Shown: positions 1-64,000, numbered from the stretch's first letter. The stretch is 64,000 nt of DNA from Candidatus Nealsonbacteria bacterium (GCA_047456295.1 CP179887.1:623159-687158); one strand, 5' to 3'. Notes: a model not told the origin generated them from the letters alone. Made by a program: numbers and translations.

Positions 1-1
1 T

Positions 2-1888
2 GCAGAAGGAGCCATCTTTCCCTGGGCTCATGCATCCCATAAAGTTGGCAGGCAGGGATACTTTATGTGGCAATTGGAAGACCTGGCAGACAGGCATGAA
101 TTTTCTTTACAGGTACCGGTTAAAGATTTATCTAAAAAAATAATTAATTTAATTTTATATGGTGATAATGATTTCCCTGGTGTAATTCCTCAATTGGAAA
201 AAAGGTATCATGAGACTGAATCAGAATATACCAGAGAGGAAATTAAAAAATATATGGTTGAGAAAAGGTGTAACGTGTGCAATGGAAAAAGGTTAAAACC
301 TGAGGTATTGGCAGTAAAGGTAGCAGGAAAATCAATTGACCAGATGGTTGAAATACCCATTGATGAGACAAAAGTGTTTTTTAAGAAACTGTTACTTTCC
401 AAAACCCATATTTTAAAGACCAATGAGTTAAAGATAGGTCAGCCAATTATTAAAGAGATTGTAAACAGGCTCCAGTTTTTAATTGATGTGGGTTTGAATT
501 ATTTAACCTTAAATAGAAAGGCAGCCACCCTATCTGGCGGAGAAGGAGAGAGGATAAGGCTGGCCACCCAGATTGGCTCAAAATTAACCGGTGTCATATA
601 TATTCTAGACGAACCCTCAATCGGTCTCCATTCCAGGGACCAGAAAAGATTGATTGAGACCTTAAAGAAATTAAAAGAACTGGGAAATACGGTCCTGGTG
701 GTAGAGCATGACCCCCAGACAGTTTTGGCTGCAGATTGGGTAATAGATATTGGTCCTGGAGCAGGAAAAAAAGGAGGAAAGGTTATGTTTCAGGGAACAC
801 CCAGAAAACTGCTTAAAGCTAATACCCTGACAGGAGAATATCTTTCAGGAAGAAAAAAGGTTGAGATTAATAAATCCCAGATTCCCAATCCAAAATCCCA
901 AAAGTATTTAATAATCAAAAAAGCAGCAGAGAATAATCTTAAAAACATTAATGTTAAGATTCCTTTGAGCAGATTTGTTTGTATTACCGGTGTTTCAGGT
1001 TCAGGAAAATCATCTTTAATGAATGATATCTTAGCCAGAGCTTTAAAAAGGAGGTTCTATAAATCAAAAGAAGAACCAGGAAAACACAAAGAAATTGTAG
1101 GGGTGGAAAATTTAGACAAGGTTGTTTTAATTGATCAGTCTCCTATTGGCAGAACTCCCAGGTCTAACCCTGCAACATACACAGGAGCCTTTACATATAT
1201 CAGAGACCTTTTTAGCAGGACAAAACAAGCTAAGATCAGAGGATATCAGCCGGGCAGATTCTCTTTTAATGTAAAAGGAGGTCGTTGTGAGAATTGTCAG
1301 GGTCAAGGCCAGATTAAGATTGAGATGTATTTTTTACCAGATATATATATTCAGTGTTCAGAATGTAAAGGAAAGAGATTTAATAAGGAAACCCTGTCTG
1401 TTGAATATAAGGGCAAGAATATTGCTGAAACCCTAGAAATGACGCTTGAAGAAGCTCTGGAGTTTTTCAAAAATATCCCTGGCTTATTCCACAAATTAAA
1501 GACCTTAAATGAAGTGGGTTTGGGTTATCTTGAGCTGGGTCAGCCAGCTCCTTCCCTGTCTGGAGGGGAGGCTCAGAGAATAAAGCTGTCAGCTGAACTT
1601 TCAAAGAAAGCAACCAGAAAGACATTATATATTTTAGATGAACCTACAACAGGGCTTCATCCTGACGATATTAGGAAATTAGTTTTGGTCTTAAGAAGAT
1701 TGGTAGATAAAGGAAACAGTGTTGTAACAGTTGAACACAACCTTGATTTTATCAAAAATTCAGATTGGATAATTGATTTGGGTCCTGAAGGAGGGGAGGA
1801 AGGCGGATATATTGTGGCTGAAGGCACCCCTTTTGAAATTGCAAAAAATAGAAAAAGTTATACAGGAAAATATTTAGCCAGAATCTAA
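2..1888 (+). CDS. uvrA: UvrA excinuclease ABC subunit A, C-terminal ~629 aa (5' end outside window)
   Basis: Frame is open from nt 2 (AEGAIFPWAHASHKVGRQGYF precedes the listed Met at 65). Two ABC signatures (ATLSGGEGERIRLA, PSLSGGEAQRIKLS), Walker A GVSGSGKSS, Walker B ILDEPS/ILDEPT, CxxC zinc modules (CNVCNGKR; CENCQGQG...CSECKGKR). Confidence 0.95.
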   Translation, partial: AEGAIFPWAHASHKVGRQGYFMWQLEDLADRHEFSLQVPVKDLSKKIINLILYGDNDFPGVIPQLEKRYHETESEYTREEIKKYMVEKRCNVCNGKRLKPEVLAVKVAGKSIDQMVEIPIDETKVFFKKLLLSKTHILKTNELKIGQPIIKEIVNRLQFLIDVGLNYLTLNRKAATLSGGEGERIRLATQIGSKLTGVIYILDEPSIGLHSRDQKRLIETLKKLKELGNTVLVVEHDPQTVLAADWVIDIGPGAGKKGGKVMFQGTPRKLLKANTLTGEYLSGRKKVEINKSQIPNPKSQKYLIIKKAAENNLKNINVKIPLSRFVCITGVSGSGKSSLMNDILARALKRRFYKSKEEPGKHKEIVGVENLDKVVLIDQSPIGRTPRSNPATYTGAFTYIRDLFSRTKQAKIRGYQPGRFSFNVKGGRCENCQGQGQIKIEMYFLPDIYIQCSECKGKRFNKETLSVEYKGKNIAETLEMTLEEALEFFKNIPGLFHKLKTLNEVGLGYLELGQPAPSLSGGEAQRIKLSAELSKKATRKTLYILDEPTTGLHPDDIRKLVLVLRRLVDKGNSVVTVEHNLDFIKNSDWIIDLGPEGGEEGGYIVAEGTPFEIAKNRKSYTGKYLARI

Positions 1889-1920
1889 GGAACGGTTAAT
1901 AGAGTACCATTTTTTAAAAA

Positions 1921-1973
1921 AAGAACCTTAATAGGTTCTTAGAGGTTAAAACTTAAATTTTAACCTTTTTTTA
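1921..1973 (+). terminator. tandem hairpins plus T-run downstream of uvrA
   Basis: AAGAACC-ttaata-GGTTCTT (1921-1940), then a 9-bp stem AGGTTAAAA/TTTTAACCT (1943-1951 / 1958-1966) followed by T7. The second hairpin is almost the same sequence as 5266-5295. Confidence 0.75.
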
Positions 1974-1996
1974 TTTCACTAATTTTTCTTTTATAC

Positions 1997-2365
1997 CTAA
2001 ACGGCAATTTTCCAGAAATTTTTGTGATCAAAGAAAAGAAGGATTAAAGGAATAACAAAAATAAATTTAACAGAAAGAGCACTCCCTACTGAAGTTATTA
2101 AGAGAATGATTATTGCCAAGTACCAAGCTCTTCTTTTCCGCTTTAAAAGAAAATACCCAGAAACAAAAATTAAAATTCCTTGAAAAATTACGAATAACAT
2201 TATCAATATAAATCCTTTGCCTAACGATTTGATAATTATATCCTGTAATAACTCTAATCCCACTAAACTGGCTAATACAGGTAATCCTATTCCTATCATT
2301 CCTCCCACTACTATCATCCACCAGGCAGCAATTTTTGTTTTTATTGGCAGAATAATTTTTTCCAT
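1997..2365 (-). CDS. small integral membrane protein, unknown function
   Basis: 122 aa with four hydrophobic helices (IAAWWMIVVGGMIGIGLPVLASLVGL, GFILIMLFVIFQGILIFVSGYFLL, AWYLAIIILLITSVGSALSV, FIFVIPLILLFF). No recognisable motif. Confidence 0.5.
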   Translation of the reverse strand: MEKIILPIKTKIAAWWMIVVGGMIGIGLPVLASLVGLELLQDIIIKSLGKGFILIMLFVIFQGILIFVSGYFLLKRKRRAWYLAIIILLITSVGSALSVKFIFVIPLILLFFDHKNFWKIAV

Positions 2366-2538
2366 GATTTTATGTAAACTATTTTCTGTTCTAATTTATG
2401 TTGTTTTATTATACCATATTTGGAAATAAAAAAAGAAATGGTTTTAAAGCTCTCTTTGTTGACAAACCTTCTGTTATTGGATAATCTAACAACAGCTCTT
2501 TTGAGCTCTTTAAAAATAAAAAAAACGAGTTGATTTGA

Positions 2539-5235
2539 TTGAAAACAATAAAAAAGACTATTGGAATCTTTGTTCTTCTTTTCTTATTGATTGGCGTAAC
2601 AAACGTTCTTTTCCTGGGACAAAACGGAGAATCTCAGAGAGGAAATTTGAAGGTAGAAATTATTGCTGCTGCTATTGATACTGATCCCAAGGTTCACGTA
2701 AACAACAACTGGACAGAGACAGCTGTAATCTACGACTGGTGTACGGGCTCGGGCACCTATGAGGACCCGTATGTAATTAAAGATTTAATTATAGATGCAA
2801 ACCAATCAGATAGCTGCATTCTCATTGAAAACACAGAAGAATATTTCGTAATTGAAAACTGTACGGTTTATAACGCTAGTAGAGTAGGAATTGAACTTGA
2901 CTATGTGATAAATGGAAAGATAGTCAATAATGACTGTTTAAATAATAGTTATGGTGGCATTTCTTTAGGTTACTCCTCCAGCAACACTATAATTGGGAAC
3001 AACTGCACGAGAAACGGGCGTGGTATCTATTTCTACTTTACTAACAACAGCATTGTAACCGGGAACAACTGTACGGGAAATAAATACGGTATTTCTTCTT
3101 TCTGCGTGTCATCCTCCCCCTCCCACAACAACACCATAACCGGGAACACCTGTACGGACAATCGTTACTACGGTATCTATCTCAGCTCCTCCAACAGTAC
3201 CGTAAGAGGGAATAACTGCATGGGAAATAAATACGGTATCCATCTCTCCTCTTCCTCCAACAACAACACTATAACCGGGAACAACTGTACAAATAATGAT
3301 TACTTCGGTATCTCTCTCTTCTCCAACAACAACACCATAACCGGGAACAACTGTACGGGAAGTTATTATTTTGGTACAGGAAGGTATTATTATGGTATCT
3401 ATCTTGACTCCTCCCACAACAACACTATAACCAGGAACACCTGTACGAGAAATAAATATGGTATCTATCTTTACCGTTCCTCCCACCACAACACCATAAC
3501 AGGGAACAACTGCACAGATAATGATTACTTCGGTATCTATCTTGACTACTCCCACAGCAACATCATAACCGGGAACAACTGCACAAAAAACCGGCTTGGT
3601 ATCTATCTCTATTCCAGTAACAGCAACACCATAGTTGGGAACAACTGTACATACAATAATGTGGGTACAGCCAACAGCGGTATTCATCTTGACTCCTCCC
3701 ACAGCAATATCATAACCGGGAACAACTGCACAAACAATAAATACGGTATCTCTCTTAGATCCTCCAACAACAACACCATAACCGGGAACAACTGCACGGG
3801 AAATAAATATGGTATTCATCTTGGTTTCTCCAGCTCCTCCAACAACACCATAACCAGGAATAACTGTATAAGAAATGAATACGGTATCTCTCTTAGCTCC
3901 CCCAACAACACCATAATAGGGAACAACTGTATAGACAATGATTACGGCGGTATTTATCTCGATAAATACTCCAACCACAACACCATAACCGGGAACAACT
4001 GTACGGGAAATAGATACGGTATCTATCTTTACCCCTCCCACCACAACACTATAACCGGGAACAACTGCACGGGAAACTGGTATGGTATCTATCTTGAGTC
4101 CTTCCTTCCACCATATTCCTCCTCTCACAGCAACATCATAACCGGGAACAACTGCACAGATAATGATCACGAAGGTATCTCTCTTAGCTTCTCCAACAAC
4201 AACACCATAATTGGGAACAACTGTACGGGAAATACATGCGGTATTCGTCTTTACTCCTCCCACAGCAACATCATAACAGGGAACAACTGTACAGACAATG
4301 ATTACGGCGGTATCTGTCTCTCCTCCTCTAACAACAACACTATAACCGGGAACAACTGTACGGGAAATAGATATGGTATCCATCTCTACTCTTCCTCCAA
4401 CAACACCATAACCGGGAACAATTGTACATACAATGATAACTACGGTATCTATCTCCATGGGGATTCCGACAGCAACGAGGTTGCCAACAATTTTCTGATA
4501 AAAAACGGTTACGGATGCATTAAGGATGAAGGAGCGAACAATACCATATACAACAATACCTGTATTTTAGTGCTGAATACCCTTTTTCAAGTTAATGCCA
4601 CTGAAATCATTGAAGGAGAGAGTATTCAATTTACAGATAAGACTGCCAGCGGAAGATATCCCTTAACCTATCAGTGGAACTTCGGAGACGGTTCAGAAAA
4701 TTCTACTGTTCAAAATCCTATTCATAAATATAATTCAGCTGGAACATATCTAGTTGTGCTGACGGTAACAGATGCTGACGGAGATGTATCGGTTTATTCT
4801 ATAGAAATCAGTAGTGTCCAAGATGTCACTAACCCAATCTTAGATAGCCCTCAAGACATTATCTATGAAGAGGGGACAACAGATAACACTATTTCCTGGA
4901 CAGCTACAGACAACAACCCTGATACCTATATTATCTACAGAGATGGCTTAGAGATTGACTCAGGCACTTGGACATCAGGTGTGGCCATAACAATCAATGT
5001 AGATGGATTAACCGTAGGTTCTTACAACTACACCATTGTAGTTACAGATGCCTTTGGTAACATGGTTTCTGATACAGTGTGGGTTACGGTTGAAGACGAT
5101 ATTATACCAGATGACATTCCACCAGATGATACTACACCAGACTTAGGTATAATAATTCTATTGATATTGGTTTCTCTGATCGGGGCAGCAAGCATTGCAG
5201 CTATTGTTATATTTCTGAAAAGAAGACAACATTAA
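2539..5235 (+). CDS. cell-surface protein: N-terminal signal anchor, ~30 parallel beta-helix (PbH1/NosD-like) repeats, PKD domain, Ig-like region, C-terminal TM anchor
   Basis: TTG start. ~22-aa repeat SS-NNTITGNNCT-N-YGI-L iterated from aa ~130 to ~640. PKD signature YQWNFGDGSENSTVQNPIHKYNSAGTYLVVLTVTDADGD. C-terminal LGIIILLILVSLIGAASIAAIVIFLKRRQH. Confidence 0.8.
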   Translation: MKTIKKTIGIFVLLFLLIGVTNVLFLGQNGESQRGNLKVEIIAAAIDTDPKVHVNNNWTETAVIYDWCTGSGTYEDPYVIKDLIIDANQSDSCILIENTEEYFVIENCTVYNASRVGIELDYVINGKIVNNDCLNNSYGGISLGYSSSNTIIGNNCTRNGRGIYFYFTNNSIVTGNNCTGNKYGISSFCVSSSPSHNNTITGNTCTDNRYYGIYLSSSNSTVRGNNCMGNKYGIHLSSSSNNNTITGNNCTNNDYFGISLFSNNNTITGNNCTGSYYFGTGRYYYGIYLDSSHNNTITRNTCTRNKYGIYLYRSSHHNTITGNNCTDNDYFGIYLDYSHSNIITGNNCTKNRLGIYLYSSNSNTIVGNNCTYNNVGTANSGIHLDSSHSNIITGNNCTNNKYGISLRSSNNNTITGNNCTGNKYGIHLGFSSSSNNTITRNNCIRNEYGISLSSPNNTIIGNNCIDNDYGGIYLDKYSNHNTITGNNCTGNRYGIYLYPSHHNTITGNNCTGNWYGIYLESFLPPYSSSHSNIITGNNCTDNDHEGISLSFSNNNTIIGNNCTGNTCGIRLYSSHSNIITGNNCTDNDYGGICLSSSNNNTITGNNCTGNRYGIHLYSSSNNTITGNNCTYNDNYGIYLHGDSDSNEVANNFLIKNGYGCIKDEGANNTIYNNTCILVLNTLFQVNATEIIEGESIQFTDKTASGRYPLTYQWNFGDGSENSTVQNPIHKYNSAGTYLVVLTVTDADGDVSVYSIEISSVQDVTNPILDSPQDIIYEEGTTDNTISWTATDNNPDTYIIYRDGLEIDSGTWTSGVAITINVDGLTVGSYNYTIVVTDAFGNMVSDTVWVTVEDDIIPDDIPPDDTTPDLGIIILLILVSLIGAASIAAIVIFLKRRQH

Positions 5236-5265
5236 AAAATCTAAAAACCCCCTTTTTTTAGGGGA

Positions 5266-5295
5266 AGGTTAAATCTTAAATTTAACCTTTTTTTA
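5266..5295 (+). terminator. rho-independent terminator, sequence-related to 1943-1973
   Basis: 9-bp stem AGGTTAAAT/ATTTAACCT (5266-5274 / 5280-5288), loop CTTAA, then T7. Confidence 0.75.
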
Positions 5296-5334
5296 TTTTT
5301 ATTTAACCAATATTGTAAATTTAGTGTCAGGGAC

Positions 5335-5364
5335 TTGACATTATATACCCTTTCTTTATATATT
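5335..5364 (+). promoter_or_regulatory. sigma70-type promoter of groES-groEL
   Basis: TTGACA at 5335-5340, 18-nt spacer, TATATT at 5359-5364, directly upstream of the CIRCE-like element. Confidence 0.55.
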
Positions 5365-5375
5365 AAGAATATCAA

Positions 5376-5402
5376 TTAGCACTCAAAGGTCTAGCCTGCT
5401 AA
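5376..5402 (+). promoter_or_regulatory. CIRCE-like inverted repeat (HrcA operator type) with degenerate right arm
   Basis: TTAGCACTC-N9-GCCTGCTAA versus consensus TTAGCACTC-N9-GAGTGCTAA. Left arm 9/9, right arm 7/9. Located between the promoter and groES. Confidence 0.6.
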
Positions 5403-5506
5403 AAAGATAGATAATTAAATTTGTTGAATTATTCCCTTTGTTTAAATCTTAATTAAAATAATTTAATAAAGAGCAAAGCGAATGGTTTAACTCTCTACCA
5501 ATTATT

Positions 5507-5797
5507 ATGAATATTAAACCTTTATCAGATTACATTCTTATTAAACCAATAAAAGAAGAAGAAAAAACAAAATCAGGGATTTTACTGCCAGAAACAGCAG
5601 ATAAAGAAAGACCGGAACAAGGCGAGGTCATTGCCGTGGGTCCTGGTAAGAGAAATCCTGATGGTAAAGTCATTACTATGGATATAAAAGTGGGCCAGAA
5701 GGTTTTATTTACAAAATATGGTCCAAATGAAATAAAGGTCAATGATGAAGAATATCTTATTGCAAAACAAGAAGATATCTTAGCAGTTATAGAATAG
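5507..5797 (+). CDS. groES: co-chaperonin GroES
   Basis: 96 aa, IKPLSDYILIKP...KSGILLPETADKERPEQGEVIAVGPG, typical Cpn10 mobile loop and length, directly upstream of groEL. Confidence 0.95.
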   Translation: MNIKPLSDYILIKPIKEEEKTKSGILLPETADKERPEQGEVIAVGPGKRNPDGKVITMDIKVGQKVLFTKYGPNEIKVNDEEYLIAKQEDILAVIE

Positions 5798-5820
5798 TAT
5801 TTAAGGTCTAGGTCTTTTGA

Positions 5821-7527
<1,707 letters not shown>

Positions 7528-7558
7528 TCTGTTTTAGTCAAATAGATGATTTCTGTTT

Positions 7559-7588
7559 CCCCCGCTATGTTTGGCGGGGGATTTATTT
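7559..7588 (+). terminator. rho-independent terminator after groEL
   Basis: CCCCCGC (7559-7565) / GCGGGGG (7574-7580), 8-nt loop, followed by ATTTATTT. Confidence 0.7.
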
Positions 7589-7661
7589 AGACATAGAAAT
7601 AGGATATAATTTAAAGTACAAAAGGTCGGATAAATATTATTAAGACCTTAAATTATTAAAA

Positions 7662-8213
7662 ATGGTTCCTACAATTATTTTAGTAGCATTAGGTTTAATT
7701 CTCTTCTGGGTGATTATTGCCTTTAATGGTTTGGTAGTATTAAAAAACAGGACAAAGGAAGCATGGGCTGACATAGATGTTCAATTAAAAAGAAGATACA
7801 ATTTAATTCCCAATCTGGTGGAAACAGTAAAAGGGTATGCTTCTCATGAAAAAGGAGTTTTTGAAAAAGTAGCTGAAGCCAGGGCCAGAGCCATGGGGGC
7901 TAAAGACCCAAAAGAAAAGAGTCAAGCAGAAAACAATCTTTCTCAAACCCTAAAGTCTCTTTTTGCTGTTTCTGAAGCCTACCCAGAACTAAAGGCTTCT
8001 CAGAACTTTTTAGAACTCCAGAGGGAGCTCCGGGACACAGAAGACAAGATCCAGGCTGCCAGAAGATTCTATAATGGAAACGTAAGGGATATGAACATTA
8101 GGGTTGAGAGTTTTCCGGCAAATCTGATAGCTTCTGTTTTTGGATTCAAAAAGATGGAACTCTTTGAATTAACAGAACCTGGGGAAAGAAAAACACCAAC
8201 AGTCAGATTTTAA
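7662..8213 (+). CDS. lemA: LemA family membrane protein
   Basis: N-terminal TM, then NGLVVLKNRTKEAWADIDVQLKRRYNLIPNLVETVKGYASHE, typical of LemA. Precedes htpX with a 3-nt gap. Confidence 0.85.
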   Translation: MVPTIILVALGLILFWVIIAFNGLVVLKNRTKEAWADIDVQLKRRYNLIPNLVETVKGYASHEKGVFEKVAEARARAMGAKDPKEKSQAENNLSQTLKSLFAVSEAYPELKASQNFLELQRELRDTEDKIQAARRFYNGNVRDMNIRVESFPANLIASVFGFKKMELFELTEPGERKTPTVRF

Positions 8214-8216
8214 CCT

Positions 8217-9113
8217 ATGGCAACCTTATACACCCAGGCAGATTCCAATATCAGGAAGACCTGGATTCTCCTTATATTCTTTATGGTATTTGTCATTTCT
8301 TTGGGTTGGTTTTTCAGTTATTTATTGGGAGATAACATGTTTTTTATTTTGGCCATTTTTATAAGTACCCTTCAAGGTCTTGCTGGTTTTTGGTATTCTG
8401 ATAAGATTGTCTTGGCAATGACAGGTGCCAGTGAGGTTAAAAAAAGAGACAATCCCGAACTTTATAGGCTTGTTGAAAATCTTTCCATTACAGCTGGTCT
8501 TCCCCTTCCCAGAATTTATATTATTGATGAGGCCCAACCCAATGCTTTTGCTACTGGCAGAAATGAAGAACAGGCAGTCATCGCTGTAACAAAGGGGCTT
8601 TTGGAGAAATTGGAAAGAACAGAGTTAGAAGGAGTTATTGCCCATGAATTATCCCACATTGGAAATAAAGACATGTTTTTAAATAGCGTTCTGGTGGTTT
8701 TGGTGGGGATTGTAGCCATTCTTTCAAGAATGTTTTTAAGAATAGGTTATTTAAGCAGGGGAAGGAGAAAAAACAGAGATTCAAGGAATTCAGCCAGCTT
8801 CTTGTTTTTCTTTGGGATTATAGGAGCTGTCTTAGCTCCCATTGTTGCTTATTTAATTCAATTGGCAACCTCAAGGAAAAGAGAGTTTTTAGCTGATGCT
8901 ACCGGAGCTCTTTTAACAAGATATCCCGAGGGATTGGCCAGGGCTTTAGAGAAGATTTCTCAAGACAAAACACCTTTTAAAAGAGCAGATAGTTCCACTG
9001 CTCATTTGTACATTTCAAACCCGTTTAAAGAGAAAAACTGGTTGACAAAGTTGTTTTCAACCCATCCTCCAGTTGAGGAAAGGATGAGGGCTTTAAGAGG
9101 AATGAAGGTTTAA
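8217..9113 (+). CDS. htpX: HtpX-like M48 zinc metalloprotease
   Basis: HELSHI (HExxH) after two TM helices, downstream REFLADA and STHPPVEERMRAL motifs. Confidence 0.9.
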   Translation: MATLYTQADSNIRKTWILLIFFMVFVISLGWFFSYLLGDNMFFILAIFISTLQGLAGFWYSDKIVLAMTGASEVKKRDNPELYRLVENLSITAGLPLPRIYIIDEAQPNAFATGRNEEQAVIAVTKGLLEKLERTELEGVIAHELSHIGNKDMFLNSVLVVLVGIVAILSRMFLRIGYLSRGRRKNRDSRNSASFLFFFGIIGAVLAPIVAYLIQLATSRKREFLADATGALLTRYPEGLARALEKISQDKTPFKRADSSTAHLYISNPFKEKNWLTKLFSTHPPVEERMRALRGMKV

Positions 9114-9120
9114 GTAATAT

Positions 9121-9206
9121 GGAGAGGTGCGCCGAATTGGTAAGGCACATGCCTGGAAAGTATGCGCTCCGCAAGGGGCTTGCAGGTTCGAGTCCTGTCC
9201 TCTCCG
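9121..9206 (+). tRNA. tRNA-Ser(GGA), long variable arm, CCA not encoded
   Basis: Acceptor GGAGAGG/CCTCTCC, anticodon stem CATGC/GTATG with loop CTGGAAA (anticodon GGA), long variable arm CGCTCCGCAAGGGGCTT, T-arm GCAGG-TTCGAGT-CCTGT, discriminator G. Confidence 0.85.
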
Positions 9207-9274
9207 CCTAGTTTTAACTAGCTCTTAGTAGCTAGGATAAAATAATGTAATAAAAAAAAGATAATTATAAAAAT

Positions 9275-9805
9275 ATGGACATACAAATTATCATTCAAAA
9301 TATAGTATCTTGGTTTTTGGCCCCCGGAATAAAAATTATTCTGATTTTAGTGGTAACGTTTTTGATTAACAGGTTTTTGAAAACCTTTATTAAAAGGGTA
9401 ATAAAAAAACAAATCAGAAACAATATCTCAAAAGAAGAAGAAAGAAAAAGAATTGAAACTCTTATGAGTGTTTTTGAAGGGACTTTAAAGTTCATTGTCT
9501 GGGTTGTAGCTGTTATAATTATATTGCCTGAACTGGGGTTAAACATTGCCCCTGTTTTAACTGGAGTGGGAATAGTAGGTTTGGCTGTTGGTATGGCATC
9601 CAGGGACATTGTTTCAGATTTCATATCAGGTCTCTTTATTATTTTGGAAAACCAGTATCGTATTGGAGACATAATAAAGATTGCTGGTTTAGAGGGTGAG
9701 GTAAAAGAAATAACCTTGAGAAGAACAATTATTAAAGATAAAGAAGATATCTTTCATTCCATTCCCAATAGTAAAATAACCATAGTGTCTAAAAAATCTC
9801 AGTGA
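9275..9805 (+). CDS. short MscS-family mechanosensitive channel-like protein
   Basis: TM helices followed by GIVGLAVGMASRDIVSDFISGLFIILENQYRIGDIIKIAGLEGEVKEITLRRTII...IPNS, the MscS pore-helix/beta-domain signature. Only 176 aa, so it lacks the usual C-terminal domain. Overlaps the next ORF by 4 nt. Confidence 0.7.
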   Translation: MDIQIIIQNIVSWFLAPGIKIILILVVTFLINRFLKTFIKRVIKKQIRNNISKEEERKRIETLMSVFEGTLKFIVWVVAVIIILPELGLNIAPVLTGVGIVGLAVGMASRDIVSDFISGLFIILENQYRIGDIIKIAGLEGEVKEITLRRTIIKDKEDIFHSIPNSKITIVSKKSQ

Positions 9806-10989
9806 AACCTGAGTTGAAATCAATCTTTATGTTTTTGGATTATTTAAAAAAAGAAATAATAAAGAAAAAGGCCTTAAAAGAACTCGGGCAGTTAAAGGAT
9901 AAGAAGGGATTTTTAAAGGCAGGTCTTCCAAGATTCAATCGGCTTTTTGGCAGGGATTCCTTGATATCTGCCTGGCAATTGCTGGATAAAAAACCTGGTA
10001 TCTGCCAGGCAACCCTTGAGGTTTTATCTCAGCTTCAGGGAAAGGTTTTTAATAAAGAGAGAGAGGAGGAGCCGGGAAAGATAATTCATGAAACTAATTT
10101 GGGAAAACATTCTCATTTAAAGAATCATTTCCCTTTTCCTTATTTCGGTTCAGTTGATTCAACACCTTTGTTTTTAATCTTATTTTCTTTTTATTACAGA
10201 AAGACAAAAAATATTAAGTTTTTAAACAGGCACTGGAAGAACATCCTAATGGCTTTGCACTGGATGGAGGAGTGCGGAGACAGAGATAAAGATTTGTTTC
10301 TGGAATATGAAAGGAAGAATCCAAAAGGGCTTTTTCATCAGGCATGGAAGGATAGTTCAGAGAATACCTTAAGAATAAAACCTCCGGTGGCTATGGTTGA
10401 GGTTCAGGGTTATCAATATTTAGCTTTAAAAGAAATTTCCTGGTTAGCTGAGATCAAACAAGATCAGGACCTGGCAGAAAAGCTGGAGCAAAAGACAGAG
10501 AAGCTAAAAAATAAGTTTAACAAAGAATTCTGGATGGAAAATGAAAAATATTTTGCTTTGGCTCTGGACAAACAAAAAAAACATAGAAAGGCCATTACCT
10601 CAAATCCCGGTCATTTGCTTTTTACCGGGATTTTAAACAAAGACAAGGCTGATTTTATTGTAACAAGGCTTTTTAAAAAAGAGCTCTTTACTCCTTTTGG
10701 CATCAGGACCCATTCCAGTCTTGAGCCTGATTTTAATGCCAGATCCTATCATTTGGGTGCAGTCTGGCCTCATGACAACTGGATTATAGCTCAGGGATTG
10801 AAGAAAATGGGATATCAGGAGGAATATAAGAGAATAAAAAACGCCATCATGCTGGCTTATAACGAGATCGGATTTTTGCCTGAGTTTTACGGAGTGATTA
10901 ATGGAAAGGTTACCTTGGAGATGAGAAATAAACCCTGTTATCCCCAGGCCTGGTCTTCAGCAGCTCTCTTTAATTTCCTTTCTGACTGA
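9802..10989 (+). CDS. glycogen-debranching-enzyme-like amylo-alpha-1,6-glucosidase (GDE_C type)
   Basis: GTG start. LFGRDSLISA, EEPGKIIHE, YFGSVDSTPLF, HQAWKDSSE and VEVQGYQYLAL are the conserved blocks of the bacterial/archaeal GDE C-terminal (alpha/alpha)6 family. Confidence 0.8.
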   Translation: MKPELKSIFMFLDYLKKEIIKKKALKELGQLKDKKGFLKAGLPRFNRLFGRDSLISAWQLLDKKPGICQATLEVLSQLQGKVFNKEREEEPGKIIHETNLGKHSHLKNHFPFPYFGSVDSTPLFLILFSFYYRKTKNIKFLNRHWKNILMALHWMEECGDRDKDLFLEYERKNPKGLFHQAWKDSSENTLRIKPPVAMVEVQGYQYLALKEISWLAEIKQDQDLAEKLEQKTEKLKNKFNKEFWMENEKYFALALDKQKKHRKAITSNPGHLLFTGILNKDKADFIVTRLFKKELFTPFGIRTHSSLEPDFNARSYHLGAVWPHDNWIIAQGLKKMGYQEEYKRIKNAIMLAYNEIGFLPEFYGVINGKVTLEMRNKPCYPQAWSSAALFNFLSD

Positions 10990-12052
10990 GAATCTTATAA
11001 TAAGCCTTTTCATAAGCTTTTGTCATTGTTTCAACCGTAAAGTTCTCTTTGATTAATCTTCGACAATCTTCCCTTTTTATTTTGTCGATTTTTTTTATTG
11101 CCTTTGCCATTTCTTCAATGTTCTTTACAATGAATCCTGTTTTTCCGTGTTTTATTATTTCTTTGGCTGAGCCTCTGTCAAAAGCAATGATTGGTGTTCC
11201 GCAGGCCATAGCCTCAATAAAGACCAAACCAAAGGGTTCTTCCCATTGGTGGGGATAGAGCAATGCTTTTGCCTGACCATAAAAGTCTCCCATTTTTAAA
11301 TAATCTATCATTCCTACATATTGTATATCTTTATTCAAATAAGGTTTAATGTTTTTATTGAAGAATTGGTTTCTTGGACCTCCGGCAATCTTTAACCTTA
11401 CCTTTGCTTTTTTTGCTGCTTTTATTGCTAAATCAATCCCTTTTTCTGAAACAAACCTTCCAGCAGCCACAAGATATTCCTTTGGTTTTTTGTTAAATTT
11501 GTAATCTTTAATATCCAATCCATTATATACTGTGCCTCCATAATTTAATTTCAATAAAGGCTTTCTCTGACTGTTTGAGATAGAGACCAGGAAGATTTGA
11601 GGTATTTTTTTGGTAAGGGATAAGATATGTTTTGTGAGTCCTTTTATAGGGTCATGGATGGTAATTACAGTTGGGGTGTTTGCAAGAGAAGCAAAAGGAA
11701 TGCACCTTCTATAGGGATGGATATGGATGATATCAAATTTTTCTTTTTGATTCATCTCATAAATCTTTGAAATCATTAGCTGTTCGTAAAAATTTACCAC
11801 GGTTTCATTTTGAGAGGGTAAAAAAGGTGAAAGTTTTTTATTGTATTTTATGGCTGGCATTCCAAAAGATACCAACCTTGCATGTTTTAATTTTGATTCT
11901 TTGGAACCAAAGTAAAAAACCTTGTGTCCTTTTTTGGCTAATCCTTCAGCTGTATAATAAGCTATCCATAAGGGAGCATAGAAGATATTCTGGGGTGGGG
12001 GCGTAGGCCACTCGTTTGTGCAGAAGATAGCAATTTTTAATTTTTTCTTCAT
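10970..12052 (-). CDS. GT4-family glycosyltransferase (paralog 1 of 4)
   Basis: C-terminal EPFGLVFIEAMACGTPIIA and GKTGF motif of retaining GT-B (GT4) enzymes. 4-nt overlap with the upstream kinase gene. Confidence 0.85.
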   Translation of the reverse strand: MKKKLKIAIFCTNEWPTPPPQNIFYAPLWIAYYTAEGLAKKGHKVFYFGSKESKLKHARLVSFGMPAIKYNKKLSPFLPSQNETVVNFYEQLMISKIYEMNQKEKFDIIHIHPYRRCIPFASLANTPTVITIHDPIKGLTKHILSLTKKIPQIFLVSISNSQRKPLLKLNYGGTVYNGLDIKDYKFNKKPKEYLVAAGRFVSEKGIDLAIKAAKKAKVRLKIAGGPRNQFFNKNIKPYLNKDIQYVGMIDYLKMGDFYGQAKALLYPHQWEEPFGLVFIEAMACGTPIIAFDRGSAKEIIKHGKTGFIVKNIEEMAKAIKKIDKIKREDCRRLIKENFTVETMTKAYEKAYYKILSQKGN

Positions 12053-13026
12053 ATCTTGATTAATTTTTTAAAATTTAAGCAATTCTTTAAAAGGTTGAGA
12101 TAAAAAACTCTTCTTTTTTTTAAAACTTCTATTTTTTCTTTCCCTTTTCTATATTCAATGCCTCCCAGAGAGAGATAAGAGGCAACCACAGGGAAAAGCT
12201 TTTTAAAACTTGAAAGCCTTTGATAATTCAAGCTGTTCAGGAAAGACTGAATTAATCTTTGCCTGAAGGTTTTTTTTGCTTCCCATAGATGAGCCCACAA
12301 ATAACCAATGTCATAAGCAAAATTATTCAAGTGAATCAGTTCCCAATCAATGATCCAGATGTTTTTTTGGTCTGATAAGATATTGCCCAGATTCAGGTCT
12401 CCGTGGCAGAAATATCTGTTTTCCTTTTCAAGCAAAGGGAGATTTTCCTTTATCATTTTTAGAATTTTTTCTGAAAGTTCCCTTGAGATTATTTTCCTTC
12501 TGGCAAAATCCTCATACGTGCTGGTACTGAGATAACTTTGACAATTAAAGCTTTTTAATTTTAGAAAGGTTTCAGGATGAATCTGGGAGATTTCCAATAT
12601 GGCCCTTGTAATCTTTTCAATCATTCCCGGGAAAGGTTGTTGGGTGAGGTTTCGACTGTGACCCAAGGGAGGGGGTTTGGGATACTCCCTTATCAACCAT
12701 TCAAAATCCTCTTCAATTCCGTAATTTAAGATATTGGGTATTATCTTTTTGATTTCTAGGTTAACTGTTTTTAATCTCTTGAAGAAATTGATTTCCCTGA
12801 TGAACTTTTCTTTTGCGTCTGGATTGTTGTGGAGTCTGACATAAAAAGCCACTGTTTTTTTATTTCTTGTTAAACAGGGGCTGAAATAGCGGTGTTTTCC
12901 GTCTTTATGTATGTTGATAAATCTTTGAAAGGATACCTCAGGTTTTAAATCCAGCTCTTTTATCTTTTTTTTAATTTTTTCATTAATGTTTGGAATAAGG
13001 ATTTTTTCCTTTTTGCCATCATCCAT
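12049..13026 (-). CDS. aminoglycoside/choline-kinase-like phosphotransferase (APH fold)
   Basis: Catalytic-loop HGDLNLGNIL and IIDWELI motif (HxDxxxxN ... D), embedded between glycosyltransferase genes with overlapping stop/start. Confidence 0.7.
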   Translation of the reverse strand: MDDGKKEKILIPNINEKIKKKIKELDLKPEVSFQRFINIHKDGKHRYFSPCLTRNKKTVAFYVRLHNNPDAKEKFIREINFFKRLKTVNLEIKKIIPNILNYGIEEDFEWLIREYPKPPPLGHSRNLTQQPFPGMIEKITRAILEISQIHPETFLKLKSFNCQSYLSTSTYEDFARRKIISRELSEKILKMIKENLPLLEKENRYFCHGDLNLGNILSDQKNIWIIDWELIHLNNFAYDIGYLWAHLWEAKKTFRQRLIQSFLNSLNYQRLSSFKKLFPVVASYLSLGGIEYRKGKEKIEVLKKRRVFYLNLLKNCLNFKKLIKI

Positions 13027-14071
13027 GTTTTTTTATAAGTTTGTAATATAGTTTCTCATAATTCTTAACCATTACTTTTTGGGTGAATTTTTCTTCCACC
13101 CATTTTCTGCAGTCTTGTCTTTTGATTTGGTCAATCTTTTTTACTGCTTTTACAGCTTCCTTGATGTTTTTTACAACAAAACCTGTTTTTTTATCTTTTA
13201 CCACCTCTGGTACAGAACCCATTTTAAAGGCAATAACAGGGGTGCCGCAGGCCTGGGCTTCTGCCATATTGAGTCCAAAAGGTTCATGCCATAATATGGG
13301 ATAAATAAGGGCTTTAGCTGAACCAAAGAAATCAGATTTCTGTTCCCTTGAATATTCTCCGATATACTTAATCTGTTTGCCCAAATGAGGCTTAATCTTT
13401 TTTTTGAAATAGTTTTTCTGACCAGGATCTAATCTCCCTGCCAAGACCAGTTTTATCCTTGCTTTTTTGGCTATTTTTATTGCATTTTCTATTCCTTTGT
13501 ATTTATCAATCCTGGCGCACCATATGAAATGTTCTTTTGGTTTGGGATTAAATTTAAACTCTTTAATCCTTATTCCATTATAGATAACATCAACAAAGTT
13601 TAATTTTACTCTGGAGAGTTTTTTTTGGGCTTTGGATATGGCAACGTAATTGTTATTTTTGAAATGCTTAAAGATAAAAAGACGGGAGTTTTTTTTATGA
13701 CTAGAGTATAGGGGATTGTGGATTGTGTGCAAGGTAGGAGTTTTCACTAACTGGGGGAAATACAATTCCCACAAATCTATATGGGTGTGAATAATGTCAA
13801 AGCTTGAAGCTCTTTTAAATGCCTCACTTAAGTTTAGAATGTTATATGTTTTGTCTTGCCAGGAGATTCCTTGTTTTATTAAAGAACGGGGATGGGCAGG
13901 AACCAGTTTACAGGGAACCTTTGAGTCACCTGAGGCAAAAAGAGTGACATGGTGTCCCAGTTTCTTGAGCCCCTCACATAAACTGTAAACAATCCATTCA
14001 GTGCCCCCGTATTTTTCAGGGGGAATGGGAAACCAGAGGGGAGCTATTTGGGCTATCTTTAGTTTTTTCAT
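13019..14071 (-). CDS. GT4-family glycosyltransferase (paralog 2)
   Basis: N-terminal KLKIAQIAPLWFPIPPEKYGGTE. C-terminal EPFGLNMAEAQACGTPVIAF ... KKTGF. Confidence 0.85.
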   Translation of the reverse strand: MKKLKIAQIAPLWFPIPPEKYGGTEWIVYSLCEGLKKLGHHVTLFASGDSKVPCKLVPAHPRSLIKQGISWQDKTYNILNLSEAFKRASSFDIIHTHIDLWELYFPQLVKTPTLHTIHNPLYSSHKKNSRLFIFKHFKNNNYVAISKAQKKLSRVKLNFVDVIYNGIRIKEFKFNPKPKEHFIWCARIDKYKGIENAIKIAKKARIKLVLAGRLDPGQKNYFKKKIKPHLGKQIKYIGEYSREQKSDFFGSAKALIYPILWHEPFGLNMAEAQACGTPVIAFKMGSVPEVVKDKKTGFVVKNIKEAVKAVKKIDQIKRQDCRKWVEEKFTQKVMVKNYEKLYYKLIKKHG

Positions 14072-15138
14072 AATTCTTTATTTATTATCTTATAATAAAC
14101 CTTTTCGTAATTATTTACCATTTTTTCCAGGGTCCAATTTTCTTTTACCCATTTCCTGCAGTCTTGTCTTTTTATTTTATCAATATTTTTTATGGCTTCT
14201 TGCAGTCCCTTTATATTTTTCCTTTTGTTTTTATCAAGAAAAGGTATTACAAAACCGGTTTTTCCGTTTTTTACCAGTTCTTTTGTTGAGCCTTTATTGA
14301 AGGTGATAACAGGGGTGCCGCAGGCCTGGGCTTCTGCCATACACAAACCAAAGGGTTCCTGCCACTCAATAGGATAGATAAAGGCTTGGGCTCTGCCGTA
14401 AAATGAAGATAACTGTTTTTGACTCAGTTCTCCTATGTATTTAATCTTCTTTCCCAGATAAGGTTTAATTTTCTTTTCAAAATATTCTTCATATTTTGGC
14501 TGCAGCTGTCCTGCCAATAAAATAGTGATTCCTGATTTTCTTGCCACTTTTACAGCATTTTCTATTCCTTTGTCTTTACAGACTCTGCCAATCCAGATAA
14601 AGTGCTTGCCTGGTTTTTTATTTAATTTAAATTGGGAAATGTTTATTCCATTATAAACCATCCATTGTCTTTTAAACCTGATGGGTGAATTTTTCATCTG
14701 GTTCTTGGAGATGAAAACCACATTTGAATCTTTTTTATAATGAGCAAGGATTGACCACCGATGATCATCTTTTTTAGGAAGATTGTGAAAGGTATGTAAG
14801 ACAGGGGTTTTAATAAATCTTTGGAAATACATTCCCAGGGGCGTCCAGTGAGAATGAATGATGTCAAAGTCTTTTGCTCTTTCAAAAGCAAATGAATAAT
14901 TAAGATTGTTCCACCACCAGTCATTCCAGGGAATCTTTTGAGAAATTAATCCTTTCTTGGTAATAGAAATTAATTTTGATTTGGTTTTTGAATCACCCGG
15001 GGCAAAGAGGGTCACCTTGTGTCCTTTTTTAATCAGTCCCTCTGTTAGATAAGAGATGATTCTTTCAGTGCCCCCGTATTTTTCAGGGGGAATGGGAAAC
15101 CAGAGGGGAGCTATTTGGGCTATTTTTAGTTTTCTCAT
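14068..15138 (-). CDS. GT4-family glycosyltransferase (paralog 3)
   Basis: Same N-terminus KLKIAQIAPLWFPIPPEKYGGTE (58 nt identical at DNA level to paralog 2). EPFGLCMAEAQACGTPVITF ... GKTGF. Confidence 0.85.
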   Translation of the reverse strand: MRKLKIAQIAPLWFPIPPEKYGGTERIISYLTEGLIKKGHKVTLFAPGDSKTKSKLISITKKGLISQKIPWNDWWWNNLNYSFAFERAKDFDIIHSHWTPLGMYFQRFIKTPVLHTFHNLPKKDDHRWSILAHYKKDSNVVFISKNQMKNSPIRFKRQWMVYNGINISQFKLNKKPGKHFIWIGRVCKDKGIENAVKVARKSGITILLAGQLQPKYEEYFEKKIKPYLGKKIKYIGELSQKQLSSFYGRAQAFIYPIEWQEPFGLCMAEAQACGTPVITFNKGSTKELVKNGKTGFVIPFLDKNKRKNIKGLQEAIKNIDKIKRQDCRKWVKENWTLEKMVNNYEKVYYKIINKEL

Positions 15139-15141
15139 AAT

Positions 15142-16173
15142 TTAAGGAGTGTTTTTTGACTTCAACATCTTTTTATAAAGTTTTTCATATCTGTTGACCA
15201 TTCTTTTCAGATTGAAATTCTTCTTGATGTGTTCCCGGCAATCAGCCCTGGAGATTGTTTTAATTTTTTTTAGGGCCTGGCAGGCTTGTTCTACAGAACT
15301 TACCAGAAATCCTGTTTTTCCGTCTTCAATTAATTCTGGCATAGCCCCTTCTTTATAGGCAATGACCGGTGTTCCGCAGGCCATAGCTTCTATGACCACC
15401 AGGCCAAAGGGTTCAGGTCTTTTTACAGGAAACATAAAGACCTTTGCATTTTTTATTAATTCAATCTTTTTTTTGAAATCTGAAGCACCGGCAAATTGAA
15501 TCTTCTTGCCATTGATTAAGGGTTTAATCCTGAAGTTAAAATAATCTGCATAGTTGGGTAAGATGTTTCCAGATATGATGAGGTTCTCTCCGCTTAATTT
15601 GGCAATATCAATGGCTTCAGCTATTCCTTTTTCAGGTGCAATCTTGGAAAGCCATAAGATATAATTTTGGGGCGTTGGATTGAACTGATACCTTTCAATA
15701 GGCAGACCGTGATAGATTGTCTTTACAATGTTTATTCCAGGCCCTGATCTTCTTTGATTCTTGGAAATGGAAACAAAGTTAATGTTGGGAAATTTTTTAT
15801 AAAGAATGGTTGTTTCTTCTGTCAGGGGATGGTGTAAGGTGGTTACTATTTTGGGCTTCAGGAATCTTGTGTAGGGAGTGGTGTAGAATTCGCAGTGGTC
15901 ATGGATAATGTCAAAATTATCCTGGAGAGAAATTAATTTTTCATAAAGCAAAGAATAAACAGCATGAGGGGTTTTTAGTTTTGCTCTCCATAAAGACCTG
16001 GGCCAGACCGGGATTAAATGGGCTGAGGTCTTGGAATCTTCGGTGGCAAAGAGGGTGACCTCGTGTCCTCGTCTCACCAATTCATTACAAAGCCACGAGA
16101 CAATAAGTTCGGTCCCGCCATAGGTATAAGGTGGTACAGGAATCCAAAGTGGCGCTACTTGAGCAATACGCAT
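15142..16173 (-). CDS. GT4-family glycosyltransferase (paralog 4)
   Basis: MRIAQVAPLWIPVPPYTYGGTE ... EPFGLVVIEAMACGTPVIAY ... GKTGF. Confidence 0.85.
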   Translation of the reverse strand: MRIAQVAPLWIPVPPYTYGGTELIVSWLCNELVRRGHEVTLFATEDSKTSAHLIPVWPRSLWRAKLKTPHAVYSLLYEKLISLQDNFDIIHDHCEFYTTPYTRFLKPKIVTTLHHPLTEETTILYKKFPNINFVSISKNQRRSGPGINIVKTIYHGLPIERYQFNPTPQNYILWLSKIAPEKGIAEAIDIAKLSGENLIISGNILPNYADYFNFRIKPLINGKKIQFAGASDFKKKIELIKNAKVFMFPVKRPEPFGLVVIEAMACGTPVIAYKEGAMPELIEDGKTGFLVSSVEQACQALKKIKTISRADCREHIKKNFNLKRMVNRYEKLYKKMLKSKNTP

Positions 16174-16238
16174 ATTTCTGATATAAATTATATCAGAAAT
16201 ACTTAATTTGTTTAATCGTTGGTGTTTTCTTCTTTTTT

Positions 16239-17966
16239 ATGTTCTCTTCTCCTATTGAGGAAATAAAATCAAAGCTGGATATAGTTGAGGTTATTGGCAG
16301 CTATATTAAATTAAAAAAAGCAGGGGCAAATTACAAAGCACTGTGTCCTTTTCATTCTGAAAAAACACCCTCTCTTTTTGTGTCTCCGGCCAGACAGATA
16401 TGGCATTGCTTCGGCTGCAATGAAGGTCATAGTATTTTTGATTTTGTAATGAAGATAGAGGGCTTGGAATTTGGTGATACCCTGCGTATTTTAGCCCAGA
16501 AAGCTGGTGTGGAATTAAAAAAGGTGAGGCCGGAATCAAGAACCAAGAGACAGAGACTATATGAGATTTGTGGATTGGCAAGTAAATTTTTTGAGAGGCA
16601 ACTGGGAAACAGTTCCCGAGGGAAAAAAGCAAAAGAATATCTTTTAAAAAGAGGAATAAATGAAGAATCAATCAAGATATGGAGGCTGGGTTGGTCCCCG
16701 GACATCTGGCAGGGATTATCTGATTTTTTGGTTCCCAATGGATATCAAAGGGAAGAGATTGAAAAAACAGGTCTGGTAATAAAAAATGAAGAGGGTAGAT
16801 ATTACGATAGGTTCAGGGGAAGGATTACTTTTCCTGTCTTAGATTTCAATTCCCAGGTAATTGGTTTTGGAGGAAGGGTGCTTAAAAAAGGCAGTCAGAC
16901 TGCCAAATACATCAATATATCCAATACCCTTTTGTACGATAAAGGTAAGATTTTATATGGGTTGGACAAGGCAAAGGTAGAAATAAGAAGAAAGGATTTT
17001 TGTATTTTGGTGGAAGGTTATATTGATGTGATTATGGCTCATCAGTCAGGAATATTAAACATCGTTGCTACTTCAGGCACTGCTTTAACTCCTTATCAGC
17101 TGTCTATTCTCAAAAGATATTCCAATAATCTGTTTTTAGCCTTTGATATGGATTTTGCAGGAGATGTAGCCACCAAGAGGGGAATAGATTTGGCTCAATC
17201 CAGAGGTTTTAATTTAAAGGTGGTCAAATTTCCTGAAGGCAAAGATCCAGCTGACGTTATTTCAGCAGATCCAGAGGAGTTTAAAAAATTGGTTGATAAT
17301 TCTTTGTCAATCTTAGATTTTTATTTTCAAAATGCATTTTCCCGGTTTGATGGAAAAACCCCGGATGGCAAGAGAGACATTTCGAATATTCTCCTGCCTG
17401 TGATAAAAAGAATTCCAAATAGAATTGAACAGTCTTTCTGGGTTCAAGAACTGGCAAAGAGACTCAATGTAAAAGAAAAAGACATTGAAGAGGAATTGAA
17501 AAAAACAAAAGAGAGCAAGGATTCAGATGTTGAAATATCGGTTATGGAGTCTCAAAATCCGGTTCTTCAAAAAACAAGAAAAGAACTGTTGGAAGAAAGG
17601 TTAATGGGTTTAATTGTAAGAAAGCCTGAACACTTCAATCTCATTGACAGGGAAGTTGTTTCTTGTTTTTCACCCAAAGTCCAAGCCATTATTAAAAATT
17701 TTGAGGACAGAAAAAATCTTTCCCCTGAAGCAAATAATTTCCTTGCTTATCTTAGCCTGAAAGCAGATGTTGAAGAGATAGAGCAAGAAGATATTGTGTC
17801 TGAAATAAAATTCTGCTTAAAGGAAATTAAATCCCTCAGGGTTAAAGATAAGTTAGAGGAGATTTCTCTTGAGATTAAGAGGGCTGAGGAAGAGAAAGAT
17901 TCTGAAAAAATTGGAAAGCTAATCAATAAGTTTAACCAATGGTCAAAAAAGATAATCAGTGGTTAA
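16239..17966 (+). CDS. dnaG: DNA primase DnaG
   Basis: Zinc-binding [31 protein letters not shown] block [13 protein letters not shown] ... FDMDFAGD. Confidence 0.93.
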
Positions 17967-19221
17967 ACCAGGTTTTATGGAAATAAAAAAAACAAAATCA
18001 AAAAAGGGAAAACAAAGAAAGAAAAAAAGCAAAGCAGGACCAAAAAGAAAAAGATTGAAGGTTAAAAAAATCAAAGAGAAAAAGAAAGTAAAGAAGAGAA
18101 AAGAGACTGCAGTAAAGAAAAAAACAAAGAAAAGAAGGAAAAAAAGAAAAATTCTTAAACCTCGTTCTAGAAAGTTTTTCCCTCAAGATAAGATTGAGAA
18201 CTTGATTAAAAAAGGTCAAGAAAGAGATTTTGTTACCATGTCTGAAATTCTCTATTCTTTTCCTAAAGCTGAAAAAGACATTAAGGGCTTGGAACAACTT
18301 TATGAAAGATTGGAAGAAAAAGGAATTGAGGTAAAAGAGGTAAAAGAGTTTTTAATAATAAAAAAGAAAGGAAAAGCAAAGGTTGCAAGAAGAAAGATTG
18401 ACCCCGTGCAAATGTATTTAAAAGAGATTGGAAAGGTTGCCTTTTTAACTGCTGATGGAGAAAAGGAGCTGGCAAAAAGGATTGAAAAAGGGGATGAGGA
18501 GGCAAAAAAGAAGTTAGCCAGAGCCAATTTGAGATTGGTGGTTTCAATTGCTAAGAGATACATTGGCAGGTCTCCTAATTTAACCATTCTTGATTTGATT
18601 CAGGAAGGAAACCTGGGTCTGTTCCGGGCTGTTGTGAAGTTTGATTGGAGGAGAGGATATAAGTTTTCAACCTATGCTACCTGGTGGATAAGGCAGGCAA
18701 TCAGTCGGGCTTTGGCTGACCAGTCAAGAACCATCAGGATACCGGTTCATATGGTGGAGACCCTTTCAAAGTATAACAAGGCAAAGAAAAGGCTTTTAAA
18801 GAACTTAGGCAGAGATCCTTTACCTGAAGAGATTGCAGCTGAGATGGGGATTGAAGTACATAAGGTCTATCATTTAAGGAAGATTTCCCAGCAGACAGTA
18901 TCCTTGTATACACCGGTAGGTGATGCCGATGATAATTCAGTTTTGAGTGAATTTATTAAAGACGAAAAAACAATTCCTCCATCCTTGGAGGCAGCCAGGG
19001 TTTTGCTTAGAGAAAGACTAGAAGAGATCTTGGTTGATTTAACCCCTAGAGAACAAAAGATTCTGTCAATGAGATTTGGTTTGGAAGATGAAATTACTCA
19101 TACCTTAGAAGAGGTGGGTCAGGTGTTTGGGGTAACCCGGGAAAGGATTCGTCAGATTGAAGCAAAAGCCCTTGAAAAAATCCGTCAGCACCGAAAATTG
19201 AAAAAGTTAAAAGGATATTAA
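17959..19221 (+). CDS. rpoD: primary sigma-70 factor RpoD with a poly-Lys/Arg N-terminal extension
   Basis: Region 2 [29 protein letters not shown]. Region 4.2 [24 protein letters not shown]. First ~75 aa are almost only K/R. Overlaps dnaG by 8 nt. Confidence 0.93.
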
Positions 19222-19351
19222 GCCCTTCACAAATCAGAGGCTTTAGATTGGAAAATAGAGCTTTATAGATTATCATAAACTGATGCAGTGCGATAGTGGA
19301 GTGGGGGTTATATAACTTGACATTCGGGGTTCGGAATGGGAAAATTAAGTA

Positions 19352-20017
19352 ATGGGTTACGCGGGAAAACTAAAATTAAAACTAAAAGCAAAAGAATTGC
19401 GAAAGAAAGGATTATCAGTCAAAACGATTCAAAAAAGGTTAGGCGTTTCGAGATCTTCTGTGAGTTTATGGGTTCGCGACATTCAATTAACTAGGAAACA
19501 GCTAGAAAGATTATATCTGAACAAGAAAACAGGTGCCTTGAGAGGAAGCATCATTGCAGCAATGAATGCAACAAAGAGACGTAGAGAGCTAACTCGTAAA
19601 CTTATAGCGCAAGGCAAGAAAGAGATAGGAAATATTTCAAAACGCGATAGGTTTATAGCTGGAATAGCTTTATATTTGGGAGAGGGAAGTAAAACAGACG
19701 GGGATGTCTCTTTTTCTAACTCTAATCCAGAAGCCATGAAGTTTATGGTAAGCTGGTTCCGAGCATTCTGTAAGGCTCCTGAAAAAAGATTAAGAGGAAG
19801 TTTATATATTCATAGCAATCTAGACGAAAAAAAATCAAAAAGATTTTGGTCAGAGATAACAGAAATTCCCCTTAGTCAATTTACTAAAAGCTATATTGTA
19901 AAAAATAATCCACACAGATTACGGAAAACAAAACACATTTATGGAGTTTTTAGAGTTAAAATAAGCGATGTAAATTTACACCGTAAAATAATGGGCTGGA
20001 TTAAAGGAGTAATTTGA
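19352..20017 (+). CDS. free-standing LAGLIDADG-like homing endonuclease with N-terminal HTH
   Basis: N-terminal HTH-like LSVKTIQKRLGVSRSSVSLWV. FIAGIALYLGEGSKTDGDVSFSNSNPEAMKFMVSWF resembles a single LAGLIDADG motif plus following strand. Ends 33 nt upstream of the intron-containing tRNA. Confidence 0.55.
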   Translation: MGYAGKLKLKLKAKELRKKGLSVKTIQKRLGVSRSSVSLWVRDIQLTRKQLERLYLNKKTGALRGSIIAAMNATKRRRELTRKLIAQGKKEIGNISKRDRFIAGIALYLGEGSKTDGDVSFSNSNPEAMKFMVSWFRAFCKAPEKRLRGSLYIHSNLDEKKSKRFWSEITEIPLSQFTKSYIVKNNPHRLRKTKHIYGVFRVKISDVNLHRKIMGWIKGVI

Positions 20018-20050
20018 GCTATAATTTTAATTGAGTTTTTCATTTTGAAT

Positions 20051-20384
20051 TCCGGCGTGGCGCAATGGTAGCGCGGGTGCCTGTGAAATATCGCAGCTTC
20101 CTCGAGAAATCGAGGTTGAAAAACGGGGTGAATTGCGGGAAGCCTAATGGTTATTTGTTTGGCCTATGGTAATCCGCAGCCAAGCCTTCTTAAGAATTTT
20201 TAGAAGGAAGGTTCAGAGACTATCCCGGAAGGGAGTACTAGTCCAGAATATTTTATTTCTGGATGGGGAAGCGCCCCGCTCCGTAAGGTATTTATTATCA
20301 CGGAGATGAGATAGTCCACCCTTAGTGGAAACATTAAGATAAGGTGTAAGCACTAGGTTGTAGGTTCGAGTCCTACCGCCGGAG
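20051..20384 (+). tRNA. tRNA-Asn(GUU) interrupted in the anticodon by a group I intron
   Basis: 5' exon TCCGGCG-TG-GCGC-AATGGTA-GCGC-G-GGTGC-CTGT (20051-20084). 3' exon TAA-GCACT-AGGTT-GTAGG-TTCGAGT-CCTAC-CGCCGGA-G (20347-20384). Spliced loop CUGUUAA. U1-A72 and discriminator G73 as in bacterial tRNA-Asn. Alternative splice register would give Thr(UGU). Confidence 0.8.
20085..20346 (+). ncRNA. group I intron (tRNA-type, IC3-like), no internal ORF
   Basis: Core blocks resembling known bacterial tRNA introns: AAGCCTAATGG, CCGCAGCCAAGCC, GTTCAGAGACTATC (20211-20224; compare GUAGAGACUA of the Azoarcus intron). Possible P1 CUGU/GCAG with a U.G wobble at the 5' splice site. Intron ends in G (20346). 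Confidence 0.75.
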
Positions 20385-20423
20385 CCCAGCAGCGAATCGT
20401 TCGAGAGACCGGTCCGTATTAAA

Positions 20424-20450
20424 AACCCGACTAAACGGGTTTTTATTTTT
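20424..20450 (+). terminator. terminator after tRNA-Asn
   Basis: ACCCG-actaaa-CGGGT followed by TTTTTATTTTTT. Confidence 0.7.
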
Positions 20451-20569
20451 TAAAATTAACGTTAAAATAAAGCATAATAAAGCAAAAATATTTCTTGAAA
20501 TTATAAGAGAAATAGCATATTATAATAAAGGTTTAATAATTATATTCAATTAGTTAAGATTATTAATAT

Positions 20570-22273
20570 ATGAGGCTTTCGAATTATTTTTTGAAAACTA
20601 GCAAGGCGGTTTCAGATGATAATAAAATTATTTCAACAAAGCTCCTTAAGCAGGCTGGTTTTATTCGTGAATCTGTCGCTGGTCGTTATTATTTTTTACC
20701 TATAGGGCGGCGTGTCCAACAAAAGATAATTGCAATTATTAAGAAGGAGATAGATAGTGCTGGTTATCAAGAAATGTTGACGCCAGTCCTACATCCTTTA
20801 ATGTTGTGGCGTGAAACAAATAGAACAGATACTACAGGATTTGAACTGATGAAAATAAAGGACAGAAGAGGTTCTGAATTTATCCTTGGAGGAACAGCTG
20901 AGGAAATGTTTGTTGATTTGGTTCGACAATTCAAATTAAGTTATAGGGATTTACCCCTTCGTCTTTATCAGTTTTCGCCAAAATTTCGCGATGAGCTACG
21001 TGTACGTGGTGGTCTACTTCGCGTTCGAGAATTCATTATGAAGGACGCATATTCTTTTCATAAAGACGAAGAAGATTTTAAGATTGAATATGATAATATG
21101 AAGAAAATTTATAGTAAAATCTTTGAACGCCTTGGTTTGAAAACTTCTATTGTAGAATCTGACAATGGTTATATAGGTGGAGAATATTGCCACGAATTTG
21201 TTATTGAATCTGAGATTGGTGAAAGTGAATACTTTATTGTTAATAATGGTAGCTACGCCGCCCATGAAGATGTGGTTTTATTTAAAAAAGAGATCAAGAA
21301 TAAACACGAAAAACAGAAACCTCTTAGAGAGGTTGAAGCTAAACGGGGTACGACTATGGAGGATGGGGTTAAATTTCACAAACTCCCTCTTTGGCAACAG
21401 ATTAAAAATGTTTTATTTATAGATGAGAAAGGAAAATTTATTTTAGCCATAATTAGAGGAGATTTTAACATTAATGAAGTCAAGCTGAAAAATTTGATTG
21501 GCGCTGTAACATTACGTCATGCTAGCGATGAAGAAATCAGGAAAGAGATAAAATCTAGTCCTGGTTTTATATCTCCTGTCAATATAAAAGATGGATTAAA
21601 TAAAAAAAATAAGCTTATTATTGTTGCTGATGATTCTTTACGGACAATTGCAAATACATATTGCGGAAGTAATAAGAAAAATAAAGACTTGATGAATGTG
21701 AACATAGACCGAGATTATAAGCCAGACATTGAAGGGGATATTGCATTAGCAAAAGCCGGATACGAAGCCATTGATGGAGCGGGAAAATTAATTAGAAAAT
21801 CTGGTATTGAGGTTGGAAATATTTTTCAGCTCGGCTACCATTATTCAAGCAGAATGAAGGGGTCTATATATATTGACGATGAAGGAAAAGAAAAACCTTT
21901 TTATATGGGATGTTATGGGATAGGTATTGGGCGCGCTATGGCGGCAATAGTTGAGAAACATAATGACGCAAAAGGTATTATTTGGCCCGATTCGGTAGCT
22001 CCATTTCGAGTGAATTTAATTTCTTTAGACGGCACTAATATAGAAGCTGATAAATTATATAAAAAAATGATGGATAAGGGTATCGAGGTTTTATACGATG
22101 ATCGAGATAAAAATCCTGGAGAGAAGTTCGCTGACGCAGACTTAATTGGAATACCAGTTCGTATTATTATTAGTAAAAGGACTATAAAAAAATCAAGTGC
22201 TGAGATTAAAAAGCGTAGCGAATCAAAAACTAAATTAATTCCCTTATCGTCAGTAATAGATTATTTACTGTAA
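20570..22273 (+). CDS. proS: prolyl-tRNA synthetase (bacterial type)
   Basis: Class II motif 2 FRDELRVRGGLLRVREFIMKDAYSF. 567 aa with an inserted domain between motifs 2 and 3. C-terminal anticodon-binding domain. Confidence 0.9.
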   Translation: MRLSNYFLKTSKAVSDDNKIISTKLLKQAGFIRESVAGRYYFLPIGRRVQQKIIAIIKKEIDSAGYQEMLTPVLHPLMLWRETNRTDTTGFELMKIKDRRGSEFILGGTAEEMFVDLVRQFKLSYRDLPLRLYQFSPKFRDELRVRGGLLRVREFIMKDAYSFHKDEEDFKIEYDNMKKIYSKIFERLGLKTSIVESDNGYIGGEYCHEFVIESEIGESEYFIVNNGSYAAHEDVVLFKKEIKNKHEKQKPLREVEAKRGTTMEDGVKFHKLPLWQQIKNVLFIDEKGKFILAIIRGDFNINEVKLKNLIGAVTLRHASDEEIRKEIKSSPGFISPVNIKDGLNKKNKLIIVADDSLRTIANTYCGSNKKNKDLMNVNIDRDYKPDIEGDIALAKAGYEAIDGAGKLIRKSGIEVGNIFQLGYHYSSRMKGSIYIDDEGKEKPFYMGCYGIGIGRAMAAIVEKHNDAKGIIWPDSVAPFRVNLISLDGTNIEADKLYKKMMDKGIEVLYDDRDKNPGEKFADADLIGIPVRIIISKRTIKKSSAEIKKRSESKTKLIPLSSVIDYLL

Positions 22274-22424
22274 AATAAAGTACTAATTTCTTAAAAAAAT
22301 TTGTTTTCCGTAAATAAAATGTGTAAAGTTCGATATTTTTCTCTATGGGTCGTTTTAATGACTAAAGGCGTAAAAAGAAGGGTCGATTAACGCCTTAAAA
22401 ATAACTAAAATTAGCAATTAAAAT

Positions 22425-23516
22425 ATGAGTCAATTAACAAAGTGGGTTGTCGGAATTATCGTGGTCGTTGCCATCGTGGCAATCGGATACTTTGTGTCAA
22501 TAGGCCAGAGAGAAGTTTCGGCAGCACCGATTAAAATCGGAGTGGTTGCACCAATGACCGGTAATCTTGCTTTTATGGGCGAAGGTATAAGAGATGCTAT
22601 TTTAATAGCCAAGGAAAACCTGGGTAATACAAAAAATAAATATGAAGTAATATTTGAGGACGACCAACTGGATGCTAAGAAGTCTGCAAGCGCAGCCAAT
22701 AAGCTGCTAAGCGCAGATAAGGTTGATGCATTTGTGACTTTTAGTTCCGTAACCGGAAATGTGATTGCACCTATCGCAGAACAAAACAAAGTTGTGCATT
22801 TTGGCATAGCGTCAGATTCTAACGTGGCAAAAGGTAAATACAACTTCATTCACTGGACACCTCCATCTGAAGAAAATAAAGTTTTTATTGCAGAATTACA
22901 ACGAAGAGGAATTAAAAAACTTGGAATCTTCGAGGCACAAGGAGCTGCCGATGGAATACCCGACTTAAAACAACAATTAAAAGGTACTGGTATTGAAATA
23001 GTAACCGACCAAGTATTTAACTTTGGCGAAAAAGATTTCAGGACTACCATCGCCAAAATAAAAGATAGCGGGGCTGAAATTTACTTGTTAATGGCATTCT
23101 CACCGGAACTAGAGATACTAGCTAAGCAGATGAAAGAGGCGGGAATAACTACACCGATCACGTCTATAGAGTCTTTTGAACTTAGCGAGCAATTAGCCCT
23201 TTTTGAGGGAGAATGGTATATCAATTCCGCTGATCCAACAGCAGATTTTACCAATAAGTTCAATGCTAAAACCGGCAAGTCCCCGACATTGGGAGCGGCT
23301 AATGCATATGATATCTTTAATTTGATAGTTGCTGCTAATGAAAAGGTTGAAGGGACATCGAAACCTACAAGTGACCAAGTAGTAAATGAACTAATGAAGA
23401 TCACAAACTTTAGCGGTGCGCTTGGTAATCTAAGCGTTAACGAAGATGGGCTTATTGTATCAAAGGCAGCCGTCCGCATGATAAAAGATGGGAAGCCGGT
23501 TAGCGTCGGCAAGTAG
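22425..23516 (+). CDS. ABC transporter substrate-binding protein, PBP1 / branched-chain amino-acid type
   Basis: N-terminal TM/signal anchor, IKIGVVAPMTGNLAFMGEG start typical of LivK/LivJ-like binding proteins. First gene of a five-gene transporter operon. Confidence 0.8.
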   Translation: MSQLTKWVVGIIVVVAIVAIGYFVSIGQREVSAAPIKIGVVAPMTGNLAFMGEGIRDAILIAKENLGNTKNKYEVIFEDDQLDAKKSASAANKLLSADKVDAFVTFSSVTGNVIAPIAEQNKVVHFGIASDSNVAKGKYNFIHWTPPSEENKVFIAELQRRGIKKLGIFEAQGAADGIPDLKQQLKGTGIEIVTDQVFNFGEKDFRTTIAKIKDSGAEIYLLMAFSPELEILAKQMKEAGITTPITSIESFELSEQLALFEGEWYINSADPTADFTNKFNAKTGKSPTLGAANAYDIFNLIVAANEKVEGTSKPTSDQVVNELMKITNFSGALGNLSVNEDGLIVSKAAVRMIKDGKPVSVGK

Positions 23517-23537
23517 AAACTCGGTCGTATGTGCAAA

Positions 23538-23570
23538 ACAAAATTGCCTCGTAAAATGAGGCAATTTTGT
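23538..23570 (+). promoter_or_regulatory. perfect 13-bp intercistronic stem-loop between binding-protein and permease genes
   Basis: ACAAAATTGCCTC (23538-23550) / GAGGCAATTTTGT (23558-23570), 7-nt loop, no clean U-run. Confidence 0.6.
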
Positions 23571-23606
23571 TGAGAAAACATGATGAAACAGGTAAAATAA
23601 AGTAAA

Positions 23607-24473
23607 ATGGGAATACTTCCACAACTCATCTTGAACAGCATTATCGCCGGAGCGATTTATACTTTGGTCGCGCTTGGTTTTAATCTCATTTACGGCGCGA
23701 CAAAGTTTTTCAATTTGGCGCACGGCATAATGGCGGCAATCGGCGGCTACGCGGTGTTTTATTTTGCCAAAACTTTAGGATTAGACGTTTATGTTGCGAT
23801 TATTCTCGGCATTGCTTTAGCCGGTCTTGTCGGTTTTGGCCTGGATAAATTTATTTATCTCCCGCTTCGCAGGCGCAAAGCGTCAAACATGGTTTTGCTT
23901 GTTGCTTCGCTTGGAGCGATGACCGCTTTGCAGGCCGTTATCGCGATTCTCTTTTCCAGCCAATTCAAAACGCTTTCAGGAAATGTTGGCACGCAGAAAC
24001 TTTTTACAATTTTGGGCGGTGTCATAACACAGACGCAACTTGTTATTTTACTATCTGCTGCTTTAGTTATGGTTGGACTTATCGCTCTTCTTTACAAAAC
24101 GCAATTCGGCAAGGCAGTACGGGCCATCAGCGACGATGAGGAAGTGGCGCGGATTATCGGTATAAATACCAACAAAATCATCGGTTATGTTTTTTTCATC
24201 GGTTCGGCAATTACTGGATTTACCGGAATTTTGGTCGGTTTTGATGTAGGTATTGAACCGACAATGGGATTGGGCTTACTACTCAAAGGCGTTATTGCTT
24301 CTATTGTCGGCGGGGTCGGCAATATCTACGGTGGAGTTTTGGGCGCGTTTCTTTTGGGATTTGTGGAAAATTTCGGCATTTGGAAAATATCCGGCGGATG
24401 GAAAGACGCCATTGCCTTTACGCTCTTGATTATGTTTTTAATTTTCCGTCCCCGCGGAATTATGAATAAGTAG
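23607..24473 (+). CDS. livH: branched-chain amino-acid ABC permease LivH-type
   Basis: 288 aa polytopic membrane protein, N-terminal LNSIIAGAIYTLVALGFNLIYG typical of LivH. Confidence 0.85.
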   Translation: MGILPQLILNSIIAGAIYTLVALGFNLIYGATKFFNLAHGIMAAIGGYAVFYFAKTLGLDVYVAIILGIALAGLVGFGLDKFIYLPLRRRKASNMVLLVASLGAMTALQAVIAILFSSQFKTLSGNVGTQKLFTILGGVITQTQLVILLSAALVMVGLIALLYKTQFGKAVRAISDDEEVARIIGINTNKIIGYVFFIGSAITGFTGILVGFDVGIEPTMGLGLLLKGVIASIVGGVGNIYGGVLGAFLLGFVENFGIWKISGGWKDAIAFTLLIMFLIFRPRGIMNK

Positions 24474-24474
24474 T

Positions 24475-25341
24475 ATGGGGTATCTGATACATTTAGCCAT
24501 TTTGTTTGCCATCTACGCTATCTTAGGCGTGAGTTTGAACTTGGCTGTTGGCTACACCGGGCTTTTGTCCGTAACCCATGCCGCTTTTTACGGCATTGGC
24601 GCATATACTACCGCAATATTTCTGACAAAAAGCGGCGTTGGATTTTTCACTTCTTTGATTTTAGGAATTGCAATAGCAGTAGCCGTAAGCTTCCTCATCG
24701 GCGTAGTTTTGTCCAAGTTCAAGGGCGATTATTATGCGCTTGGCACATTTGGATTTAATACGATTGTCTTTGCTGTCTTTCTAAACTGGCAAAATTTGAC
24801 GGGGGGCCCTTTGGGTATTCCCGGAATTTCCAAGCCGGAATTGTTCGGCATAAACTTTGCGAACAATTTTAATTTTATGGTTCTTGCTTTGATATTTTTG
24901 GTTTTGATATATTTCACTTCGCGCTTTGTCGCCAACTCCTCTTTCGGCCGAGTATTGAAAGCAATCCGCGAAGACGAAACTGCCATTGCCGTTTTTGGCT
25001 ACAACACTTTGTATTTTAAACTTGTAATTTTTATTATTTCCGCCGCGATGGCGGCGGTTGCCGGTTCTCTCTTTGCTTCCTACATTACTTTCATTGACCC
25101 TTCCAGCTTCCAGCTAACGGAGTCGATGTTCATTCTCGCGATTATTATTTTAGGTGGACTTGCCAACCTGCGCGGTTCGATCTTAGGTGCGTTGTTTTTG
25201 ATACTGCTTCCTGAAATTCTGCGCTTTGTCGGCTTTCCGTCCGACATCGAGGCTCAAATGCGACAAGTGTTGTATGGCATAATTTTGATTTTACTCATGC
25301 TCTATCGGCCGCAAGGATTAATAGGCGAATACAAGTTATGA
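24475..25341 (+). CDS. livM: branched-chain amino-acid ABC permease LivM-type
   Basis: 288 aa polytopic. GYTGLLSVTHAAFYGIGAYT motif typical of LivM. 1-nt gap from livH and 4-nt overlap with livG. Confidence 0.85.
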   Translation: MGYLIHLAILFAIYAILGVSLNLAVGYTGLLSVTHAAFYGIGAYTTAIFLTKSGVGFFTSLILGIAIAVAVSFLIGVVLSKFKGDYYALGTFGFNTIVFAVFLNWQNLTGGPLGIPGISKPELFGINFANNFNFMVLALIFLVLIYFTSRFVANSSFGRVLKAIREDETAIAVFGYNTLYFKLVIFIISAAMAAVAGSLFASYITFIDPSSFQLTESMFILAIIILGGLANLRGSILGALFLILLPEILRFVGFPSDIEAQMRQVLYGIILILLMLYRPQGLIGEYKL

Positions 25342-26072
25342 AAATTATTGAGACAAAAAATTTAGTAAAGCGATTTAACGGCGTTCATGCCGTTGACCGG
25401 CTTTCAATCGGGGTTGAGAAAGGACAAATCACCGGCATTATCGGGCCGAACGGTTCCGGCAAAACAACGCTCATTAATCTTTTGAGTGGAGTTCTGGAAA
25501 TGGATAGCGGCGAAATTGTTGTTGATGGGGCAGAAAAAATTACAAGGATATTGCCGCATCAAGTTTCTTTCTACGGCATTACCCGTACATTTCAGAATGT
25601 TCGGCTGTTTGAACAAATGACGGTGCTGGACAACATTTTGGTTGTCGTAACTGAGAGAAATGTTTTTAGCTCGATTTTTGAAAAACACACTGAATACCAC
25701 CATAAAATAGTCGAGGAAGTTTTGCAGAAAGTCGCTCTTTTGGAAAAGAAAAATCAGTTAGCTATCAATCTTTCCTACGGCCAGCGGAAACTTTTGGAGA
25801 TTGCTCGAACGCTAGCGATGAAGGCGGAGGTTTATCTTTTTGACGAACCCTTTGCGGGGCTTTTCCCAGAGATGAGGAAAATCGTTTCTAGTATTATCAA
25901 AGAGTTAAAGCAGGAAAATAAAACCGTTGTCTTGATTGAGCACAATATAGGCTTAATCAGAGAGCTTTGCGACCATATTTTTGTGATGGATGAAGGTAAG
26001 TTATTGACCGAAGGCAAACCCGAATCTGTTTTGGAAAAAAGAGAGGTTATTGAGGCGTATCTTGGTGAATAA
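25338..26072 (+). CDS. livG: ABC ATPase LivG-type
   Basis: Walker A GPNGSGKTT, signature LSYGQRKLLEIARTL, Walker B VYLFDEP. Confidence 0.88.
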   Translation: MKIIETKNLVKRFNGVHAVDRLSIGVEKGQITGIIGPNGSGKTTLINLLSGVLEMDSGEIVVDGAEKITRILPHQVSFYGITRTFQNVRLFEQMTVLDNILVVVTERNVFSSIFEKHTEYHHKIVEEVLQKVALLEKKNQLAINLSYGQRKLLEIARTLAMKAEVYLFDEPFAGLFPEMRKIVSSIIKELKQENKTVVLIEHNIGLIRELCDHIFVMDEGKLLTEGKPESVLEKREVIEAYLGE

Positions 26073-26081
26073 ATAATAAAT

Positions 26082-26807
26082 ATGGAAAAAGAAACTTTAC
26101 TACAAATCCATAATGTTTCGGTTCACTACGGCGGAGTAAAGGCGCTTGACGGTGTTGACGTTTCGCTTGATGAAGGCGAAATTGTGGCTTTGATGGGACC
26201 GAACGGCGCGGGCAAGTCAACGATACTCAAAACGATTTTCGGCTTGGCGCCGGTTCATTCTGGAAAAGTTTTATGGCACGAAAAAGAGATAAAACCAGTT
26301 TCCCATGAAGTCGTGCAAAGGGGCATTTCTTTTGTACCGCAAGGCCGACGGGTATTCAATCACTTGACGATTGAAGAAAATTTGGAAATTGGCGGCTTTA
26401 TTGTCAGCGATAAAAAGGAGTTGGAAAGAAGAATCGCCGAAGCGATGGAGACTTTTCCAGTATTGAAGCAAAGGCGCAAAGCCAAAGCCGGAACGCTTTC
26501 CGGTGGCCAACAGCAGATGCTCGCTTTAGCGCGAGGGCTGATGACCGAACCGAAAGTTTTGCTTCTCGACGAGCCATCGCTTGGTCTTGCGCCGAAAATC
26601 GTTAGAGAAGTTTTTGCGAAGATTAAGGAAATAAACGAGAAACACAAAACGGCAATTTTGGTAGTTGAGCACAACATCAAATCGTTGCTTGATATCGCCA
26701 GTCGCGGTTATGTTTTGGATAAAGGAAAAGTTGTAGCAAAAGATGCTTCGCAAAAACTTCTTGAAAGCGGCATTTTAGAGAGGGTATTTGTGGGTAAATC
26801 GGTTTGA
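26082..26807 (+). CDS. livF: ABC ATPase LivF-type
   Basis: Walker A GPNGAGKST, signature LSGGQQQMLALARGL, Walker B LLLDEPS. Confidence 0.88.
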   Translation: MEKETLLQIHNVSVHYGGVKALDGVDVSLDEGEIVALMGPNGAGKSTILKTIFGLAPVHSGKVLWHEKEIKPVSHEVVQRGISFVPQGRRVFNHLTIEENLEIGGFIVSDKKELERRIAEAMETFPVLKQRRKAKAGTLSGGQQQMLALARGLMTEPKVLLLDEPSLGLAPKIVREVFAKIKEINEKHKTAILVVEHNIKSLLDIASRGYVLDKGKVVAKDASQKLLESGILERVFVGKSV

Positions 26808-26894
26808 TTTTGATCACAACCACATGCCAAAACTGGCAGGTCAAGGAGTAGCCAAAACAGGCACCTCAAAAGCTTCCTTAGTCCTCATGAAATA

Positions 26895-26922
26895 GGTTTG
26901 AACATCGTCCGGCTCCCGGAGT
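26895..26922 (+). repeat. cassette-junction core motif, degenerate copy (GGTTTGAACATCGTCCGGCTCCCGGAGT)
   Basis: Aligns with the consensus GGTTCTAACATCGTCCAGCCCCCGGAGC seen 12 more times downstream. Confidence 0.75.
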
Positions 26923-26954
26923 CAGCTTGTGCTCGGTTCGAGAGACCGAGCCGC
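26923..26954 (+). repeat. module B: T-arm-like hairpin (copy 1)
   Basis: CAGCTTGTGCTCGGTTCGAGAGACCGAGCCGC. Stem CTCGGT/ACCGAG with loop TCGAGAG. Confidence 0.7.
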
Positions 26955-26963
26955 TTATAGCGT

Positions 26964-27034
26964 TAGGGCGACCGAGAGGGGTTCGAATCCTACCGCCGGA
27001 GCAGGCTAGTGCTCGGTTCTTGCGACCGAGCCGC
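26964..27034 (+). repeat. 71-nt direct repeat: tRNA-Asn 3'-end fragment plus module B (left copy)
   Basis: Contains GGTTCGAATCCTACCGCCGGAGC (26980-27002), 22/23 identical to the 3' end of the tRNA at 20362-20384. ~90% identical to 28325-28395. Confidence 0.85.
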
Positions 27035-27041
27035 ATCAAAA

Positions 27042-27071
27042 ATCGCCAAGACGGCGATTTTTTGGTAGAAT
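27042..27071 (+). promoter_or_regulatory. hairpin + T-run + TGGTAGAAT promoter module
   Basis: ATCGCC-aagac-GGCGAT, T6, then extended -10-like TGGTAGAAT (TAGAAT 27066-27071). The ATG of the next gene is 45 nt downstream. Confidence 0.6.
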
Positions 27072-27116
27072 AGAAATAAAAAGTCATAATAAATATAACT
27101 TCAATTAAAAAACAAT

Positions 27117-28247
27117 ATGTCTAAAACAATAATTGCAATCATTGTTATAATCATTGTCGCGGGATTAGGTTATTGGATTTATCAATCAACTTTAGCACCC
27201 GAAGAACTAACTGAAAAAGAACAGGCGTGTATAAATTCTGGAGGAGAGGTATTAACATCATTGTGTTGTAAAGCAACTGGTGATTTCCCAAACCTGTGTC
27301 TCATTGGTCCCTGTGGTTGTTCCCCAGAAAACAGCCATGAAATAAAAGTTTGTGACTGCGGAGAAAAAAAATGTTTTGACGGTAATACCTGTGTACCAGA
27401 AGTATACAGCTTTAATGACTGTATTAAGGCTGGTTATCCAGTAATGGAAAGTTATCCACGCCAATGCAAAACGCCAGATGGGAGAATATTTACAGAAGGA
27501 GAAGAACATTGTATTGCGCCAACTGGCGAAAGTATGAGTTTGTTTGAAGCCATGCAAATCGCCATAACAAGTGAATGTGGCGACCAGCTAAGAAACTACT
27601 TAGAATTTGCTACGTGTAATGCAGATACAGGGACATGGTGGATAGATCTTGATATTGAAAAAGAAGGATGTAATCCTGCCTGCGTCGTAAATATTGCAAC
27701 AAAAGAAGCATCAATAAACTGGAGATGCACAGGTGTTTTAGAGATAAACAGTTTTGATGATTGTGTGGAAGCTGGTTATGCAATACTTCCTCCAATCCCA
27801 GGTGGCTATACTGAATGTAGAACACCTGATGGTAAGGTTTTCTATTTTGAGGAAATAGATGATGCATCCCTGTGTGCAAGAGATGGGGAAGTATTTTCAA
27901 GAGTATCTGATCAATACCTCGACAGTTGCTGCGAAGGATTAAAAGAATGGATACCTATACCGGATACGCGTTTTTCAATCGCAGATGTATGTTATGAAGT
28001 TGGGTTACCATCGGAATCTAACATAGGACTCTGTATAAAGTGTGGGGACGGGGTTTGTGAAAACCATTTGAACTATGATGAAAATCCATGTAATTGCCCA
28101 GAAGACTGTAAAGGGAAAAACAAGTCCATGTTTCAAAGCATAGAAGAATTTTGCCAGAGCAATGACTGGAAAATGTCTCTTTCCAAAGCATGTGAAGAAC
28201 AAGAACCTATTAAGGGTTCTCCAATATGTAAATTATGCGCTTTTTAA
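27117..28247 (+). CDS. membrane-anchored secreted cysteine-rich protein (paralog of 44651..45829)
   Basis: Signal anchor IIAIIVIIIVAGLGYWIY. 10-Cys module ACINSGG..LCCKATGDFPNLCLIGPCGCSPENSH..KVCDCG..KCF. Two FNDC(I/V)xAGY...C(K/R)TPDG repeats. Confidence 0.75.
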   Translation: MSKTIIAIIVIIIVAGLGYWIYQSTLAPEELTEKEQACINSGGEVLTSLCCKATGDFPNLCLIGPCGCSPENSHEIKVCDCGEKKCFDGNTCVPEVYSFNDCIKAGYPVMESYPRQCKTPDGRIFTEGEEHCIAPTGESMSLFEAMQIAITSECGDQLRNYLEFATCNADTGTWWIDLDIEKEGCNPACVVNIATKEASINWRCTGVLEINSFDDCVEAGYAILPPIPGGYTECRTPDGKVFYFEEIDDASLCARDGEVFSRVSDQYLDSCCEGLKEWIPIPDTRFSIADVCYEVGLPSESNIGLCIKCGDGVCENHLNYDENPCNCPEDCKGKNKSMFQSIEEFCQSNDWKMSLSKACEEQEPIKGSPICKLCAF

Positions 28248-28324
28248 AGAAATAGTGAGTAATGAGGTGTGGAGTACCTGCTCTAGAGATTGAACTATTT
28301 CCGAGACCGAACCGCCTACCCCTC

Positions 28325-28395
28325 TAGGGCGACCGAGAGGGGTTCGAATCCTAGCGCAGGAGCAGGCTAGTGCTCGGTTCGAGCAACCGAGCCGC
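28325..28395 (+). repeat. 71-nt direct repeat: tRNA 3'-end fragment plus module B (right copy)
   Basis: TAGGGCGACCGAGAGGGGTTCGAATCCTAGCGCAGGAGCAGGCTAGTGCTCGGTTCGAGCAACCGAGCCGC. Same order and orientation as 26964-27034. Confidence 0.85.
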
Positions 28396-28475
28396 CCAGC
28401 TTATTGCTGGGCGATTTTTATTACCTTGACTTTTCCTAAAAATAGGGGCAGATTTAAGGCAGATAAACACTATTT

Positions 28476-29700
28476 ATGAACCAAAAAGGCTTTATCCAAA
28501 TTCCGTTATTGGTAGCAATTATAGTTTCTATTGCAGCCGTTGCAGGGATCGGTTACGGAGTAGTTGAATATAATAAAACTTCTAACCTGGTTAAAGAGTC
28601 TCAGCAATTAGCCAAAGAAGAGAAATATAATGAGGCAATTGATAAATTAGAATCTGCTAAAAGTGGTTGGGCTACTAATGTTTTAGGAGTAAAAAAACAA
28701 GAAATTGTTAATGAGATAGAAAATAATAAAAAACTCCTTGAGGATAAATCAGAATATGCCCAAGGAATGGAAGAATTTAATAAAGGAAATTGGGAGAAAG
28801 CCAAAGAATTATTATCAAAAGTTTCCGAAATATCCCCTTATTATCAAGATGCGAAAAATAAGATAGAAGAGGCTCAAAAGAAAATAACAGAAAAACAAAT
28901 TGCCGAAGCAGTGGAGAAAACCACAGAAATGACTCAAGAGGAAATGACTAAACTTCAGCTCGAAAGACAAAAAGCTGAAAAACAATGGGCCGAAGCTGAA
29001 ATAAAACTAAAAGTAGAAGGACTGTTTAGAATAGGAAATACATTGCAAGATTATTATAACACAGTTAGAGAGGGAAGAGGGGTAGGTCAAAATTGGTGGT
29101 TGTATGGATATCAAGGAGAAGTAGACTTCGCATCATATCTAGCTAAACATGGTATAGGAGCAGTATATTGGCCAGAATACGAGTCAACGTATCATTCTCT
29201 TACTGGTAGTTCTTCTTGGTTGGATGCTAAAGAGAAATTAGATAATGTTTTGTTCCTCCCCTACACAGCAGCAGTTAGTTATAATGAGTCAGATTATGAA
29301 AAAATCAGAAAAATTCTCGATTTTTTTTAAATTTTACATCAAATATGAGCCTGATTTTAACGAAATATTAAGAGCGCCAGCGGAAACTCTTGGATTAAAG
29401 TCAGGAGACTGTGATGACTGGTCAATTCTCGCAAGCGCGGCATTCGCAGATGCTGGAATAGATTCAGCCATTATGTTTGTGAAAAGCATAGATGGGACGC
29501 AAGCTCATGCCATGGTATTAGTTCAATCTAAAGAGACCTTACCACTTTGGTCTTATTCAGATTTAACTCAGTATGGTCTTCCTAGTGGAAAATGGTGGAT
29601 TATAGAACCACAATTTACTTTTGGACAACAATCCCAGCATCCAGAATGGTTTACTCAATGGAAGTTTGAGGCAGCAGCATTAGTACCAGGTATAAAATAG
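28476..29700 (+). pseudogene. membrane-anchored coiled-coil / transglutaminase-like cysteine protease gene split by a +1 frameshift in a T8 tract
   Basis: ORF 28476..29330 stops inside T8 (29321-29328). The +1 frame continues ...FFKFYIKYEPDFNEILRAPAETLGLKSGDCDDWS...HAMVLV (Cys/His core of transglutaminase-like proteases). Removing one T gives one 407-aa ORF. Confidence 0.6.
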
Positions 29701-29749
29701 CCAAATTTTATAATTAACCTTTATCATTAACATACAAGGAGAAAATACA

Positions 29750-30400
29750 ATGACTGAAAAAACAATAATAGAAGAAATTAAAAAGATGATAACTGATGCT
29801 TGGGATGAGTTTAAAACCTATTATGATAATAAAGCCCCTGAGTATTCAAAGAAATGGAAAGGTCAAAGAGGTGAACTTCAACAAGATCATTGGATTTGTT
29901 GGGATGAACATGATTTATGTTTTCAAGTAGGGAGATTTTTTTATGATAAGTTAAACAAGGAAAAAGAGAAAAACGAAGATTTTTCAGATATAGAGATACA
30001 TTTTGAGAAGAAATTAGACACTATAAACTTTGGAGGTTTTAAGTTCGAAGATAAATTAGATAAGCTAATACTTAAGGATTTCGGAATGAAAAAAGGACCA
30101 AAAATTGATTTAATAATTGCTCATGAGAGCAGTGACGAACCTTTTTTATTATGTGCTGAGGTTAAATGTTTTCGTACAACAGTATCAGACGCAGAAATAG
30201 ATAAAGACATAGAAAAATTGAGAATTATCAAGGAAGAAGGGATAGCCGAAGAAGTTGTTTTTATGGTTTTTGATGATTATTATTTTACACAAAAAAGGAC
30301 TGGAGATAAAATTGAGTCTATTAAATCTAAAGCATCTAACAAAGGAGTTAAAGTATTGTATCATAATTCGAAAAAGAAATTATGCTTATCGGGTTGTTAG
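29750..30400 (+). CDS. hypothetical protein, possible PD-(D/E)xK nuclease fold
   Basis: 216 aa. KIDLIIAHESSDEPFLLCAEVKCF fits D-x16-E-x-K. SD-like AAGGAG upstream. No other recognisable motif. Confidence 0.3.
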   Translation: MTEKTIIEEIKKMITDAWDEFKTYYDNKAPEYSKKWKGQRGELQQDHWICWDEHDLCFQVGRFFYDKLNKEKEKNEDFSDIEIHFEKKLDTINFGGFKFEDKLDKLILKDFGMKKGPKIDLIIAHESSDEPFLLCAEVKCFRTTVSDAEIDKDIEKLRIIKEEGIAEEVVFMVFDDYYFTQKRTGDKIESIKSKASNKGVKVLYHNSKKKLCLSGC

Positions 30401-30556
30401 GCTTAATAGAGAGGATATCATTAATCTTGTAATGTCTGTTTTGGCTCGGAGGGTGGGACGTAATTCGCACTTGGTTTGAAAAAAGGTTTCCAGTAGTTGA
30501 GCCAATTAAATTATTGCTATAGTGGCTAATATAATACTTATGTTTTGAAATCATAA

Positions 30557-30621
30557 TTATCTTTTCCTTATCTTTTCCCTATCTTCTCCTTATCTTTTCA
30601 TTATCTTTCCTTAACTTTTCC
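30557..30621 (+). repeat. six tandem ~11-bp repeats (TTATCTTTTCC)
   Basis: ttatcttttcc / ttatcttttccc / tatcttctcc / ttatcttttca / ttatctttcc / ttaacttttcc, head to tail in a 380-nt ORF-free gap. Confidence 0.85.
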
Positions 30622-30738
30622 TTTTATAAATAATAATTTATCCGAAAAGCTAGTATATAAAGCCAAAACAGGCGAAATCTCATCGGTTTCGCTTTTTTGA
30701 AACTAAGACCGCCCATCGTTGTGCAATTTTTATTTCAG

Positions 30739-30770
30739 CCCGAGATTGTTTCTCGGGTTTTTGGTATAAT
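30739..30770 (+). promoter_or_regulatory. hairpin + T-run + TGGTATAAT promoter module, leaderless geometry
   Basis: CCCGAG-attgttt-CTCGGG, T5, TGGTATAAT (TATAAT 30765-30770). ATG at 30779 is 8 nt after the -10. Confidence 0.65.
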
Positions 30771-30778
30771 GGAGCAAT

Positions 30779-31378
30779 ATGGAGCAAATAATTTCAAAAG
30801 AAGAGCTTGATGAATTAATGAAGATCGAAGGAGAGGTAAGGGGGCTGACATTAAAAGGTTATACAAATTTTATTTTAAAAGAAGAAGGAAAAGAAGGATT
30901 AAAAAGGTTAGAAGACGCAATAACAGAACTCGGTTATCCAATAAAACACAGAGAAATAAAGGCAATGAGTTTTTATCCTGTAGGACTGGATAATCTTCTT
31001 TTACTGTCTATTAAGAAGCTTTTTAATTATGATAACAAAAAATTTCAGGAGATTGGAGAATTTCAGGCTAAATCCCCTTTAATTATTAGACTTTTTGTGA
31101 AATATTTTATTTCTCTTGAAAAAGCAATTGAAGCAGCTCCTAAGATGTGGAAAGTATATTATTCAAACGGAGACCTCAAAGTAACAGATTTTAATAAAGA
31201 AAAAAAGTATGCAATATTAAGGCTTGAAAATTTCCACAATACTCCAATCCATTGTCAAACTGAGAAAGCCTATTTTTCTAGTGTGGCTCGAATAATAGTT
31301 GGAAGTAAGGTAACCTGTGAAGAAACAAAGTGCACTTTTAGAGGTGATGACTATCACGAATTTTTATTAAGATGGTGA
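30779..31378 (+). CDS. V4R/DUF2378-like small-molecule-binding protein (paralog of 50700..51305)
   Basis: 199 aa. C-terminal CEETKCTFRGDDYHEFLLRW resembles the E-x-x-C-x-x-x-G-D-x-x-C-x-F end of V4R domains. Full-length similarity to 50700..51305. Confidence 0.4.
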   Translation: MEQIISKEELDELMKIEGEVRGLTLKGYTNFILKEEGKEGLKRLEDAITELGYPIKHREIKAMSFYPVGLDNLLLLSIKKLFNYDNKKFQEIGEFQAKSPLIIRLFVKYFISLEKAIEAAPKMWKVYYSNGDLKVTDFNKEKKYAILRLENFHNTPIHCQTEKAYFSSVARIIVGSKVTCEETKCTFRGDDYHEFLLRW

Positions 31379-31382
31379 ACTA

Positions 31383-31460
31383 AAACAGGTTCCCGCCCAT
31401 GGGGCGAGGCTCGCTTCTCTAGGTGGCACCTAAGAAGCGGCTAACATCGTTCCCCGGAGC
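31383..31460 (+). repeat. junction core motif split by a 48-nt palindromic insertion
   Basis: AAACAGGTTC (31383-31392) ... 48 nt ... CTAACATCGTTCCCCGGAGC (31441-31460). Confidence 0.8.
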
Positions 31461-31468
31461 TAAGTTAG

Positions 31469-31500
31469 CCCGAGATTGTTTCTCGGGTTTTTAGTTGACA
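31469..31500 (+). promoter_or_regulatory. hairpin + T-run + TTGACA promoter module
   Basis: CCCGAG-attgttt-CTCGGG, T5, AG, TTGACA (31495-31500), 17 nt, TATATT. The downstream gene has a leader with SD AAGGAG. Confidence 0.6.
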
Positions 31501-31575
31501 GACCTAAATAATAAATGTATATTATGGTCAGTAACTTGTAAACAAAATAATAAAAAAAAGGAGAAGTGAAATAAA

Positions 31576-31905
31576 ATGTCTGTATCTATAAATGATGATG
31601 GAAATTTATCGTTCAAGGTAAAAATTCTTCATAATGGGAACAAGAGAATACTTGTTTTACAATTTTTTGCTGGTGAGGGTTACGGAGAAAAAATAGAAAT
31701 TCTGGAAAAGATAAAAGACTTGTTGTCAGATGGCGTGAATAATTTGACAACCCTTGTAACAACCCTTGCACATGATTTTCCTGGAGATGAAACCATTCTC
31801 AATTTACTTAAGGACTTTTCTAAGAAGGATATCATTCCCGGTTATCATGGTATTAACTGGAGTGCGAGTAAGGGGCATACTCTTAATGTGCAACTTTCTA
31901 TATAA
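31576..31905 (+). CDS. hypothetical protein
   Basis: 109 aa, SD AAGGAGAAG 8 nt upstream. No recognisable motif. Confidence 0.5.
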   Translation: MSVSINDDGNLSFKVKILHNGNKRILVLQFFAGEGYGEKIEILEKIKDLLSDGVNNLTTLVTTLAHDFPGDETILNLLKDFSKKDIIPGYHGINWSASKGHTLNVQLSI

Positions 31906-32042
31906 AAAGATTTTTTATAAAAAAACTTTTAAATAAATTTTTTCTTTTTTTTCTTGTTTTTTTCAAATCCATAACTCGCTTGTGAGCTTGAAGAAGCCCG
32001 AAACTACCCAAAAAGGTGGTTTTTGGTTACTCTACCCCCACC

Positions 32043-32075
32043 AAACAGGTTCTAACCTCGTCCAGCCCCCGGAGC
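32043..32075 (+). repeat. junction core motif type 1
   Basis: AAACAGGTTCTAACCTCGTCCAGCCCCCGGAGC. Confidence 0.9.
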
Positions 32076-32220
32076 TATTGAGGCCTGAGCCTTTGGCTCG
32101 GGTTTTTGGTTTTAAAGCTATTCATGTTGATTTTTTCTATGATTTATTGTAATGATAATTTAGGTTGTGAAGATAACCAACCGTAATTTAAAAAGTAAAT
32201 AATGACAGATGTGATGTGAT

Positions 32221-33342
32221 ATGAAAGAAAAAAGCGAATATGCAAAAGCTGGAGTAGATTACACTAAGATTGAGCCATTCAAGCAAGCGATGATAAAAGT
32301 AGGAAAACAAACATTAACTTTTCCTAATCGGCGAGAAGTTTTTATTAAAAGCGAGTTATTGCATGCTCATGGTGCTGTTTATGAATATCGTGGTGGTTTA
32401 CCACATATCTGGTGTAAAACACAAGAAGGCCTTGGTAATAAGAATTGGATTGCTGAATGGATGTATCAATTTGCTGATACGGGCAAAACCTATTACGAGA
32501 ACATTGGGATAGATGTTGGCTTAATGGCCGTTAATGATGTGATTGCACAAGGAGCAATGCCAGTGATTTATACTGATGAGGTAGCAGCTGGTGATAGTGA
32601 ATGGTTTGAGGATGACTTTAGGAGCAGAGATTTAGCTAAAGGATACTTTAAACTATGTAAAATGGTTAACATGGCCCTACCAGCAGGTGAATCACCATCA
32701 TTACGTTATCTAATTAAGGCTGAACCGCCAGTTAAAAGTGCTCCGTCCTTAAGTGGTTGTGTTACTGGCATTATTGCTCCCAATAGTCGGCTTATAACTG
32801 GGCAAAAGCTACAGATAGGTGATCATATAATAGGAGCAACCTCTTCAGGTTTGCACGCAAATGGGATTTCACTTGTTATCAAGCGTGCCTTAACGCTTTC
32901 TGAAAAGTTCCTTACCGAACTACCTAATGGTAATATGTTTGGGGAAGAGGCACTTATTCCCACTCGCTCGTATGTGGCCTTAATTGAGGCATTATTAGAA
33001 GCCGAAGTAGATATTCATGCTCTTTTACCAGGCACTGGTGGTGGTATAAGTAAAATAGCTTTTGATAAACGACCCTTCAGCTACCGTATCCATACCTGGG
33101 TAGAGATACCATCTCTATTTCTATTTATGAGAGAGTTGGGGGTGACTCTAGAAGACTGTTTAACAACTTTCAACTGGGGGATTGGTTATTATATCTTTGT
33201 CTCTCCTTCTGAGGTAGAACACACTATTAGTATCGGAAAAAAGGCCGGTTACCAACTTACTGACATTGGCCTCGTAGAAAAAGGCGAACGAAAGGTTGTT
33301 TTTGAACCTGAAGACATCATTTTAGCTCCCCCTGGTAAATAG
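32221..33342 (+). CDS. PurM-like / AIR-synthase-related protein
   Basis: YAKAGVDYTKIEPFK start, IGIDVGLMAVNDVIAQGAMPVIYTDEVAAG and ALPAGESPSL parallel the PurM blocks (IGIDLVAMCVNDL..GAEPLFFLDY; GGETAEMP). Divergent overall. Confidence 0.6.
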   Translation: MKEKSEYAKAGVDYTKIEPFKQAMIKVGKQTLTFPNRREVFIKSELLHAHGAVYEYRGGLPHIWCKTQEGLGNKNWIAEWMYQFADTGKTYYENIGIDVGLMAVNDVIAQGAMPVIYTDEVAAGDSEWFEDDFRSRDLAKGYFKLCKMVNMALPAGESPSLRYLIKAEPPVKSAPSLSGCVTGIIAPNSRLITGQKLQIGDHIIGATSSGLHANGISLVIKRALTLSEKFLTELPNGNMFGEEALIPTRSYVALIEALLEAEVDIHALLPGTGGGISKIAFDKRPFSYRIHTWVEIPSLFLFMRELGVTLEDCLTTFNWGIGYYIFVSPSEVEHTISIGKKAGYQLTDIGLVEKGERKVVFEPEDIILAPPGK

Positions 33343-33433
33343 TCTCAGCACCTGTAAATATAATAAGCTCACTCGCTCCATTTTTAAAAATCGTTGGATA
33401 GGGTGGGCCTTTTTTTATTCCAAAACCACCACC

Positions 33434-33465
33434 AAACAGGTTCTAACCTCGTTCAGTCCTCAGAG
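33434..33465 (+). repeat. junction core motif type 1 (3' part diverged)
   Basis: AAACAGGTTCTAACCTCGTTCAGTCCTCAGAG, preceded by TTTTTTTATTCCAAAACCACCACC. Confidence 0.85.
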
Positions 33466-33520
33466 AAAAATGAATACTTATAATGTGCTTTAAGCTCTTA
33501 AGATTTTCCCTAATTTTTTT

Positions 33521-33558
33521 CCAATTTATGGTTCTAAACGCGTCCAATAGAGGGAGCC
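33521..33558 (+). repeat. junction core motif type 2
   Basis: CCAATTTATGGTTCTAAACGCGTCCAATAGAGGGAGCC. Sister copies at 40282 and 46509. Confidence 0.8.
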
Positions 33559-33559
33559 A

Positions 33560-33598
33560 AATTGTATAAAATTGCATAGAATTGGATGTAATTGTATA
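33560..33598 (+). repeat. four AATTGNATR boxes with exact 10-bp phasing
   Basis: aattgtata (33560), aattgcata (33570), aattggatg (33580), aattgtata (33590). Confidence 0.85.
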
Positions 33599-33606
33599 GA
33601 AGAAAA

Positions 33607-33636
33607 ATCGCCTTAGAGGCGGTTTTTTGGTAGAAT
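33607..33636 (+). promoter_or_regulatory. hairpin + T-run + TGGTAGAAT promoter module, leaderless geometry
   Basis: ATCGCC-ttaga-GGCGGT, T6, TGGTAGAAT (TAGAAT 33631-33636). ATG at 33645 is 8 nt after the -10. Confidence 0.65.
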
Positions 33637-33644
33637 TGAGAAAT

Positions 33645-34304
33645 ATGGATAATCTTGCTAAAAAGAAAATCGAGGAGATTTTCTCATCAGGTCAAGTCGT
33701 CGCTGAAATGGATAAGACGACACACGATATCTTTCCTGTTTCCTTAGATCTGGATGAGGGAAAAAGTTTACAGAAATTTGTTCAGGATGAAGACCCTCAG
33801 ACAGTGATAGAAATTGGACTTGGCTATGGCTTTGCTGCGTTGAATGTTTTTGCGGCGAAAAATTTATCTAAAGAGAGTGATTTTCGATTCATAACTATTG
33901 ATCCAAACCAAGATAGCCGGTTTTCAAATGTCGGACTCCAACTGTTACGGGAAGTCGACGTTTTTGAGTATGTCGAATTTCATAACGATTCATCGGAGCT
34001 TGTTTTGCCTCGTCTTATCATAGCAAAAGAGAAAGCTGACTTTGCGGTAGTGGATGGCAATCACAGATTCGAGCACGTATTTGTTGACTTATTTTTTCTA
34101 GGGCGTATCTTAAAACCAGGAAGCTTAATCTTTCTAGATGACATGCAATTGCTGGGGATTAAGAAAGCTGTTTCGTTTTTTGTGAAAAATTTTGAATGGA
34201 AAATAGAAAAAGAGGCGCATAGCTCAAAGTATCATAAATGGGCAGTATTACGAACACGCCCCGAAGCTCTTGAACGAAGTTACGATTCTTTTACTGATTT
34301 CTAG
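33645..34304 (+). CDS. class I SAM-dependent methyltransferase (Methyltransf_24 / O-MT family-3-like)
   Basis: Motif I VIEIGLGYGFAAL. DFAVVDGNHRFEHVFVDL and IFLDD blocks. The listed TTG start at 33627 lies inside the promoter, so ATG 33645 is preferred. Confidence 0.75.
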   Translation: MDNLAKKKIEEIFSSGQVVAEMDKTTHDIFPVSLDLDEGKSLQKFVQDEDPQTVIEIGLGYGFAALNVFAAKNLSKESDFRFITIDPNQDSRFSNVGLQLLREVDVFEYVEFHNDSSELVLPRLIIAKEKADFAVVDGNHRFEHVFVDLFFLGRILKPGSLIFLDDMQLLGIKKAVSFFVKNFEWKIEKEAHSSKYHKWAVLRTRPEALERSYDSFTDF

Positions 34305-34336
34305 GGATTATGTGTTGGGTCAGGTAAATTCTTCCA

Positions 34337-34370
34337 AAACCAAGTTCTAATATTGTACCATCCCCGGAGC
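34337..34370 (+). repeat. junction core motif, degenerate
   Basis: AAACCAAGTTCTAATATTGTACCATCCCCGGAGC. Confidence 0.65.
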
Positions 34371-34371
34371 C

Positions 34372-34400
34372 AATTGGATAAAATTGGATGTAATTGTATG
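34372..34400 (+). repeat. three AATTGNATR boxes with 10-bp phasing
   Basis: aattggata (34372), aattggatg (34382), aattgtatg (34392). Same module as 33560-33598. Confidence 0.85.
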
Positions 34401-34407
34401 TTAAGAA

Positions 34408-34437
34408 ATCGCCAGCAGGGCGGTTTTTTGTTAAGAT
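34408..34437 (+). promoter_or_regulatory. hairpin + T-run + -10 module, leaderless geometry
   Basis: ATCGCC-agcag-GGCGGT, T6, GTTAAGAT. ATG at 34444 is 6 nt after TAAGAT. Confidence 0.55.
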
Positions 34438-34443
34438 GTAAAT

Positions 34444-34650
34444 ATGAAAAAGAAAAAAGCTATTAGTAAAGAGGTTTTTGATAAGGAGATTGCAATGTGT
34501 AAAACACTATCTAAAGAAAAGAAAGGAAGGTGTAATTGGGGTAAATGCAAAGATTGTGGAGTTATCCCTCTTTTATATAAATTACACAAGGGACAACTAT
34601 TAGAAAAACCAGCAGAGATTAAGAAAGTTAAGGGTAAAATTCTTAAATAA
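34444..34650 (+). CDS. small Lys-rich Cys-containing protein
   Basis: 68 aa, C-x13-CNWGKCKDCG. No known family recognised. Confidence 0.45.
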   Translation: MKKKKAISKEVFDKEIAMCKTLSKEKKGRCNWGKCKDCGVIPLLYKLHKGQLLEKPAEIKKVKGKILK

Positions 34651-34658
34651 TAACCACC

Positions 34659-34690
34659 AAACAGGTTCTAACATCGTCTAGCTAGGGGAG
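34659..34690 (+). repeat. junction core motif type 1 (3' part diverged)
   Basis: AAACAGGTTCTAACATCGTCTAGCTAGGGGAG. The rest of the motif resumes after a 100-nt insertion at 34791. Confidence 0.8.
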
Positions 34691-34806
34691 ATAATTTCAA
34701 ATTCCTATAAAATTGTTTAATTTCTACCAGTTTCTCCTTCAACATAGCTATATAATCAGCGTTCTCTAAAATTATAATAAGCTTTGAACTGGGGAGCTCC
34801 GTTCAG

Positions 34807-34838
34807 CCCGAGATTAGTTCTCGGGTTTTTGGTTGACA
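34807..34838 (+). promoter_or_regulatory. hairpin + T-run + TTGACA promoter module
   Basis: CCCGAG-attagtt-CTCGGG, T5, GG, TTGACA (34833-34838). The downstream gene has SD AAAGGAGG. Confidence 0.55.
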
Positions 34839-34918
34839 AAAGAATTATTTTGATTTAAAAAGACTAAGATTAAATTTAAAATTAAATATACTTGAATTAA
34901 AGAAAAAGGAGGAATCTC

Positions 34919-35134
34919 ATGAGTATTCCAAAAGATAAAACTTATCCAGTTAATTCTGTACAATGTAATGAATGTGGAGGAACTGGATGCGAGGTGTGTA
35001 ATGATAGAGGGTGGTTAACTCCAAAAGATCATCCCAATGGAAGAAGATGCATGAGTTCAGTTTGTAATAAACCACTTCATCCAACACACGTCGCAGTTTA
35101 TTGTTCTAATAAATGTGCCCTTGATGACGCATAA
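34919..35134 (+). CDS. small zinc-ribbon protein with DnaJ-type CxxCxGxG motif
   Basis: 71 aa. CNECGGTGCEVCNDRGW plus C-terminal CxxxxC...CxxxC. SD AAAGGAGGAA 5 nt upstream. Confidence 0.55.
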   Translation: MSIPKDKTYPVNSVQCNECGGTGCEVCNDRGWLTPKDHPNGRRCMSSVCNKPLHPTHVAVYCSNKCALDDA

Positions 35135-35202
35135 AGAACAAAACCCCCTTAATGTAGTTAAAACTGCAAAGAGAGGGTTCTTTTTTTTATTCCAGAATCA
35201 CA

Positions 35203-35235
35203 AAACAGGTTCTAACCTCGTCCAGTCCCCGGAGC
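35203..35235 (+). repeat. junction core motif type 1
   Basis: AAACAGGTTCTAACCTCGTCCAGTCCCCGGAGC, preceded by TTTTTTTTATTCCAGAATCAC. Confidence 0.9.
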
Positions 35236-35244
35236 CCCGTTCAA

Positions 35245-35272
35245 CCCGAGATTGTTTCTCGGGTTTTTGACT
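35245..35272 (+). promoter_or_regulatory. hairpin + T-run + TTGACT module
   Basis: CCCGAG-attgttt-CTCGGG, T5, GACT (TTGACT 35267-35272). Confidence 0.5.
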
Positions 35273-35344
35273 TTTATTAGAAACCTATTAACATAAATGT
35301 AGTTTTTTCAATTACTTAAAAAGAATGCCCTGGAGGTTAAAAAA

Positions 35345-35599
35345 TTGACAAGAAAAAAAGAGTCTCCCCCAAAGTGTCCTAAATGTGGGAGTATAAAAAC
35401 AAATGTAAGATCACGCATAGTCGGTGGACTAATAGTGCAGGAGGTTAAAAAAGATGGAACAGTTGGTCCATCACCCGGAGCAAGAAAAATTACTCATGTG
35501 TCTTGCGCAAAATGCGGAACCGAACTCAAAAACCACCCAGACCACATTCCAGATGGAGTGAAAAAGATATTGGAAGATTTGGAACAATATAAGGAATGA
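35345..35599 (+). CDS. small zinc-ribbon protein
   Basis: 84 aa, TTG start 9 nt after GGAGG. CPKCGS ... CAKCGT four-Cys ribbon. Confidence 0.55.
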   Translation: MTRKKESPPKCPKCGSIKTNVRSRIVGGLIVQEVKKDGTVGPSPGARKITHVSCAKCGTELKNHPDHIPDGVKKILEDLEQYKE

Positions 35600-35679
35600 G
35601 AAGCAATGTCTCATTTCATTAAATACATAGAGGTAAGAATACATATCTTCACCTCTTTTTTTATTCCAAAATCTCCACC

Positions 35680-35712
35680 AAACAGGTTCTAACATCGTTC
35701 GTCCCCCGGAGC
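35680..35712 (+). repeat. junction core motif type 1
   Basis: AAACAGGTTCTAACATCGTTCGTCCCCCGGAGC, preceded by TTTTTTTATTCCAAAATCTCCACC. Confidence 0.9.
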
Positions 35713-35744
35713 AGGTTAGTGTTCGGTTCGAGCGACCGAGACGC
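35713..35744 (+). repeat. module B: T-arm-like hairpin
   Basis: AGGTTAGTGTTCGGTTCGAGCGACCGAGACGC. Confidence 0.75.
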
Positions 35745-35750
35745 ATTAAA

Positions 35751-35779
35751 TCGCCATTAGGGCGATTTTTTGGTAGGAT
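35751..35779 (+). promoter_or_regulatory. hairpin + T-run + TGGTAGGAT promoter module, leaderless geometry
   Basis: TCGCC-attag-GGCGA, T6, TGGTAGGAT. ATG at 35786 is 6 nt after the -10. Confidence 0.65.
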
Positions 35780-35785
35780 GGAAAT

Positions 35786-36511
35786 ATGAAAGAAGAAACC
35801 AAAACACAAAAACTAATGGGTATAAAGGATTTATTCCGAAATTCTTGGAATATCTACAAAAAGGATTTCAAGAAGTTTTTAGTAATTGCGGTTATTTTTT
35901 TTGGAATTACTGGTTTGACAACGACTTTCATTGGCTCAGAAATTCCTGAAGCAGGGGTTCAGTCTGTACCTAATTCTGCTTTTATGCCTACCGGAGCTGA
36001 ACCATTTTTTACTGTGCCTTGGTATCTGTTTTTTCTCATTATTTTAGCCACAATGTTTATAGGTATCTTGGGAAGTGCCTCTCTTGTTTCTGCGGTTAAA
36101 GAGGTTCCTAAAGATTGGGGAGTTAAAGGAGCACTTAAAGAAGGCTGGTCTAAATATTGGCCCTTCTTTTTGGTTTCTCTATTAACTGGATTAATTATTG
36201 GGCTGGGATTTCTGTTTTTAATAGTTCCTGGTATTATTTTTGCAGTTTGGTTTGGCTTTTCTATTTATACAGTCGTCTGCGAAGACAAAAGGGGGTTCAA
36301 GGCTCTTTCCAGAAGTAAGGAATTGGTTAAGGGCTACTGGTGGCCGACAGCAAAAAGAGTTTTTGTTCTTATGATTATCACCATTCCTTTTTCTCTGGGT
36401 TCGCAATTTATTCCTTATCTTGGCCAGTTTGCCTATATGATTCTCTTTACTCCATTTTCTATAATTTACAACTATCTTATCTACCAAAATCTTAAAGAAA
36501 TAAAAGGTTAA
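35786..36511 (+). CDS. polytopic membrane protein (DUF975-like), unknown function
   Basis: 241 aa with ~6 TM helices. Abuts the next ORF (stop 36509-36511, ATG 36512). Confidence 0.55.
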   Translation: MKEETKTQKLMGIKDLFRNSWNIYKKDFKKFLVIAVIFFGITGLTTTFIGSEIPEAGVQSVPNSAFMPTGAEPFFTVPWYLFFLIILATMFIGILGSASLVSAVKEVPKDWGVKGALKEGWSKYWPFFLVSLLTGLIIGLGFLFLIVPGIIFAVWFGFSIYTVVCEDKRGFKALSRSKELVKGYWWPTAKRVFVLMIITIPFSLGSQFIPYLGQFAYMILFTPFSIIYNYLIYQNLKEIKG

Positions 36512-37810
36512 ATGACCAGAAATAAAAAAATTGCAATTACAGGAGGGATAATTTTGATGATAGGGATTCCTATTGGAGTATACCAATGTTTATTTTCAGC
36601 CCCGCAAAAAGGATTAGAAATAGAAAGAATCGTTATTAATCTCGACACAACCGAAGAAGAACTTATACCCAAACTAAAAGAACAGGGTTACATAAGAAGC
36701 GAGTGGGCATTCAAATTCGTGTTAAAAACAAAAGGATGGGAGGGGAAAATAAAACCAGGGAGTTATAAGATTTCAAAGAATATGAATGCTTGGATATTGG
36801 CAGATGGCTTGGTTAGATTCCCACACCAAAGATGGGTGGTAATACCCGAAGGACTTAGAAAAGAAGAAATAGCTGAGATAGCGAAAAAGGAACTTGGCTG
36901 GTCAGAAAAAACAAAAGAAGAATTCCTCGCTAATGCTAAAGAAGGATATTTATTTCCAGATACTTACCTGATTCAAGTAGCTAATTTTGAGGATACAGGC
37001 AAGCAAGCAGCTAAAAGAATGGAAGATAAGTTCAATGAAAAATGTCAGGAAATCTTTAAAGAATTTGAAGAGAATAACATCCGCAACGATACCGCAATAA
37101 TTCTTTCTTCTATCATTCAGAGAGAAGCAGCCAACGAAGAAGAGATGCCATTGATAGCGGGAATCATTTGGAACAGATTGCTTAAACCGATGCCGTTAGA
37201 AATTGATGCAACCATCCAATACGTTGTCGGAGAACAAGGCAGGTGGTGGAGACCAGTAACGCCAGAAGAATACAAAATAGAATCACCATATAATACTTAC
37301 CTGCACGAAGGTAAACCGCCAGCCCCAATCTGCAATCCGGGATTAGCAGCAATTGAAGCGGTAGTCCACGATCAACCCAGTGATTACTTCTACTACTTAC
37401 ACGATGAAAATAGACAGATTTACTGTGCTGAAACTTATAGGGAGCACTTAGAAAATATTGATAAATACTTAATTTTGCCAAAAGTCAGAGGGGTGGTTAC
37501 AGAATTTATGGAGGCTCGAATTCAAAGAAAGCAACCTTTAGCTGAAAATTTTCTTACTAACAATTCTAAAACACAATATTCTCAGCCAGAATTAACATTA
37601 ATTGGGACTTCTAATCCCCATTTCGCAAGTTACGAGGTTTTAGAAACAAAGAAATTAAATTCTACCAAATTTCAATTTAAGGTGAGAATTTACGAAGAAT
37701 ATACTGGTGAAGGAATAATTGGTTATTTTGAGGAAACTTTGACAGTGATTAAAAAGAATAACGAATATTTAGTAAATTCAGTAGAACGAGGCGAATATAT
37801 AAATCTTTAA
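36512..37810 (+). CDS. mltG: MltG/YceG endolytic murein transglycosylase fused to a C-terminal ~110-aa domain shared with 51408..52310
   Basis: IPEGLRKEEIAE, EGYLFPDTY, ILSSIIQREA, IAGIIWNRL, YNTYLHEGKPPAPICNPG are the YceG blocks. The C-terminal FMEARIQRKQ...KFQFKVRIYEEYTGEGIIGYFEETLTVIK...VERGEYINL aligns with aa ~130-235 of 51408..52310. Confidence 0.85.
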   Translation: MTRNKKIAITGGIILMIGIPIGVYQCLFSAPQKGLEIERIVINLDTTEEELIPKLKEQGYIRSEWAFKFVLKTKGWEGKIKPGSYKISKNMNAWILADGLVRFPHQRWVVIPEGLRKEEIAEIAKKELGWSEKTKEEFLANAKEGYLFPDTYLIQVANFEDTGKQAAKRMEDKFNEKCQEIFKEFEENNIRNDTAIILSSIIQREAANEEEMPLIAGIIWNRLLKPMPLEIDATIQYVVGEQGRWWRPVTPEEYKIESPYNTYLHEGKPPAPICNPGLAAIEAVVHDQPSDYFYYLHDENRQIYCAETYREHLENIDKYLILPKVRGVVTEFMEARIQRKQPLAENFLTNNSKTQYSQPELTLIGTSNPHFASYEVLETKKLNSTKFQFKVRIYEEYTGEGIIGYFEETLTVIKKNNEYLVNSVERGEYINL

Positions 37811-37821
37811 TTATCCAGAAC

Positions 37822-37849
37822 GCAACCTTTTGGGATTTTCTCCGTTATA
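37822..37849 (+). promoter_or_regulatory. ECF-type promoter candidate upstream of the ECF sigma gene
   Basis: GCAACC-N15-CGTTATA. Same boxes and spacing recur at 38795-38822. Confidence 0.6.
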
Positions 37850-37885
37850 CTAAAATAGAGGTAGAAAATTCTTTTTGTTTTGGAT

Positions 37886-38437
37886 ATGAACTTAAAAGAA
37901 GAGAAAGAATTAGTTAAAAGGGCTAAAAAGAATCTAGAGGTTTTTGGTGAACTTTATGACCAGTATTATTCACAAATTTTTGGCTATGTCCTAAAAAGAA
38001 CAGCTGATTTAGAAATCTCTCAAGATATAACTTCTGAAACATTTTTTAAAGCCTTAAAGAATCTTTGGCAATTTAGATGGAAAAATATTTCTATATCTAG
38101 CTGGTTTTATCGAATTGCTAATAATGAAATAGCTAATTATTTTAGAAAGAACAAATATAAACCAGTTTCTTTGGAAAAAATTCCAGAACCACTTGCGGTT
38201 TCAAATCCTTTTGCTGAAATTATTGAAGCCGAGCAGGAACTAAAAAAACATCAAGATTTTTTAATTCTTCAAGAAAAAATCTCCAAACTTCCCATTAAAT
38301 ACCAAGAAGTAATCATTTTGAGATTTTTTGAAAAAAAGAAAATTGAAGAAGTTGCTGAAATTTTAGGAAAAAAAGAGGGAACAGTAAAATCTTTATTATC
38401 AAGAGGCTTAGAAAAATTAAGAAATTTGGTAGAATGA
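37886..38437 (+). CDS. ECF-type sigma-70 family factor
   Basis: Region 2 (YSQIFGYVLKRTADLEISQDITSETFFKAL) and region 4 HTH (IEEVAEILGKKEGTVKSLLSRGLEKLR). The track starts at TTG 37880, and ATG 37886 is equally possible. Confidence 0.85.
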   Translation: MNLKEEKELVKRAKKNLEVFGELYDQYYSQIFGYVLKRTADLEISQDITSETFFKALKNLWQFRWKNISISSWFYRIANNEIANYFRKNKYKPVSLEKIPEPLAVSNPFAEIIEAEQELKKHQDFLILQEKISKLPIKYQEVIILRFFEKKKIEEVAEILGKKEGTVKSLLSRGLEKLRNLVE

Positions 38438-38441
38438 AGTT

Positions 38442-38792
38442 ATGACAAGAACAAAATTGCTTTATTTGGGAATAGGAATACTAATCTTTTTGTTGGTTTT
38501 AATTTTTACTACCAATTTGAAGTATTCTCTTTGTTCTGACCACTATACGGTTTACTGCTGGCAGGAATCGAAAACTGAACAGCCGAATCCAATTATCATT
38601 ATCAAAGAGCATATTCCTTGTGCTAATAACAGAGATTGCTTTGTTGCTTTGAAATTGGAGAGTTTTTGTAGCCCAGGTCATGCCAACCTATTGAAATGTG
38701 ATTGTGCAAGATATTATTGCGGAGATGACGGATATTGCAAAGGATGCGTTTGCCCCTTGTACTCTCCAGCTTATTGGCTGTTAGTTGATTAA
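38442..38792 (+). CDS. membrane-anchored Cys-rich protein co-transcribed with the ECF sigma factor
   Basis: 116 aa. N-terminal TM LLYLGIGILIFLLVLIF. External part has 10 Cys. 4 nt after the sigma stop. No cytoplasmic anti-sigma domain visible. Confidence 0.5.
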   Translation: MTRTKLLYLGIGILIFLLVLIFTTNLKYSLCSDHYTVYCWQESKTEQPNPIIIIKEHIPCANNRDCFVALKLESFCSPGHANLLKCDCARYYCGDDGYCKGCVCPLYSPAYWLLVD

Positions 38793-38794
38793 AT

Positions 38795-38822
38795 GCAACC
38801 TTTTTCGACCAAAGGCGTTATA
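38795..38822 (+). promoter_or_regulatory. second ECF-type promoter candidate
   Basis: GCAACC-N15-CGTTATA. Overlaps a nested hairpin (CCTTTTTCGACC 38799-38810 / GGTCGAAAAAGG 38853-38864; inner GAGCATC/GATGCTC). Confidence 0.6.
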
Positions 38823-38891
38823 TTTACAGAGCATCAAACGATGCTCGCAAAGGTCGAAAAAGGTAATATAACTATCTAAATATCTAGGGTT

Positions 38892-40133
38892 ATGAAAAAA
38901 GAAGATTTAATTAAAAAATTAGAAAATATAGAAAGTCCAAGCATTGAAATTCAAAGCCACAAGCAAAGGCTTAAATTGGCTTTGCTTAACTCTGGATATT
39001 TTAAAGAGAAAACTATTATGTTTTGGACAAAAAGATTAGTTCCTGCTGGCGTTGTCCTGGCTTTAACTTTAATTGTAGGCTTTACAGTAGTCCAGCCAAA
39101 ACTACAGATAGCCAGAGCTATGGAAATCGCCAGGAATGACCCTCAGATTAAAGAATTAATAGAGGAATACGGAGTAGAGATTAAAGAGGTAAAGCTACAG
39201 GACGGCAAAGCTTTTGTTCTGCTTACTCTTCCAGGTGAGAATTTACCTCCTGAACTGGAAGAAAGAATCCTCGGCACTGAGGAAGAAGCCGCTACTAAGG
39301 GTGGAATGCGCGGGCTCGGCCAGTTTTACATTTCTTACCGAGATCCTGCAACAGGCGAGATAATACAATCTTCGGGCTCGGTTGCTGAAATAAACCTTAA
39401 GACAAAGAAAGTAGAAAAGATTGAATTGATTGAAAGACTACATATTGATATTACTCCCTTAACCGAGGAAGAAAAAGCTAGAGCAATTGAAATTGCCAAA
39501 ACCGAACCAAAGATTCAGGAAATGATTCCTGATTTAGAAGAGAGAGAAGTAATTGTAAAACCAATGCTTCCTCTCAAACTCCGCTTAGACGAAGATCCTG
39601 ATAATGGAATGGAAATTACTTCTGTTGACCCAAATGAGCAAAAAAGAGCTAATGTAATTTTCAAGTCCGATGAATATCAGGATACAATCACGGTTAATCT
39701 GACCACAGGCAAAGTGGAAGGAGCAGCGTCATTTTCTACTGGAAGTAAAATTGAAAAGCCCGAATTTGAGTATCCCTATCCCATTAAGCCCAAGTTTTAT
39801 CTTGAGCCGAACAGAGTTAAAATCCTGTCCGATGAAGGACAGGTAAAAGTCTATGAAGGTTTTACTAAACCAGCTGATCAAAAAGAGATATTTGCGGCAA
39901 TGCTAAAGGAAATTGGCGAGAAAGATGAGAGAATTAAAGATTTGCTGAAAGATGATGATTATGAGATTCTGGAGATTATCGGGTCGAAACCGATTATTAC
40001 CAAAACCGAAACAATGACAGAAATAAGAGTAGAAACAGTTACTGTAGTTTTAGAAAAAGAAAGCACAGGAGAGAATTACTGGATTACCATAGATTTGGCA
40101 AACAACATCGTAAAATCAATAGAAAAAGAGTAA
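38892..40133 (+). CDS. single-pass membrane protein with short cytoplasmic N-terminus, possible anti-sigma/sensor partner
   Basis: 413 aa. ~45 cytoplasmic residues, TM LVPAGVVLALTLIVGFTVV, large acidic external domain. Preceded by the ECF-type promoter. Confidence 0.4.
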   Translation: MKKEDLIKKLENIESPSIEIQSHKQRLKLALLNSGYFKEKTIMFWTKRLVPAGVVLALTLIVGFTVVQPKLQIARAMEIARNDPQIKELIEEYGVEIKEVKLQDGKAFVLLTLPGENLPPELEERILGTEEEAATKGGMRGLGQFYISYRDPATGEIIQSSGSVAEINLKTKKVEKIELIERLHIDITPLTEEEKARAIEIAKTEPKIQEMIPDLEEREVIVKPMLPLKLRLDEDPDNGMEITSVDPNEQKRANVIFKSDEYQDTITVNLTTGKVEGAASFSTGSKIEKPEFEYPYPIKPKFYLEPNRVKILSDEGQVKVYEGFTKPADQKEIFAAMLKEIGEKDERIKDLLKDDDYEILEIIGSKPIITKTETMTEIRVETVTVVLEKESTGENYWITIDLANNIVKSIEKE

Positions 40134-40281
40134 GCAGGGAATAATTTCTTAGTTGTAAGCCAAATTTCAAAACCGCTCCAATTAAATTTGGGCGGTTTTA
40201 TCCTTACCCAAAATGTCAGGTGATAGTTAATAATTCTTTCATTTGTTGGAGTGTGCCTTCCAGATAGCCAAATACTTTTTT

Positions 40282-40318
40282 CCAATCTAAGGTTCTAAAA
40301 TCGTCCGATAGACCGAGC
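40282..40318 (+). repeat. junction core motif type 2
   Basis: CCAATCTAAGGTTCTAAAATCGTCCGATAGACCGAGC. Confidence 0.8.
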
Positions 40319-40350
40319 AGACTTGTGCTCGGTTCGAGGGACCGAGACAC
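40319..40350 (+). repeat. module B: T-arm-like hairpin
   Basis: AGACTTGTGCTCGGTTCGAGGGACCGAGACAC. Confidence 0.75.
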
Positions 40351-40373
40351 CTTCGGTTCGAATCATAGCCCCA
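40351..40373 (+). repeat. tRNA 3'-end-like fragment
   Basis: CTTCGGTTCGAATCATAGCCCCA (T-loop GGTTCGAATC plus acceptor-like tail). No 5' half present. Confidence 0.6.
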
Positions 40374-40384
40374 CAAATGTCAAG

Positions 40385-40413
40385 ATCAAGCTTGAATGAG
40401 CTTGATTTTTTTT
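40385..40413 (+). terminator. hairpin + T-run
   Basis: ATCAAGCT-tgaatg-AGCTTGAT followed by T7. Confidence 0.7.
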
Positions 40414-40496
40414 GTAGTATTTTCTAATATCTACTTATAGTTAAAGAGGATGGTTCTTTAACAAAATAAAAATAAGAAGGAAGTGAAAAATAGAAA

Positions 40497-41474
40497 ATGT
40501 CTGAATTTAAGGAAATAAAAATTTCTGATTTAGATCCAGAAGAATTTATAAAAGAAAAAATAGAAGAAATATCAAAAATAGTTGGAAAGAATGTAAAAGC
40601 AATTACAGCTTTATCTGGTGGAGTTGACTCTTCAGTCACAACAATGCTGGGTTATAAAGCATTAAGCGATAGGCTTAAAGTATATTTTATAGATAATGGC
40701 TTAATGAGAGAAAATGAACCCGAGCAGGTTGCGTCAATCTTTAAAAAATTAGGCGTTACCGTGGAAGTGATAGATGCTAAAAAGGAATTCTTTACTGCGC
40801 TGAAAGGGATTAGTGATCCAGAACAAAAAAGAGAAGCAATTACTCAAGCTTTCTATGGAAATGTTTTTCGAAAAGTCATAGAAAGTAGCGGAGCGAGATA
40901 TTTATTGCAGGGAACTATTCTTACCGACATCGAGGAAACAGTAGCTGGCATTAAACGACAGCATAATGTATTTGAGCAGATAGGGATTGATCCTGAAAAA
41001 GCTTTTGGATATAGAATAATTGAACCACTAATAGAAATCCGTAAGGATAGTGTAAGAAAAGTGGCAAAAGCCTTAGGTTTACCTGAGGATATATATAATA
41101 GAATGCCATTTCCAGGACCAGCACTTGCTGCAAGAGTAATAGGTGAAGTTACTTTTGAAAAAATAGAAATCGTTAGGAAGGCAACAACTATTCTTGAAGG
41201 AGAATTAAAATTAGAAAACACAGGCGCTTTTCAATATATGGCGATCCTCCACGAAGATAAAGTAACAGGAATGCGAAACGGTAAAAGAGATTTCGGTTAT
41301 CAGATTGAATTGAGATGTTGGGATAGCATTGATGCAAGAGTAGCAACGCCGACAGAATTATCGTGGGATATATTGAAAAGGTTATCCAAAAGAATAGCAA
41401 CTGAAGTTTCGGGTGTTGTCAGTGTAACATATAATATAACAACAAAACCACCTTCAACCATGGAAGCTATATAA
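40497..41474 (+). CDS. guaA: GMP synthase ATP-pyrophosphatase subunit (GuaA subunit B type), no glutaminase partner adjacent
   Basis: PP-loop ALSGGVDSSV. LQGTILTDIEET. EPLIEIRKDSVRKVAKALGLPEDIYNRMPFPGPALAARVIGEVT. C-terminal dimerisation end NITTKPPSTMEAI. Confidence 0.85.
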   Translation: MSEFKEIKISDLDPEEFIKEKIEEISKIVGKNVKAITALSGGVDSSVTTMLGYKALSDRLKVYFIDNGLMRENEPEQVASIFKKLGVTVEVIDAKKEFFTALKGISDPEQKREAITQAFYGNVFRKVIESSGARYLLQGTILTDIEETVAGIKRQHNVFEQIGIDPEKAFGYRIIEPLIEIRKDSVRKVAKALGLPEDIYNRMPFPGPALAARVIGEVTFEKIEIVRKATTILEGELKLENTGAFQYMAILHEDKVTGMRNGKRDFGYQIELRCWDSIDARVATPTELSWDILKRLSKRIATEVSGVVSVTYNITTKPPSTMEAI

Positions 41475-41535
41475 ATTTCTTATTAACAATATAGTGGCAA
41501 TCTTTAGCCACTTCTTTTTTTATTAAACCATCATT

Positions 41536-41568
41536 AAACAGGTCCTAACATCGTCCAGCCCCTGGAGC
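41536..41568 (+). repeat. junction core motif type 1
   Basis: AAACAGGTCCTAACATCGTCCAGCCCCTGGAGC. Confidence 0.9.
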
Positions 41569-41576
41569 TCGTAAAG

Positions 41577-41606
41577 ATCGCCTTAGAAGCGGTTTCCTGA
41601 TAGAAT
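41577..41606 (+). promoter_or_regulatory. hairpin + -10 module, leaderless geometry
   Basis: ATCGCC-ttagaa-GCGGT, TTCC, TGATAGAAT. ATG at 41615 is 8 nt after TAGAAT. Confidence 0.6.
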
Positions 41607-41614
41607 GAAAAAAT

Positions 41615-42043
41615 ATGAATAGAAAACAAATCAAAATCTGTAGCGCCTGTTTATTAGGAATAAGGTGTAGGTATGATGGAAAAAGTAAACCGGATGATAA
41701 AATTATTGAACTACTTAAAAAGGAAACCTTGATTCCTGTTTGCCCAGAACAGTTAGGTGGTCTATCAACACCAAGAGAACCAGCAGAACAAAAAGGGAAT
41801 AAGGTTATTACTAAATCGGGGAAAGATGTTACCGAAAGTTTTAAGAAGGGAGCAGAACAGGTTTTGGAATTAGCGGAATTATTTGATATCAAAGAGGCAA
41901 TTTTGAAACAGAAGAGTCCATCCTGTGGATGCGGACAAATTTATGATGGGAGTTTTTCCAGCAGGATTATTAAAGGAGATGGAGTAACCACCTCTCTATT
42001 AAAAACCAACGGTATTAAAGTTATAACCGAGGAAGATTTATAA
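41615..42043 (+). CDS. DUF523 / TudS-like (2-thiouracil desulfurase family) protein
   Basis: CSACLLGIRCRYDG N-terminal motif and internal SPSCG, characteristic of DUF523. Confidence 0.75.
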   Translation: MNRKQIKICSACLLGIRCRYDGKSKPDDKIIELLKKETLIPVCPEQLGGLSTPREPAEQKGNKVITKSGKDVTESFKKGAEQVLELAELFDIKEAILKQKSPSCGCGQIYDGSFSSRIIKGDGVTTSLLKTNGIKVITEEDL

Positions 42044-42056
42044 ACATTCAGTTATT

Positions 42057-42089
42057 AAACAGGTTCTAACATCGTCCAGCCCCCGGAGC
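42057..42089 (+). repeat. junction core motif type 1 (consensus copy)
   Basis: AAACAGGTTCTAACATCGTCCAGCCCCCGGAGC. Confidence 0.92.
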
Positions 42090-42098
42090 TCGTAAAAA

Positions 42099-42128
42099 AT
42101 CGCCTTAGGGGCGGTTCTTTGGTAGGAT
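42099..42128 (+). promoter_or_regulatory. hairpin + TGGTAGGAT promoter module
   Basis: ATCGCC-ttagg-GGCGGT, TCTT, TGGTAGGAT (42123-42128). The GTG start at 42156 is 27 nt downstream. Confidence 0.55.
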
Positions 42129-42155
42129 GAAACTATATAAGATTAATTTTTATCT

Positions 42156-42710
42156 GTGCAACTCTATTTTGTTACATCTAGCGAAAACAAAGTTAAAGAA
42201 GCAGAGGGCATTCTGGGTTTTGAGGTTGATAAGATATCTTTAGATATCAACGAGATTCAGACCCTTGAGGTAGAAGAAGTAGTTGAAGATAAGGCCAAGA
42301 GGGCTTTTGAGCAAGTTAAAAAACCGGTGATGGTTGAAGATACAGGGTTCTACATTGAGGCCTGGCAAGGCTTCCCGGGAGCGTTGGTTAAATGGATTTT
42401 GAAAACTCTTGATAACGAGGGGTTATGTTTGGCTTTTCAAGAAAAGAACCGCACTGTCACCGCTAAAACCTCTATTTGTCTTTACAACGGCAAAGAGGCG
42501 AAGGTATTTACGGGCGAAATTAAAGGCCAGATACCAGAGAAACCAAGGGGTGAAGGTGGTTTCGGATGGGACCCAATTTTCCAACCAGAAGGCCATAACA
42601 AAACTTTTGCAGAAATGAGCCAGGAAGAAAAAGATTTTATGTCTATGAGAAAGATTGCCCTGAATAAAATGAAACAGTTTTTAAAGGTAGACCCTGAGTT
42701 TTTACAATGA
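42156..42710 (+). CDS. rdgB: non-canonical purine NTP pyrophosphatase (RdgB/HAM1/ITPase)
   Basis: GTG start. FVTSSENKVKEAEGILG, EDTGFYIEAWQGFPG, GFGWDPIFQPEGHNKTFAEMSQEEKDFMSMRKIAL. Confidence 0.88.
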   Translation: MQLYFVTSSENKVKEAEGILGFEVDKISLDINEIQTLEVEEVVEDKAKRAFEQVKKPVMVEDTGFYIEAWQGFPGALVKWILKTLDNEGLCLAFQEKNRTVTAKTSICLYNGKEAKVFTGEIKGQIPEKPRGEGGFGWDPIFQPEGHNKTFAEMSQEEKDFMSMRKIALNKMKQFLKVDPEFLQ

Positions 42711-42720
42711 ATTAAGTGTT

Positions 42721-42752
42721 AAACAGGCTCTAACCTCGTCCACCCCCGGAGC
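42721..42752 (+). repeat. junction core motif type 1
   Basis: AAACAGGCTCTAACCTCGTCCACCCCCGGAGC. Confidence 0.9.
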
Positions 42753-42761
42753 TCGCATTTC

Positions 42762-42818
42762 CCACCTTATCGGTTAGGTGGTTTTTTGGTTGACCAATTA
42801 TTTTTTAGATGTTAATAT
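42762..42818 (+). promoter_or_regulatory. hairpin + T-run + TTGACC/TAATAT promoter of the csp gene
   Basis: CCACCT-tatcggtt-AGGTGG, T6, GG, TTGACC (42790-42795), 17 nt, TAATAT (42813-42818). Gives a ~100-nt 5' UTR. Confidence 0.6.
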
Positions 42819-42921
42819 TATTTACATAAGATAGTTGCCTAATGAAAATTTAGTCGAGTTTATTCAGGGAACTAAACTTTAGGATAAAACCTTAAAATAT
42901 TAATTAATTTATATCACAATC

Positions 42922-43119
42922 ATGGAAGGAACAATTAAAAACCTTACAGATAAAGGATTTGGATTTATTAACGTTGATGGTGAAGAGAAAGATTTATTCT
43001 TTCACAGCAACGAACTTAAGGGTGTAACCTACGATGAGTTAAAAGTAGGTGATAGAGTGTCTTTCGAAAAAGCTGATTCTCCAAAGGGTCCTAACGCAAC
43101 AAACGTAACCCGCCTTTAA
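42922..43119 (+). CDS. cspA: cold-shock protein (CspA family)
   Basis: 65 aa, KGFGFI (RNP1) and LFFH (RNP2). Confidence 0.92.
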   Translation: MEGTIKNLTDKGFGFINVDGEEKDLFFHSNELKGVTYDELKVGDRVSFEKADSPKGPNATNVTRL

Positions 43120-43242
43120 GAATTAATTCGGTAAATCAAATCAATGAGATCAAGCCCATTCTTGGGCTTTTTTTCATAATCAGTTAGGTGGTTTTTGATA
43201 AAATATAGTAAGGGTTTTAATTAATAACTAAACAATTAGTTT

Positions 43243-43389
43243 ATGATGCGTAAAAGATGGGTATTTGGATTTCTGGGATTTTTTGGAATAAAAGGAATAA
43301 TAGGAATTATAAATAGAAATTATTTAGAAGCTCTTTGGATTCTTTGGCTGGTATGGTTTCTTTGTTTCATACCCAAGAGAAAGTTATAA
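43243..43389 (+). CDS. unlisted 48-aa hydrophobic peptide
   Basis: MMRKRWVFGFLGFFGIKGIIGIINRNYLEALWILWLVWFLCFIPKRKL. Below the 60-aa ORF cutoff. Its stop TAA (43387-43389) overlaps the start of the junction motif. Confidence 0.4.
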   Translation: MMRKRWVFGFLGFFGIKGIIGIINRNYLEALWILWLVWFLCFIPKRKL

Positions 43390-43421
43390 AACAGGTTCTA
43401 ACCTCGTCCAGCCCCCGGAGC
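43389..43421 (+). repeat. junction core motif type 1 (consensus copy)
   Basis: AAACAGGTTCTAACCTCGTCCAGCCCCCGGAGC. Confidence 0.92.
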
Positions 43422-43454
43422 AGGCTAGTGCTCGGTTCTGGACGACCGAGACGT
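43422..43454 (+). repeat. module B: T-arm-like hairpin
   Basis: AGGCTAGTGCTCGGTTCTGGACGACCGAGACGT. Confidence 0.75.
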
Positions 43455-43521
43455 ATAGCTCTTTGCTGAGCAATTTTTATTTCCTCAATTACTAAAACCT
43501 GCTATAATCAAAGTAGTTTTT

Positions 43522-43734
43522 ATGATTGATATTAATTATCTCGGACCACTTTTATCAGAAAATCAATGGATTTTTTGGTTGATTATTCTTTGGACTTTAC
43601 CCTGGAAAGGAATAGCCCTTTGGAAATCTGCTCGCCTAAATGATAAATGGTGGTTTATCGCGCTTTTGATGATTAATACCCTTGCTGTATTGGAAATTCT
43701 ATATATTTTTATTATTAGTAAGAGAAAAAAATAA
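43522..43734 (+). CDS. DUF5652-like small membrane protein
   Basis: 70 aa. WKGIALWKSARLNDKWWFIALLMINTLAVLEILYIF pattern typical of this CPR-enriched family. Confidence 0.6.
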   Translation: MIDINYLGPLLSENQWIFWLIILWTLPWKGIALWKSARLNDKWWFIALLMINTLAVLEILYIFIISKRKK

Positions 43735-44609
43735 TGAAAGAATCTTTTTGGAAAAAAATAATAAAGAGTTTTAATCCTAAATTTTTTAAAGAAGTAGCCC
43801 CCCAATCATTGGTGCAAGGTTTTAAATATTTATTATTCTTATTTCTTCTTTTAACTTTATTTTTATCTTTGAAATATACGATCGGTTTTAACGGGACAGT
43901 AAAAGAATTTGCTAAAAACTTACCTATTTTCTGGGAAGAATTAAGAGATATTCCTGAAATCACTATAGAAAAAGGAAAAGTTACATTACCTAAACAATTA
44001 TTCATTCGAGAATGGGAAAAATTTGTTTTTGTGATTAATCCTCAGGGAGGAGTCGATTATTATTTAGCTTTAGTTGAGGATTATGAGGTAGGGGGATTGG
44101 TTATTCTTGAAGACAAGATAATTTTTAGGTCACAGAAGGGAAAAACTGAAATTTATAGTCTTCCAGAAGAAGCATCTTACTTGAATCTGAAGTTTGACGA
44201 AGGAGAAAAGGAGAAGTTGTTTAGTTTAACCCTGGATGAGAAGGTTTTTCAGCCGACTTTTAAAGAAATAAATCATTGGTTAAATATTGCTTCTTTCATA
44301 TTCTTTCCATTATGTTTTATTTTTATTTTCTTTGGTTTTTGGATTGGAAAATTAATTCAGATATTTGGTTTTAGCCTTCTTTCTTTAGTAGTTAATAAAG
44401 TAAAAAAAGTTGGTCTAAATTATCAAAATCTTTTGAATATAGGAATTTTTGCAATAACCCTACCCTTGATCTTGGAAACTTTGATGAAATTAAGCGGAGT
44501 TTCTGTTCCTTATTTTAATTCCATTTATTTTGTCCTTTACGCAGTTTTTCTAATAATTGGCATTTTGAAATGTAAAGTGGCAGCACCTCTTTCTGAAGAA
44601 TCTTTTTAG
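43734..44609 (+). CDS. polytopic membrane protein (DUF1189-like)
   Basis: 291 aa. One N-terminal TM, a ~130-aa loop, then 4 C-terminal TMs. The start overlaps the previous stop (ATAATG). Confidence 0.45.
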   Translation: MKESFWKKIIKSFNPKFFKEVAPQSLVQGFKYLLFLFLLLTLFLSLKYTIGFNGTVKEFAKNLPIFWEELRDIPEITIEKGKVTLPKQLFIREWEKFVFVINPQGGVDYYLALVEDYEVGGLVILEDKIIFRSQKGKTEIYSLPEEASYLNLKFDEGEKEKLFSLTLDEKVFQPTFKEINHWLNIASFIFFPLCFIFIFFGFWIGKLIQIFGFSLLSLVVNKVKKVGLNYQNLLNIGIFAITLPLILETLMKLSGVSVPYFNSIYFVLYAVFLIIGILKCKVAAPLSEESF

Positions 44610-44650
44610 TAAAAAATGAAAGGTCGAATATAATTTAACAATAAAATAAT

Positions 44651-45829
44651 ATGTCTAAAACAATAATTACAATCATTATTATAATAGTTATAGCGGGAGT
44701 AGGTTATTGGATTTATCAATCAACGATAACACCTGAGGGATTAACTGAAATGGAACAAGCCTGTATAAACTCTGGAGGAAAAATCTCCACATCATTATGT
44801 TGTAAATCAACTGGTGATTTCCCTAACATATGCCTCATTGGTCCTTGTGGTTGCTCTCCAGAAAATAGTCATCAGGTGAAAGTTTGCGACTGTGGACCTG
44901 ACAAATGCTTTAATGGAAGCGAGTGTGTGTCTTCAGACGAGATTTTAACTCTTCTTGAAAACCTTGAGCAAGAAACTGGGATAGATTTTTCAGAGATACA
45001 ACCAGTTGAATTTAAATGGGTTGTTAAAGTAGATCCAAAAGTAGAAGAAGTGGATATAGAAGGAAAAGGATTTGAAGCTAAACGTATATCGAATGGACAG
45101 TACGACAGTGTTGAATCTTTTCTCATAGATAGAGGTTTTGAAAAGAACCTTTACAATATAGCTGATGCCACTTTTGTTGGATTGGTGGGATATAAAAAAG
45201 ACCAGATTGTTTGTACGGTTTCTGGAGGGGCTACTGGGTACAAAGAAGCAGAGGGTCAGTGGATTCCACCAGAACCTGATAAAAAGGATGTAACGGTAAA
45301 ATGTGGTAAAGGAAGCGGGTTGACTGAACCCTTAGTTTCTACAGAAGAGGCAGTAAAGAAGCTTTTGGCTGAAAAATACAATAAGAAAATGGCAGAAGTA
45401 ACCATAAATATTAGCCAAGAGACAGAAAATCATGTTAAGGGTGGAGTTGTATTTCAGCCAGGTGGGCCTGAAAATTCAGGCATGTTTTTAGCAGCTAAAG
45501 AAAATGGTAGTTGGAAATTAGTACATGATGGCCAGGGAGCTATCCCTTGTTTAGATATTGAGCCTTATAATTTTCCAGTATATATGGTTATTGAATGTTT
45601 TGATGAAGAAACTGGAAAAGTAAAAGACAGAGCAGGAGAAGCATGTATCAATTCGGGAGGCGAAGCAACAACTTCTCTATGCTGTAAAGCAACCAGCGAT
45701 TATCCAAACCTTTGTCTTGTTGGTCCCTGCGGTTGTTCACCAGAAAATAGTCATCAAGTAAAAATTTGTGATTGTGGAGAGAACAAATGCTTTGATGGAG
45801 AACAGTGTATTGATGTTTCTTCAAAATAA
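44651..45829 (+). CDS. membrane-anchored cysteine-rich protein carrying the 10-Cys module at both ends (paralog of 27117..28247)
   Basis: N-terminal 95 aa ~85% identical to 27117..28247. The module recurs at the C-terminus (EACINSGGEATTSLCCKATSDYPNLCLVGPCGCSPENSHQVKICDCGENKCFDGEQC). Confidence 0.75.
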   Translation: MSKTIITIIIIIVIAGVGYWIYQSTITPEGLTEMEQACINSGGKISTSLCCKSTGDFPNICLIGPCGCSPENSHQVKVCDCGPDKCFNGSECVSSDEILTLLENLEQETGIDFSEIQPVEFKWVVKVDPKVEEVDIEGKGFEAKRISNGQYDSVESFLIDRGFEKNLYNIADATFVGLVGYKKDQIVCTVSGGATGYKEAEGQWIPPEPDKKDVTVKCGKGSGLTEPLVSTEEAVKKLLAEKYNKKMAEVTINISQETENHVKGGVVFQPGGPENSGMFLAAKENGSWKLVHDGQGAIPCLDIEPYNFPVYMVIECFDEETGKVKDRAGEACINSGGEATTSLCCKATSDYPNLCLVGPCGCSPENSHQVKICDCGENKCFDGEQCIDVSSK

Positions 45830-45855
45830 ATAACTGAAATATCTTTTATTTTGTT

Positions 45856-45887
45856 AAACAGGTTCTAACATCGTCCACGATGCGGAG
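45856..45887 (+). repeat. junction core motif type 1 (3' part diverged)
   Basis: AAACAGGTTCTAACATCGTCCACGATGCGGAG. Confidence 0.85.
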
Positions 45888-46048
45888 AAGTTGATTATTT
45901 AATTTGACAAAATAAGTGTTAGATATATACTTAAATAACTTTTCTTTTTACAAAGGAGAATGTCGTACTTTCTAAATCTTACGTTGAATCTTTTATCTGT
46001 GAGAACTTAGAAGTAGGTCGGTAAGTTTAATAAGTTTTTCTTAAAAAA

Positions 46049-46357
46049 ATGACAAATAAGGTTTATGTGGGAAATCTTTCTTTTGACACGACTGAAGACG
46101 CTTTAAAAGATTTGTTTTCCCAGGCCGGAACAGTAGATTCTGTTTCTATTATAATGGATAAATTCTCTGGCAGATCAAAAGGATTTGCATTCGTGGAGAT
46201 GTCTTCAGAAGAAGAAGCAAAAAAAGCGATAGAAACGCTTAATGGAAAAGAACTAGATGGAAGGAACATTGTAGTAGATGAAGCTAAGCCGATGGAAAAG
46301 AAACCTTTCAAAAAATTCTCTGGTGATCGTAGAGGATTTGATAAAAAGAGGTTTTAA
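46049..46357 (+). CDS. RRM-type RNA-binding protein
   Basis: RNP2 VYVGNL, RNP1 KGFAFVEM, basic C-terminal tail. ~110-nt 5' UTR downstream of TTGACA at 45904. Confidence 0.9.
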   Translation: MTNKVYVGNLSFDTTEDALKDLFSQAGTVDSVSIIMDKFSGRSKGFAFVEMSSEEEAKKAIETLNGKELDGRNIVVDEAKPMEKKPFKKFSGDRRGFDKKRF

Positions 46358-46508
46358 AAAAAGACTAGAATCAAATAATAAAGGAACCTTTCATAAAAGG
46401 TTCCTTTGTTTTATGTTCATCAACCATTTTTTAACATTGTCGTACAGGAAAAATCAGATAAATACTCATAATGGGCTTTAAATCTTTTAACCTTTCCTTA
46501 ATTTTCCT

Positions 46509-46545
46509 CCAATCAAGGGTTCTGAATGCGTCCAATAGGGAAGTC
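46509..46545 (+). repeat. junction core motif type 2
   Basis: CCAATCAAGGGTTCTGAATGCGTCCAATAGGGAAGTC. Confidence 0.8.
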
Positions 46546-46555
46546 ACGATAAAAA

Positions 46556-46585
46556 ATCGCCAATAAGACGATTCTTTGGTAAAGT
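46556..46585 (+). promoter_or_regulatory. hairpin + -10 module, leaderless geometry
   Basis: AATCG-ccaataaga-CGATT, CTT, TGGTAAAGT. ATG 46593 is 7 nt after the -10. Confidence 0.55.
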
Positions 46586-46592
46586 GAAAAGT

Positions 46593-47120
46593 ATGGAAGA
46601 TGAAAAACTTCATTATATAGTAGTTACTGGAATTATTATCAAAAAGGGAAAGTATTTAATTACAAGGAGAAGTTTAGAGGAAGCAGCATTTCCAGGTCTT
46701 TGGACTGTTCCAGGTGGAAAATTGAGAAAAAGTGATTATGTAGAGACTCCTAAAGACACTGGCGACCATTGGTATAATGTTCTGGAAAAACTCTTAGAAA
46801 GAGAGATACAAGAAGAGGTAGGATTAAAAATTAAAAACATCCATTATCTTTTAAGCTTGGCCTATATTCGTTCAGATAATATCCCAACCATGATTATTAG
46901 TCTTTATTGTGATTATGATTCAGGAAAGGTAATGCTTTCAGACGAACTGATAGAACATGCTTGGGTTACTGTAAATGATTTAAACAAATACAAATTTGTT
47001 CCTGGCTTAAGGGAAGAAATTGAGTTGGTTGATAAGGTCCTTAAGAAAGGCAAGCAGGATATGTGGAAGGGTAAATATGATACTGCTTCAAATGGAAGTT
47101 TGAGAGATGGTCATGGGTAA
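46593..47120 (+). CDS. Nudix hydrolase
   Basis: Nudix box GGKL...(insert)...EKLLEREIQEEVGL. The track start GTG 46584 lies in the -10 box, so ATG 46593 is preferred. Confidence 0.8.
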   Translation: MEDEKLHYIVVTGIIIKKGKYLITRRSLEEAAFPGLWTVPGGKLRKSDYVETPKDTGDHWYNVLEKLLEREIQEEVGLKIKNIHYLLSLAYIRSDNIPTMIISLYCDYDSGKVMLSDELIEHAWVTVNDLNKYKFVPGLREEIELVDKVLKKGKQDMWKGKYDTASNGSLRDGHG

Positions 47121-47150
47121 ACAGGTTCTGACATCGTTCTCCACCTGGAC
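47119..47150 (+). repeat. junction core motif type 1 (last copy, 3' part diverged)
   Basis: AAACAGGTTCTGACATCGTTCTCCACCTGGAC. Overlaps the Nudix stop codon (GGGTAAACAGG). Confidence 0.8.
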
Positions 47151-47165
47151 AGGTTGTGGTAAAGA

Positions 47166-47181
47166 GATTTTTTGATAGAAT
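47166..47181 (+). promoter_or_regulatory. extended -10 promoter, leaderless geometry
   Basis: T6 then TGATAGAAT. ATG 47188 is 6 nt after TAGAAT. Confidence 0.55.
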
Positions 47182-47187
47182 AAGGAT

Positions 47188-47676
47188 ATGGTTAAAATTA
47201 AACAATCATTTAAAACAGGTCTGGGTTTTGGATTAATGTCAGGAATTATCACTACCTTGGGATTAATGGTGGGATTACATTCAGGTACCCATTCAAGAAA
47301 AGTACTTATAGGGGGAATTTTAGTTATTGCAGTTGCTGATGCTTTTTCAGACGCCTTAGGGATTCATGTTTCTGAAGAGTCAGACAGAGAGCGCAGTCAA
47401 AGAGAAATCTGGGAATCAACCATCTCTACTTTTTTTTCCAAATTTATCATTGCCTTGACATTCATAATCCCCATTTTATTTTTTGTATTACCTGTTGCAA
47501 TAATTGTTGGCATATTGTGGGGATTGTTTTTAATTGGAGTTTTTAGTTTCTATATTGCAGAACAGAAAAGAGAAAAGCCTTATACGATTGTTTTAGAACA
47601 CCTTACCATTGCTATTTTGGTTATTGTGATTACCCACTATGTCGGTGTTTGGGTGGCAACTTTTAGTTTAGCGTAA
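47188..47676 (+). CDS. VIT1/CCC1-like membrane protein (tentative)
   Basis: GLGFGLMSGIITTLGLMVGL...GGILVIAVADAFSDALGIHVSEES resembles the N-terminal helix pair of VIT-family transporters. 4-5 TMs. Confidence 0.4.
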   Translation: MVKIKQSFKTGLGFGLMSGIITTLGLMVGLHSGTHSRKVLIGGILVIAVADAFSDALGIHVSEESDRERSQREIWESTISTFFSKFIIALTFIIPILFFVLPVAIIVGILWGLFLIGVFSFYIAEQKREKPYTIVLEHLTIAILVIVITHYVGVWVATFSLA

Positions 47677-47773
47677 AATAGGGAAGTTTGTGAATTTTTA
47701 AAATAAAGGTTGAACAATAATTTTATAACGCAAAACACATAGCCTCTATTGTATGTTATGTGTTTCATCTTCT

Positions 47774-48661
47774 ATGGAAACAATTGGTCTTGTAACCGAA
47801 GAGGCAGCTGATTTGCCTCAAGAAATAATCCAAGAACATCAGATAGTAATAGTGCCGGTGAAATTAGATTGGCCGGAAATAAAAGATTTGCCCGGAGAAA
47901 ATACTTTTCAGAAAATGAGGGAAGCAGAAAAGAGAGGGATTAAGAGTTTTGGTAAAACTTCTCAACCCTCACCCAAAGATTTCCTGAATGCTTTCCAGCA
48001 GCAGCTGGAAAGATTTAATAATATTCTTTGTATTACAATTACCTCCAAGCTTTCTGGTACCCATAATTCGGCAATTCAAGCAAAGAAATTTTTGTCCTCT
48101 GAACAGCAGAAAAAGGTTTTTATCATTGATTCCCTAAATGCTAGTGCTGGAGAAAGCCTTTTTCTTCTTCGAGCAATTGATTTAATAAGAAAGGGAAAGG
48201 AGATAGAGGAGATTGTAAAGGAATTAGAAGAGCTTATTCCTCAAGTTCATCTTTTTTTAATGTTTGAGGATTCGAAATGGTTGGAAGCCAGCGGACGGAT
48301 TTCACCTCTTGTAGCTGCTTTAATAAAAAGAATGGCAAAAGTAGAGATTCGTCCTCTATTGGTTTTTAAAAAAGGAGTATTGGTTCCAGCCGGTATAAAG
48401 TTTGGTGCCAAAGACATACCCACAGCCTTGTTTAAACATTTTAAGAGAGAGGTAAAAAAATCAGGAAAAGAAGAAAAGAAAATCAGGGTGGTTATTACTC
48501 ACGGCGATGACCTCAAAGGAGCTCAGAGATTGAAAGAAATGATGGAAAAAGAATTCAAAAATACCAAGGTATTTTTTATTAATATTATTGACGATATCCT
48601 TGCTTCTTTGGTTGGTCCCAATGGTTTAGTTTGTGCCTGGTGTGAGGAAAAAGAGTCATAA
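47774..48661 (+). CDS. degV: DegV-family fatty-acid-binding protein
   Basis: IGLVTEEAADLP start, TSQPSPKDFLNAF and ITITSKLSGTHNSA blocks. The Met at 47774 fits family N-termini better than 47753. Confidence 0.85.
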   Translation: METIGLVTEEAADLPQEIIQEHQIVIVPVKLDWPEIKDLPGENTFQKMREAEKRGIKSFGKTSQPSPKDFLNAFQQQLERFNNILCITITSKLSGTHNSAIQAKKFLSSEQQKKVFIIDSLNASAGESLFLLRAIDLIRKGKEIEEIVKELEELIPQVHLFLMFEDSKWLEASGRISPLVAALIKRMAKVEIRPLLVFKKGVLVPAGIKFGAKDIPTALFKHFKREVKKSGKEEKKIRVVITHGDDLKGAQRLKEMMEKEFKNTKVFFINIIDDILASLVGPNGLVCAWCEEKES

Positions 48662-48734
48662 AAACCAGGTTGGGAAAACAGGAAATATCAACAGACAAAG
48701 GTCGAGAATTAATTAAATAAAATATCTACTTATT

Positions 48735-49016
48735 ATGGCTAACTTTGTAATAAAAAAAGACGGAACAAAAGAGCCGTTTGACGCCGAAAAGATTAAAAAA
48801 TCAATTGCAGGTGCAACCCAGAGGACTGATATCCCAGAGGAGCGAAAAAATGAGATAGTGGAGCAGGTTTCAAGTACAGTATTGCAGATGACAGGAGAAA
48901 AAGAGGAAATCACAACAACAGAGATAAAAGAAAAGATTCTTAGTGAGCTAGATACCATTGAACCTTCTGTATCAGAGTCCTGGAGAAAGTACGAGCAAGA
49001 AAAAGGCAAGGCTTAA
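48735..49016 (+). CDS. stand-alone ATP-cone domain protein
   Basis: VIKKDGTKEPFDAEKIKKSIAGA is the ATP-cone start (V-x-KRDG-x-x-E-x-F-x-x-x-KI). 93 aa. Confidence 0.7.
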   Translation: MANFVIKKDGTKEPFDAEKIKKSIAGATQRTDIPEERKNEIVEQVSSTVLQMTGEKEEITTTEIKEKILSELDTIEPSVSESWRKYEQEKGKA

Positions 49017-49243
49017 CAGATAGTATTTCCTCATTTTTTAATCTATCTTAGAGGAAGTTATCTAAATAGCTGGAGAGCGCGGCTTTAAGTTTTAAATTTC
49101 TTTTTGAAAAGAATTTTAAATCAATTAACAAAGAAGCCCTTTAAAAAGCTTCTTTGTTTTTTGAAAAAGGTTTCATTTTGTATAAAATAAAGCTTATTAA
49201 ATATTTATTGATAAATAATTAAGATATAATAAAATTAGGAATT

Positions 49244-50608
49244 ATGAGTTTTCTTAAAGAACCTAAAACTAATTGGAAATACATTTTGATTATAGTGGTT
49301 TTAGCCACCATCCTGGGAGGAGGAATTTTGGGTTATACAGGAGAGCTTATGGAAGAGTTGAGTTTTAATAATAATTATCCAGAGATAAAAAGACCTGAAA
49401 GGAAATCTCCATATCTTAAATTCTTCGAAGAAATAAGAGAAGAATTAATTTTTAAAAAAGCTGATTTTTTGGAAGCTAATCTCTCTGAAATGAAGATAAG
49501 GGTTTTCCAGCAAGGCCTCCCCAAAGAAGAAACCCTTATTTTGACAAAAGGAGATCCCCAGGGGTGGGGAGGGTCAGCCGCGGGTCTTTATCAGGTGATT
49601 TCAGGAAATAAATTAAGCTTTTCAGCTGTATCAGATGTATACATGCCCTATGCCCTTAAATACTACGGGAAGTATTATATTCACGGAGAACCTTATTATT
49701 CCTGGGGAGAGAAACTTATTTCTTCGGTATCAGGAGGTTGTTTGCGTCAGAGTGACCAGGATGCAAAGACTATTTATGAATTAGCCGAGATAGGTATGCC
49801 CCTTCTTGTTATAGATAAAACAAAAGATACCTATAAGTATTTTAATAAGGAATTAACCCGGTTTCCAAAGATTTCTGTCCAGAGTTATTTGGTGGCTGAC
49901 CTGGATTCAGGATATGTTTTTAGCCAGAAGGATTATCAGAAACAGTTGCCCATAGCCTCTTTAACAAAATTAATGACAGCCGTGGTTGTAGCTGAAAATG
50001 TTGATTTAAGAAAATCTATCCTGGTAAGGGAAGAAATGCTTAATGGTTACGGTTCCACCCAAGGTTTGGAATCAGATGAAAGATTCAGCGTGGTAGAATT
50101 GTTTTACCCTCTTTTAATAGAATCTTCTAATGATGCTGCTGAAGTGCTTAGTTATTTCTTGGGTAGAGAAAGAACCATTAATTTAATGAATGAAAAGGCT
50201 GAAGCTATTTTAATGGAACAGACAGAATTCTTTGATTCTTCTGGTTTTAATCCTAAAAATGTCAGTACTGCCAGAGACCTGTTTTATCTAGCAAGATACA
50301 TATTCAACAATCGTTTTCCTATTTTAAAGATTAGCAAAGGGAAAGAGGTTCAAAGCTTTGGAGAGATTGATTTTGATATTAAGGATTTGTGGAATAAAAA
50401 CATCTTTATTGCTGACACCACTTTTGTCGGGGGAAAGACAGGATTTACTCGGGCATCTAAAAATACCGGCCTCTTTATATTTCGTTTAACCAGTGAGGAT
50501 AATGAAGATCGTAATCTGGTAATTATTCTTCTTGGAGCCGGAAACATTAAAAGAGACACTCAAAAGATTTATATATGGCTTACAGAAAATTACTTTAAAA
50601 AGGGATAG
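49244..50608 (+). CDS. fusion of L,D-transpeptidase (YkuD) and D-Ala-D-Ala carboxypeptidase (peptidase S11 / PBP5-like)
   Basis: YkuD: YYIHGEPYY...SSVSGGCLRQSDQDAKTIYE (H...SxGC-x-R). S11: ASLTKLMTA (SxxK), ESSNDAA (SxN), GGKTGFT (KTG). N-terminal TM anchor. Confidence 0.85.
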   Translation: MSFLKEPKTNWKYILIIVVLATILGGGILGYTGELMEELSFNNNYPEIKRPERKSPYLKFFEEIREELIFKKADFLEANLSEMKIRVFQQGLPKEETLILTKGDPQGWGGSAAGLYQVISGNKLSFSAVSDVYMPYALKYYGKYYIHGEPYYSWGEKLISSVSGGCLRQSDQDAKTIYELAEIGMPLLVIDKTKDTYKYFNKELTRFPKISVQSYLVADLDSGYVFSQKDYQKQLPIASLTKLMTAVVVAENVDLRKSILVREEMLNGYGSTQGLESDERFSVVELFYPLLIESSNDAAEVLSYFLGRERTINLMNEKAEAILMEQTEFFDSSGFNPKNVSTARDLFYLARYIFNNRFPILKISKGKEVQSFGEIDFDIKDLWNKNIFIADTTFVGGKTGFTRASKNTGLFIFRLTSEDNEDRNLVIILLGAGNIKRDTQKIYIWLTENYFKKG

Positions 50609-50699
50609 ATTAATCAGTTCCACTTACAGGAATTTATCTCAACTTTTTATTTTTTTGATATTTTGCTAAAATAATAATATATAATCATTAAAAGACATC

Positions 50700-51305
50700 A
50701 TGGAAGAAATTCTTACCAAAGAAACAGCTAAAAAATTGATGGATATTAAAGGAGAAATAAGAGGGATTGTTTTTAAAACAGATGTCACTTTTATTCTCAA
50801 AGAAAAAGGAGAAGAAGGGCTTAAAAAATTAGAAGCTGAGATGGAAAGATTGGGTTATCCATTTAAATATAATACAATAAAAACATCGGAATTTTATCCC
50901 ATAGGATTGAGAATAATTTCTCTTTTGTTGATAAAGCAAATCTTTGGTTTTTCTGAGGAAAAAATTGAAGAGATGGGATTTTTGGCTATCAAGTTTTCTC
51001 CATTACTCAGAATTATTACGAAACTCTTTTTGAATTTTGAAAAGATATTCTTTTCAAGGGGGCCAGAGCTTTTTAAAAAAATTGTGAGGGTTGGTGAAAT
51101 TATTCCTGTAATAATTGATACTAAAAAGAAAGAGGCAATAATTAGATTTAAAGATTTAGATCTTCATCCTATTTATTGCAGGTACTTGAAAGGCGGTCTT
51201 TTAGGTTTTTTCAAAGTAGCTACTGGTGTCCAGATAATAACCTGTCAAGAAACAAAGTGTACCTTTCAGGGGGATGAATATCACGAATTTTTACTAAAGT
51301 GGTAA
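50700..51305 (+). CDS. V4R/DUF2378-like protein (paralog of 30779..31378)
   Basis: 201 aa. Co-linear similarity along the whole length. Same C-terminus CQETKCTFQGDEYHEFLLKW. Confidence 0.4.
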   Translation: MEEILTKETAKKLMDIKGEIRGIVFKTDVTFILKEKGEEGLKKLEAEMERLGYPFKYNTIKTSEFYPIGLRIISLLLIKQIFGFSEEKIEEMGFLAIKFSPLLRIITKLFLNFEKIFFSRGPELFKKIVRVGEIIPVIIDTKKKEAIIRFKDLDLHPIYCRYLKGGLLGFFKVATGVQIITCQETKCTFQGDEYHEFLLKW

Positions 51306-51338
51306 AATTTTTATCTTTAATAGTCAGAACCGGAAAAA

Positions 51339-51401
51339 ATCGCCGCTCCGTCGCTTAAGCTATGAAGCGTCGGCGACAAGAAGGCGGTTTTTTAGTAGAA
51401 T
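51339..51401 (+). promoter_or_regulatory. long hairpin + T-run + TAGTAGAAT promoter module, leaderless geometry
   Basis: TCGCCG...CGCTT-aagctatg-AAGCG...CGGCGA, then GGCGG-T6-AGTAGAAT. ATG 51408 is 6 nt after TAGAAT. Confidence 0.55.
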
Positions 51402-51407
51402 AAGAAT

Positions 51408-52310
51408 ATGAAAACAGTAGCAAAAATTATTATTACCTTATTTATTATTGTAATTATATTGGTGGGTATTTGGTTTTCTTTAGATTCTTTTACTAAATGT
51501 AAGTTGATTTACGGAAAAAATATCTGTAATTTTTATGAAATGATGGATACTGTAAGTCATAGTCCTGAAAGTTCTGATTTCGAGAAAGCAATGCAGCTAT
51601 GTCGGGAGATGGAAGATGTTCCTAAAAAGGACGGTTGTTTTGAGTATATCGCCGAGGTGGTTTCTTTTTACGATTTTGAAAAAGCAAAACAGGCGTGCGA
51701 TGAAATGGTTGGCTACGGTTTGGTTTATCGTAAGGATGGGTGTTATCAAAAGATTCAGACATCAGTCGAAGAGAGATTAGCTGAATCTGTGGTTGTCGCC
51801 TTTATGGAAGCTCGCTTGCAGAGAGATGAAGAATTGGCTTTTTCTTGGCTTACTGACAATGCTGAGGGACAATATCTTTTACGGAGCGATTTACCCTTAA
51901 CTGGGCTTTCTAATCCTTATTTTGCTGACTTTGAGATTCGGGAGATAGAAAAATTAGCTTCCACCCTGTTTAAATTTAAAATAAGGATTTATGAAGACTA
52001 TACAAGAGAGGGAAGGGTGGGGTATTTTGAAGAGGTATTGATTGTAATTAAAATCGGAGATAGATACTTAATTGATTCGGTAAAACGGGGTGAATATTTT
52101 AATGTAAAGGGTGAGTTTTGTGGTTTGTCTACATATGGCCAATGTGTTTCTGATTCAGACTGCATAGTGGGTGGTTGTTCTGGTCATGTTTGCCAGTCTA
52201 AGGACGAACAACAAATAATAACTACCTGTGAGTGGATAGATTGCTACAATGTGAAAACCTACGGTGTTGAATGTAAATGTGTAGATAATAAGTGCCAGTG
52301 GTTAAAATAG
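51408..52310 (+). CDS. membrane-anchored protein: shared MltG-C-terminal-like domain plus C-terminal eight-cysteine cluster
   Basis: TM IIITLFIIVIILVGIWF. The middle FMEARLQRDE...LFKFKIRIYEDYTREGRVGYFEEVLIVIK...VKRGEYFNV aligns with the tail of 36512..37810. End is CGLSTYGQCVSDSDCIVGGCSGHVCQ...CEWIDCYNVKTYGVECKCVDNKCQW. Confidence 0.6.
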   Translation: MKTVAKIIITLFIIVIILVGIWFSLDSFTKCKLIYGKNICNFYEMMDTVSHSPESSDFEKAMQLCREMEDVPKKDGCFEYIAEVVSFYDFEKAKQACDEMVGYGLVYRKDGCYQKIQTSVEERLAESVVVAFMEARLQRDEELAFSWLTDNAEGQYLLRSDLPLTGLSNPYFADFEIREIEKLASTLFKFKIRIYEDYTREGRVGYFEEVLIVIKIGDRYLIDSVKRGEYFNVKGEFCGLSTYGQCVSDSDCIVGGCSGHVCQSKDEQQIITTCEWIDCYNVKTYGVECKCVDNKCQWLK

Positions 52311-52432
52311 TTTATATCCAATAGTTAATCCAAAGAGCTTTAAAAGAACTGAGTGAGTTTTTTTAAAAAAAGTCATAAAAGGCTTTTTTCTGTTCAACAA
52401 AAAATAAAAGTTATAGAAAAATAGTAAGAAGA

Positions 52433-53694
52433 CCACCGAATTCATTCGGTGGATGAATTGCTCATTTTGCGGTATCATAATGGTAATGGAAAAACAAATC
52501 TTGAAAAAAACCTATAGATACAGACTATATCCCACCAAGAATCAGCAAGCTCTTCTGGAAAAACATCTTTCTCTTTGTCGCTGGCTCTACAATCATTTCT
52601 TAGAACAAAGAAAACATGCTTATGAGAGGAACAAAACAAAGATTAGCTGTTATGATCAAATCAAAGAGATACCAAAATTTAAGAAAGAAAAACCAGAATT
52701 AAAAAAGATACATTCTCAAGTCCTCCAAGACGCAGTCAGAAGGTTGGACAAAGCCTTCCAGAATTTCTTCAGAAGAGTAAAAGAAAACAAACAGGGTAGG
52801 AAGCAAAAACCAGGTTATCCCAGGTTTAAAGGATATTGGAGATACGACAGCTTTATCTATCCTCAATCAGGGTTTGAATTAAAAAACAACAATAAACTCA
52901 ATCTTTCTAAAATAGGTTTAGTTAGAATAAAGCTTCATCGGGAGATTAAAGGAAACATTAAAACCCTAACCATCAGAAGAACAAGAACTAATAAATGGTA
53001 TGCCTGTTTTTCAGTAGAGAACAATAAGGAATTACCAAACAAAAAGAAAATCAAGAAAGCAATTGGTATAGATGTAGGACTGACCAGCTTTCTAACTACT
53101 AATCAAGGTGAAAAGATAAATAATCCAAGGTATTTAACTAAATCAGAACAAAAACTATCTAAACTCCAAAAACAACACTCCAGAAAAAAACTCAAAGGCA
53201 ACAACAGAAGTAAATCAAGGTTAAAAGTAGCCAGATTACATGAAAGAATAACTAATCAAAGACAAGATTTTCTTCACAAACTAAGTAATAAATTAGTAAA
53301 CAACTTCCAACTCATTGCCTTTGAGAAACTAAATATCAAAGGAATGATAAAGAATAAATATCTTTCAAGGTCGATCTTAGATGCTTCCTGGGCTAAATTC
53401 TTACAACAGCTTACATACAAAGCGGAAGAAGCTGGTGTCTGGGCAGTAGGAGTTAACCCCAAACGGACATCTCAAATCTGCAGTGGCTGCAACGCTCCTG
53501 TTAAAAAGACATTAGCCAAAAGAATTCATAAATGTCCTAATTGTGGACTAACCATAGATAGAGATATAAATGCAGCCAGAAACATACTTCAATTAGCTCT
53601 AAATACCGTAGGAGCTACGGGAATCAACGCCTGTGGAGTTGAGAGAATACTCCCGACTATGAAACAGGAAGCTACCGTTTTTAAACGGTGGTAG
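52433..53694 (+). mobile_element. TnpB-only IS200/IS605-family (IS1341-like) element, ends approximate
   Basis: Subterminal hairpins with related arms: CCACCGAA-ttca-TTCGGTGG (52433-52452) and ACCGTT-ttta-AACGGT(GG) (53674-53689). Single tnpB ORF, no tnpA. Confidence 0.7.
52486..53694 (+). CDS. tnpB: TnpB (IS605 OrfB) RNA-guided endonuclease family protein
   Basis: KTYRYRLYPTKNQ start typical of OrfB. RuvC-like D (IGIDVGL), E (AFEKLNIKGM), D (DRDINAARNI). Zinc finger CSGC...CPNCG. A start at 52453/52480 is also possible. Confidence 0.9.
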   Translation: MEKQILKKTYRYRLYPTKNQQALLEKHLSLCRWLYNHFLEQRKHAYERNKTKISCYDQIKEIPKFKKEKPELKKIHSQVLQDAVRRLDKAFQNFFRRVKENKQGRKQKPGYPRFKGYWRYDSFIYPQSGFELKNNNKLNLSKIGLVRIKLHREIKGNIKTLTIRRTRTNKWYACFSVENNKELPNKKKIKKAIGIDVGLTSFLTTNQGEKINNPRYLTKSEQKLSKLQKQHSRKKLKGNNRSKSRLKVARLHERITNQRQDFLHKLSNKLVNNFQLIAFEKLNIKGMIKNKYLSRSILDASWAKFLQQLTYKAEEAGVWAVGVNPKRTSQICSGCNAPVKKTLAKRIHKCPNCGLTIDRDINAARNILQLALNTVGATGINACGVERILPTMKQEATVFKRW

Positions 53695-53695
53695 T

Positions 53696-54271
53696 TCACA
53701 GTTCTTCGTATTTTACTTCTTTGGGAAACAATAATTGAAAAGGATAACCTACATAATTTCTTTTTATTTTTCCGCAGCCAATCTCTTTAAGGAAATTTAT
53801 CATTTGTTCTGTGATTTTTTTGGGGTCTGCTTTTTCATCTTTGCCAATGTACTCAATCTCTACAAAATCTCCAAGCTCTTTTACCTGATCGATAGAGACT
53901 TCATAATCTTTATATATCCAAATTTTTCTTGATTTATCAACCCTGGCAATGGGTTTAAAATTAAGAGCAGTGAGTATTCTTTTTACCTGATTTAAATCTT
54001 CTATCTTAGTTTCAAATTCATCACAATAATGGCTTTTTCCCTTTTCATCAAAATGCCAATTTTTGTAATTTATAGAATAACTGCCGTCTGAATCTCGTAA
54101 TCGTAGCCATTGTCTGACGGGACGGACATCAAGGAAATTGCCATGGGCTGGTGAAAAATAATCATCTGTTTGATGTATTTCAGATTTAAACCTGGCATTT
54201 TTTTCCAAAAAATCTATTAATTTTTTGTTGTTTTCAATATTCACTTGAATTTCAATTTCAATATCGTTCAT
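53696..54271 (-). CDS. CYTH-domain protein (class IV adenylate cyclase / triphosphate tunnel metalloenzyme)
   Basis: N-terminal IEIEIQV (ExExK-like start of the CYTH tunnel), WLRLRD, FVEIEY blocks. 191 aa. Its stop is 1 nt from the tnpB stop. Confidence 0.75.
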   Translation of the reverse strand: MNDIEIEIQVNIENNKKLIDFLEKNARFKSEIHQTDDYFSPAHGNFLDVRPVRQWLRLRDSDGSYSINYKNWHFDEKGKSHYCDEFETKIEDLNQVKRILTALNFKPIARVDKSRKIWIYKDYEVSIDQVKELGDFVEIEYIGKDEKADPKKITEQMINFLKEIGCGKIKRNYVGYPFQLLFPKEVKYEEL

Positions 54272-54320
54272 ATTTTATTGAGGTAATTGTTTCATTATAA
54301 CATCGTTTTTCCTTCAGGGA

Positions 54321-54348
54321 CAAAAAAGCCCCCAAGAATCTGGGGGCT
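54321..54348 (-). terminator. rho-independent terminator of the small zinc-ribbon gene
   Basis: On the minus strand AGCCCCCA-gattct-TGGGGGCT followed by T6. Confidence 0.75.
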
Positions 54349-54376
54349 TTGTCTTCCTGGATTAGCGTCTGAATCT

Positions 54377-54550
54377 TTAAGACCTTCTTTTCATCCAACA
54401 CTCTTTACAATAAATTGGTCTGTCTGGAGAAGGTTTAAAAGGAAGTTCGGTTATTTCTTTTCCGCAATCACTACAGTTCCACTTTCCCTTTACCATTTCC
54501 TTGGGAGGAAAATCTTTCCTTGAGTCTTCGTTAAATTTTTTGAAAGCCAT
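54377..54550 (-). CDS. unlisted 57-aa CxxC-x17-CxxC zinc-ribbon protein
   Basis: Reverse-strand translation MAFKKFNEDSRKDFPPKEMVKGKWNCSDCGKEITELPFKPSPDRPIYCKECWMKRRS. Matches the CxxC-x17-CxxC small-protein pattern (..C-x-x-CG...LPF-x-P...RP-x-YC-x-x-C). Has its own terminator. Confidence 0.7.
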   Translation of the reverse strand: MAFKKFNEDSRKDFPPKEMVKGKWNCSDCGKEITELPFKPSPDRPIYCKECWMKRRS

Positions 54551-55180
54551 ACAAAATCATGTGGGTTAAAATAAAAAGCGACCTTTCTGACTTTCTAAGC
54601 CGCTCTACTTATTAAAGCCTTTGATTTTAACAATTTAAGACCTATAAGATGTCTCGACTTATGAGTCTAGAGTTATTATAGTTATTATTCTGTAAAAGTC
54701 AAAAACACTCATAGAAGAGTATATAGGGTAGGGTTTTGGGACAACTCGTTGAATAACCTTTAATGCTTTGAAAACAACGTCGGTCTATTCAAGTATATTG
54801 GTGTAAATATTATAGCTAAAGCCTTGGTCTAATTTCCTAAAAAGGTATTTTTTCTGTTTTAAAACACCCAAATTCTAATAATTTTCTATATAAACCTTAA
54901 TAAACCTTGAAAGTTTAATTCTTATTTAATGTTTATTTAGGCAGTACTTTTGAACATTTGATTCTGAGTATTTAGCTCTGAATATTTGCTAGGATAAGCT
55001 GCGATCTGAGAGTTTTTCTTGGACTTGTTATTATTAAAACAGTGGTGGGTTTTCGCTACTTCTCTAATAGCCTGGTAGTAAAATGGAAATTATCCACAGG
55101 ATGTATTAATTACTTTGGGTATGTGTTGTATAATAAAGTAATTTCAGGATATAAAGACTTAAATCCCAAAACTCTAAAGT

Positions 55181-58100
55181 ATGTTAAGACAAAAGAGGAC
55201 AGTTTGGGAAAATATCAAAAAATCTTCTCTGGAAAAATATAGAGATGCTTTGAGACATGCTAAAAAGGAACACATAAATATCAAGAGATTATTGAAAAAA
55301 GAAAAAAGAGTTTTCTCCCGGAAGATATGGTGGAGAATTTGTTTTATTAAAAAGAAAACAAAGACTGTTCAGCGTGAGTTTAACAGATATAAAAGGACAT
55401 TAGAAAAAGAGAAAAAGAAAATAGAAGGCAGGTTTGAAGAATCCATTGTTTTTATCGAAAGATATTTTAAAGACATTAAAAAAGAAAACCAGAAAAAGCT
55501 CCTGAAGCATAGAAGAAAAATCAAAAGAGAATTTTTAAGAAAAGGAAAGCTCATTTATGAATCACTCATTGATTTCTTTAAAGGAGCACCATCATTGTTA
55601 AGAAGTCAGTCAGTTTTCCCACAAGAAATCTTGGCCTTTATTTTTAATAACATTAATTTGGGTTTAATTATCCCTATAGAGTTTTTAATTAGTCTTGAAA
55701 AAGATTTACAGAAGATAATTTTAAAAAGGAGAAAAAAACTAGAGATAAAAATAGATGACTTTGGTTTGATTTTTAAAAAACAATGCACGAAAATTAGAAA
55801 GTCATTAAAGAGGAAAGAAAAGGTCTTTTTTCAAAGAATATTATTAGGAGTTTGTTTTATTGAAAAGAGAATAAAGATTGCTCAGTGTGAATACAAAAGA
55901 TATGAAAGGAGATTGCAAAAGAAGAAAGGAAAGACAGAAAAGAAACTAAAACAGTTTACAGTTTTCATCAAAAGATATTTAAGAGAAGTAAAAAGAGAAA
56001 ATCAAAAAAGTTTTTTAAAGTATGAAAGAAAAATTTTAAAAAAGAAAAAACTGTTTTACAAATTACTCTTTAATTCTTTTAATAATCTATCTTTATTAAT
56101 AACTATTCAATTAGACCAAGTGATAAAAACCTTGGTTTTTGTTTCTGATAGTATTCTTCTGAATTTAGTTGATTTGACAGATACTTTAAATTTGATTTTA
56201 GAAAAACAAACTAGAAAAGTTCTGTTAAGATACCGCTGCGAGTATAAAAAAATATTAAGAAAATATGGTCGTGAATACCGAAAATATGAAGGTAAATTAC
56301 TGAAAAAATCAAAAAAGATTTTACTGAAAAACAAAAGTTTGACGCTTCGTTTTGTTCGGAAAAAAGTAAAGATTATAGAGCGTCAGTTCAAAAAATATGA
56401 GAGAAAATTAGAGCAGAAAAAGATAAAAACAGAACAAAAAGCAGAAATATACATTGCACTTTTTGAAGCATCTTATAAAGAACTTAGAAAGGAAAACAGA
56501 AAGAAGTTTCTAAAATACAAAAGAGGACTAAAGAGAATAATCTCTAAAAAAAGAAAAGAAATTGTAATAGGAATTATCAGGTTGTTTTTAGATGTTTTTT
56601 ATTATAGAAACTTATTCGTTGAAATTATCAATGATGAAAAGGAACTTTTTAGAAAATTACTGGATTCAATTGGAGAAAAAATATTAAACCTTTTTGATTT
56701 TGTTGAATGGTATCAAAGAGAATTTCGTTGTTTTGTTATAAGTAATGGTTCTTATCTTCAAAAATTTAAGAGCTGGTTTACTAAAATTACTCAACCATCT
56801 TTTGTCTTTTTAAAAACAACTTCTTTTCCAAGGATAAAAATTGCTAAAATTGTTAAAAACAGCTCTGGGAATTTTTTGATTGTTTGGCTCATCTTTTTAT
56901 TGGTAGCGGGTTGGGTTTTTTCTGGTTGGCCGCGGATTTGGCAAGAACCGCCAGTGCCCCCGGAGATTAAAATAGCTCGAGCAGCAAGCGAAGGGCCAAA
57001 TAGTCCTTCAAGTGCGGTTGAGGATACTACAGGTATAGGTACGGTTTCTTGGACTGGATATACCAATGTATATGCTTCTGATGATTCTCGAGCTACGGCA
57101 TCTCTTGATAAAGCAATTATCAGCTATTATATAAAAGCAACCGGGTTTGGATTTAGTATTCCTACTGGAGCAACGATTAATGGTATAGAAGTTGAGATAG
57201 AACGGAGTGAAGCTGAAACAGACGGTAATATAAAAGATAATTCGGTGAAAATTGTCAAAGGGGGAACGATTAGTGGTGATGAGAAAGCTGATACTGTTAC
57301 TGCTTGGCCGACTAATGATGCTGATGCTTATGCAACATATGGTGGTTCTACCGATCTGTGGGGAGTAAGCTGGACAGCAGAAGATATTAACTCTGCTGAT
57401 TTCGGTGTTGCAATCGCTGCTAAAAATACGGTGCCAGGCAAACCAACTATAGAAACCGCCCAAGTAGATCACATTAGAATTACAGTTACTTATACACCCT
57501 TTGTACTCACCACCACCATTGCTAACGGCACCGACCCGAGTAATGCAACAATTGCTCCAGGTGCCTCTATTATTGATATTGATTCTTTTACCTTTCAGAC
57601 TAATGCTGGCACGGACAGCATCACTGCCGTAACCACCACCCTTTCAGCAGGTTCCTCAGAAGGCATAAGCGAGATAAGGATTACCAGTGATGATGGAACA
57701 ACCCTTTACTTTAACGCTGTCAGCAATCCAGCCAGCGATACCATAGGTTTCAGCGGTGGCACTCCTATTCCGGCCAGCACAACAGCCACCCAATTCAAGA
57801 TACGCATCACTCCCAAAACCCATGCCAATATGCCTGTTCCACCAGGCTCTGACTATACTGTTACAGGTACCATAACTGCCTGGACCAGCACCAATGAGCA
57901 ATCAGGTACTGATACAGGAAGCGCCACCATTACCATTGACAACCAATCACCAGCCAATGTTACTGATGCCAGTGGTTCAGCTGGAGACACCCAGGTATCT
58001 CTGAACTGGACCAACCCTGTAGATGCTGACTTAGACAGCATTGTAGTCTTGAGAGCAACATCAACAGTCACTGATACTCCTGTTGAAGGAACCACCTACA

Positions 58101-61100
58101 CTGTTGGAAACACCATTGGAACCAGCACTGTAGCCTGTATTGCCACTTCTACAGAAACATCCTGCACTGATACAGGTCTGACCAATGGTATAGCTTATCA
58201 CTACAAAATATTCACAAAAGACACCAATGGAAACTATTCAGCCACAGGAGTAGTTCCTACAGGGTCACCGTTTACGCCAACCCTGACCCCTAAGACCACC
58301 ATTGCTAACGGCACCGACCCTGATAATGCAACAATTGCTCCAGAAACTTCCATTCTTGACCTTGATTCTTTTACCTTCCAGACCAACATCAATACTGATT
58401 CCATCACTGCCGCAACCACCACCCTTTCAACAGGTTCATCAGAAGGCATAAGTGAGATAAGGATTACCAGTGATGACGGAGCAACACTGTATTTTAGCGC
58501 TGTCAGCAACCCAGCCAGCGATACCATAGGTTTCAGCGGAGGCACTCCTATTCCAGCCAGCACCACCCTCACCCAATTCAAGATACGCATCACTCCCAAA
58601 ACCCATGCCAATATGCCTGTTCCACCAGGCTCTGACTATACTGTTACAGGTACCATAACTGCCTGGACAAGCACCAATGAGCAGGCTGGCACTGATACGG
58701 GCAGCGCCACCATTACCATTGACAACCAATCACCAGCCAATGTTACCAGTGCCAGCGGTTCAGCTGGAGACACCCAGGTATCTCTGAACTGGACCAATTC
58801 TACGTCTACTGATTTAGACAGCACTGTAGTCTTGAGAGCAACATCAACAGTCACTGATACGCCTGTTGAAGGAACCACTTACAGCGTTGAAGACCCCATT
58901 GGAACCAGCATTGTGGCCTGTATTGCCACTTCTACAGAAACATCCTGCACTGACACAGGTTTGACCAACGGCACAGCCTATCACTACAAAATATTCACCA
59001 AAGACACCAATGAAAACTATTCAGCTACTGGAGTAGTTCCAACAGGGTCACCGTTTACGCCCAGCGCAGCGCCAACCACTTATCTTGGCAACGGCACTGA
59101 CCCTTCAAACACCACAGTAGAGCCGGGAAGCACAAATCAATATCTTGACCAGTTTAGTTTTAACACCAACACTGGTACTGATTCAATTAGTGCCTTGACA
59201 GTTACGAGTGCCAGCACCACTGCTATTGCCAGCATGCAGATTTGGAGTGATGATTTAGGCACCCAATATTTTACAACCGTTTCTTCTCCGGTCGGCGACA
59301 GCTGGAACTTTTCAGACGGCACTGCCATTCCGGTAAACATCACCACAGCCTATTTTAGAGTCATTGTCAATTTCAAAGACCATGTCAGTCTTGCCTCCGG
59401 AAGCTATGCGGTGACAGGCTATGTTTCTTCTTTTACAAGCACTAATATTCAATCTGGTTCGGATAGTGCCGGCACCACTATTATTGTTGATAATTCACCG
59501 CCAGCAGATGCGACTTGGGGAACGATTACGCCCGGTGATGAACAGGTCATCCTTAACTGGACAAATCCCGAGGATTTAGATTTTAGCGAAGTTTTAATTT
59601 TAAGAAGCACATCTTCGCCGATTACTGATGCGCCAACCGATGGGAGTACGTATTCAGCTCCCGGAACAATTGGCAGTAGTGATATTATCTATGTAGGCAG
59701 TCTTCAAACTTTTACTGATACTGGTTTAACAAACGATACCTCTTATTTTTACAAAATCTTCAGCCGCGACACGTACAAAAACTATTCTGGAGGAGTTCAA
59801 ACAGGACCACATACGCCAACAGAACCGCCCACCACTAGTCTCGGCAACGGCACCGACCCCGGTAATGCAACAATTGCTCCAGGTTCTTCAGCCACTATGC
59901 TTGATTCTTTTACTTTCCAGACCAATACTGGCACTGATCCCATCACTGCCGCAACCACTACCCTTTCAGCAGGTTCCTCAGGAGGAATAAGTTTGATAGA
60001 AATTACAAGCGATGATGGTGTTAGTGTCTATGGTTCTGTTTCAGACCCAGCAGCAGATTCTGTATCTATCACGCTTACCGGACTGACAGCCAGCACCACC
60101 CTCACCCAATTCAAGATACGCATCACTCCCAAAACCCATGCCAATATGCCTGTTCCACCAGGCTCTGACTATACTGTTACAGGTACCATAACTGCCTGGA
60201 CAAGCACCAATGAGCAGGCTGGCACTGATACGGGCAGCGCCACCATTACCATTGACAACCAATCACCAGCCAATGTTACCAGTGCCAGCGGTTCAGCTGG
60301 AGACACCCAGGTATCTCTGAACTGGACCAATTCTACGTCTACTGATTTAGACAGCACTGTAGTCTTGAGAGCAACATCAACAGTCACTGATACGCCTGTT
60401 GAAGGAACCACTTACAGCGTTGAAGACCCCATTGGAACCAGCATTGTGGCCTGTATTGCCACTTCTACAGAAACATCCTGCACTGACACAGGTTTGACCA
60501 ACGGCACAGCCTATCACTACAAAATATTCACCAAAGACACCAATGAAAACTATTCAGCTACTGGAGTAGTTCCAACAGGGTCACCGTTTACGCCCAGCGC
60601 AGCGCCAACCACTTATCTTGGCAACGGCACTGACCCTTCAAACACCACAGTAGAGCCGGGAAGCACAAATCAATATCTTGACCAGTTTAGTTTTAACACC
60701 AACACTGGTACTGATTCAATTAGTGCCTTGACAGTTACGAGTGCCAGCACCACTGCTATTGCCAGCATGCAGATTTGGAGTGATGATTTAGGCACCCAAT
60801 ATTTTACAACCGTTTCTTCTCCGGTCGGCGACAGCTGGAACTTTTCAGACGGCACTGCCATTCCGGTAAACATCACCACAGCCTATTTTAGAGTCATTGT
60901 CAATTTCAAAGACCATGTCAGTCTTGCCTCCGGAAGCTATGCGGTGACAGGCTATGTTTCTTCTTTTACAAGCACTAATATTCAATCTGGTTCGGATAGT
61001 GCCGGCACCACTATTATTGTTGATAATTCACCGCCAGCAGATGCGACTTGGGGAACGATTACGCCCGGTGATGAACAGGTCATCCTTAACTGGACAAATC

Positions 61101-64000
61101 CCGAGGATTTAGATTTTAGCGAAGTTTTAATTTTAAGAAGCACATCTTCGCCGATTACTGATGCGCCAACCGATGGGAGTACGTATTCAGCTCCCGGAAC
61201 AATTGGCAGTAGTGATATTATCTATGTAGGCAGTCTTCAAACTTTTACTGATACTGGTTTAACAAACGATACCTCTTATTTTTACAAAATCTTCAGCCGC
61301 GACACGTACAAAAACTATTCTGGAGGAGTTCAAACAGGACCACATACGCCAACAGAACCGCCCACCACTAGTCTCGGCAACGGCACCGACCCCGGTAATG
61401 CAACAATTGCTCCAGGTTCTTCAGCCACTATGCTTGATTCTTTTACTTTCCAGACCAATACTGGCACTGATCCCATCACTGCCGCAACCACTACCCTTTC
61501 AGCAGGTTCCTCAGGAGGAATAAGTTTGATAGAAATTACAAGCGATGATGGTGTTAGTGTCTATGGTTCTGTTTCAGACCCAGCAGCAGATTCTGTATCT
61601 ATCACGCTTACCGGACTGACAGCCAGCACCACCCTCACCCAATTCAAGATACGCATCACTCCCAAAACCCATGCCAATATGCCTGTTCCACCAGGCTCTG
61701 ACTATACTGTTACAGGAACCATAACTGCCTGGACCAGCACCAATGAGCAATCAGGTACTGATACAGGAAGCGCCACCATTACCATTGACAACCAATCACC
61801 AGCCAATGTTACTGATGCCAGTGGTTCAGCTGGAGACACCCAGGTATCTCTGAACTGGACCAACCCTGTAGATGCTGACTTAGACAGCACTGTAGTCTTG
61901 AGAGCAACCACCACAGTCACTGATACTCCTGTTGAAGGAACCACCTATACTGTTGGAAACACCATTGGAACCAGCACTGTAGCCTGTATTGCCACTTCTA
62001 CAGAAACATCCTGCACTGATACAGGTCTGACCAATGGTATAGCTTATCACTACAAAATATTCACAAAAGACACCAATGGAAACTATTCAGCCACAGGAGT
62101 AGTTCCAACAGGGTCACCGTTTACGCCGCAAACCACATTAACAATAGGCGTTACCAGCGGTCCCAAAGTTGGGAATTTAGATTCGGGAGCAACGAGTCAG
62201 TATATTAATGATACTGGTTGTAATACTTCTTCAACCTGCGCCGCTTTTACGCTTTCAATTTCTTTTGGCTCAGAAACAATCACCTCAATTAAAATTACCG
62301 AAACAGGAACAGCTGCAGCAGATACTTATTTGTCTAATTTAGCCTTATTTTATGATACGGACGACAATTTTTCTAATGGTACAACCGGTCAATACGGCAC
62401 AACCGTTGCAAATTTTGCTGCTGACCAGACAGCTAATGTTAGTGGTTCTTTAGTAGTTTCCTCTGACACCACCTATTATTTCTATGTTCGTTTTGATGTA
62501 GTAAATGGAGCAAATTATCCTACTGGCGGCCAAACGGTTAATTTCCAAATTGCCGTTGATGCTGATGTTGGCACAACCGGCACACCAAATAAAACAGGAG
62601 CGCCCGCAACACTGGCCGGTATCACTTCCATTCGTCCCGATGTTACTTCCATTGCCTATCCTCAATCTCCCGATGGCGGCAGAAATGGAGATACTTTTAC
62701 CATCAGCGGTGTCGGATTTGCAACGAGCTGTACTAATGTCTCTGTTCAGATTCAGACCACAGATTTAACCTGCAACAGTGCTGCCACAACCTCTCTCTCG
62801 GTGACTATTCCTGTTGCTCAAACAACTACATTTGGCGGTACAGGATCAAATGGTCTTTTGGTTACAGTCGGCGGGACTGCTGATGATGTGCGTCAAGACT
62901 TCTTTATCTATCCTAAAATAGATTCTATCACCGTGCCAACTGGTTTTGCTTCAAGTACTGCTCGAGAATTTCAAAGTGGTGATACAGATGGCATAATCAC
63001 TCTTAATGGTTCACGATTCGGGACTAATGGAACTGTTACAGTCTTGGGTCAAAGCGCCACTACAACCAGCTATGCAGATACGGCAGTTGAATTGCAAATT
63101 CCGACCAGTATATCAGATAATGTTTATACCGGTGATATTGTTCTTACTCGAACCAATCCTTCAGATAATAAAACTGTTACCTCAACTAATTTCAGGATTT
63201 TGCCTCGCATCATTTCCCTTATTCCCAATAACGGACTGGAGGGCGATGCAGTGACCATTAGCGGTAATCATTTTTGCCAGACAGGCACCTGCCCGCCATC
63301 GGGGCAAAGAAATACTTCTACTTCGACCATAACTTTTAATGGTGTTAATGTTCCTGACAGCGATGTTACAGCCTGGTCTGATGCTTCAATTGAAGTTAAG
63401 GTGCCGACAGGTGCTACTACCGGACTGGTAATAGTAAAAAGTAATAACTTTACATCAAATGGCCTTACTTTTTCTGTCGGTGTGCCAGATGCCACTTCAT
63501 TTATTAATAATACAGAGGGTGGTTTACTTGACGGTGGCCGGCCGGGTCAAAGCATTACTGTTACTGGCACCTATTTTGCTTCTGCCTGTTCTGCTCCATC
63601 AACCGAGGTAAAGATTGGCACTTACAGCGTGCCCTGCTCTGATGTTTCTAATTGGACCGCCACATCTGTCACTTTTACAATTCCAACTTCTACTACAGCC
63701 TATGGCGGAAGTGGTTCTGACGGACTTATTATTAGAGCCGATGATCAGGATGATCAGACCCCTCTTACTTTCTTTGTTTACCCTAAGGTTACAAATATCG
63801 TCACTCCTTTAATTAGTGGGGCAGCTCGTGAGGGAGAAACTATAACCCTAACTAGTCTGCGCTTTGGTACTACAGGTACAGTCACTATCCTGGGAGAGAA
63901 TGCCGCTATTTCTTCCTGGCAAGATACAAGCGTGAGTGTCGTTGTACCTTCAAGCATTGCTGACAATAATTATACAGGAACAGTTATTCTTATGCGAAGT
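55181..64000 (+). CDS. giant membrane-anchored surface protein, 3' end outside window (>2,940 aa)
   Basis: Frame 2 is open from the stop at 55175-55177 and ATG at 55181 to nt 64000. It is not in the ORF track because no stop is reached. ~563-aa K/R-rich N-terminal region, TM NFLIVWLIFLLVAGWVFSGW (nt 56870-56929), six ~256-aa modules each ending in an FN3-like unit (QVSLNWTNP...VVLRATS...TDTGLTNG-AYHYKIFTKD), then IPT/TIG-like domains from ~62.6 kb. Confidence 0.85.
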   Translation, partial: MLRQKRTVWENIKKSSLEKYRDALRHAKKEHINIKRLLKKEKRVFSRKIWWRICFIKKKTKTVQREFNRYKRTLEKEKKKIEGRFEESIVFIERYFKDIKKENQKKLLKHRRKIKREFLRKGKLIYESLIDFFKGAPSLLRSQSVFPQEILAFIFNNINLGLIIPIEFLISLEKDLQKIILKRRKKLEIKIDDFGLIFKKQCTKIRKSLKRKEKVFFQRILLGVCFIEKRIKIAQCEYKRYERRLQKKKGKTEKKLKQFTVFIKRYLREVKRENQKSFLKYERKILKKKKLFYKLLFNSFNNLSLLITIQLDQVIKTLVFVSDSILLNLVDLTDTLNLILEKQTRKVLLRYRCEYKKILRKYGREYRKYEGKLLKKSKKILLKNKSLTLRFVRKKVKIIERQFKKYERKLEQKKIKTEQKAEIYIALFEASYKELRKENRKKFLKYKRGLKRIISKKRKEIVIGIIRLFLDVFYYRNLFVEIINDEKELFRKLLDSIGEKILNLFDFVEWYQREFRCFVISNGSYLQKFKSWFTKITQPSFVFLKTTSFPRIKIAKIVKNSSGNFLIVWLIFLLVAGWVFSGWPRIWQEPPVPPEIKIARAASEGPNSPSSAVEDTTGIGTVSWTGYTNVYASDDSRATASLDKAIISYYIKATGFGFSIPTGATINGIEVEIERSEAETDGNIKDNSVKIVKGGTISGDEKADTVTAWPTNDADAYATYGGSTDLWGVSWTAEDINSADFGVAIAAKNTVPGKPTIETAQVDHIRITVTYTPFVLTTTIANGTDPSNATIAPGASIIDIDSFTFQTNAGTDSITAVTTTLSAGSSEGISEIRITSDDGTTLYFNAVSNPASDTIGFSGGTPIPASTTATQFKIRITPKTHANMPVPPGSDYTVTGTITAWTSTNEQSGTDTGSATITIDNQSPANVTDASGSAGDTQVSLNWTNPVDADLDSIVVLRATSTVTDTPVEGTTYTVGNTIGTSTVACIATSTETSCTDTGLTNGIAYHYKIFTKDTNGNYSATGVVPTGSPFTPTLTPKTTIANGTDPDNATIAPETSILDLDSFTFQTNINTDSITAATTTLSTGSSEGISEIRITSDDGATLYFSAVSNPASDTIGFSGGTPIPASTTLTQFKIRITPKTHANMPVPPGSDYTVTGTITAWTSTNEQAGTDTGSATITIDNQSPANVTSASGSAGDTQVSLNWTNSTSTDLDSTVVLRATSTVTDTPVEGTTYSVEDPIGTSIVACIATSTETSCTDTGLTNGTAYHYKIFTKDTNENYSATGVVPTGSPFTPSAAPTTYLGNGTDPSNTTVEPGSTNQYLDQFSFNTNTGTDSISALTVTSASTTAIASMQIWSDDLGTQYFTTVSSPVGDSWNFSDGTAIPVNITTAYFRVIVNFKDHVSLASGSYAVTGYVSSFTSTNIQSGSDSAGTTIIVDNSPPADATWGTITPGDEQVILNWTNPEDLDFSEVLILRSTSSPITDAPTDGSTYSAPGTIGSSDIIYVGSLQTFTDTGLTNDTSYFYKIFSRDTYKNYSGGVQTGPHTPTEPPTTSLGNGTDPGNATIAPGSSATMLDSFTFQTNTGTDPITAATTTLSAGSSGGISLIEITSDDGVSVYGSVSDPAADSVSITLTGLTASTTLTQFKIRITPKTHANMPVPPGSDYTVTGTITAWTSTNEQAGTDTGSATITIDNQSPANVTSASGSAGDTQVSLNWTNSTSTDLDSTVVLRATSTVTDTPVEGTTYSVEDPIGTSIVACIATSTETSCTDTGLTNGTAYHYKIFTKDTNENYSATGVVPTGSPFTPSAAPTTYLGNGTDPSNTTVEPGSTNQYLDQFSFNTNTGTDSISALTVTSASTTAIASMQIWSDDLGTQYFTTVSSPVGDSWNFSDGTAIPVNITTAYFRVIVNFKDHVSLASGSYAVTGYVSSFTSTNIQSGSDSAGTTIIVDNSPPADATWGTITPGDEQVILNWTNPEDLDFSEVLILRSTSSPITDAPTDGSTYSAPGTIGSSDIIYVGSLQTFTDTGLTNDTSYFYKIFSRDTYKNYSGGVQTGPHTPTEPPTTSLGNGTDPGNATIAPGSSATMLDSFTFQTNTGTDPITAATTTLSAGSSGGISLIEITSDDGVSVYGSVSDPAADSVSITLTGLTASTTLTQFKIRITPKTHANMPVPPGSDYTVTGTITAWTSTNEQSGTDTGSATITIDNQSPANVTDASGSAGDTQVSLNWTNPVDADLDSTVVLRATTTVTDTPVEGTTYTVGNTIGTSTVACIATSTETSCTDTGLTNGIAYHYKIFTKDTNGNYSATGVVPTGSPFTPQTTLTIGVTSGPKVGNLDSGATSQYINDTGCNTSSTCAAFTLSISFGSETITSIKITETGTAAADTYLSNLALFYDTDDNFSNGTTGQYGTTVANFAADQTANVSGSLVVSSDTTYYFYVRFDVVNGANYPTGGQTVNFQIAVDADVGTTGTPNKTGAPATLAGITSIRPDVTSIAYPQSPDGGRNGDTFTISGVGFATSCTNVSVQIQTTDLTCNSAATTSLSVTIPVAQTTTFGGTGSNGLLVTVGGTADDVRQDFFIYPKIDSITVPTGFASSTAREFQSGDTDGIITLNGSRFGTNGTVTVLGQSATTTSYADTAVELQIPTSISDNVYTGDIVLTRTNPSDNKTVTSTNFRILPRIISLIPNNGLEGDAVTISGNHFCQTGTCPPSGQRNTSTSTITFNGVNVPDSDVTAWSDASIEVKVPTGATTGLVIVKSNNFTSNGLTFSVGVPDATSFINNTEGGLLDGGRPGQSITVTGTYFASACSAPSTEVKIGTYSVPCSDVSNWTATSVTFTIPTSTTAYGGSGSDGLIIRADDQDDQTPLTFFVYPKVTNIVTPLISGAAREGETITLTSLRFGTTGTVTILGENAAISSWQDTSVSVVVPSSIADNNYTGTVILMRS
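58555..61620 (+). repeat. 2 x 1533-bp tandem direct duplication inside the giant ORF
   Basis: 58555-60087 and 60088-61620. Shadow ORF pairs 58636/60169 and 59137/60670 have identical translations at an offset of exactly 1533. Three spot checks of the DNA (58921/60454, 59401/60934, 59821/61354) are identical. Confidence 0.85.

Follow-up and report, generated by a model that had tools for sequence, protein, structure and literature searches.

A recurrent hairpin, T-run and extended -10 module opens gene units in a Candidatus Nealsonbacteria array and is predicted to yield leaderless mRNAs

The window, by which we mean the whole 64,000-nt stretch of Candidatus Nealsonbacteria bacterium DNA that was analysed (GCA_047456295.1 CP179887.1:623159-687158), contains an array of gene units downstream of an intron-split tRNA-Asn gene. 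Each unit of the array ends in a 33-nt element, here called module A, with a tail that matches the last nucleotides of a tRNA; the tRNA-Asn gene has CCTACCGCCGGAGC as its 3' end, in agreement with this tail. Between 27.0 and 51.4 kb, 17 gene units open with a GC-rich hairpin and a T-run, fused to one of two promoter boxes, an extended -10 (TGnTAnnAT) or a -35 of the TTGACA type, and one further unit has a -10 box only. The features are as follows, with hairpin energies in kcal/mol.

20051-20385, + strand: tRNA-Asn(GTT), exons 20051-20084 and 20347-20385, 262-nt group I intron
26891-47151, + strand: module A, 3' boundary element, aAACAGGTTCTAACnTCGTCC-N6-8-GGAGC, 15 copies (motif search: 12 against 0.12 expected), with GG starts at 26895, 32048, 33439, 33530, 34664, 35208, 35685, 40291, 41541, 42062, 42726, 43394, 45861, 46518 and 47124
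27042-27071, + strand: hairpin ATCGCC-aagac-GGCGAT (-14.1), T5, TGGTAGAAT; TCGCCA-17-TAGAAT, TG present; gene ATG 27117
28393-28432, + strand: hairpin CGCCCAGC-ttatt-GCTGGGCG, T-run, TTGACT; gene ATG 28476
30739-30781, + strand: CCCGAG hairpin (-14.6), T5, TGGTATAAT, 8 nt, ATG 30779
31469-31523, + strand: CCCGAG hairpin, T5, TTGACA-17-TATATT (11/12 promoter match); long leader with AAGGAG, ATG 31576
32080-32112, + strand: CCTGAGC/GCTCGGG hairpin (-17.5), T5, box not clear; gene ATG 32221
33607-33647, + strand: ATCGCC hairpin (-13.1), T5, TGGTAGAAT, 8 nt, ATG 33645
34408-34446, + strand: ATCGCC hairpin (-13.4), T5, TGTTAAGAT, 6 nt, ATG 34444
34807-34838, + strand: CCCGAG hairpin, T5, GGTTGACA; leader with AAGGAGG, ATG 34919
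35245-35294, + strand: CCCGAG hairpin, T5, TTGACT-16-TAACAT; GGAGG ahead of TTG start 35345
35750-35788, + strand: ATCGCC hairpin (-13.7), T5, TGGTAGGAT, 6 nt, ATG 35786
38427-38444, + strand: TGGTAGAAT, 6 nt, ATG 38442; no hairpin, box within the 3' end of a sigma-factor gene
41577-41617, + strand: weak ATCGCC/GCGGT hairpin (-5.8), TTTCC, TGATAGAAT, 8 nt, ATG 41615
42099-42128, + strand: ATCGCC hairpin (-10.3), TCTTT, TGGTAGGAT; Ham1 gene from GTG 42156
42762-42818, + strand: CCACCT hairpin, T6, TTGACC-17-TAATAT, TG present; csp gene ATG 42922
46556-46595, + strand: degenerate hairpin ATCGCC/GACGAT (-4.5), TCTTT, TGGTAAAGT (weak box), 7 nt, ATG 46593
47145-47190, + strand: weak hairpin (-4.9), T6, TGATAGAAT, 6 nt, ATG 47188
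51339-51410, + strand: long hairpin (-24.9), arms ATCGCC and GGCGGT with a 38-nt insert, T5, AG, TAGAAT, 6 nt, ATG 51408 (TAGTAGAAT, no TG)

All four hairpin families named in a preliminary description of this DNA are present: ATCGCC-N5-GGCGRT (27042, 33607, 34408, 35750, 41577, 42099, 46556, and a long version at 51339-51388), CCCGAG-N7-CTCGGG (30739, 31469, 34807, 35245), CCACCT-N8-AGGTGG (42762) and CCTGAGC...GCTCGGG (around 32085), the last with a loop of 5 nt, or of 3 nt with an 8-bp stem, and not the 4 nt first given. Among the eight leaderless-type units three hairpins are weak (41577, 46556 and 47145), while the others range from -13 to -25 kcal/mol; apart from the weakness of these three, the units show the GC-rich stem-loop with an immediate U-run that is typical of an intrinsic terminator. 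The array has 33 terminator-like sites versus 13.7 +/- 3.0, and of 161 extended -10 boxes with a T-run, 75, spread over 40 loci, have a hairpin in front of them, compared with 6.8 in shuffles. The arms vary and nonetheless stay complementary (ATCGCC/GGCGAT, CCGCCTC/GAGGCGG, CCACCTC/GAGGTGG, GGACCCTG/CGGGGTCC), that is, they change in a compensatory way. Sense RNA folds more stably than antisense (-8.7 vs -6.8 kcal/mol, p = 6e-24), a bias of which U-runs forming G-U pairs may account for part. The module also lies directly behind tRNA genes in six loci (L039, L096, L053, L056, L101 and L198). Termination at these hairpins is predicted from their form. Like intrinsic terminators, including bidirectional ones of the A-tract/hairpin/T-tract kind, they combine GC-rich stems 5-9 bp long with loops of 3-8 nt, 5-7 U and -10 to -25 kcal/mol; here, in contrast, the U-run leads straight into the next promoter and the stem sequence is far more conserved.

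The hairpin had been placed at the -35 position, and the commonest version does have its 5' arm TCGCCA exactly 17 nt upstream of the hexamer (TCGCCA-17-TAGAAT). The module consensus, AATCGCC-N5-GGCGGTTTTTTGGTAGAAT, is near-invariant. The near-invariance of GGCGGTTTTTT exceeds what a terminator needs, and may come from overlapping -35, stem and T-run constraints. ATCGCC-N5-GGCGAT could also be read as a palindromic operator, lying over the -35 region, of a dimeric regulator of many genes, and not as an RNA hairpin. The perfect 6-N5-6 inverted repeat at about -36 to -20 and the unusually good conservation of its arms over dozens of genomes would suit an operator, but loop lengths run from 3 to 8 nt, and up to 38 nt at 51339, unrelated complementary sequences take the place of the arms, and the element also closes tRNA genes. 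In addition, the common GGCGGT arm pairs with ATCGCC only via G-U, which sense RNA allows and a palindrome in DNA does not. We regard an operator as very improbable.

Eight ATGs had been reported to lie 6-8 nt past a -10 box, and each is found there (30779, 33645, 34444, 35786, 41615, 46593, 47188 and 51408); a ninth, not reported before, is the ORF-opening ATG 38442. The TG one base upstream of TAnnnT is present in 7 of the 8 units and at 38427, with AG in its place at 51394, and 2 of the 8 boxes are poor (46580, TAAAGT; 51396, without TG). In the window, TGNTANNAT-N6-ATG occurs 4 times where 0.83 would be expected, a count attained in 0 of 100 shuffles, and TGNTANNAT-N8-ATG 3 times where 0.57 would be expected, a count attained in 2 of 100. 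Together these make 7 exact TGnTAnnAT-N6/8-ATG sites, with 1.4 expected, and all 7 are on the + strand and open real ORFs. The module and its spacing in the array are real and far beyond chance. The distance of 6-8 nt between hexamer and ATG, together with a T at -1 and an A at +1, predicts that RNA polymerase starts at or near the A of the ATG.

These ATGs also appear to be the true start codons, and not to lie upstream of them, as judged from the encoded proteins. For 6 of the 8, no other possible start codon lies between the ATG and the in-frame stop that precedes it. The N-terminus MEQI.SKE of the 30779 product is kept in 4 homologues, and for 35786 a homologous cassette (locus L019) retains TAGGAT-6-ATG with a conserved N-terminus. 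Pfam domains start within 3-14 residues of the N-terminus for 41615 (from residue 9), 46593 (NUDIX, from residue 11) and 47188 (VIT1, from residue 14), and the 33645 product has a methyltransferase match from residue 29.

The architecture recurs in hundreds of loci of other genomes. The loci as a whole were picked around related motifs and are not a random genome sample. In 118 of them from other Patescibacteria, selected on a motif unrelated to this one, the first ORF-opening ATG lies 6, 7 or 8 nt from TGnTAnnAT in 49, 18 and 26 cases (93 of 215), with about 3 at each other distance; this peak is absent in the same loci when the TG is missing or the motif is scrambled. In these genome loci, 53 of 91 TGnTAnnAT-6-8-ATG sites have neither a nearby hairpin nor module A, so the extended -10/ATG spacing is a general habit of such genomes. 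The pattern was replicated in an independent set from metagenomes, where 121 copies of the module, selected on GGCGGTTTTTTGnTAnnAT only, have the ATG at 6, 7 and 8 nt in 23, 9 and 12 of the 96 copies with an ORF within 60 nt (44/96). The metagenome hexamers are preferentially TAGAAT or TAGGAT over TATAAT. Of the 121 copies, 112 lack a module A in their vicinity, so that the module is no peculiarity of the array but a general device of these genomes.

The preliminary description had argued that the spacing leaves no room for a Shine-Dalgarno (SD) sequence and that the units are hence leaderless. A leaderless start is favoured by the other sequence tests, but the SD argument alone is weak: the genome is SD-poor overall, any SD being present in front of no more than about 6 of the 55 window genes, and its ribosomes must therefore start on SD-less leaders, so that leaderless starts are not forced. 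Nor does the module always give a leaderless gene, since a leader lacking an SD comes after those at 27042 (45 nt) and 42099 (27 nt). The description of TTGACA-type units with SD-bearing leaders holds for 31576, 34919 and 35345, where the leaders are long.

The scarcity of SD sequences is also what lends some weight to a model of long read-through transcripts with SD-independent internal initiation, where the -10-like box would be inactive or a translation signal. About 49 of the 55 window genes lack an SD, core genes such as proS among them, the array genes all run in one orientation, and some spacers are purine-rich (GGAG at 30771, AAGGA at 47182). However, the TG of an extended -10 box is contacted by sigma and not by the ribosome, and the 6-8 nt peak needs this TG and is gone without it. 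The bases next to the predicted start also suit start-site selection, with a pyrimidine at -1 and A at +1: T occupies -1 at 53/90, 30/35 and 35/44 sites, whereas G does so at 0, 0 and 3. Finally, a strong terminator hairpin stands just upstream in most cases, so read-through should be low. We consider this model unlikely.

We thus suggest that the module is probably a portable insulator-terminator fused to an extended -10 promoter that yields leaderless mRNAs. Each copy would form the compact, portable expression head of the gene downstream. In RNA, the A-tract, GC-rich stem-loop and U-run would act as an intrinsic terminator blocking read-through from an upstream gene or tRNA, while in DNA the final T of the T-run, the next G and TAnnAT would make up an extended -10 promoter (TGnTAnnAT) with little or no need of a -35 element. 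RNA polymerase would start at the A of the ATG or 1-2 nt before it. In a sister module, TTGACA behind a like hairpin would work with its own -10 box and a long, SD-bearing leader. The earlier proposal that one element serves as terminator for the upstream unit and promoter for the next is supported by the sequence tests, with one qualification on the terminator: in breakpoint comparisons the module moves together with the downstream gene, and many upstream genes already own a terminator, so the hairpin is better called an insulator.

One could also take the hairpin, T-run and GnTAGAA for part of an integron attC site, namely its right half with L', spacer and R', and the ATG spacing for a mere cassette boundary. 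GTTAGAA is complementary to the TTCTAAC of module A, TAGAAT/TAGGAT make up 14% of module hexamers versus about 2-4% elsewhere, and full palindromes, GGTTCTAAC...GGTTAGAAC, occur in L039 and L085. In attC sites the GTT at the R' crossover is invariant, whereas here any base may stand between G and TA (G 66, A 31, T 16 and C 8 in the 121 metagenome sites) and exact GTTAGAA occurs in 6 of 142. Complementarity to module A shows no enrichment downstream over the upstream control (mean scores 13.5 and 13.8), a single imperfect hairpin does not form from whole elements, module A is missing near most copies, as given above, homologous cassettes start upstream of the hairpin, and in L085 the full palindrome adjoins the module as an element of its own. 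An attC palindrome, R'' (RYYYAAC)/R' (GTTRRRY) with L''/L', was found in only 3 of about 200 copies. No IntI or other integrase was found by Pfam in the window ORFs scanned, which were 17 of 20 long ORFs (20.5-37.8 and 38.4-54.3 kb) plus 8217-9113. The 118 loci likewise gave no hit in a tyrosine-recombinase motif scan, whose strictness means that an integrase may still be present. Integron attC identity is largely refuted, and we give it hardly any credence.

Module A may be related to tRNA genes. Its tail, 5-8 nt long, shares a longest common substring of 4.98 with the nearest upstream tRNA against 3.79 +/- 0.15 (0 of 2000 permutations), and the remainder of the repeat is not tRNA sequence. 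The repeat is shared between phyla and is also present in some archaeal bins. Integrative elements and tandem islands that target tRNA genes, for example the tycheposons of Prochlorococcus, have their cargo behind a tRNA gene, punctuated by copies of the tRNA 3' end. The array resembles them in its position behind a tRNA gene and, in part, in its repeat, of which only the last 5-8 nt match the tRNA, the rest of the 33 nt being fixed and common to arrays behind different tRNAs, and it consists of single-gene units with no integrase seen in the ORFs and loci scanned. With integron cassettes it shares mostly single-gene units, one orientation and a conserved repeat after each; in contrast to integrons, the repeat is not an attC palindrome, no IntI was found in the ORFs and loci scanned, each unit has a predicted promoter and terminator to itself where integron cassettes depend on one Pc promoter, and the arrays are associated with tRNA genes.

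Extended -10 (TGn) promoters of the sigma-70 type have a TG one base upstream of TAnnAT and a -35 element that is weak or absent. The module has the same TG, but a T-run and a GC-rich stem fill its spacer and -35 region, and its hexamer is TAGAAT/TAGGAT, not TATAAT. For extended -10 promoters we refer to Mitchell et al. 2003, as cited in PMC12641261. Bacterial leaderless genes have a published signature, a Pribnow box at 6-8 nt from the start codon, and those of Actinobacteria and Deinococcus-Thermus (GeneMarkS-2 'group C') likewise have a -10 box 6-8 nt upstream and no room for a ribosome-binding site (PMC6028130). In those genes transcription and translation start at one A (PMC6028130), which here is a prediction. 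The present case differs from 'group C' in its lineage, Patescibacteria/CPR, in a box nearly always of the extended TGn type, and in the fusion of this box to a terminator hairpin as a 35-nt unit conserved across genomes. We found no description of the leaderless -10 pattern in Patescibacteria/CPR in the literature. The mechanism is thus of a known kind while the conserved module is new, the known spacing signature being combined here with a near-invariant hairpin consensus, and the surroundings of the module appear to be undescribed.

We tentatively propose, as a possibility we hold at less than even, that the region from 20 to 47 kb is a hitherto undescribed kind of array, anchored at a tRNA gene, similar to an integron and made up of cassettes that drive their own expression. 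A cassette would have an insulator-terminator, an extended -10 box and an often leaderless ORF, and would end in a 33-nt pseudo-tRNA-3'-end site (AACAGGTTCTAACnTCGTCC...GGAGC), with a putative recombinase acting in trans to insert it at tRNA 3' ends (Asn here, and Gln, Trp, Ser, His and Ala elsewhere); such arrays would be present in many Patescibacteria and in bins of other phyla. To our knowledge, classical integrons have no built-in leaderless expression. If the proposal is true, such expression would make a cassette functional whatever its host and its place in the array.

Across the array region and all of its intergenic stretches, the array units are assembled from a few repeated pieces. 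The window is AT-rich (about 35% GC), and its + strand carries every long ORF between 20.5 kb and 53.7 kb. The repeated pieces and the tRNA features of the region are as follows.

26891-47151, following each unit: module A, aAACAGGTTCTAACnTCGTCC-N6-8-GGAGC, a 33-nt, non-palindromic boundary element
26926, 27006, 28367, 40322 and 43425: module B, GTGCTCGGTTCGAGCGACCGAGCCGC, a T-arm-like hairpin of ~28 nt each
20051-20385: tRNA-Asn(GTT), exons 20051-20084 and 20347-20385, split in the anticodon loop by an intron
20085-20346: group I intron of 262 nt in the anticodon loop of tRNA-Asn(GTT), Rfam match
26980-27002, 28341-28363 and 40355-40364: decayed tRNA 3' halves, GGTTCGAATCCTACCGCCGGAGC and variants, inside the array

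Module A directly follows either the stop codon or a terminator that belongs to the gene itself; 12 near-exact copies were found in the window, all on the + strand, where 0.12 were expected, and relaxed matching gives 15. Module B is present only in some units, where it separates the promoter hairpin from module A (or from a tRNA 3' end), and it also occurs in four of the loci found in other genomes by their module A (L013, L077, L079 and L114). The piece that comes next, the hairpin or promoter module, is a GC-rich hairpin with a T-run, followed by the extended -10 box TGnTAnnAT or by TTGACA. The preliminary description had presented such hairpin / T-run / -10 elements as the start of almost every unit, and this observation as a whole is confirmed.

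The module A 18-mer was seen in more than 118 genome loci, mostly of Patescibacteria, and also in bins labelled Omnitrophota, Zixibacteria, Elusimicrobiota, Desulfobacterota, Aenigmatarchaeota and others; part of these matches outside Patescibacteria may be binning errors. Pairs of module A lie 60-100 nt apart in the window (33439-33557 and 46430-46545) and in L020, L031, L046, L083 and L096; the second copy is the variant ..CCAATC..GGTTCTRAAnGCGTCC.., and the two enclose a short, conserved, AT-rich and gene-free stretch that resembles an empty unit. The sole match in the viral collection is on contig IMGVR_UViG_3300009529_003397 (L119, 14300-14730). This contig is phage-like (terminase, portal, capsid); module A is close to its end and precedes a GC-rich stretch of ~450 nt that may be structured.

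Hairpins of all four families described previously were found where they had been placed, with predicted RNA folding energies of -10 to -25 kcal/mol, except for weak ones at 41577, 46556 and 47145. Terminator-like sites are enriched in the window, with 33 versus 13.7 +/- 3.0. A GC-rich hairpin lies directly upstream of 75 of the 161 extended -10 boxes with a preceding T-rich heptamer, compared with 6.8 after shuffling, and these 75 boxes are spread over 40 different loci. The module has the consensus aaAATCGCC-N5-GGCGGTTTTTTGGTAGAAT; its hairpin arms are found swapped for other complementary pairs and its loop varies from 3 to 8 nt, which favours a structure over a palindrome bound by protein. 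Complementarity was scored for the arms of each sequence instead of as column-wise covariation on our alignment A1, since two of the hairpin sub-families are not aligned in register there. The common arm GGCGGT pairs with ATCGCC via a G-U pair, and folding is better for the sense RNA than for the antisense (-8.7 vs -6.8 kcal/mol). At 51339-51388, an ATCGCC/GGCGGT hairpin carries a 38-nt loop insert with its own stem (-24.9 kcal/mol). In several loci the module lies directly 3' of tRNA genes. As had been proposed, the hairpin occupies the -35 position in the commonest version of the module, where TCGCCA of the 5' arm is 17 nt from the hexamer. The overlapping demands of -35 element, stem, U-run and TG may account for the strong sequence conservation of the module.

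To which gene does the module belong? It travels with homologous downstream genes (L025 vs L039, and the window vs L019), while the sequence upstream of the hairpin differs between these loci; it therefore heads the unit downstream. Where the upstream genes are homologous, the similarity takes in module A up to and including its GGAGC tail and is lost beyond it (L002 vs L017), and alignment end-points place the unit junction between this tail and the start of the hairpin, although not to the base. Since many upstream genes carry their own terminator ahead of module A, the hairpin is best seen as an insulator. Clean pairs of loci with and without a cassette were sought, and only messy cases emerged (L228 vs the window, L049 vs L173).

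All eight ATGs reported to lie 6-8 nt after a -10 hexamer do so, and a ninth, at 38442, has its box TGGTAGAAT inside the end of a sigma-factor gene, without a hairpin. In the window, TGNTANNAT-N6-ATG occurs 4 times (0.83 expected) and TGNTANNAT-N8-ATG 3 times (0.57 expected); all seven sites are on the + strand, and each opens a real ORF. For a wider sample, one genome per species was scanned for module A, resulting in 118 loci, mostly from Patescibacteria MAGs, which were thus selected by module A and not by their promoters. Measured in these loci and the window from TGnTAnnAT to the first ATG opening an ORF of at least 60 codons, distances of 6, 7 and 8 nt were found in 49, 18 and 26 cases, with ~3 at each other distance; in the same set, neither the same hexamer without TG nor a scrambled motif gave a peak at 6-8 nt. 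As neither hairpin nor module A is near 53 of 91 box-to-ATG sites, this spacing habit is general in these genomes. A metagenome scan with the query GGCGGTTTTTTGNTANNAT, which left the sequence after the box unconstrained, returned 121 sites, of which 23 have the ATG at 6 nt, 9 at 7 nt and 12 at 8 nt. At the sites with this spacing, T stands directly before the ATG in 59-86%, and G in only 3 of 169; transcription start sites prefer a pyrimidine at -1 and a purine at +1, and the T-rich -1 position fits this preference.

The predicted start codons hold up. For six of the eight ATGs, no other possible start lies between the preceding in-frame stop and the ATG; the N-terminus MEQI.SKE is kept in four copies of the 30779 family; and the homologue of 35786 in L019 retains TAGGAT-6-ATG with a different spacer sequence. 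Pfam domains begin 3-14 residues from the N-terminus in the products of 41615, 46593 and 47188, and the 33645 product has a methyltransferase match from residue 29. The published signature of bacterial leaderless genes is a Pribnow box at 6-8 nt from the start codon (PMC6028130). Units of the TTGACA type do have the normal leaders with an AAGGAG-type Shine-Dalgarno sequence (SD) previously ascribed to them; they have proper -10 boxes at 16-17 nt, and the leaders are long. It had also been argued that the short spacing leaves no room for an SD and that the transcripts should thus be leaderless. The spacing stands and the argument is weak: a recognisable SD precedes only ~6 of 55 window genes, all six within the array, and the AT-rich leaders of core genes, proS for example, lack it, so that lack of room for an SD proves little. 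It is the TG-dependent spacing that carries the case for the predicted leaderless mRNAs.

In other genomes, real tRNA genes (Gln, Asn, Trp, Ser, His and Ala) are found upstream of the arrays, and the final 5-8 nt of module A agree with the 3' end of the upstream tRNA in question; the longest common substring of module A tail and tRNA is 4.98 vs 3.79 +/- 0.15 in 2000 permutations. In the window, the split tRNA-Asn(GTT) was missed by ARAGORN in the raw sequence and folded once spliced, and Rfam at gathering thresholds found nothing beyond the group I intron and tRNA-Ser. A LAGLIDADG-like ORF (19352-20017) immediately precedes the split gene. The 3' end of tRNA-Asn(GTT), CCTACCGCCGGAGC, matches the CCGGAGC tail of module A, as well as two decayed 3' halves of tRNA-Asn (26980-27002 and 28341-28363). 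Module B follows each decayed half, as it follows real tRNA-Asn genes in L079 and L055. Judged from these matches, it looks as if gene units accreted site-specifically at a tRNA 3' end, for which we found no description in the open-access literature.

We also considered whether the array is built on integron recombination sites (attC), with module A as R''-L'' and the hairpin plus GnTAGAA as L'-R'. Its appeal was that module A is similar to the left half of the aadA attC and that L''/L' pairings, judged by eye, were neat in two units. We reject this reading because complementarity between module A and hairpin module was no higher than in controls, folds of the whole element were not significant, the base between G and TA is free and GTT is not conserved, and the hairpin module mostly occurs without module A. 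Full palindromes were found in L039, L085 and L115 only, and in L085 palindrome and promoter module lie side by side. No recombinase or integron integrase was detected by Pfam in 17 of 20 long ORFs (20.5-37.8 kb and 38.4-54.3 kb), by a strict tyrosine-recombinase motif scan of the 118 loci, or on the one viral contig carrying module A; ORF clustering in the 118 loci yielded recurrent ORFs that by eye looked like housekeeping genes (prfB, ftsE, htpX, htrA-like).

Several other genes of the region deserve mention. A branched-chain amino-acid ABC transporter operon (22425-26807) may be an acquired multi-gene unit, given its clearly higher GC (0.42 vs 0.35) and its position after the tRNA-Asn/proS region and ahead of the first copy of module A, a degenerate one (26895). 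Paralogous units encode Cys-rich secreted proteins (27117-28247 and 44651-45829) and V4R-like proteins of 40% identity (30779-31378 and 50700-51305), the second V4R-like copy having a different upstream region. A T8 run marks the meeting point of two overlapping ORFs, 28476-29330 and the transglutaminase-like 29245-29700, which are probably a frameshifted gene or a sequencing slip. Just beyond the last module lies a TnpB/Cas12f-like ORF (52453-53694; OrfB_IS605, TNB domain) with a hairpin, CCACCGAAttcaTTCGGTGG, ahead of it. An open frame at 55178-64000, of more than 2941 codons and running off the window end, starts with three Lys/Arg-rich repeats of ~530 nt, has a GC of 0.47 from 58 kb and probably encodes a giant surface protein.

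The reading of the module as terminator, extended -10 promoter and leaderless start is supported as far as sequence allows. The mechanism is of a known kind, consisting of an extended -10 promoter, a leaderless start and an intrinsic terminator; the novelty lies in the lineage and in the conserved, portable 35-nt form, and the tRNA-anchored array is a more surprising lead than the module. The open-access literature held nothing relevant on leaderless genes in Patescibacteria (CPR), integrons in CPR or tRNA-linked cassette arrays. Patescibacteria make up a large share of bacterial diversity, and to our knowledge their transcription start and stop and their translation start are almost uncharted. 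A 35-nt consensus predicting terminator, promoter and start codon jointly would make the calling of gene starts more accurate in thousands of metagenome-assembled genomes, and the new genetic systems of Saccharibacteria would gain an expression part ready for use. It would also show leaderless translation to be common in a lineage beyond Actinobacteria and Deinococcus. Should the surrounding array prove to be a mobile cassette system, it would carry a promoter module in each unit, unlike integrons with their single Pc promoter, and the module would explain how single genes are expressed wherever they land.
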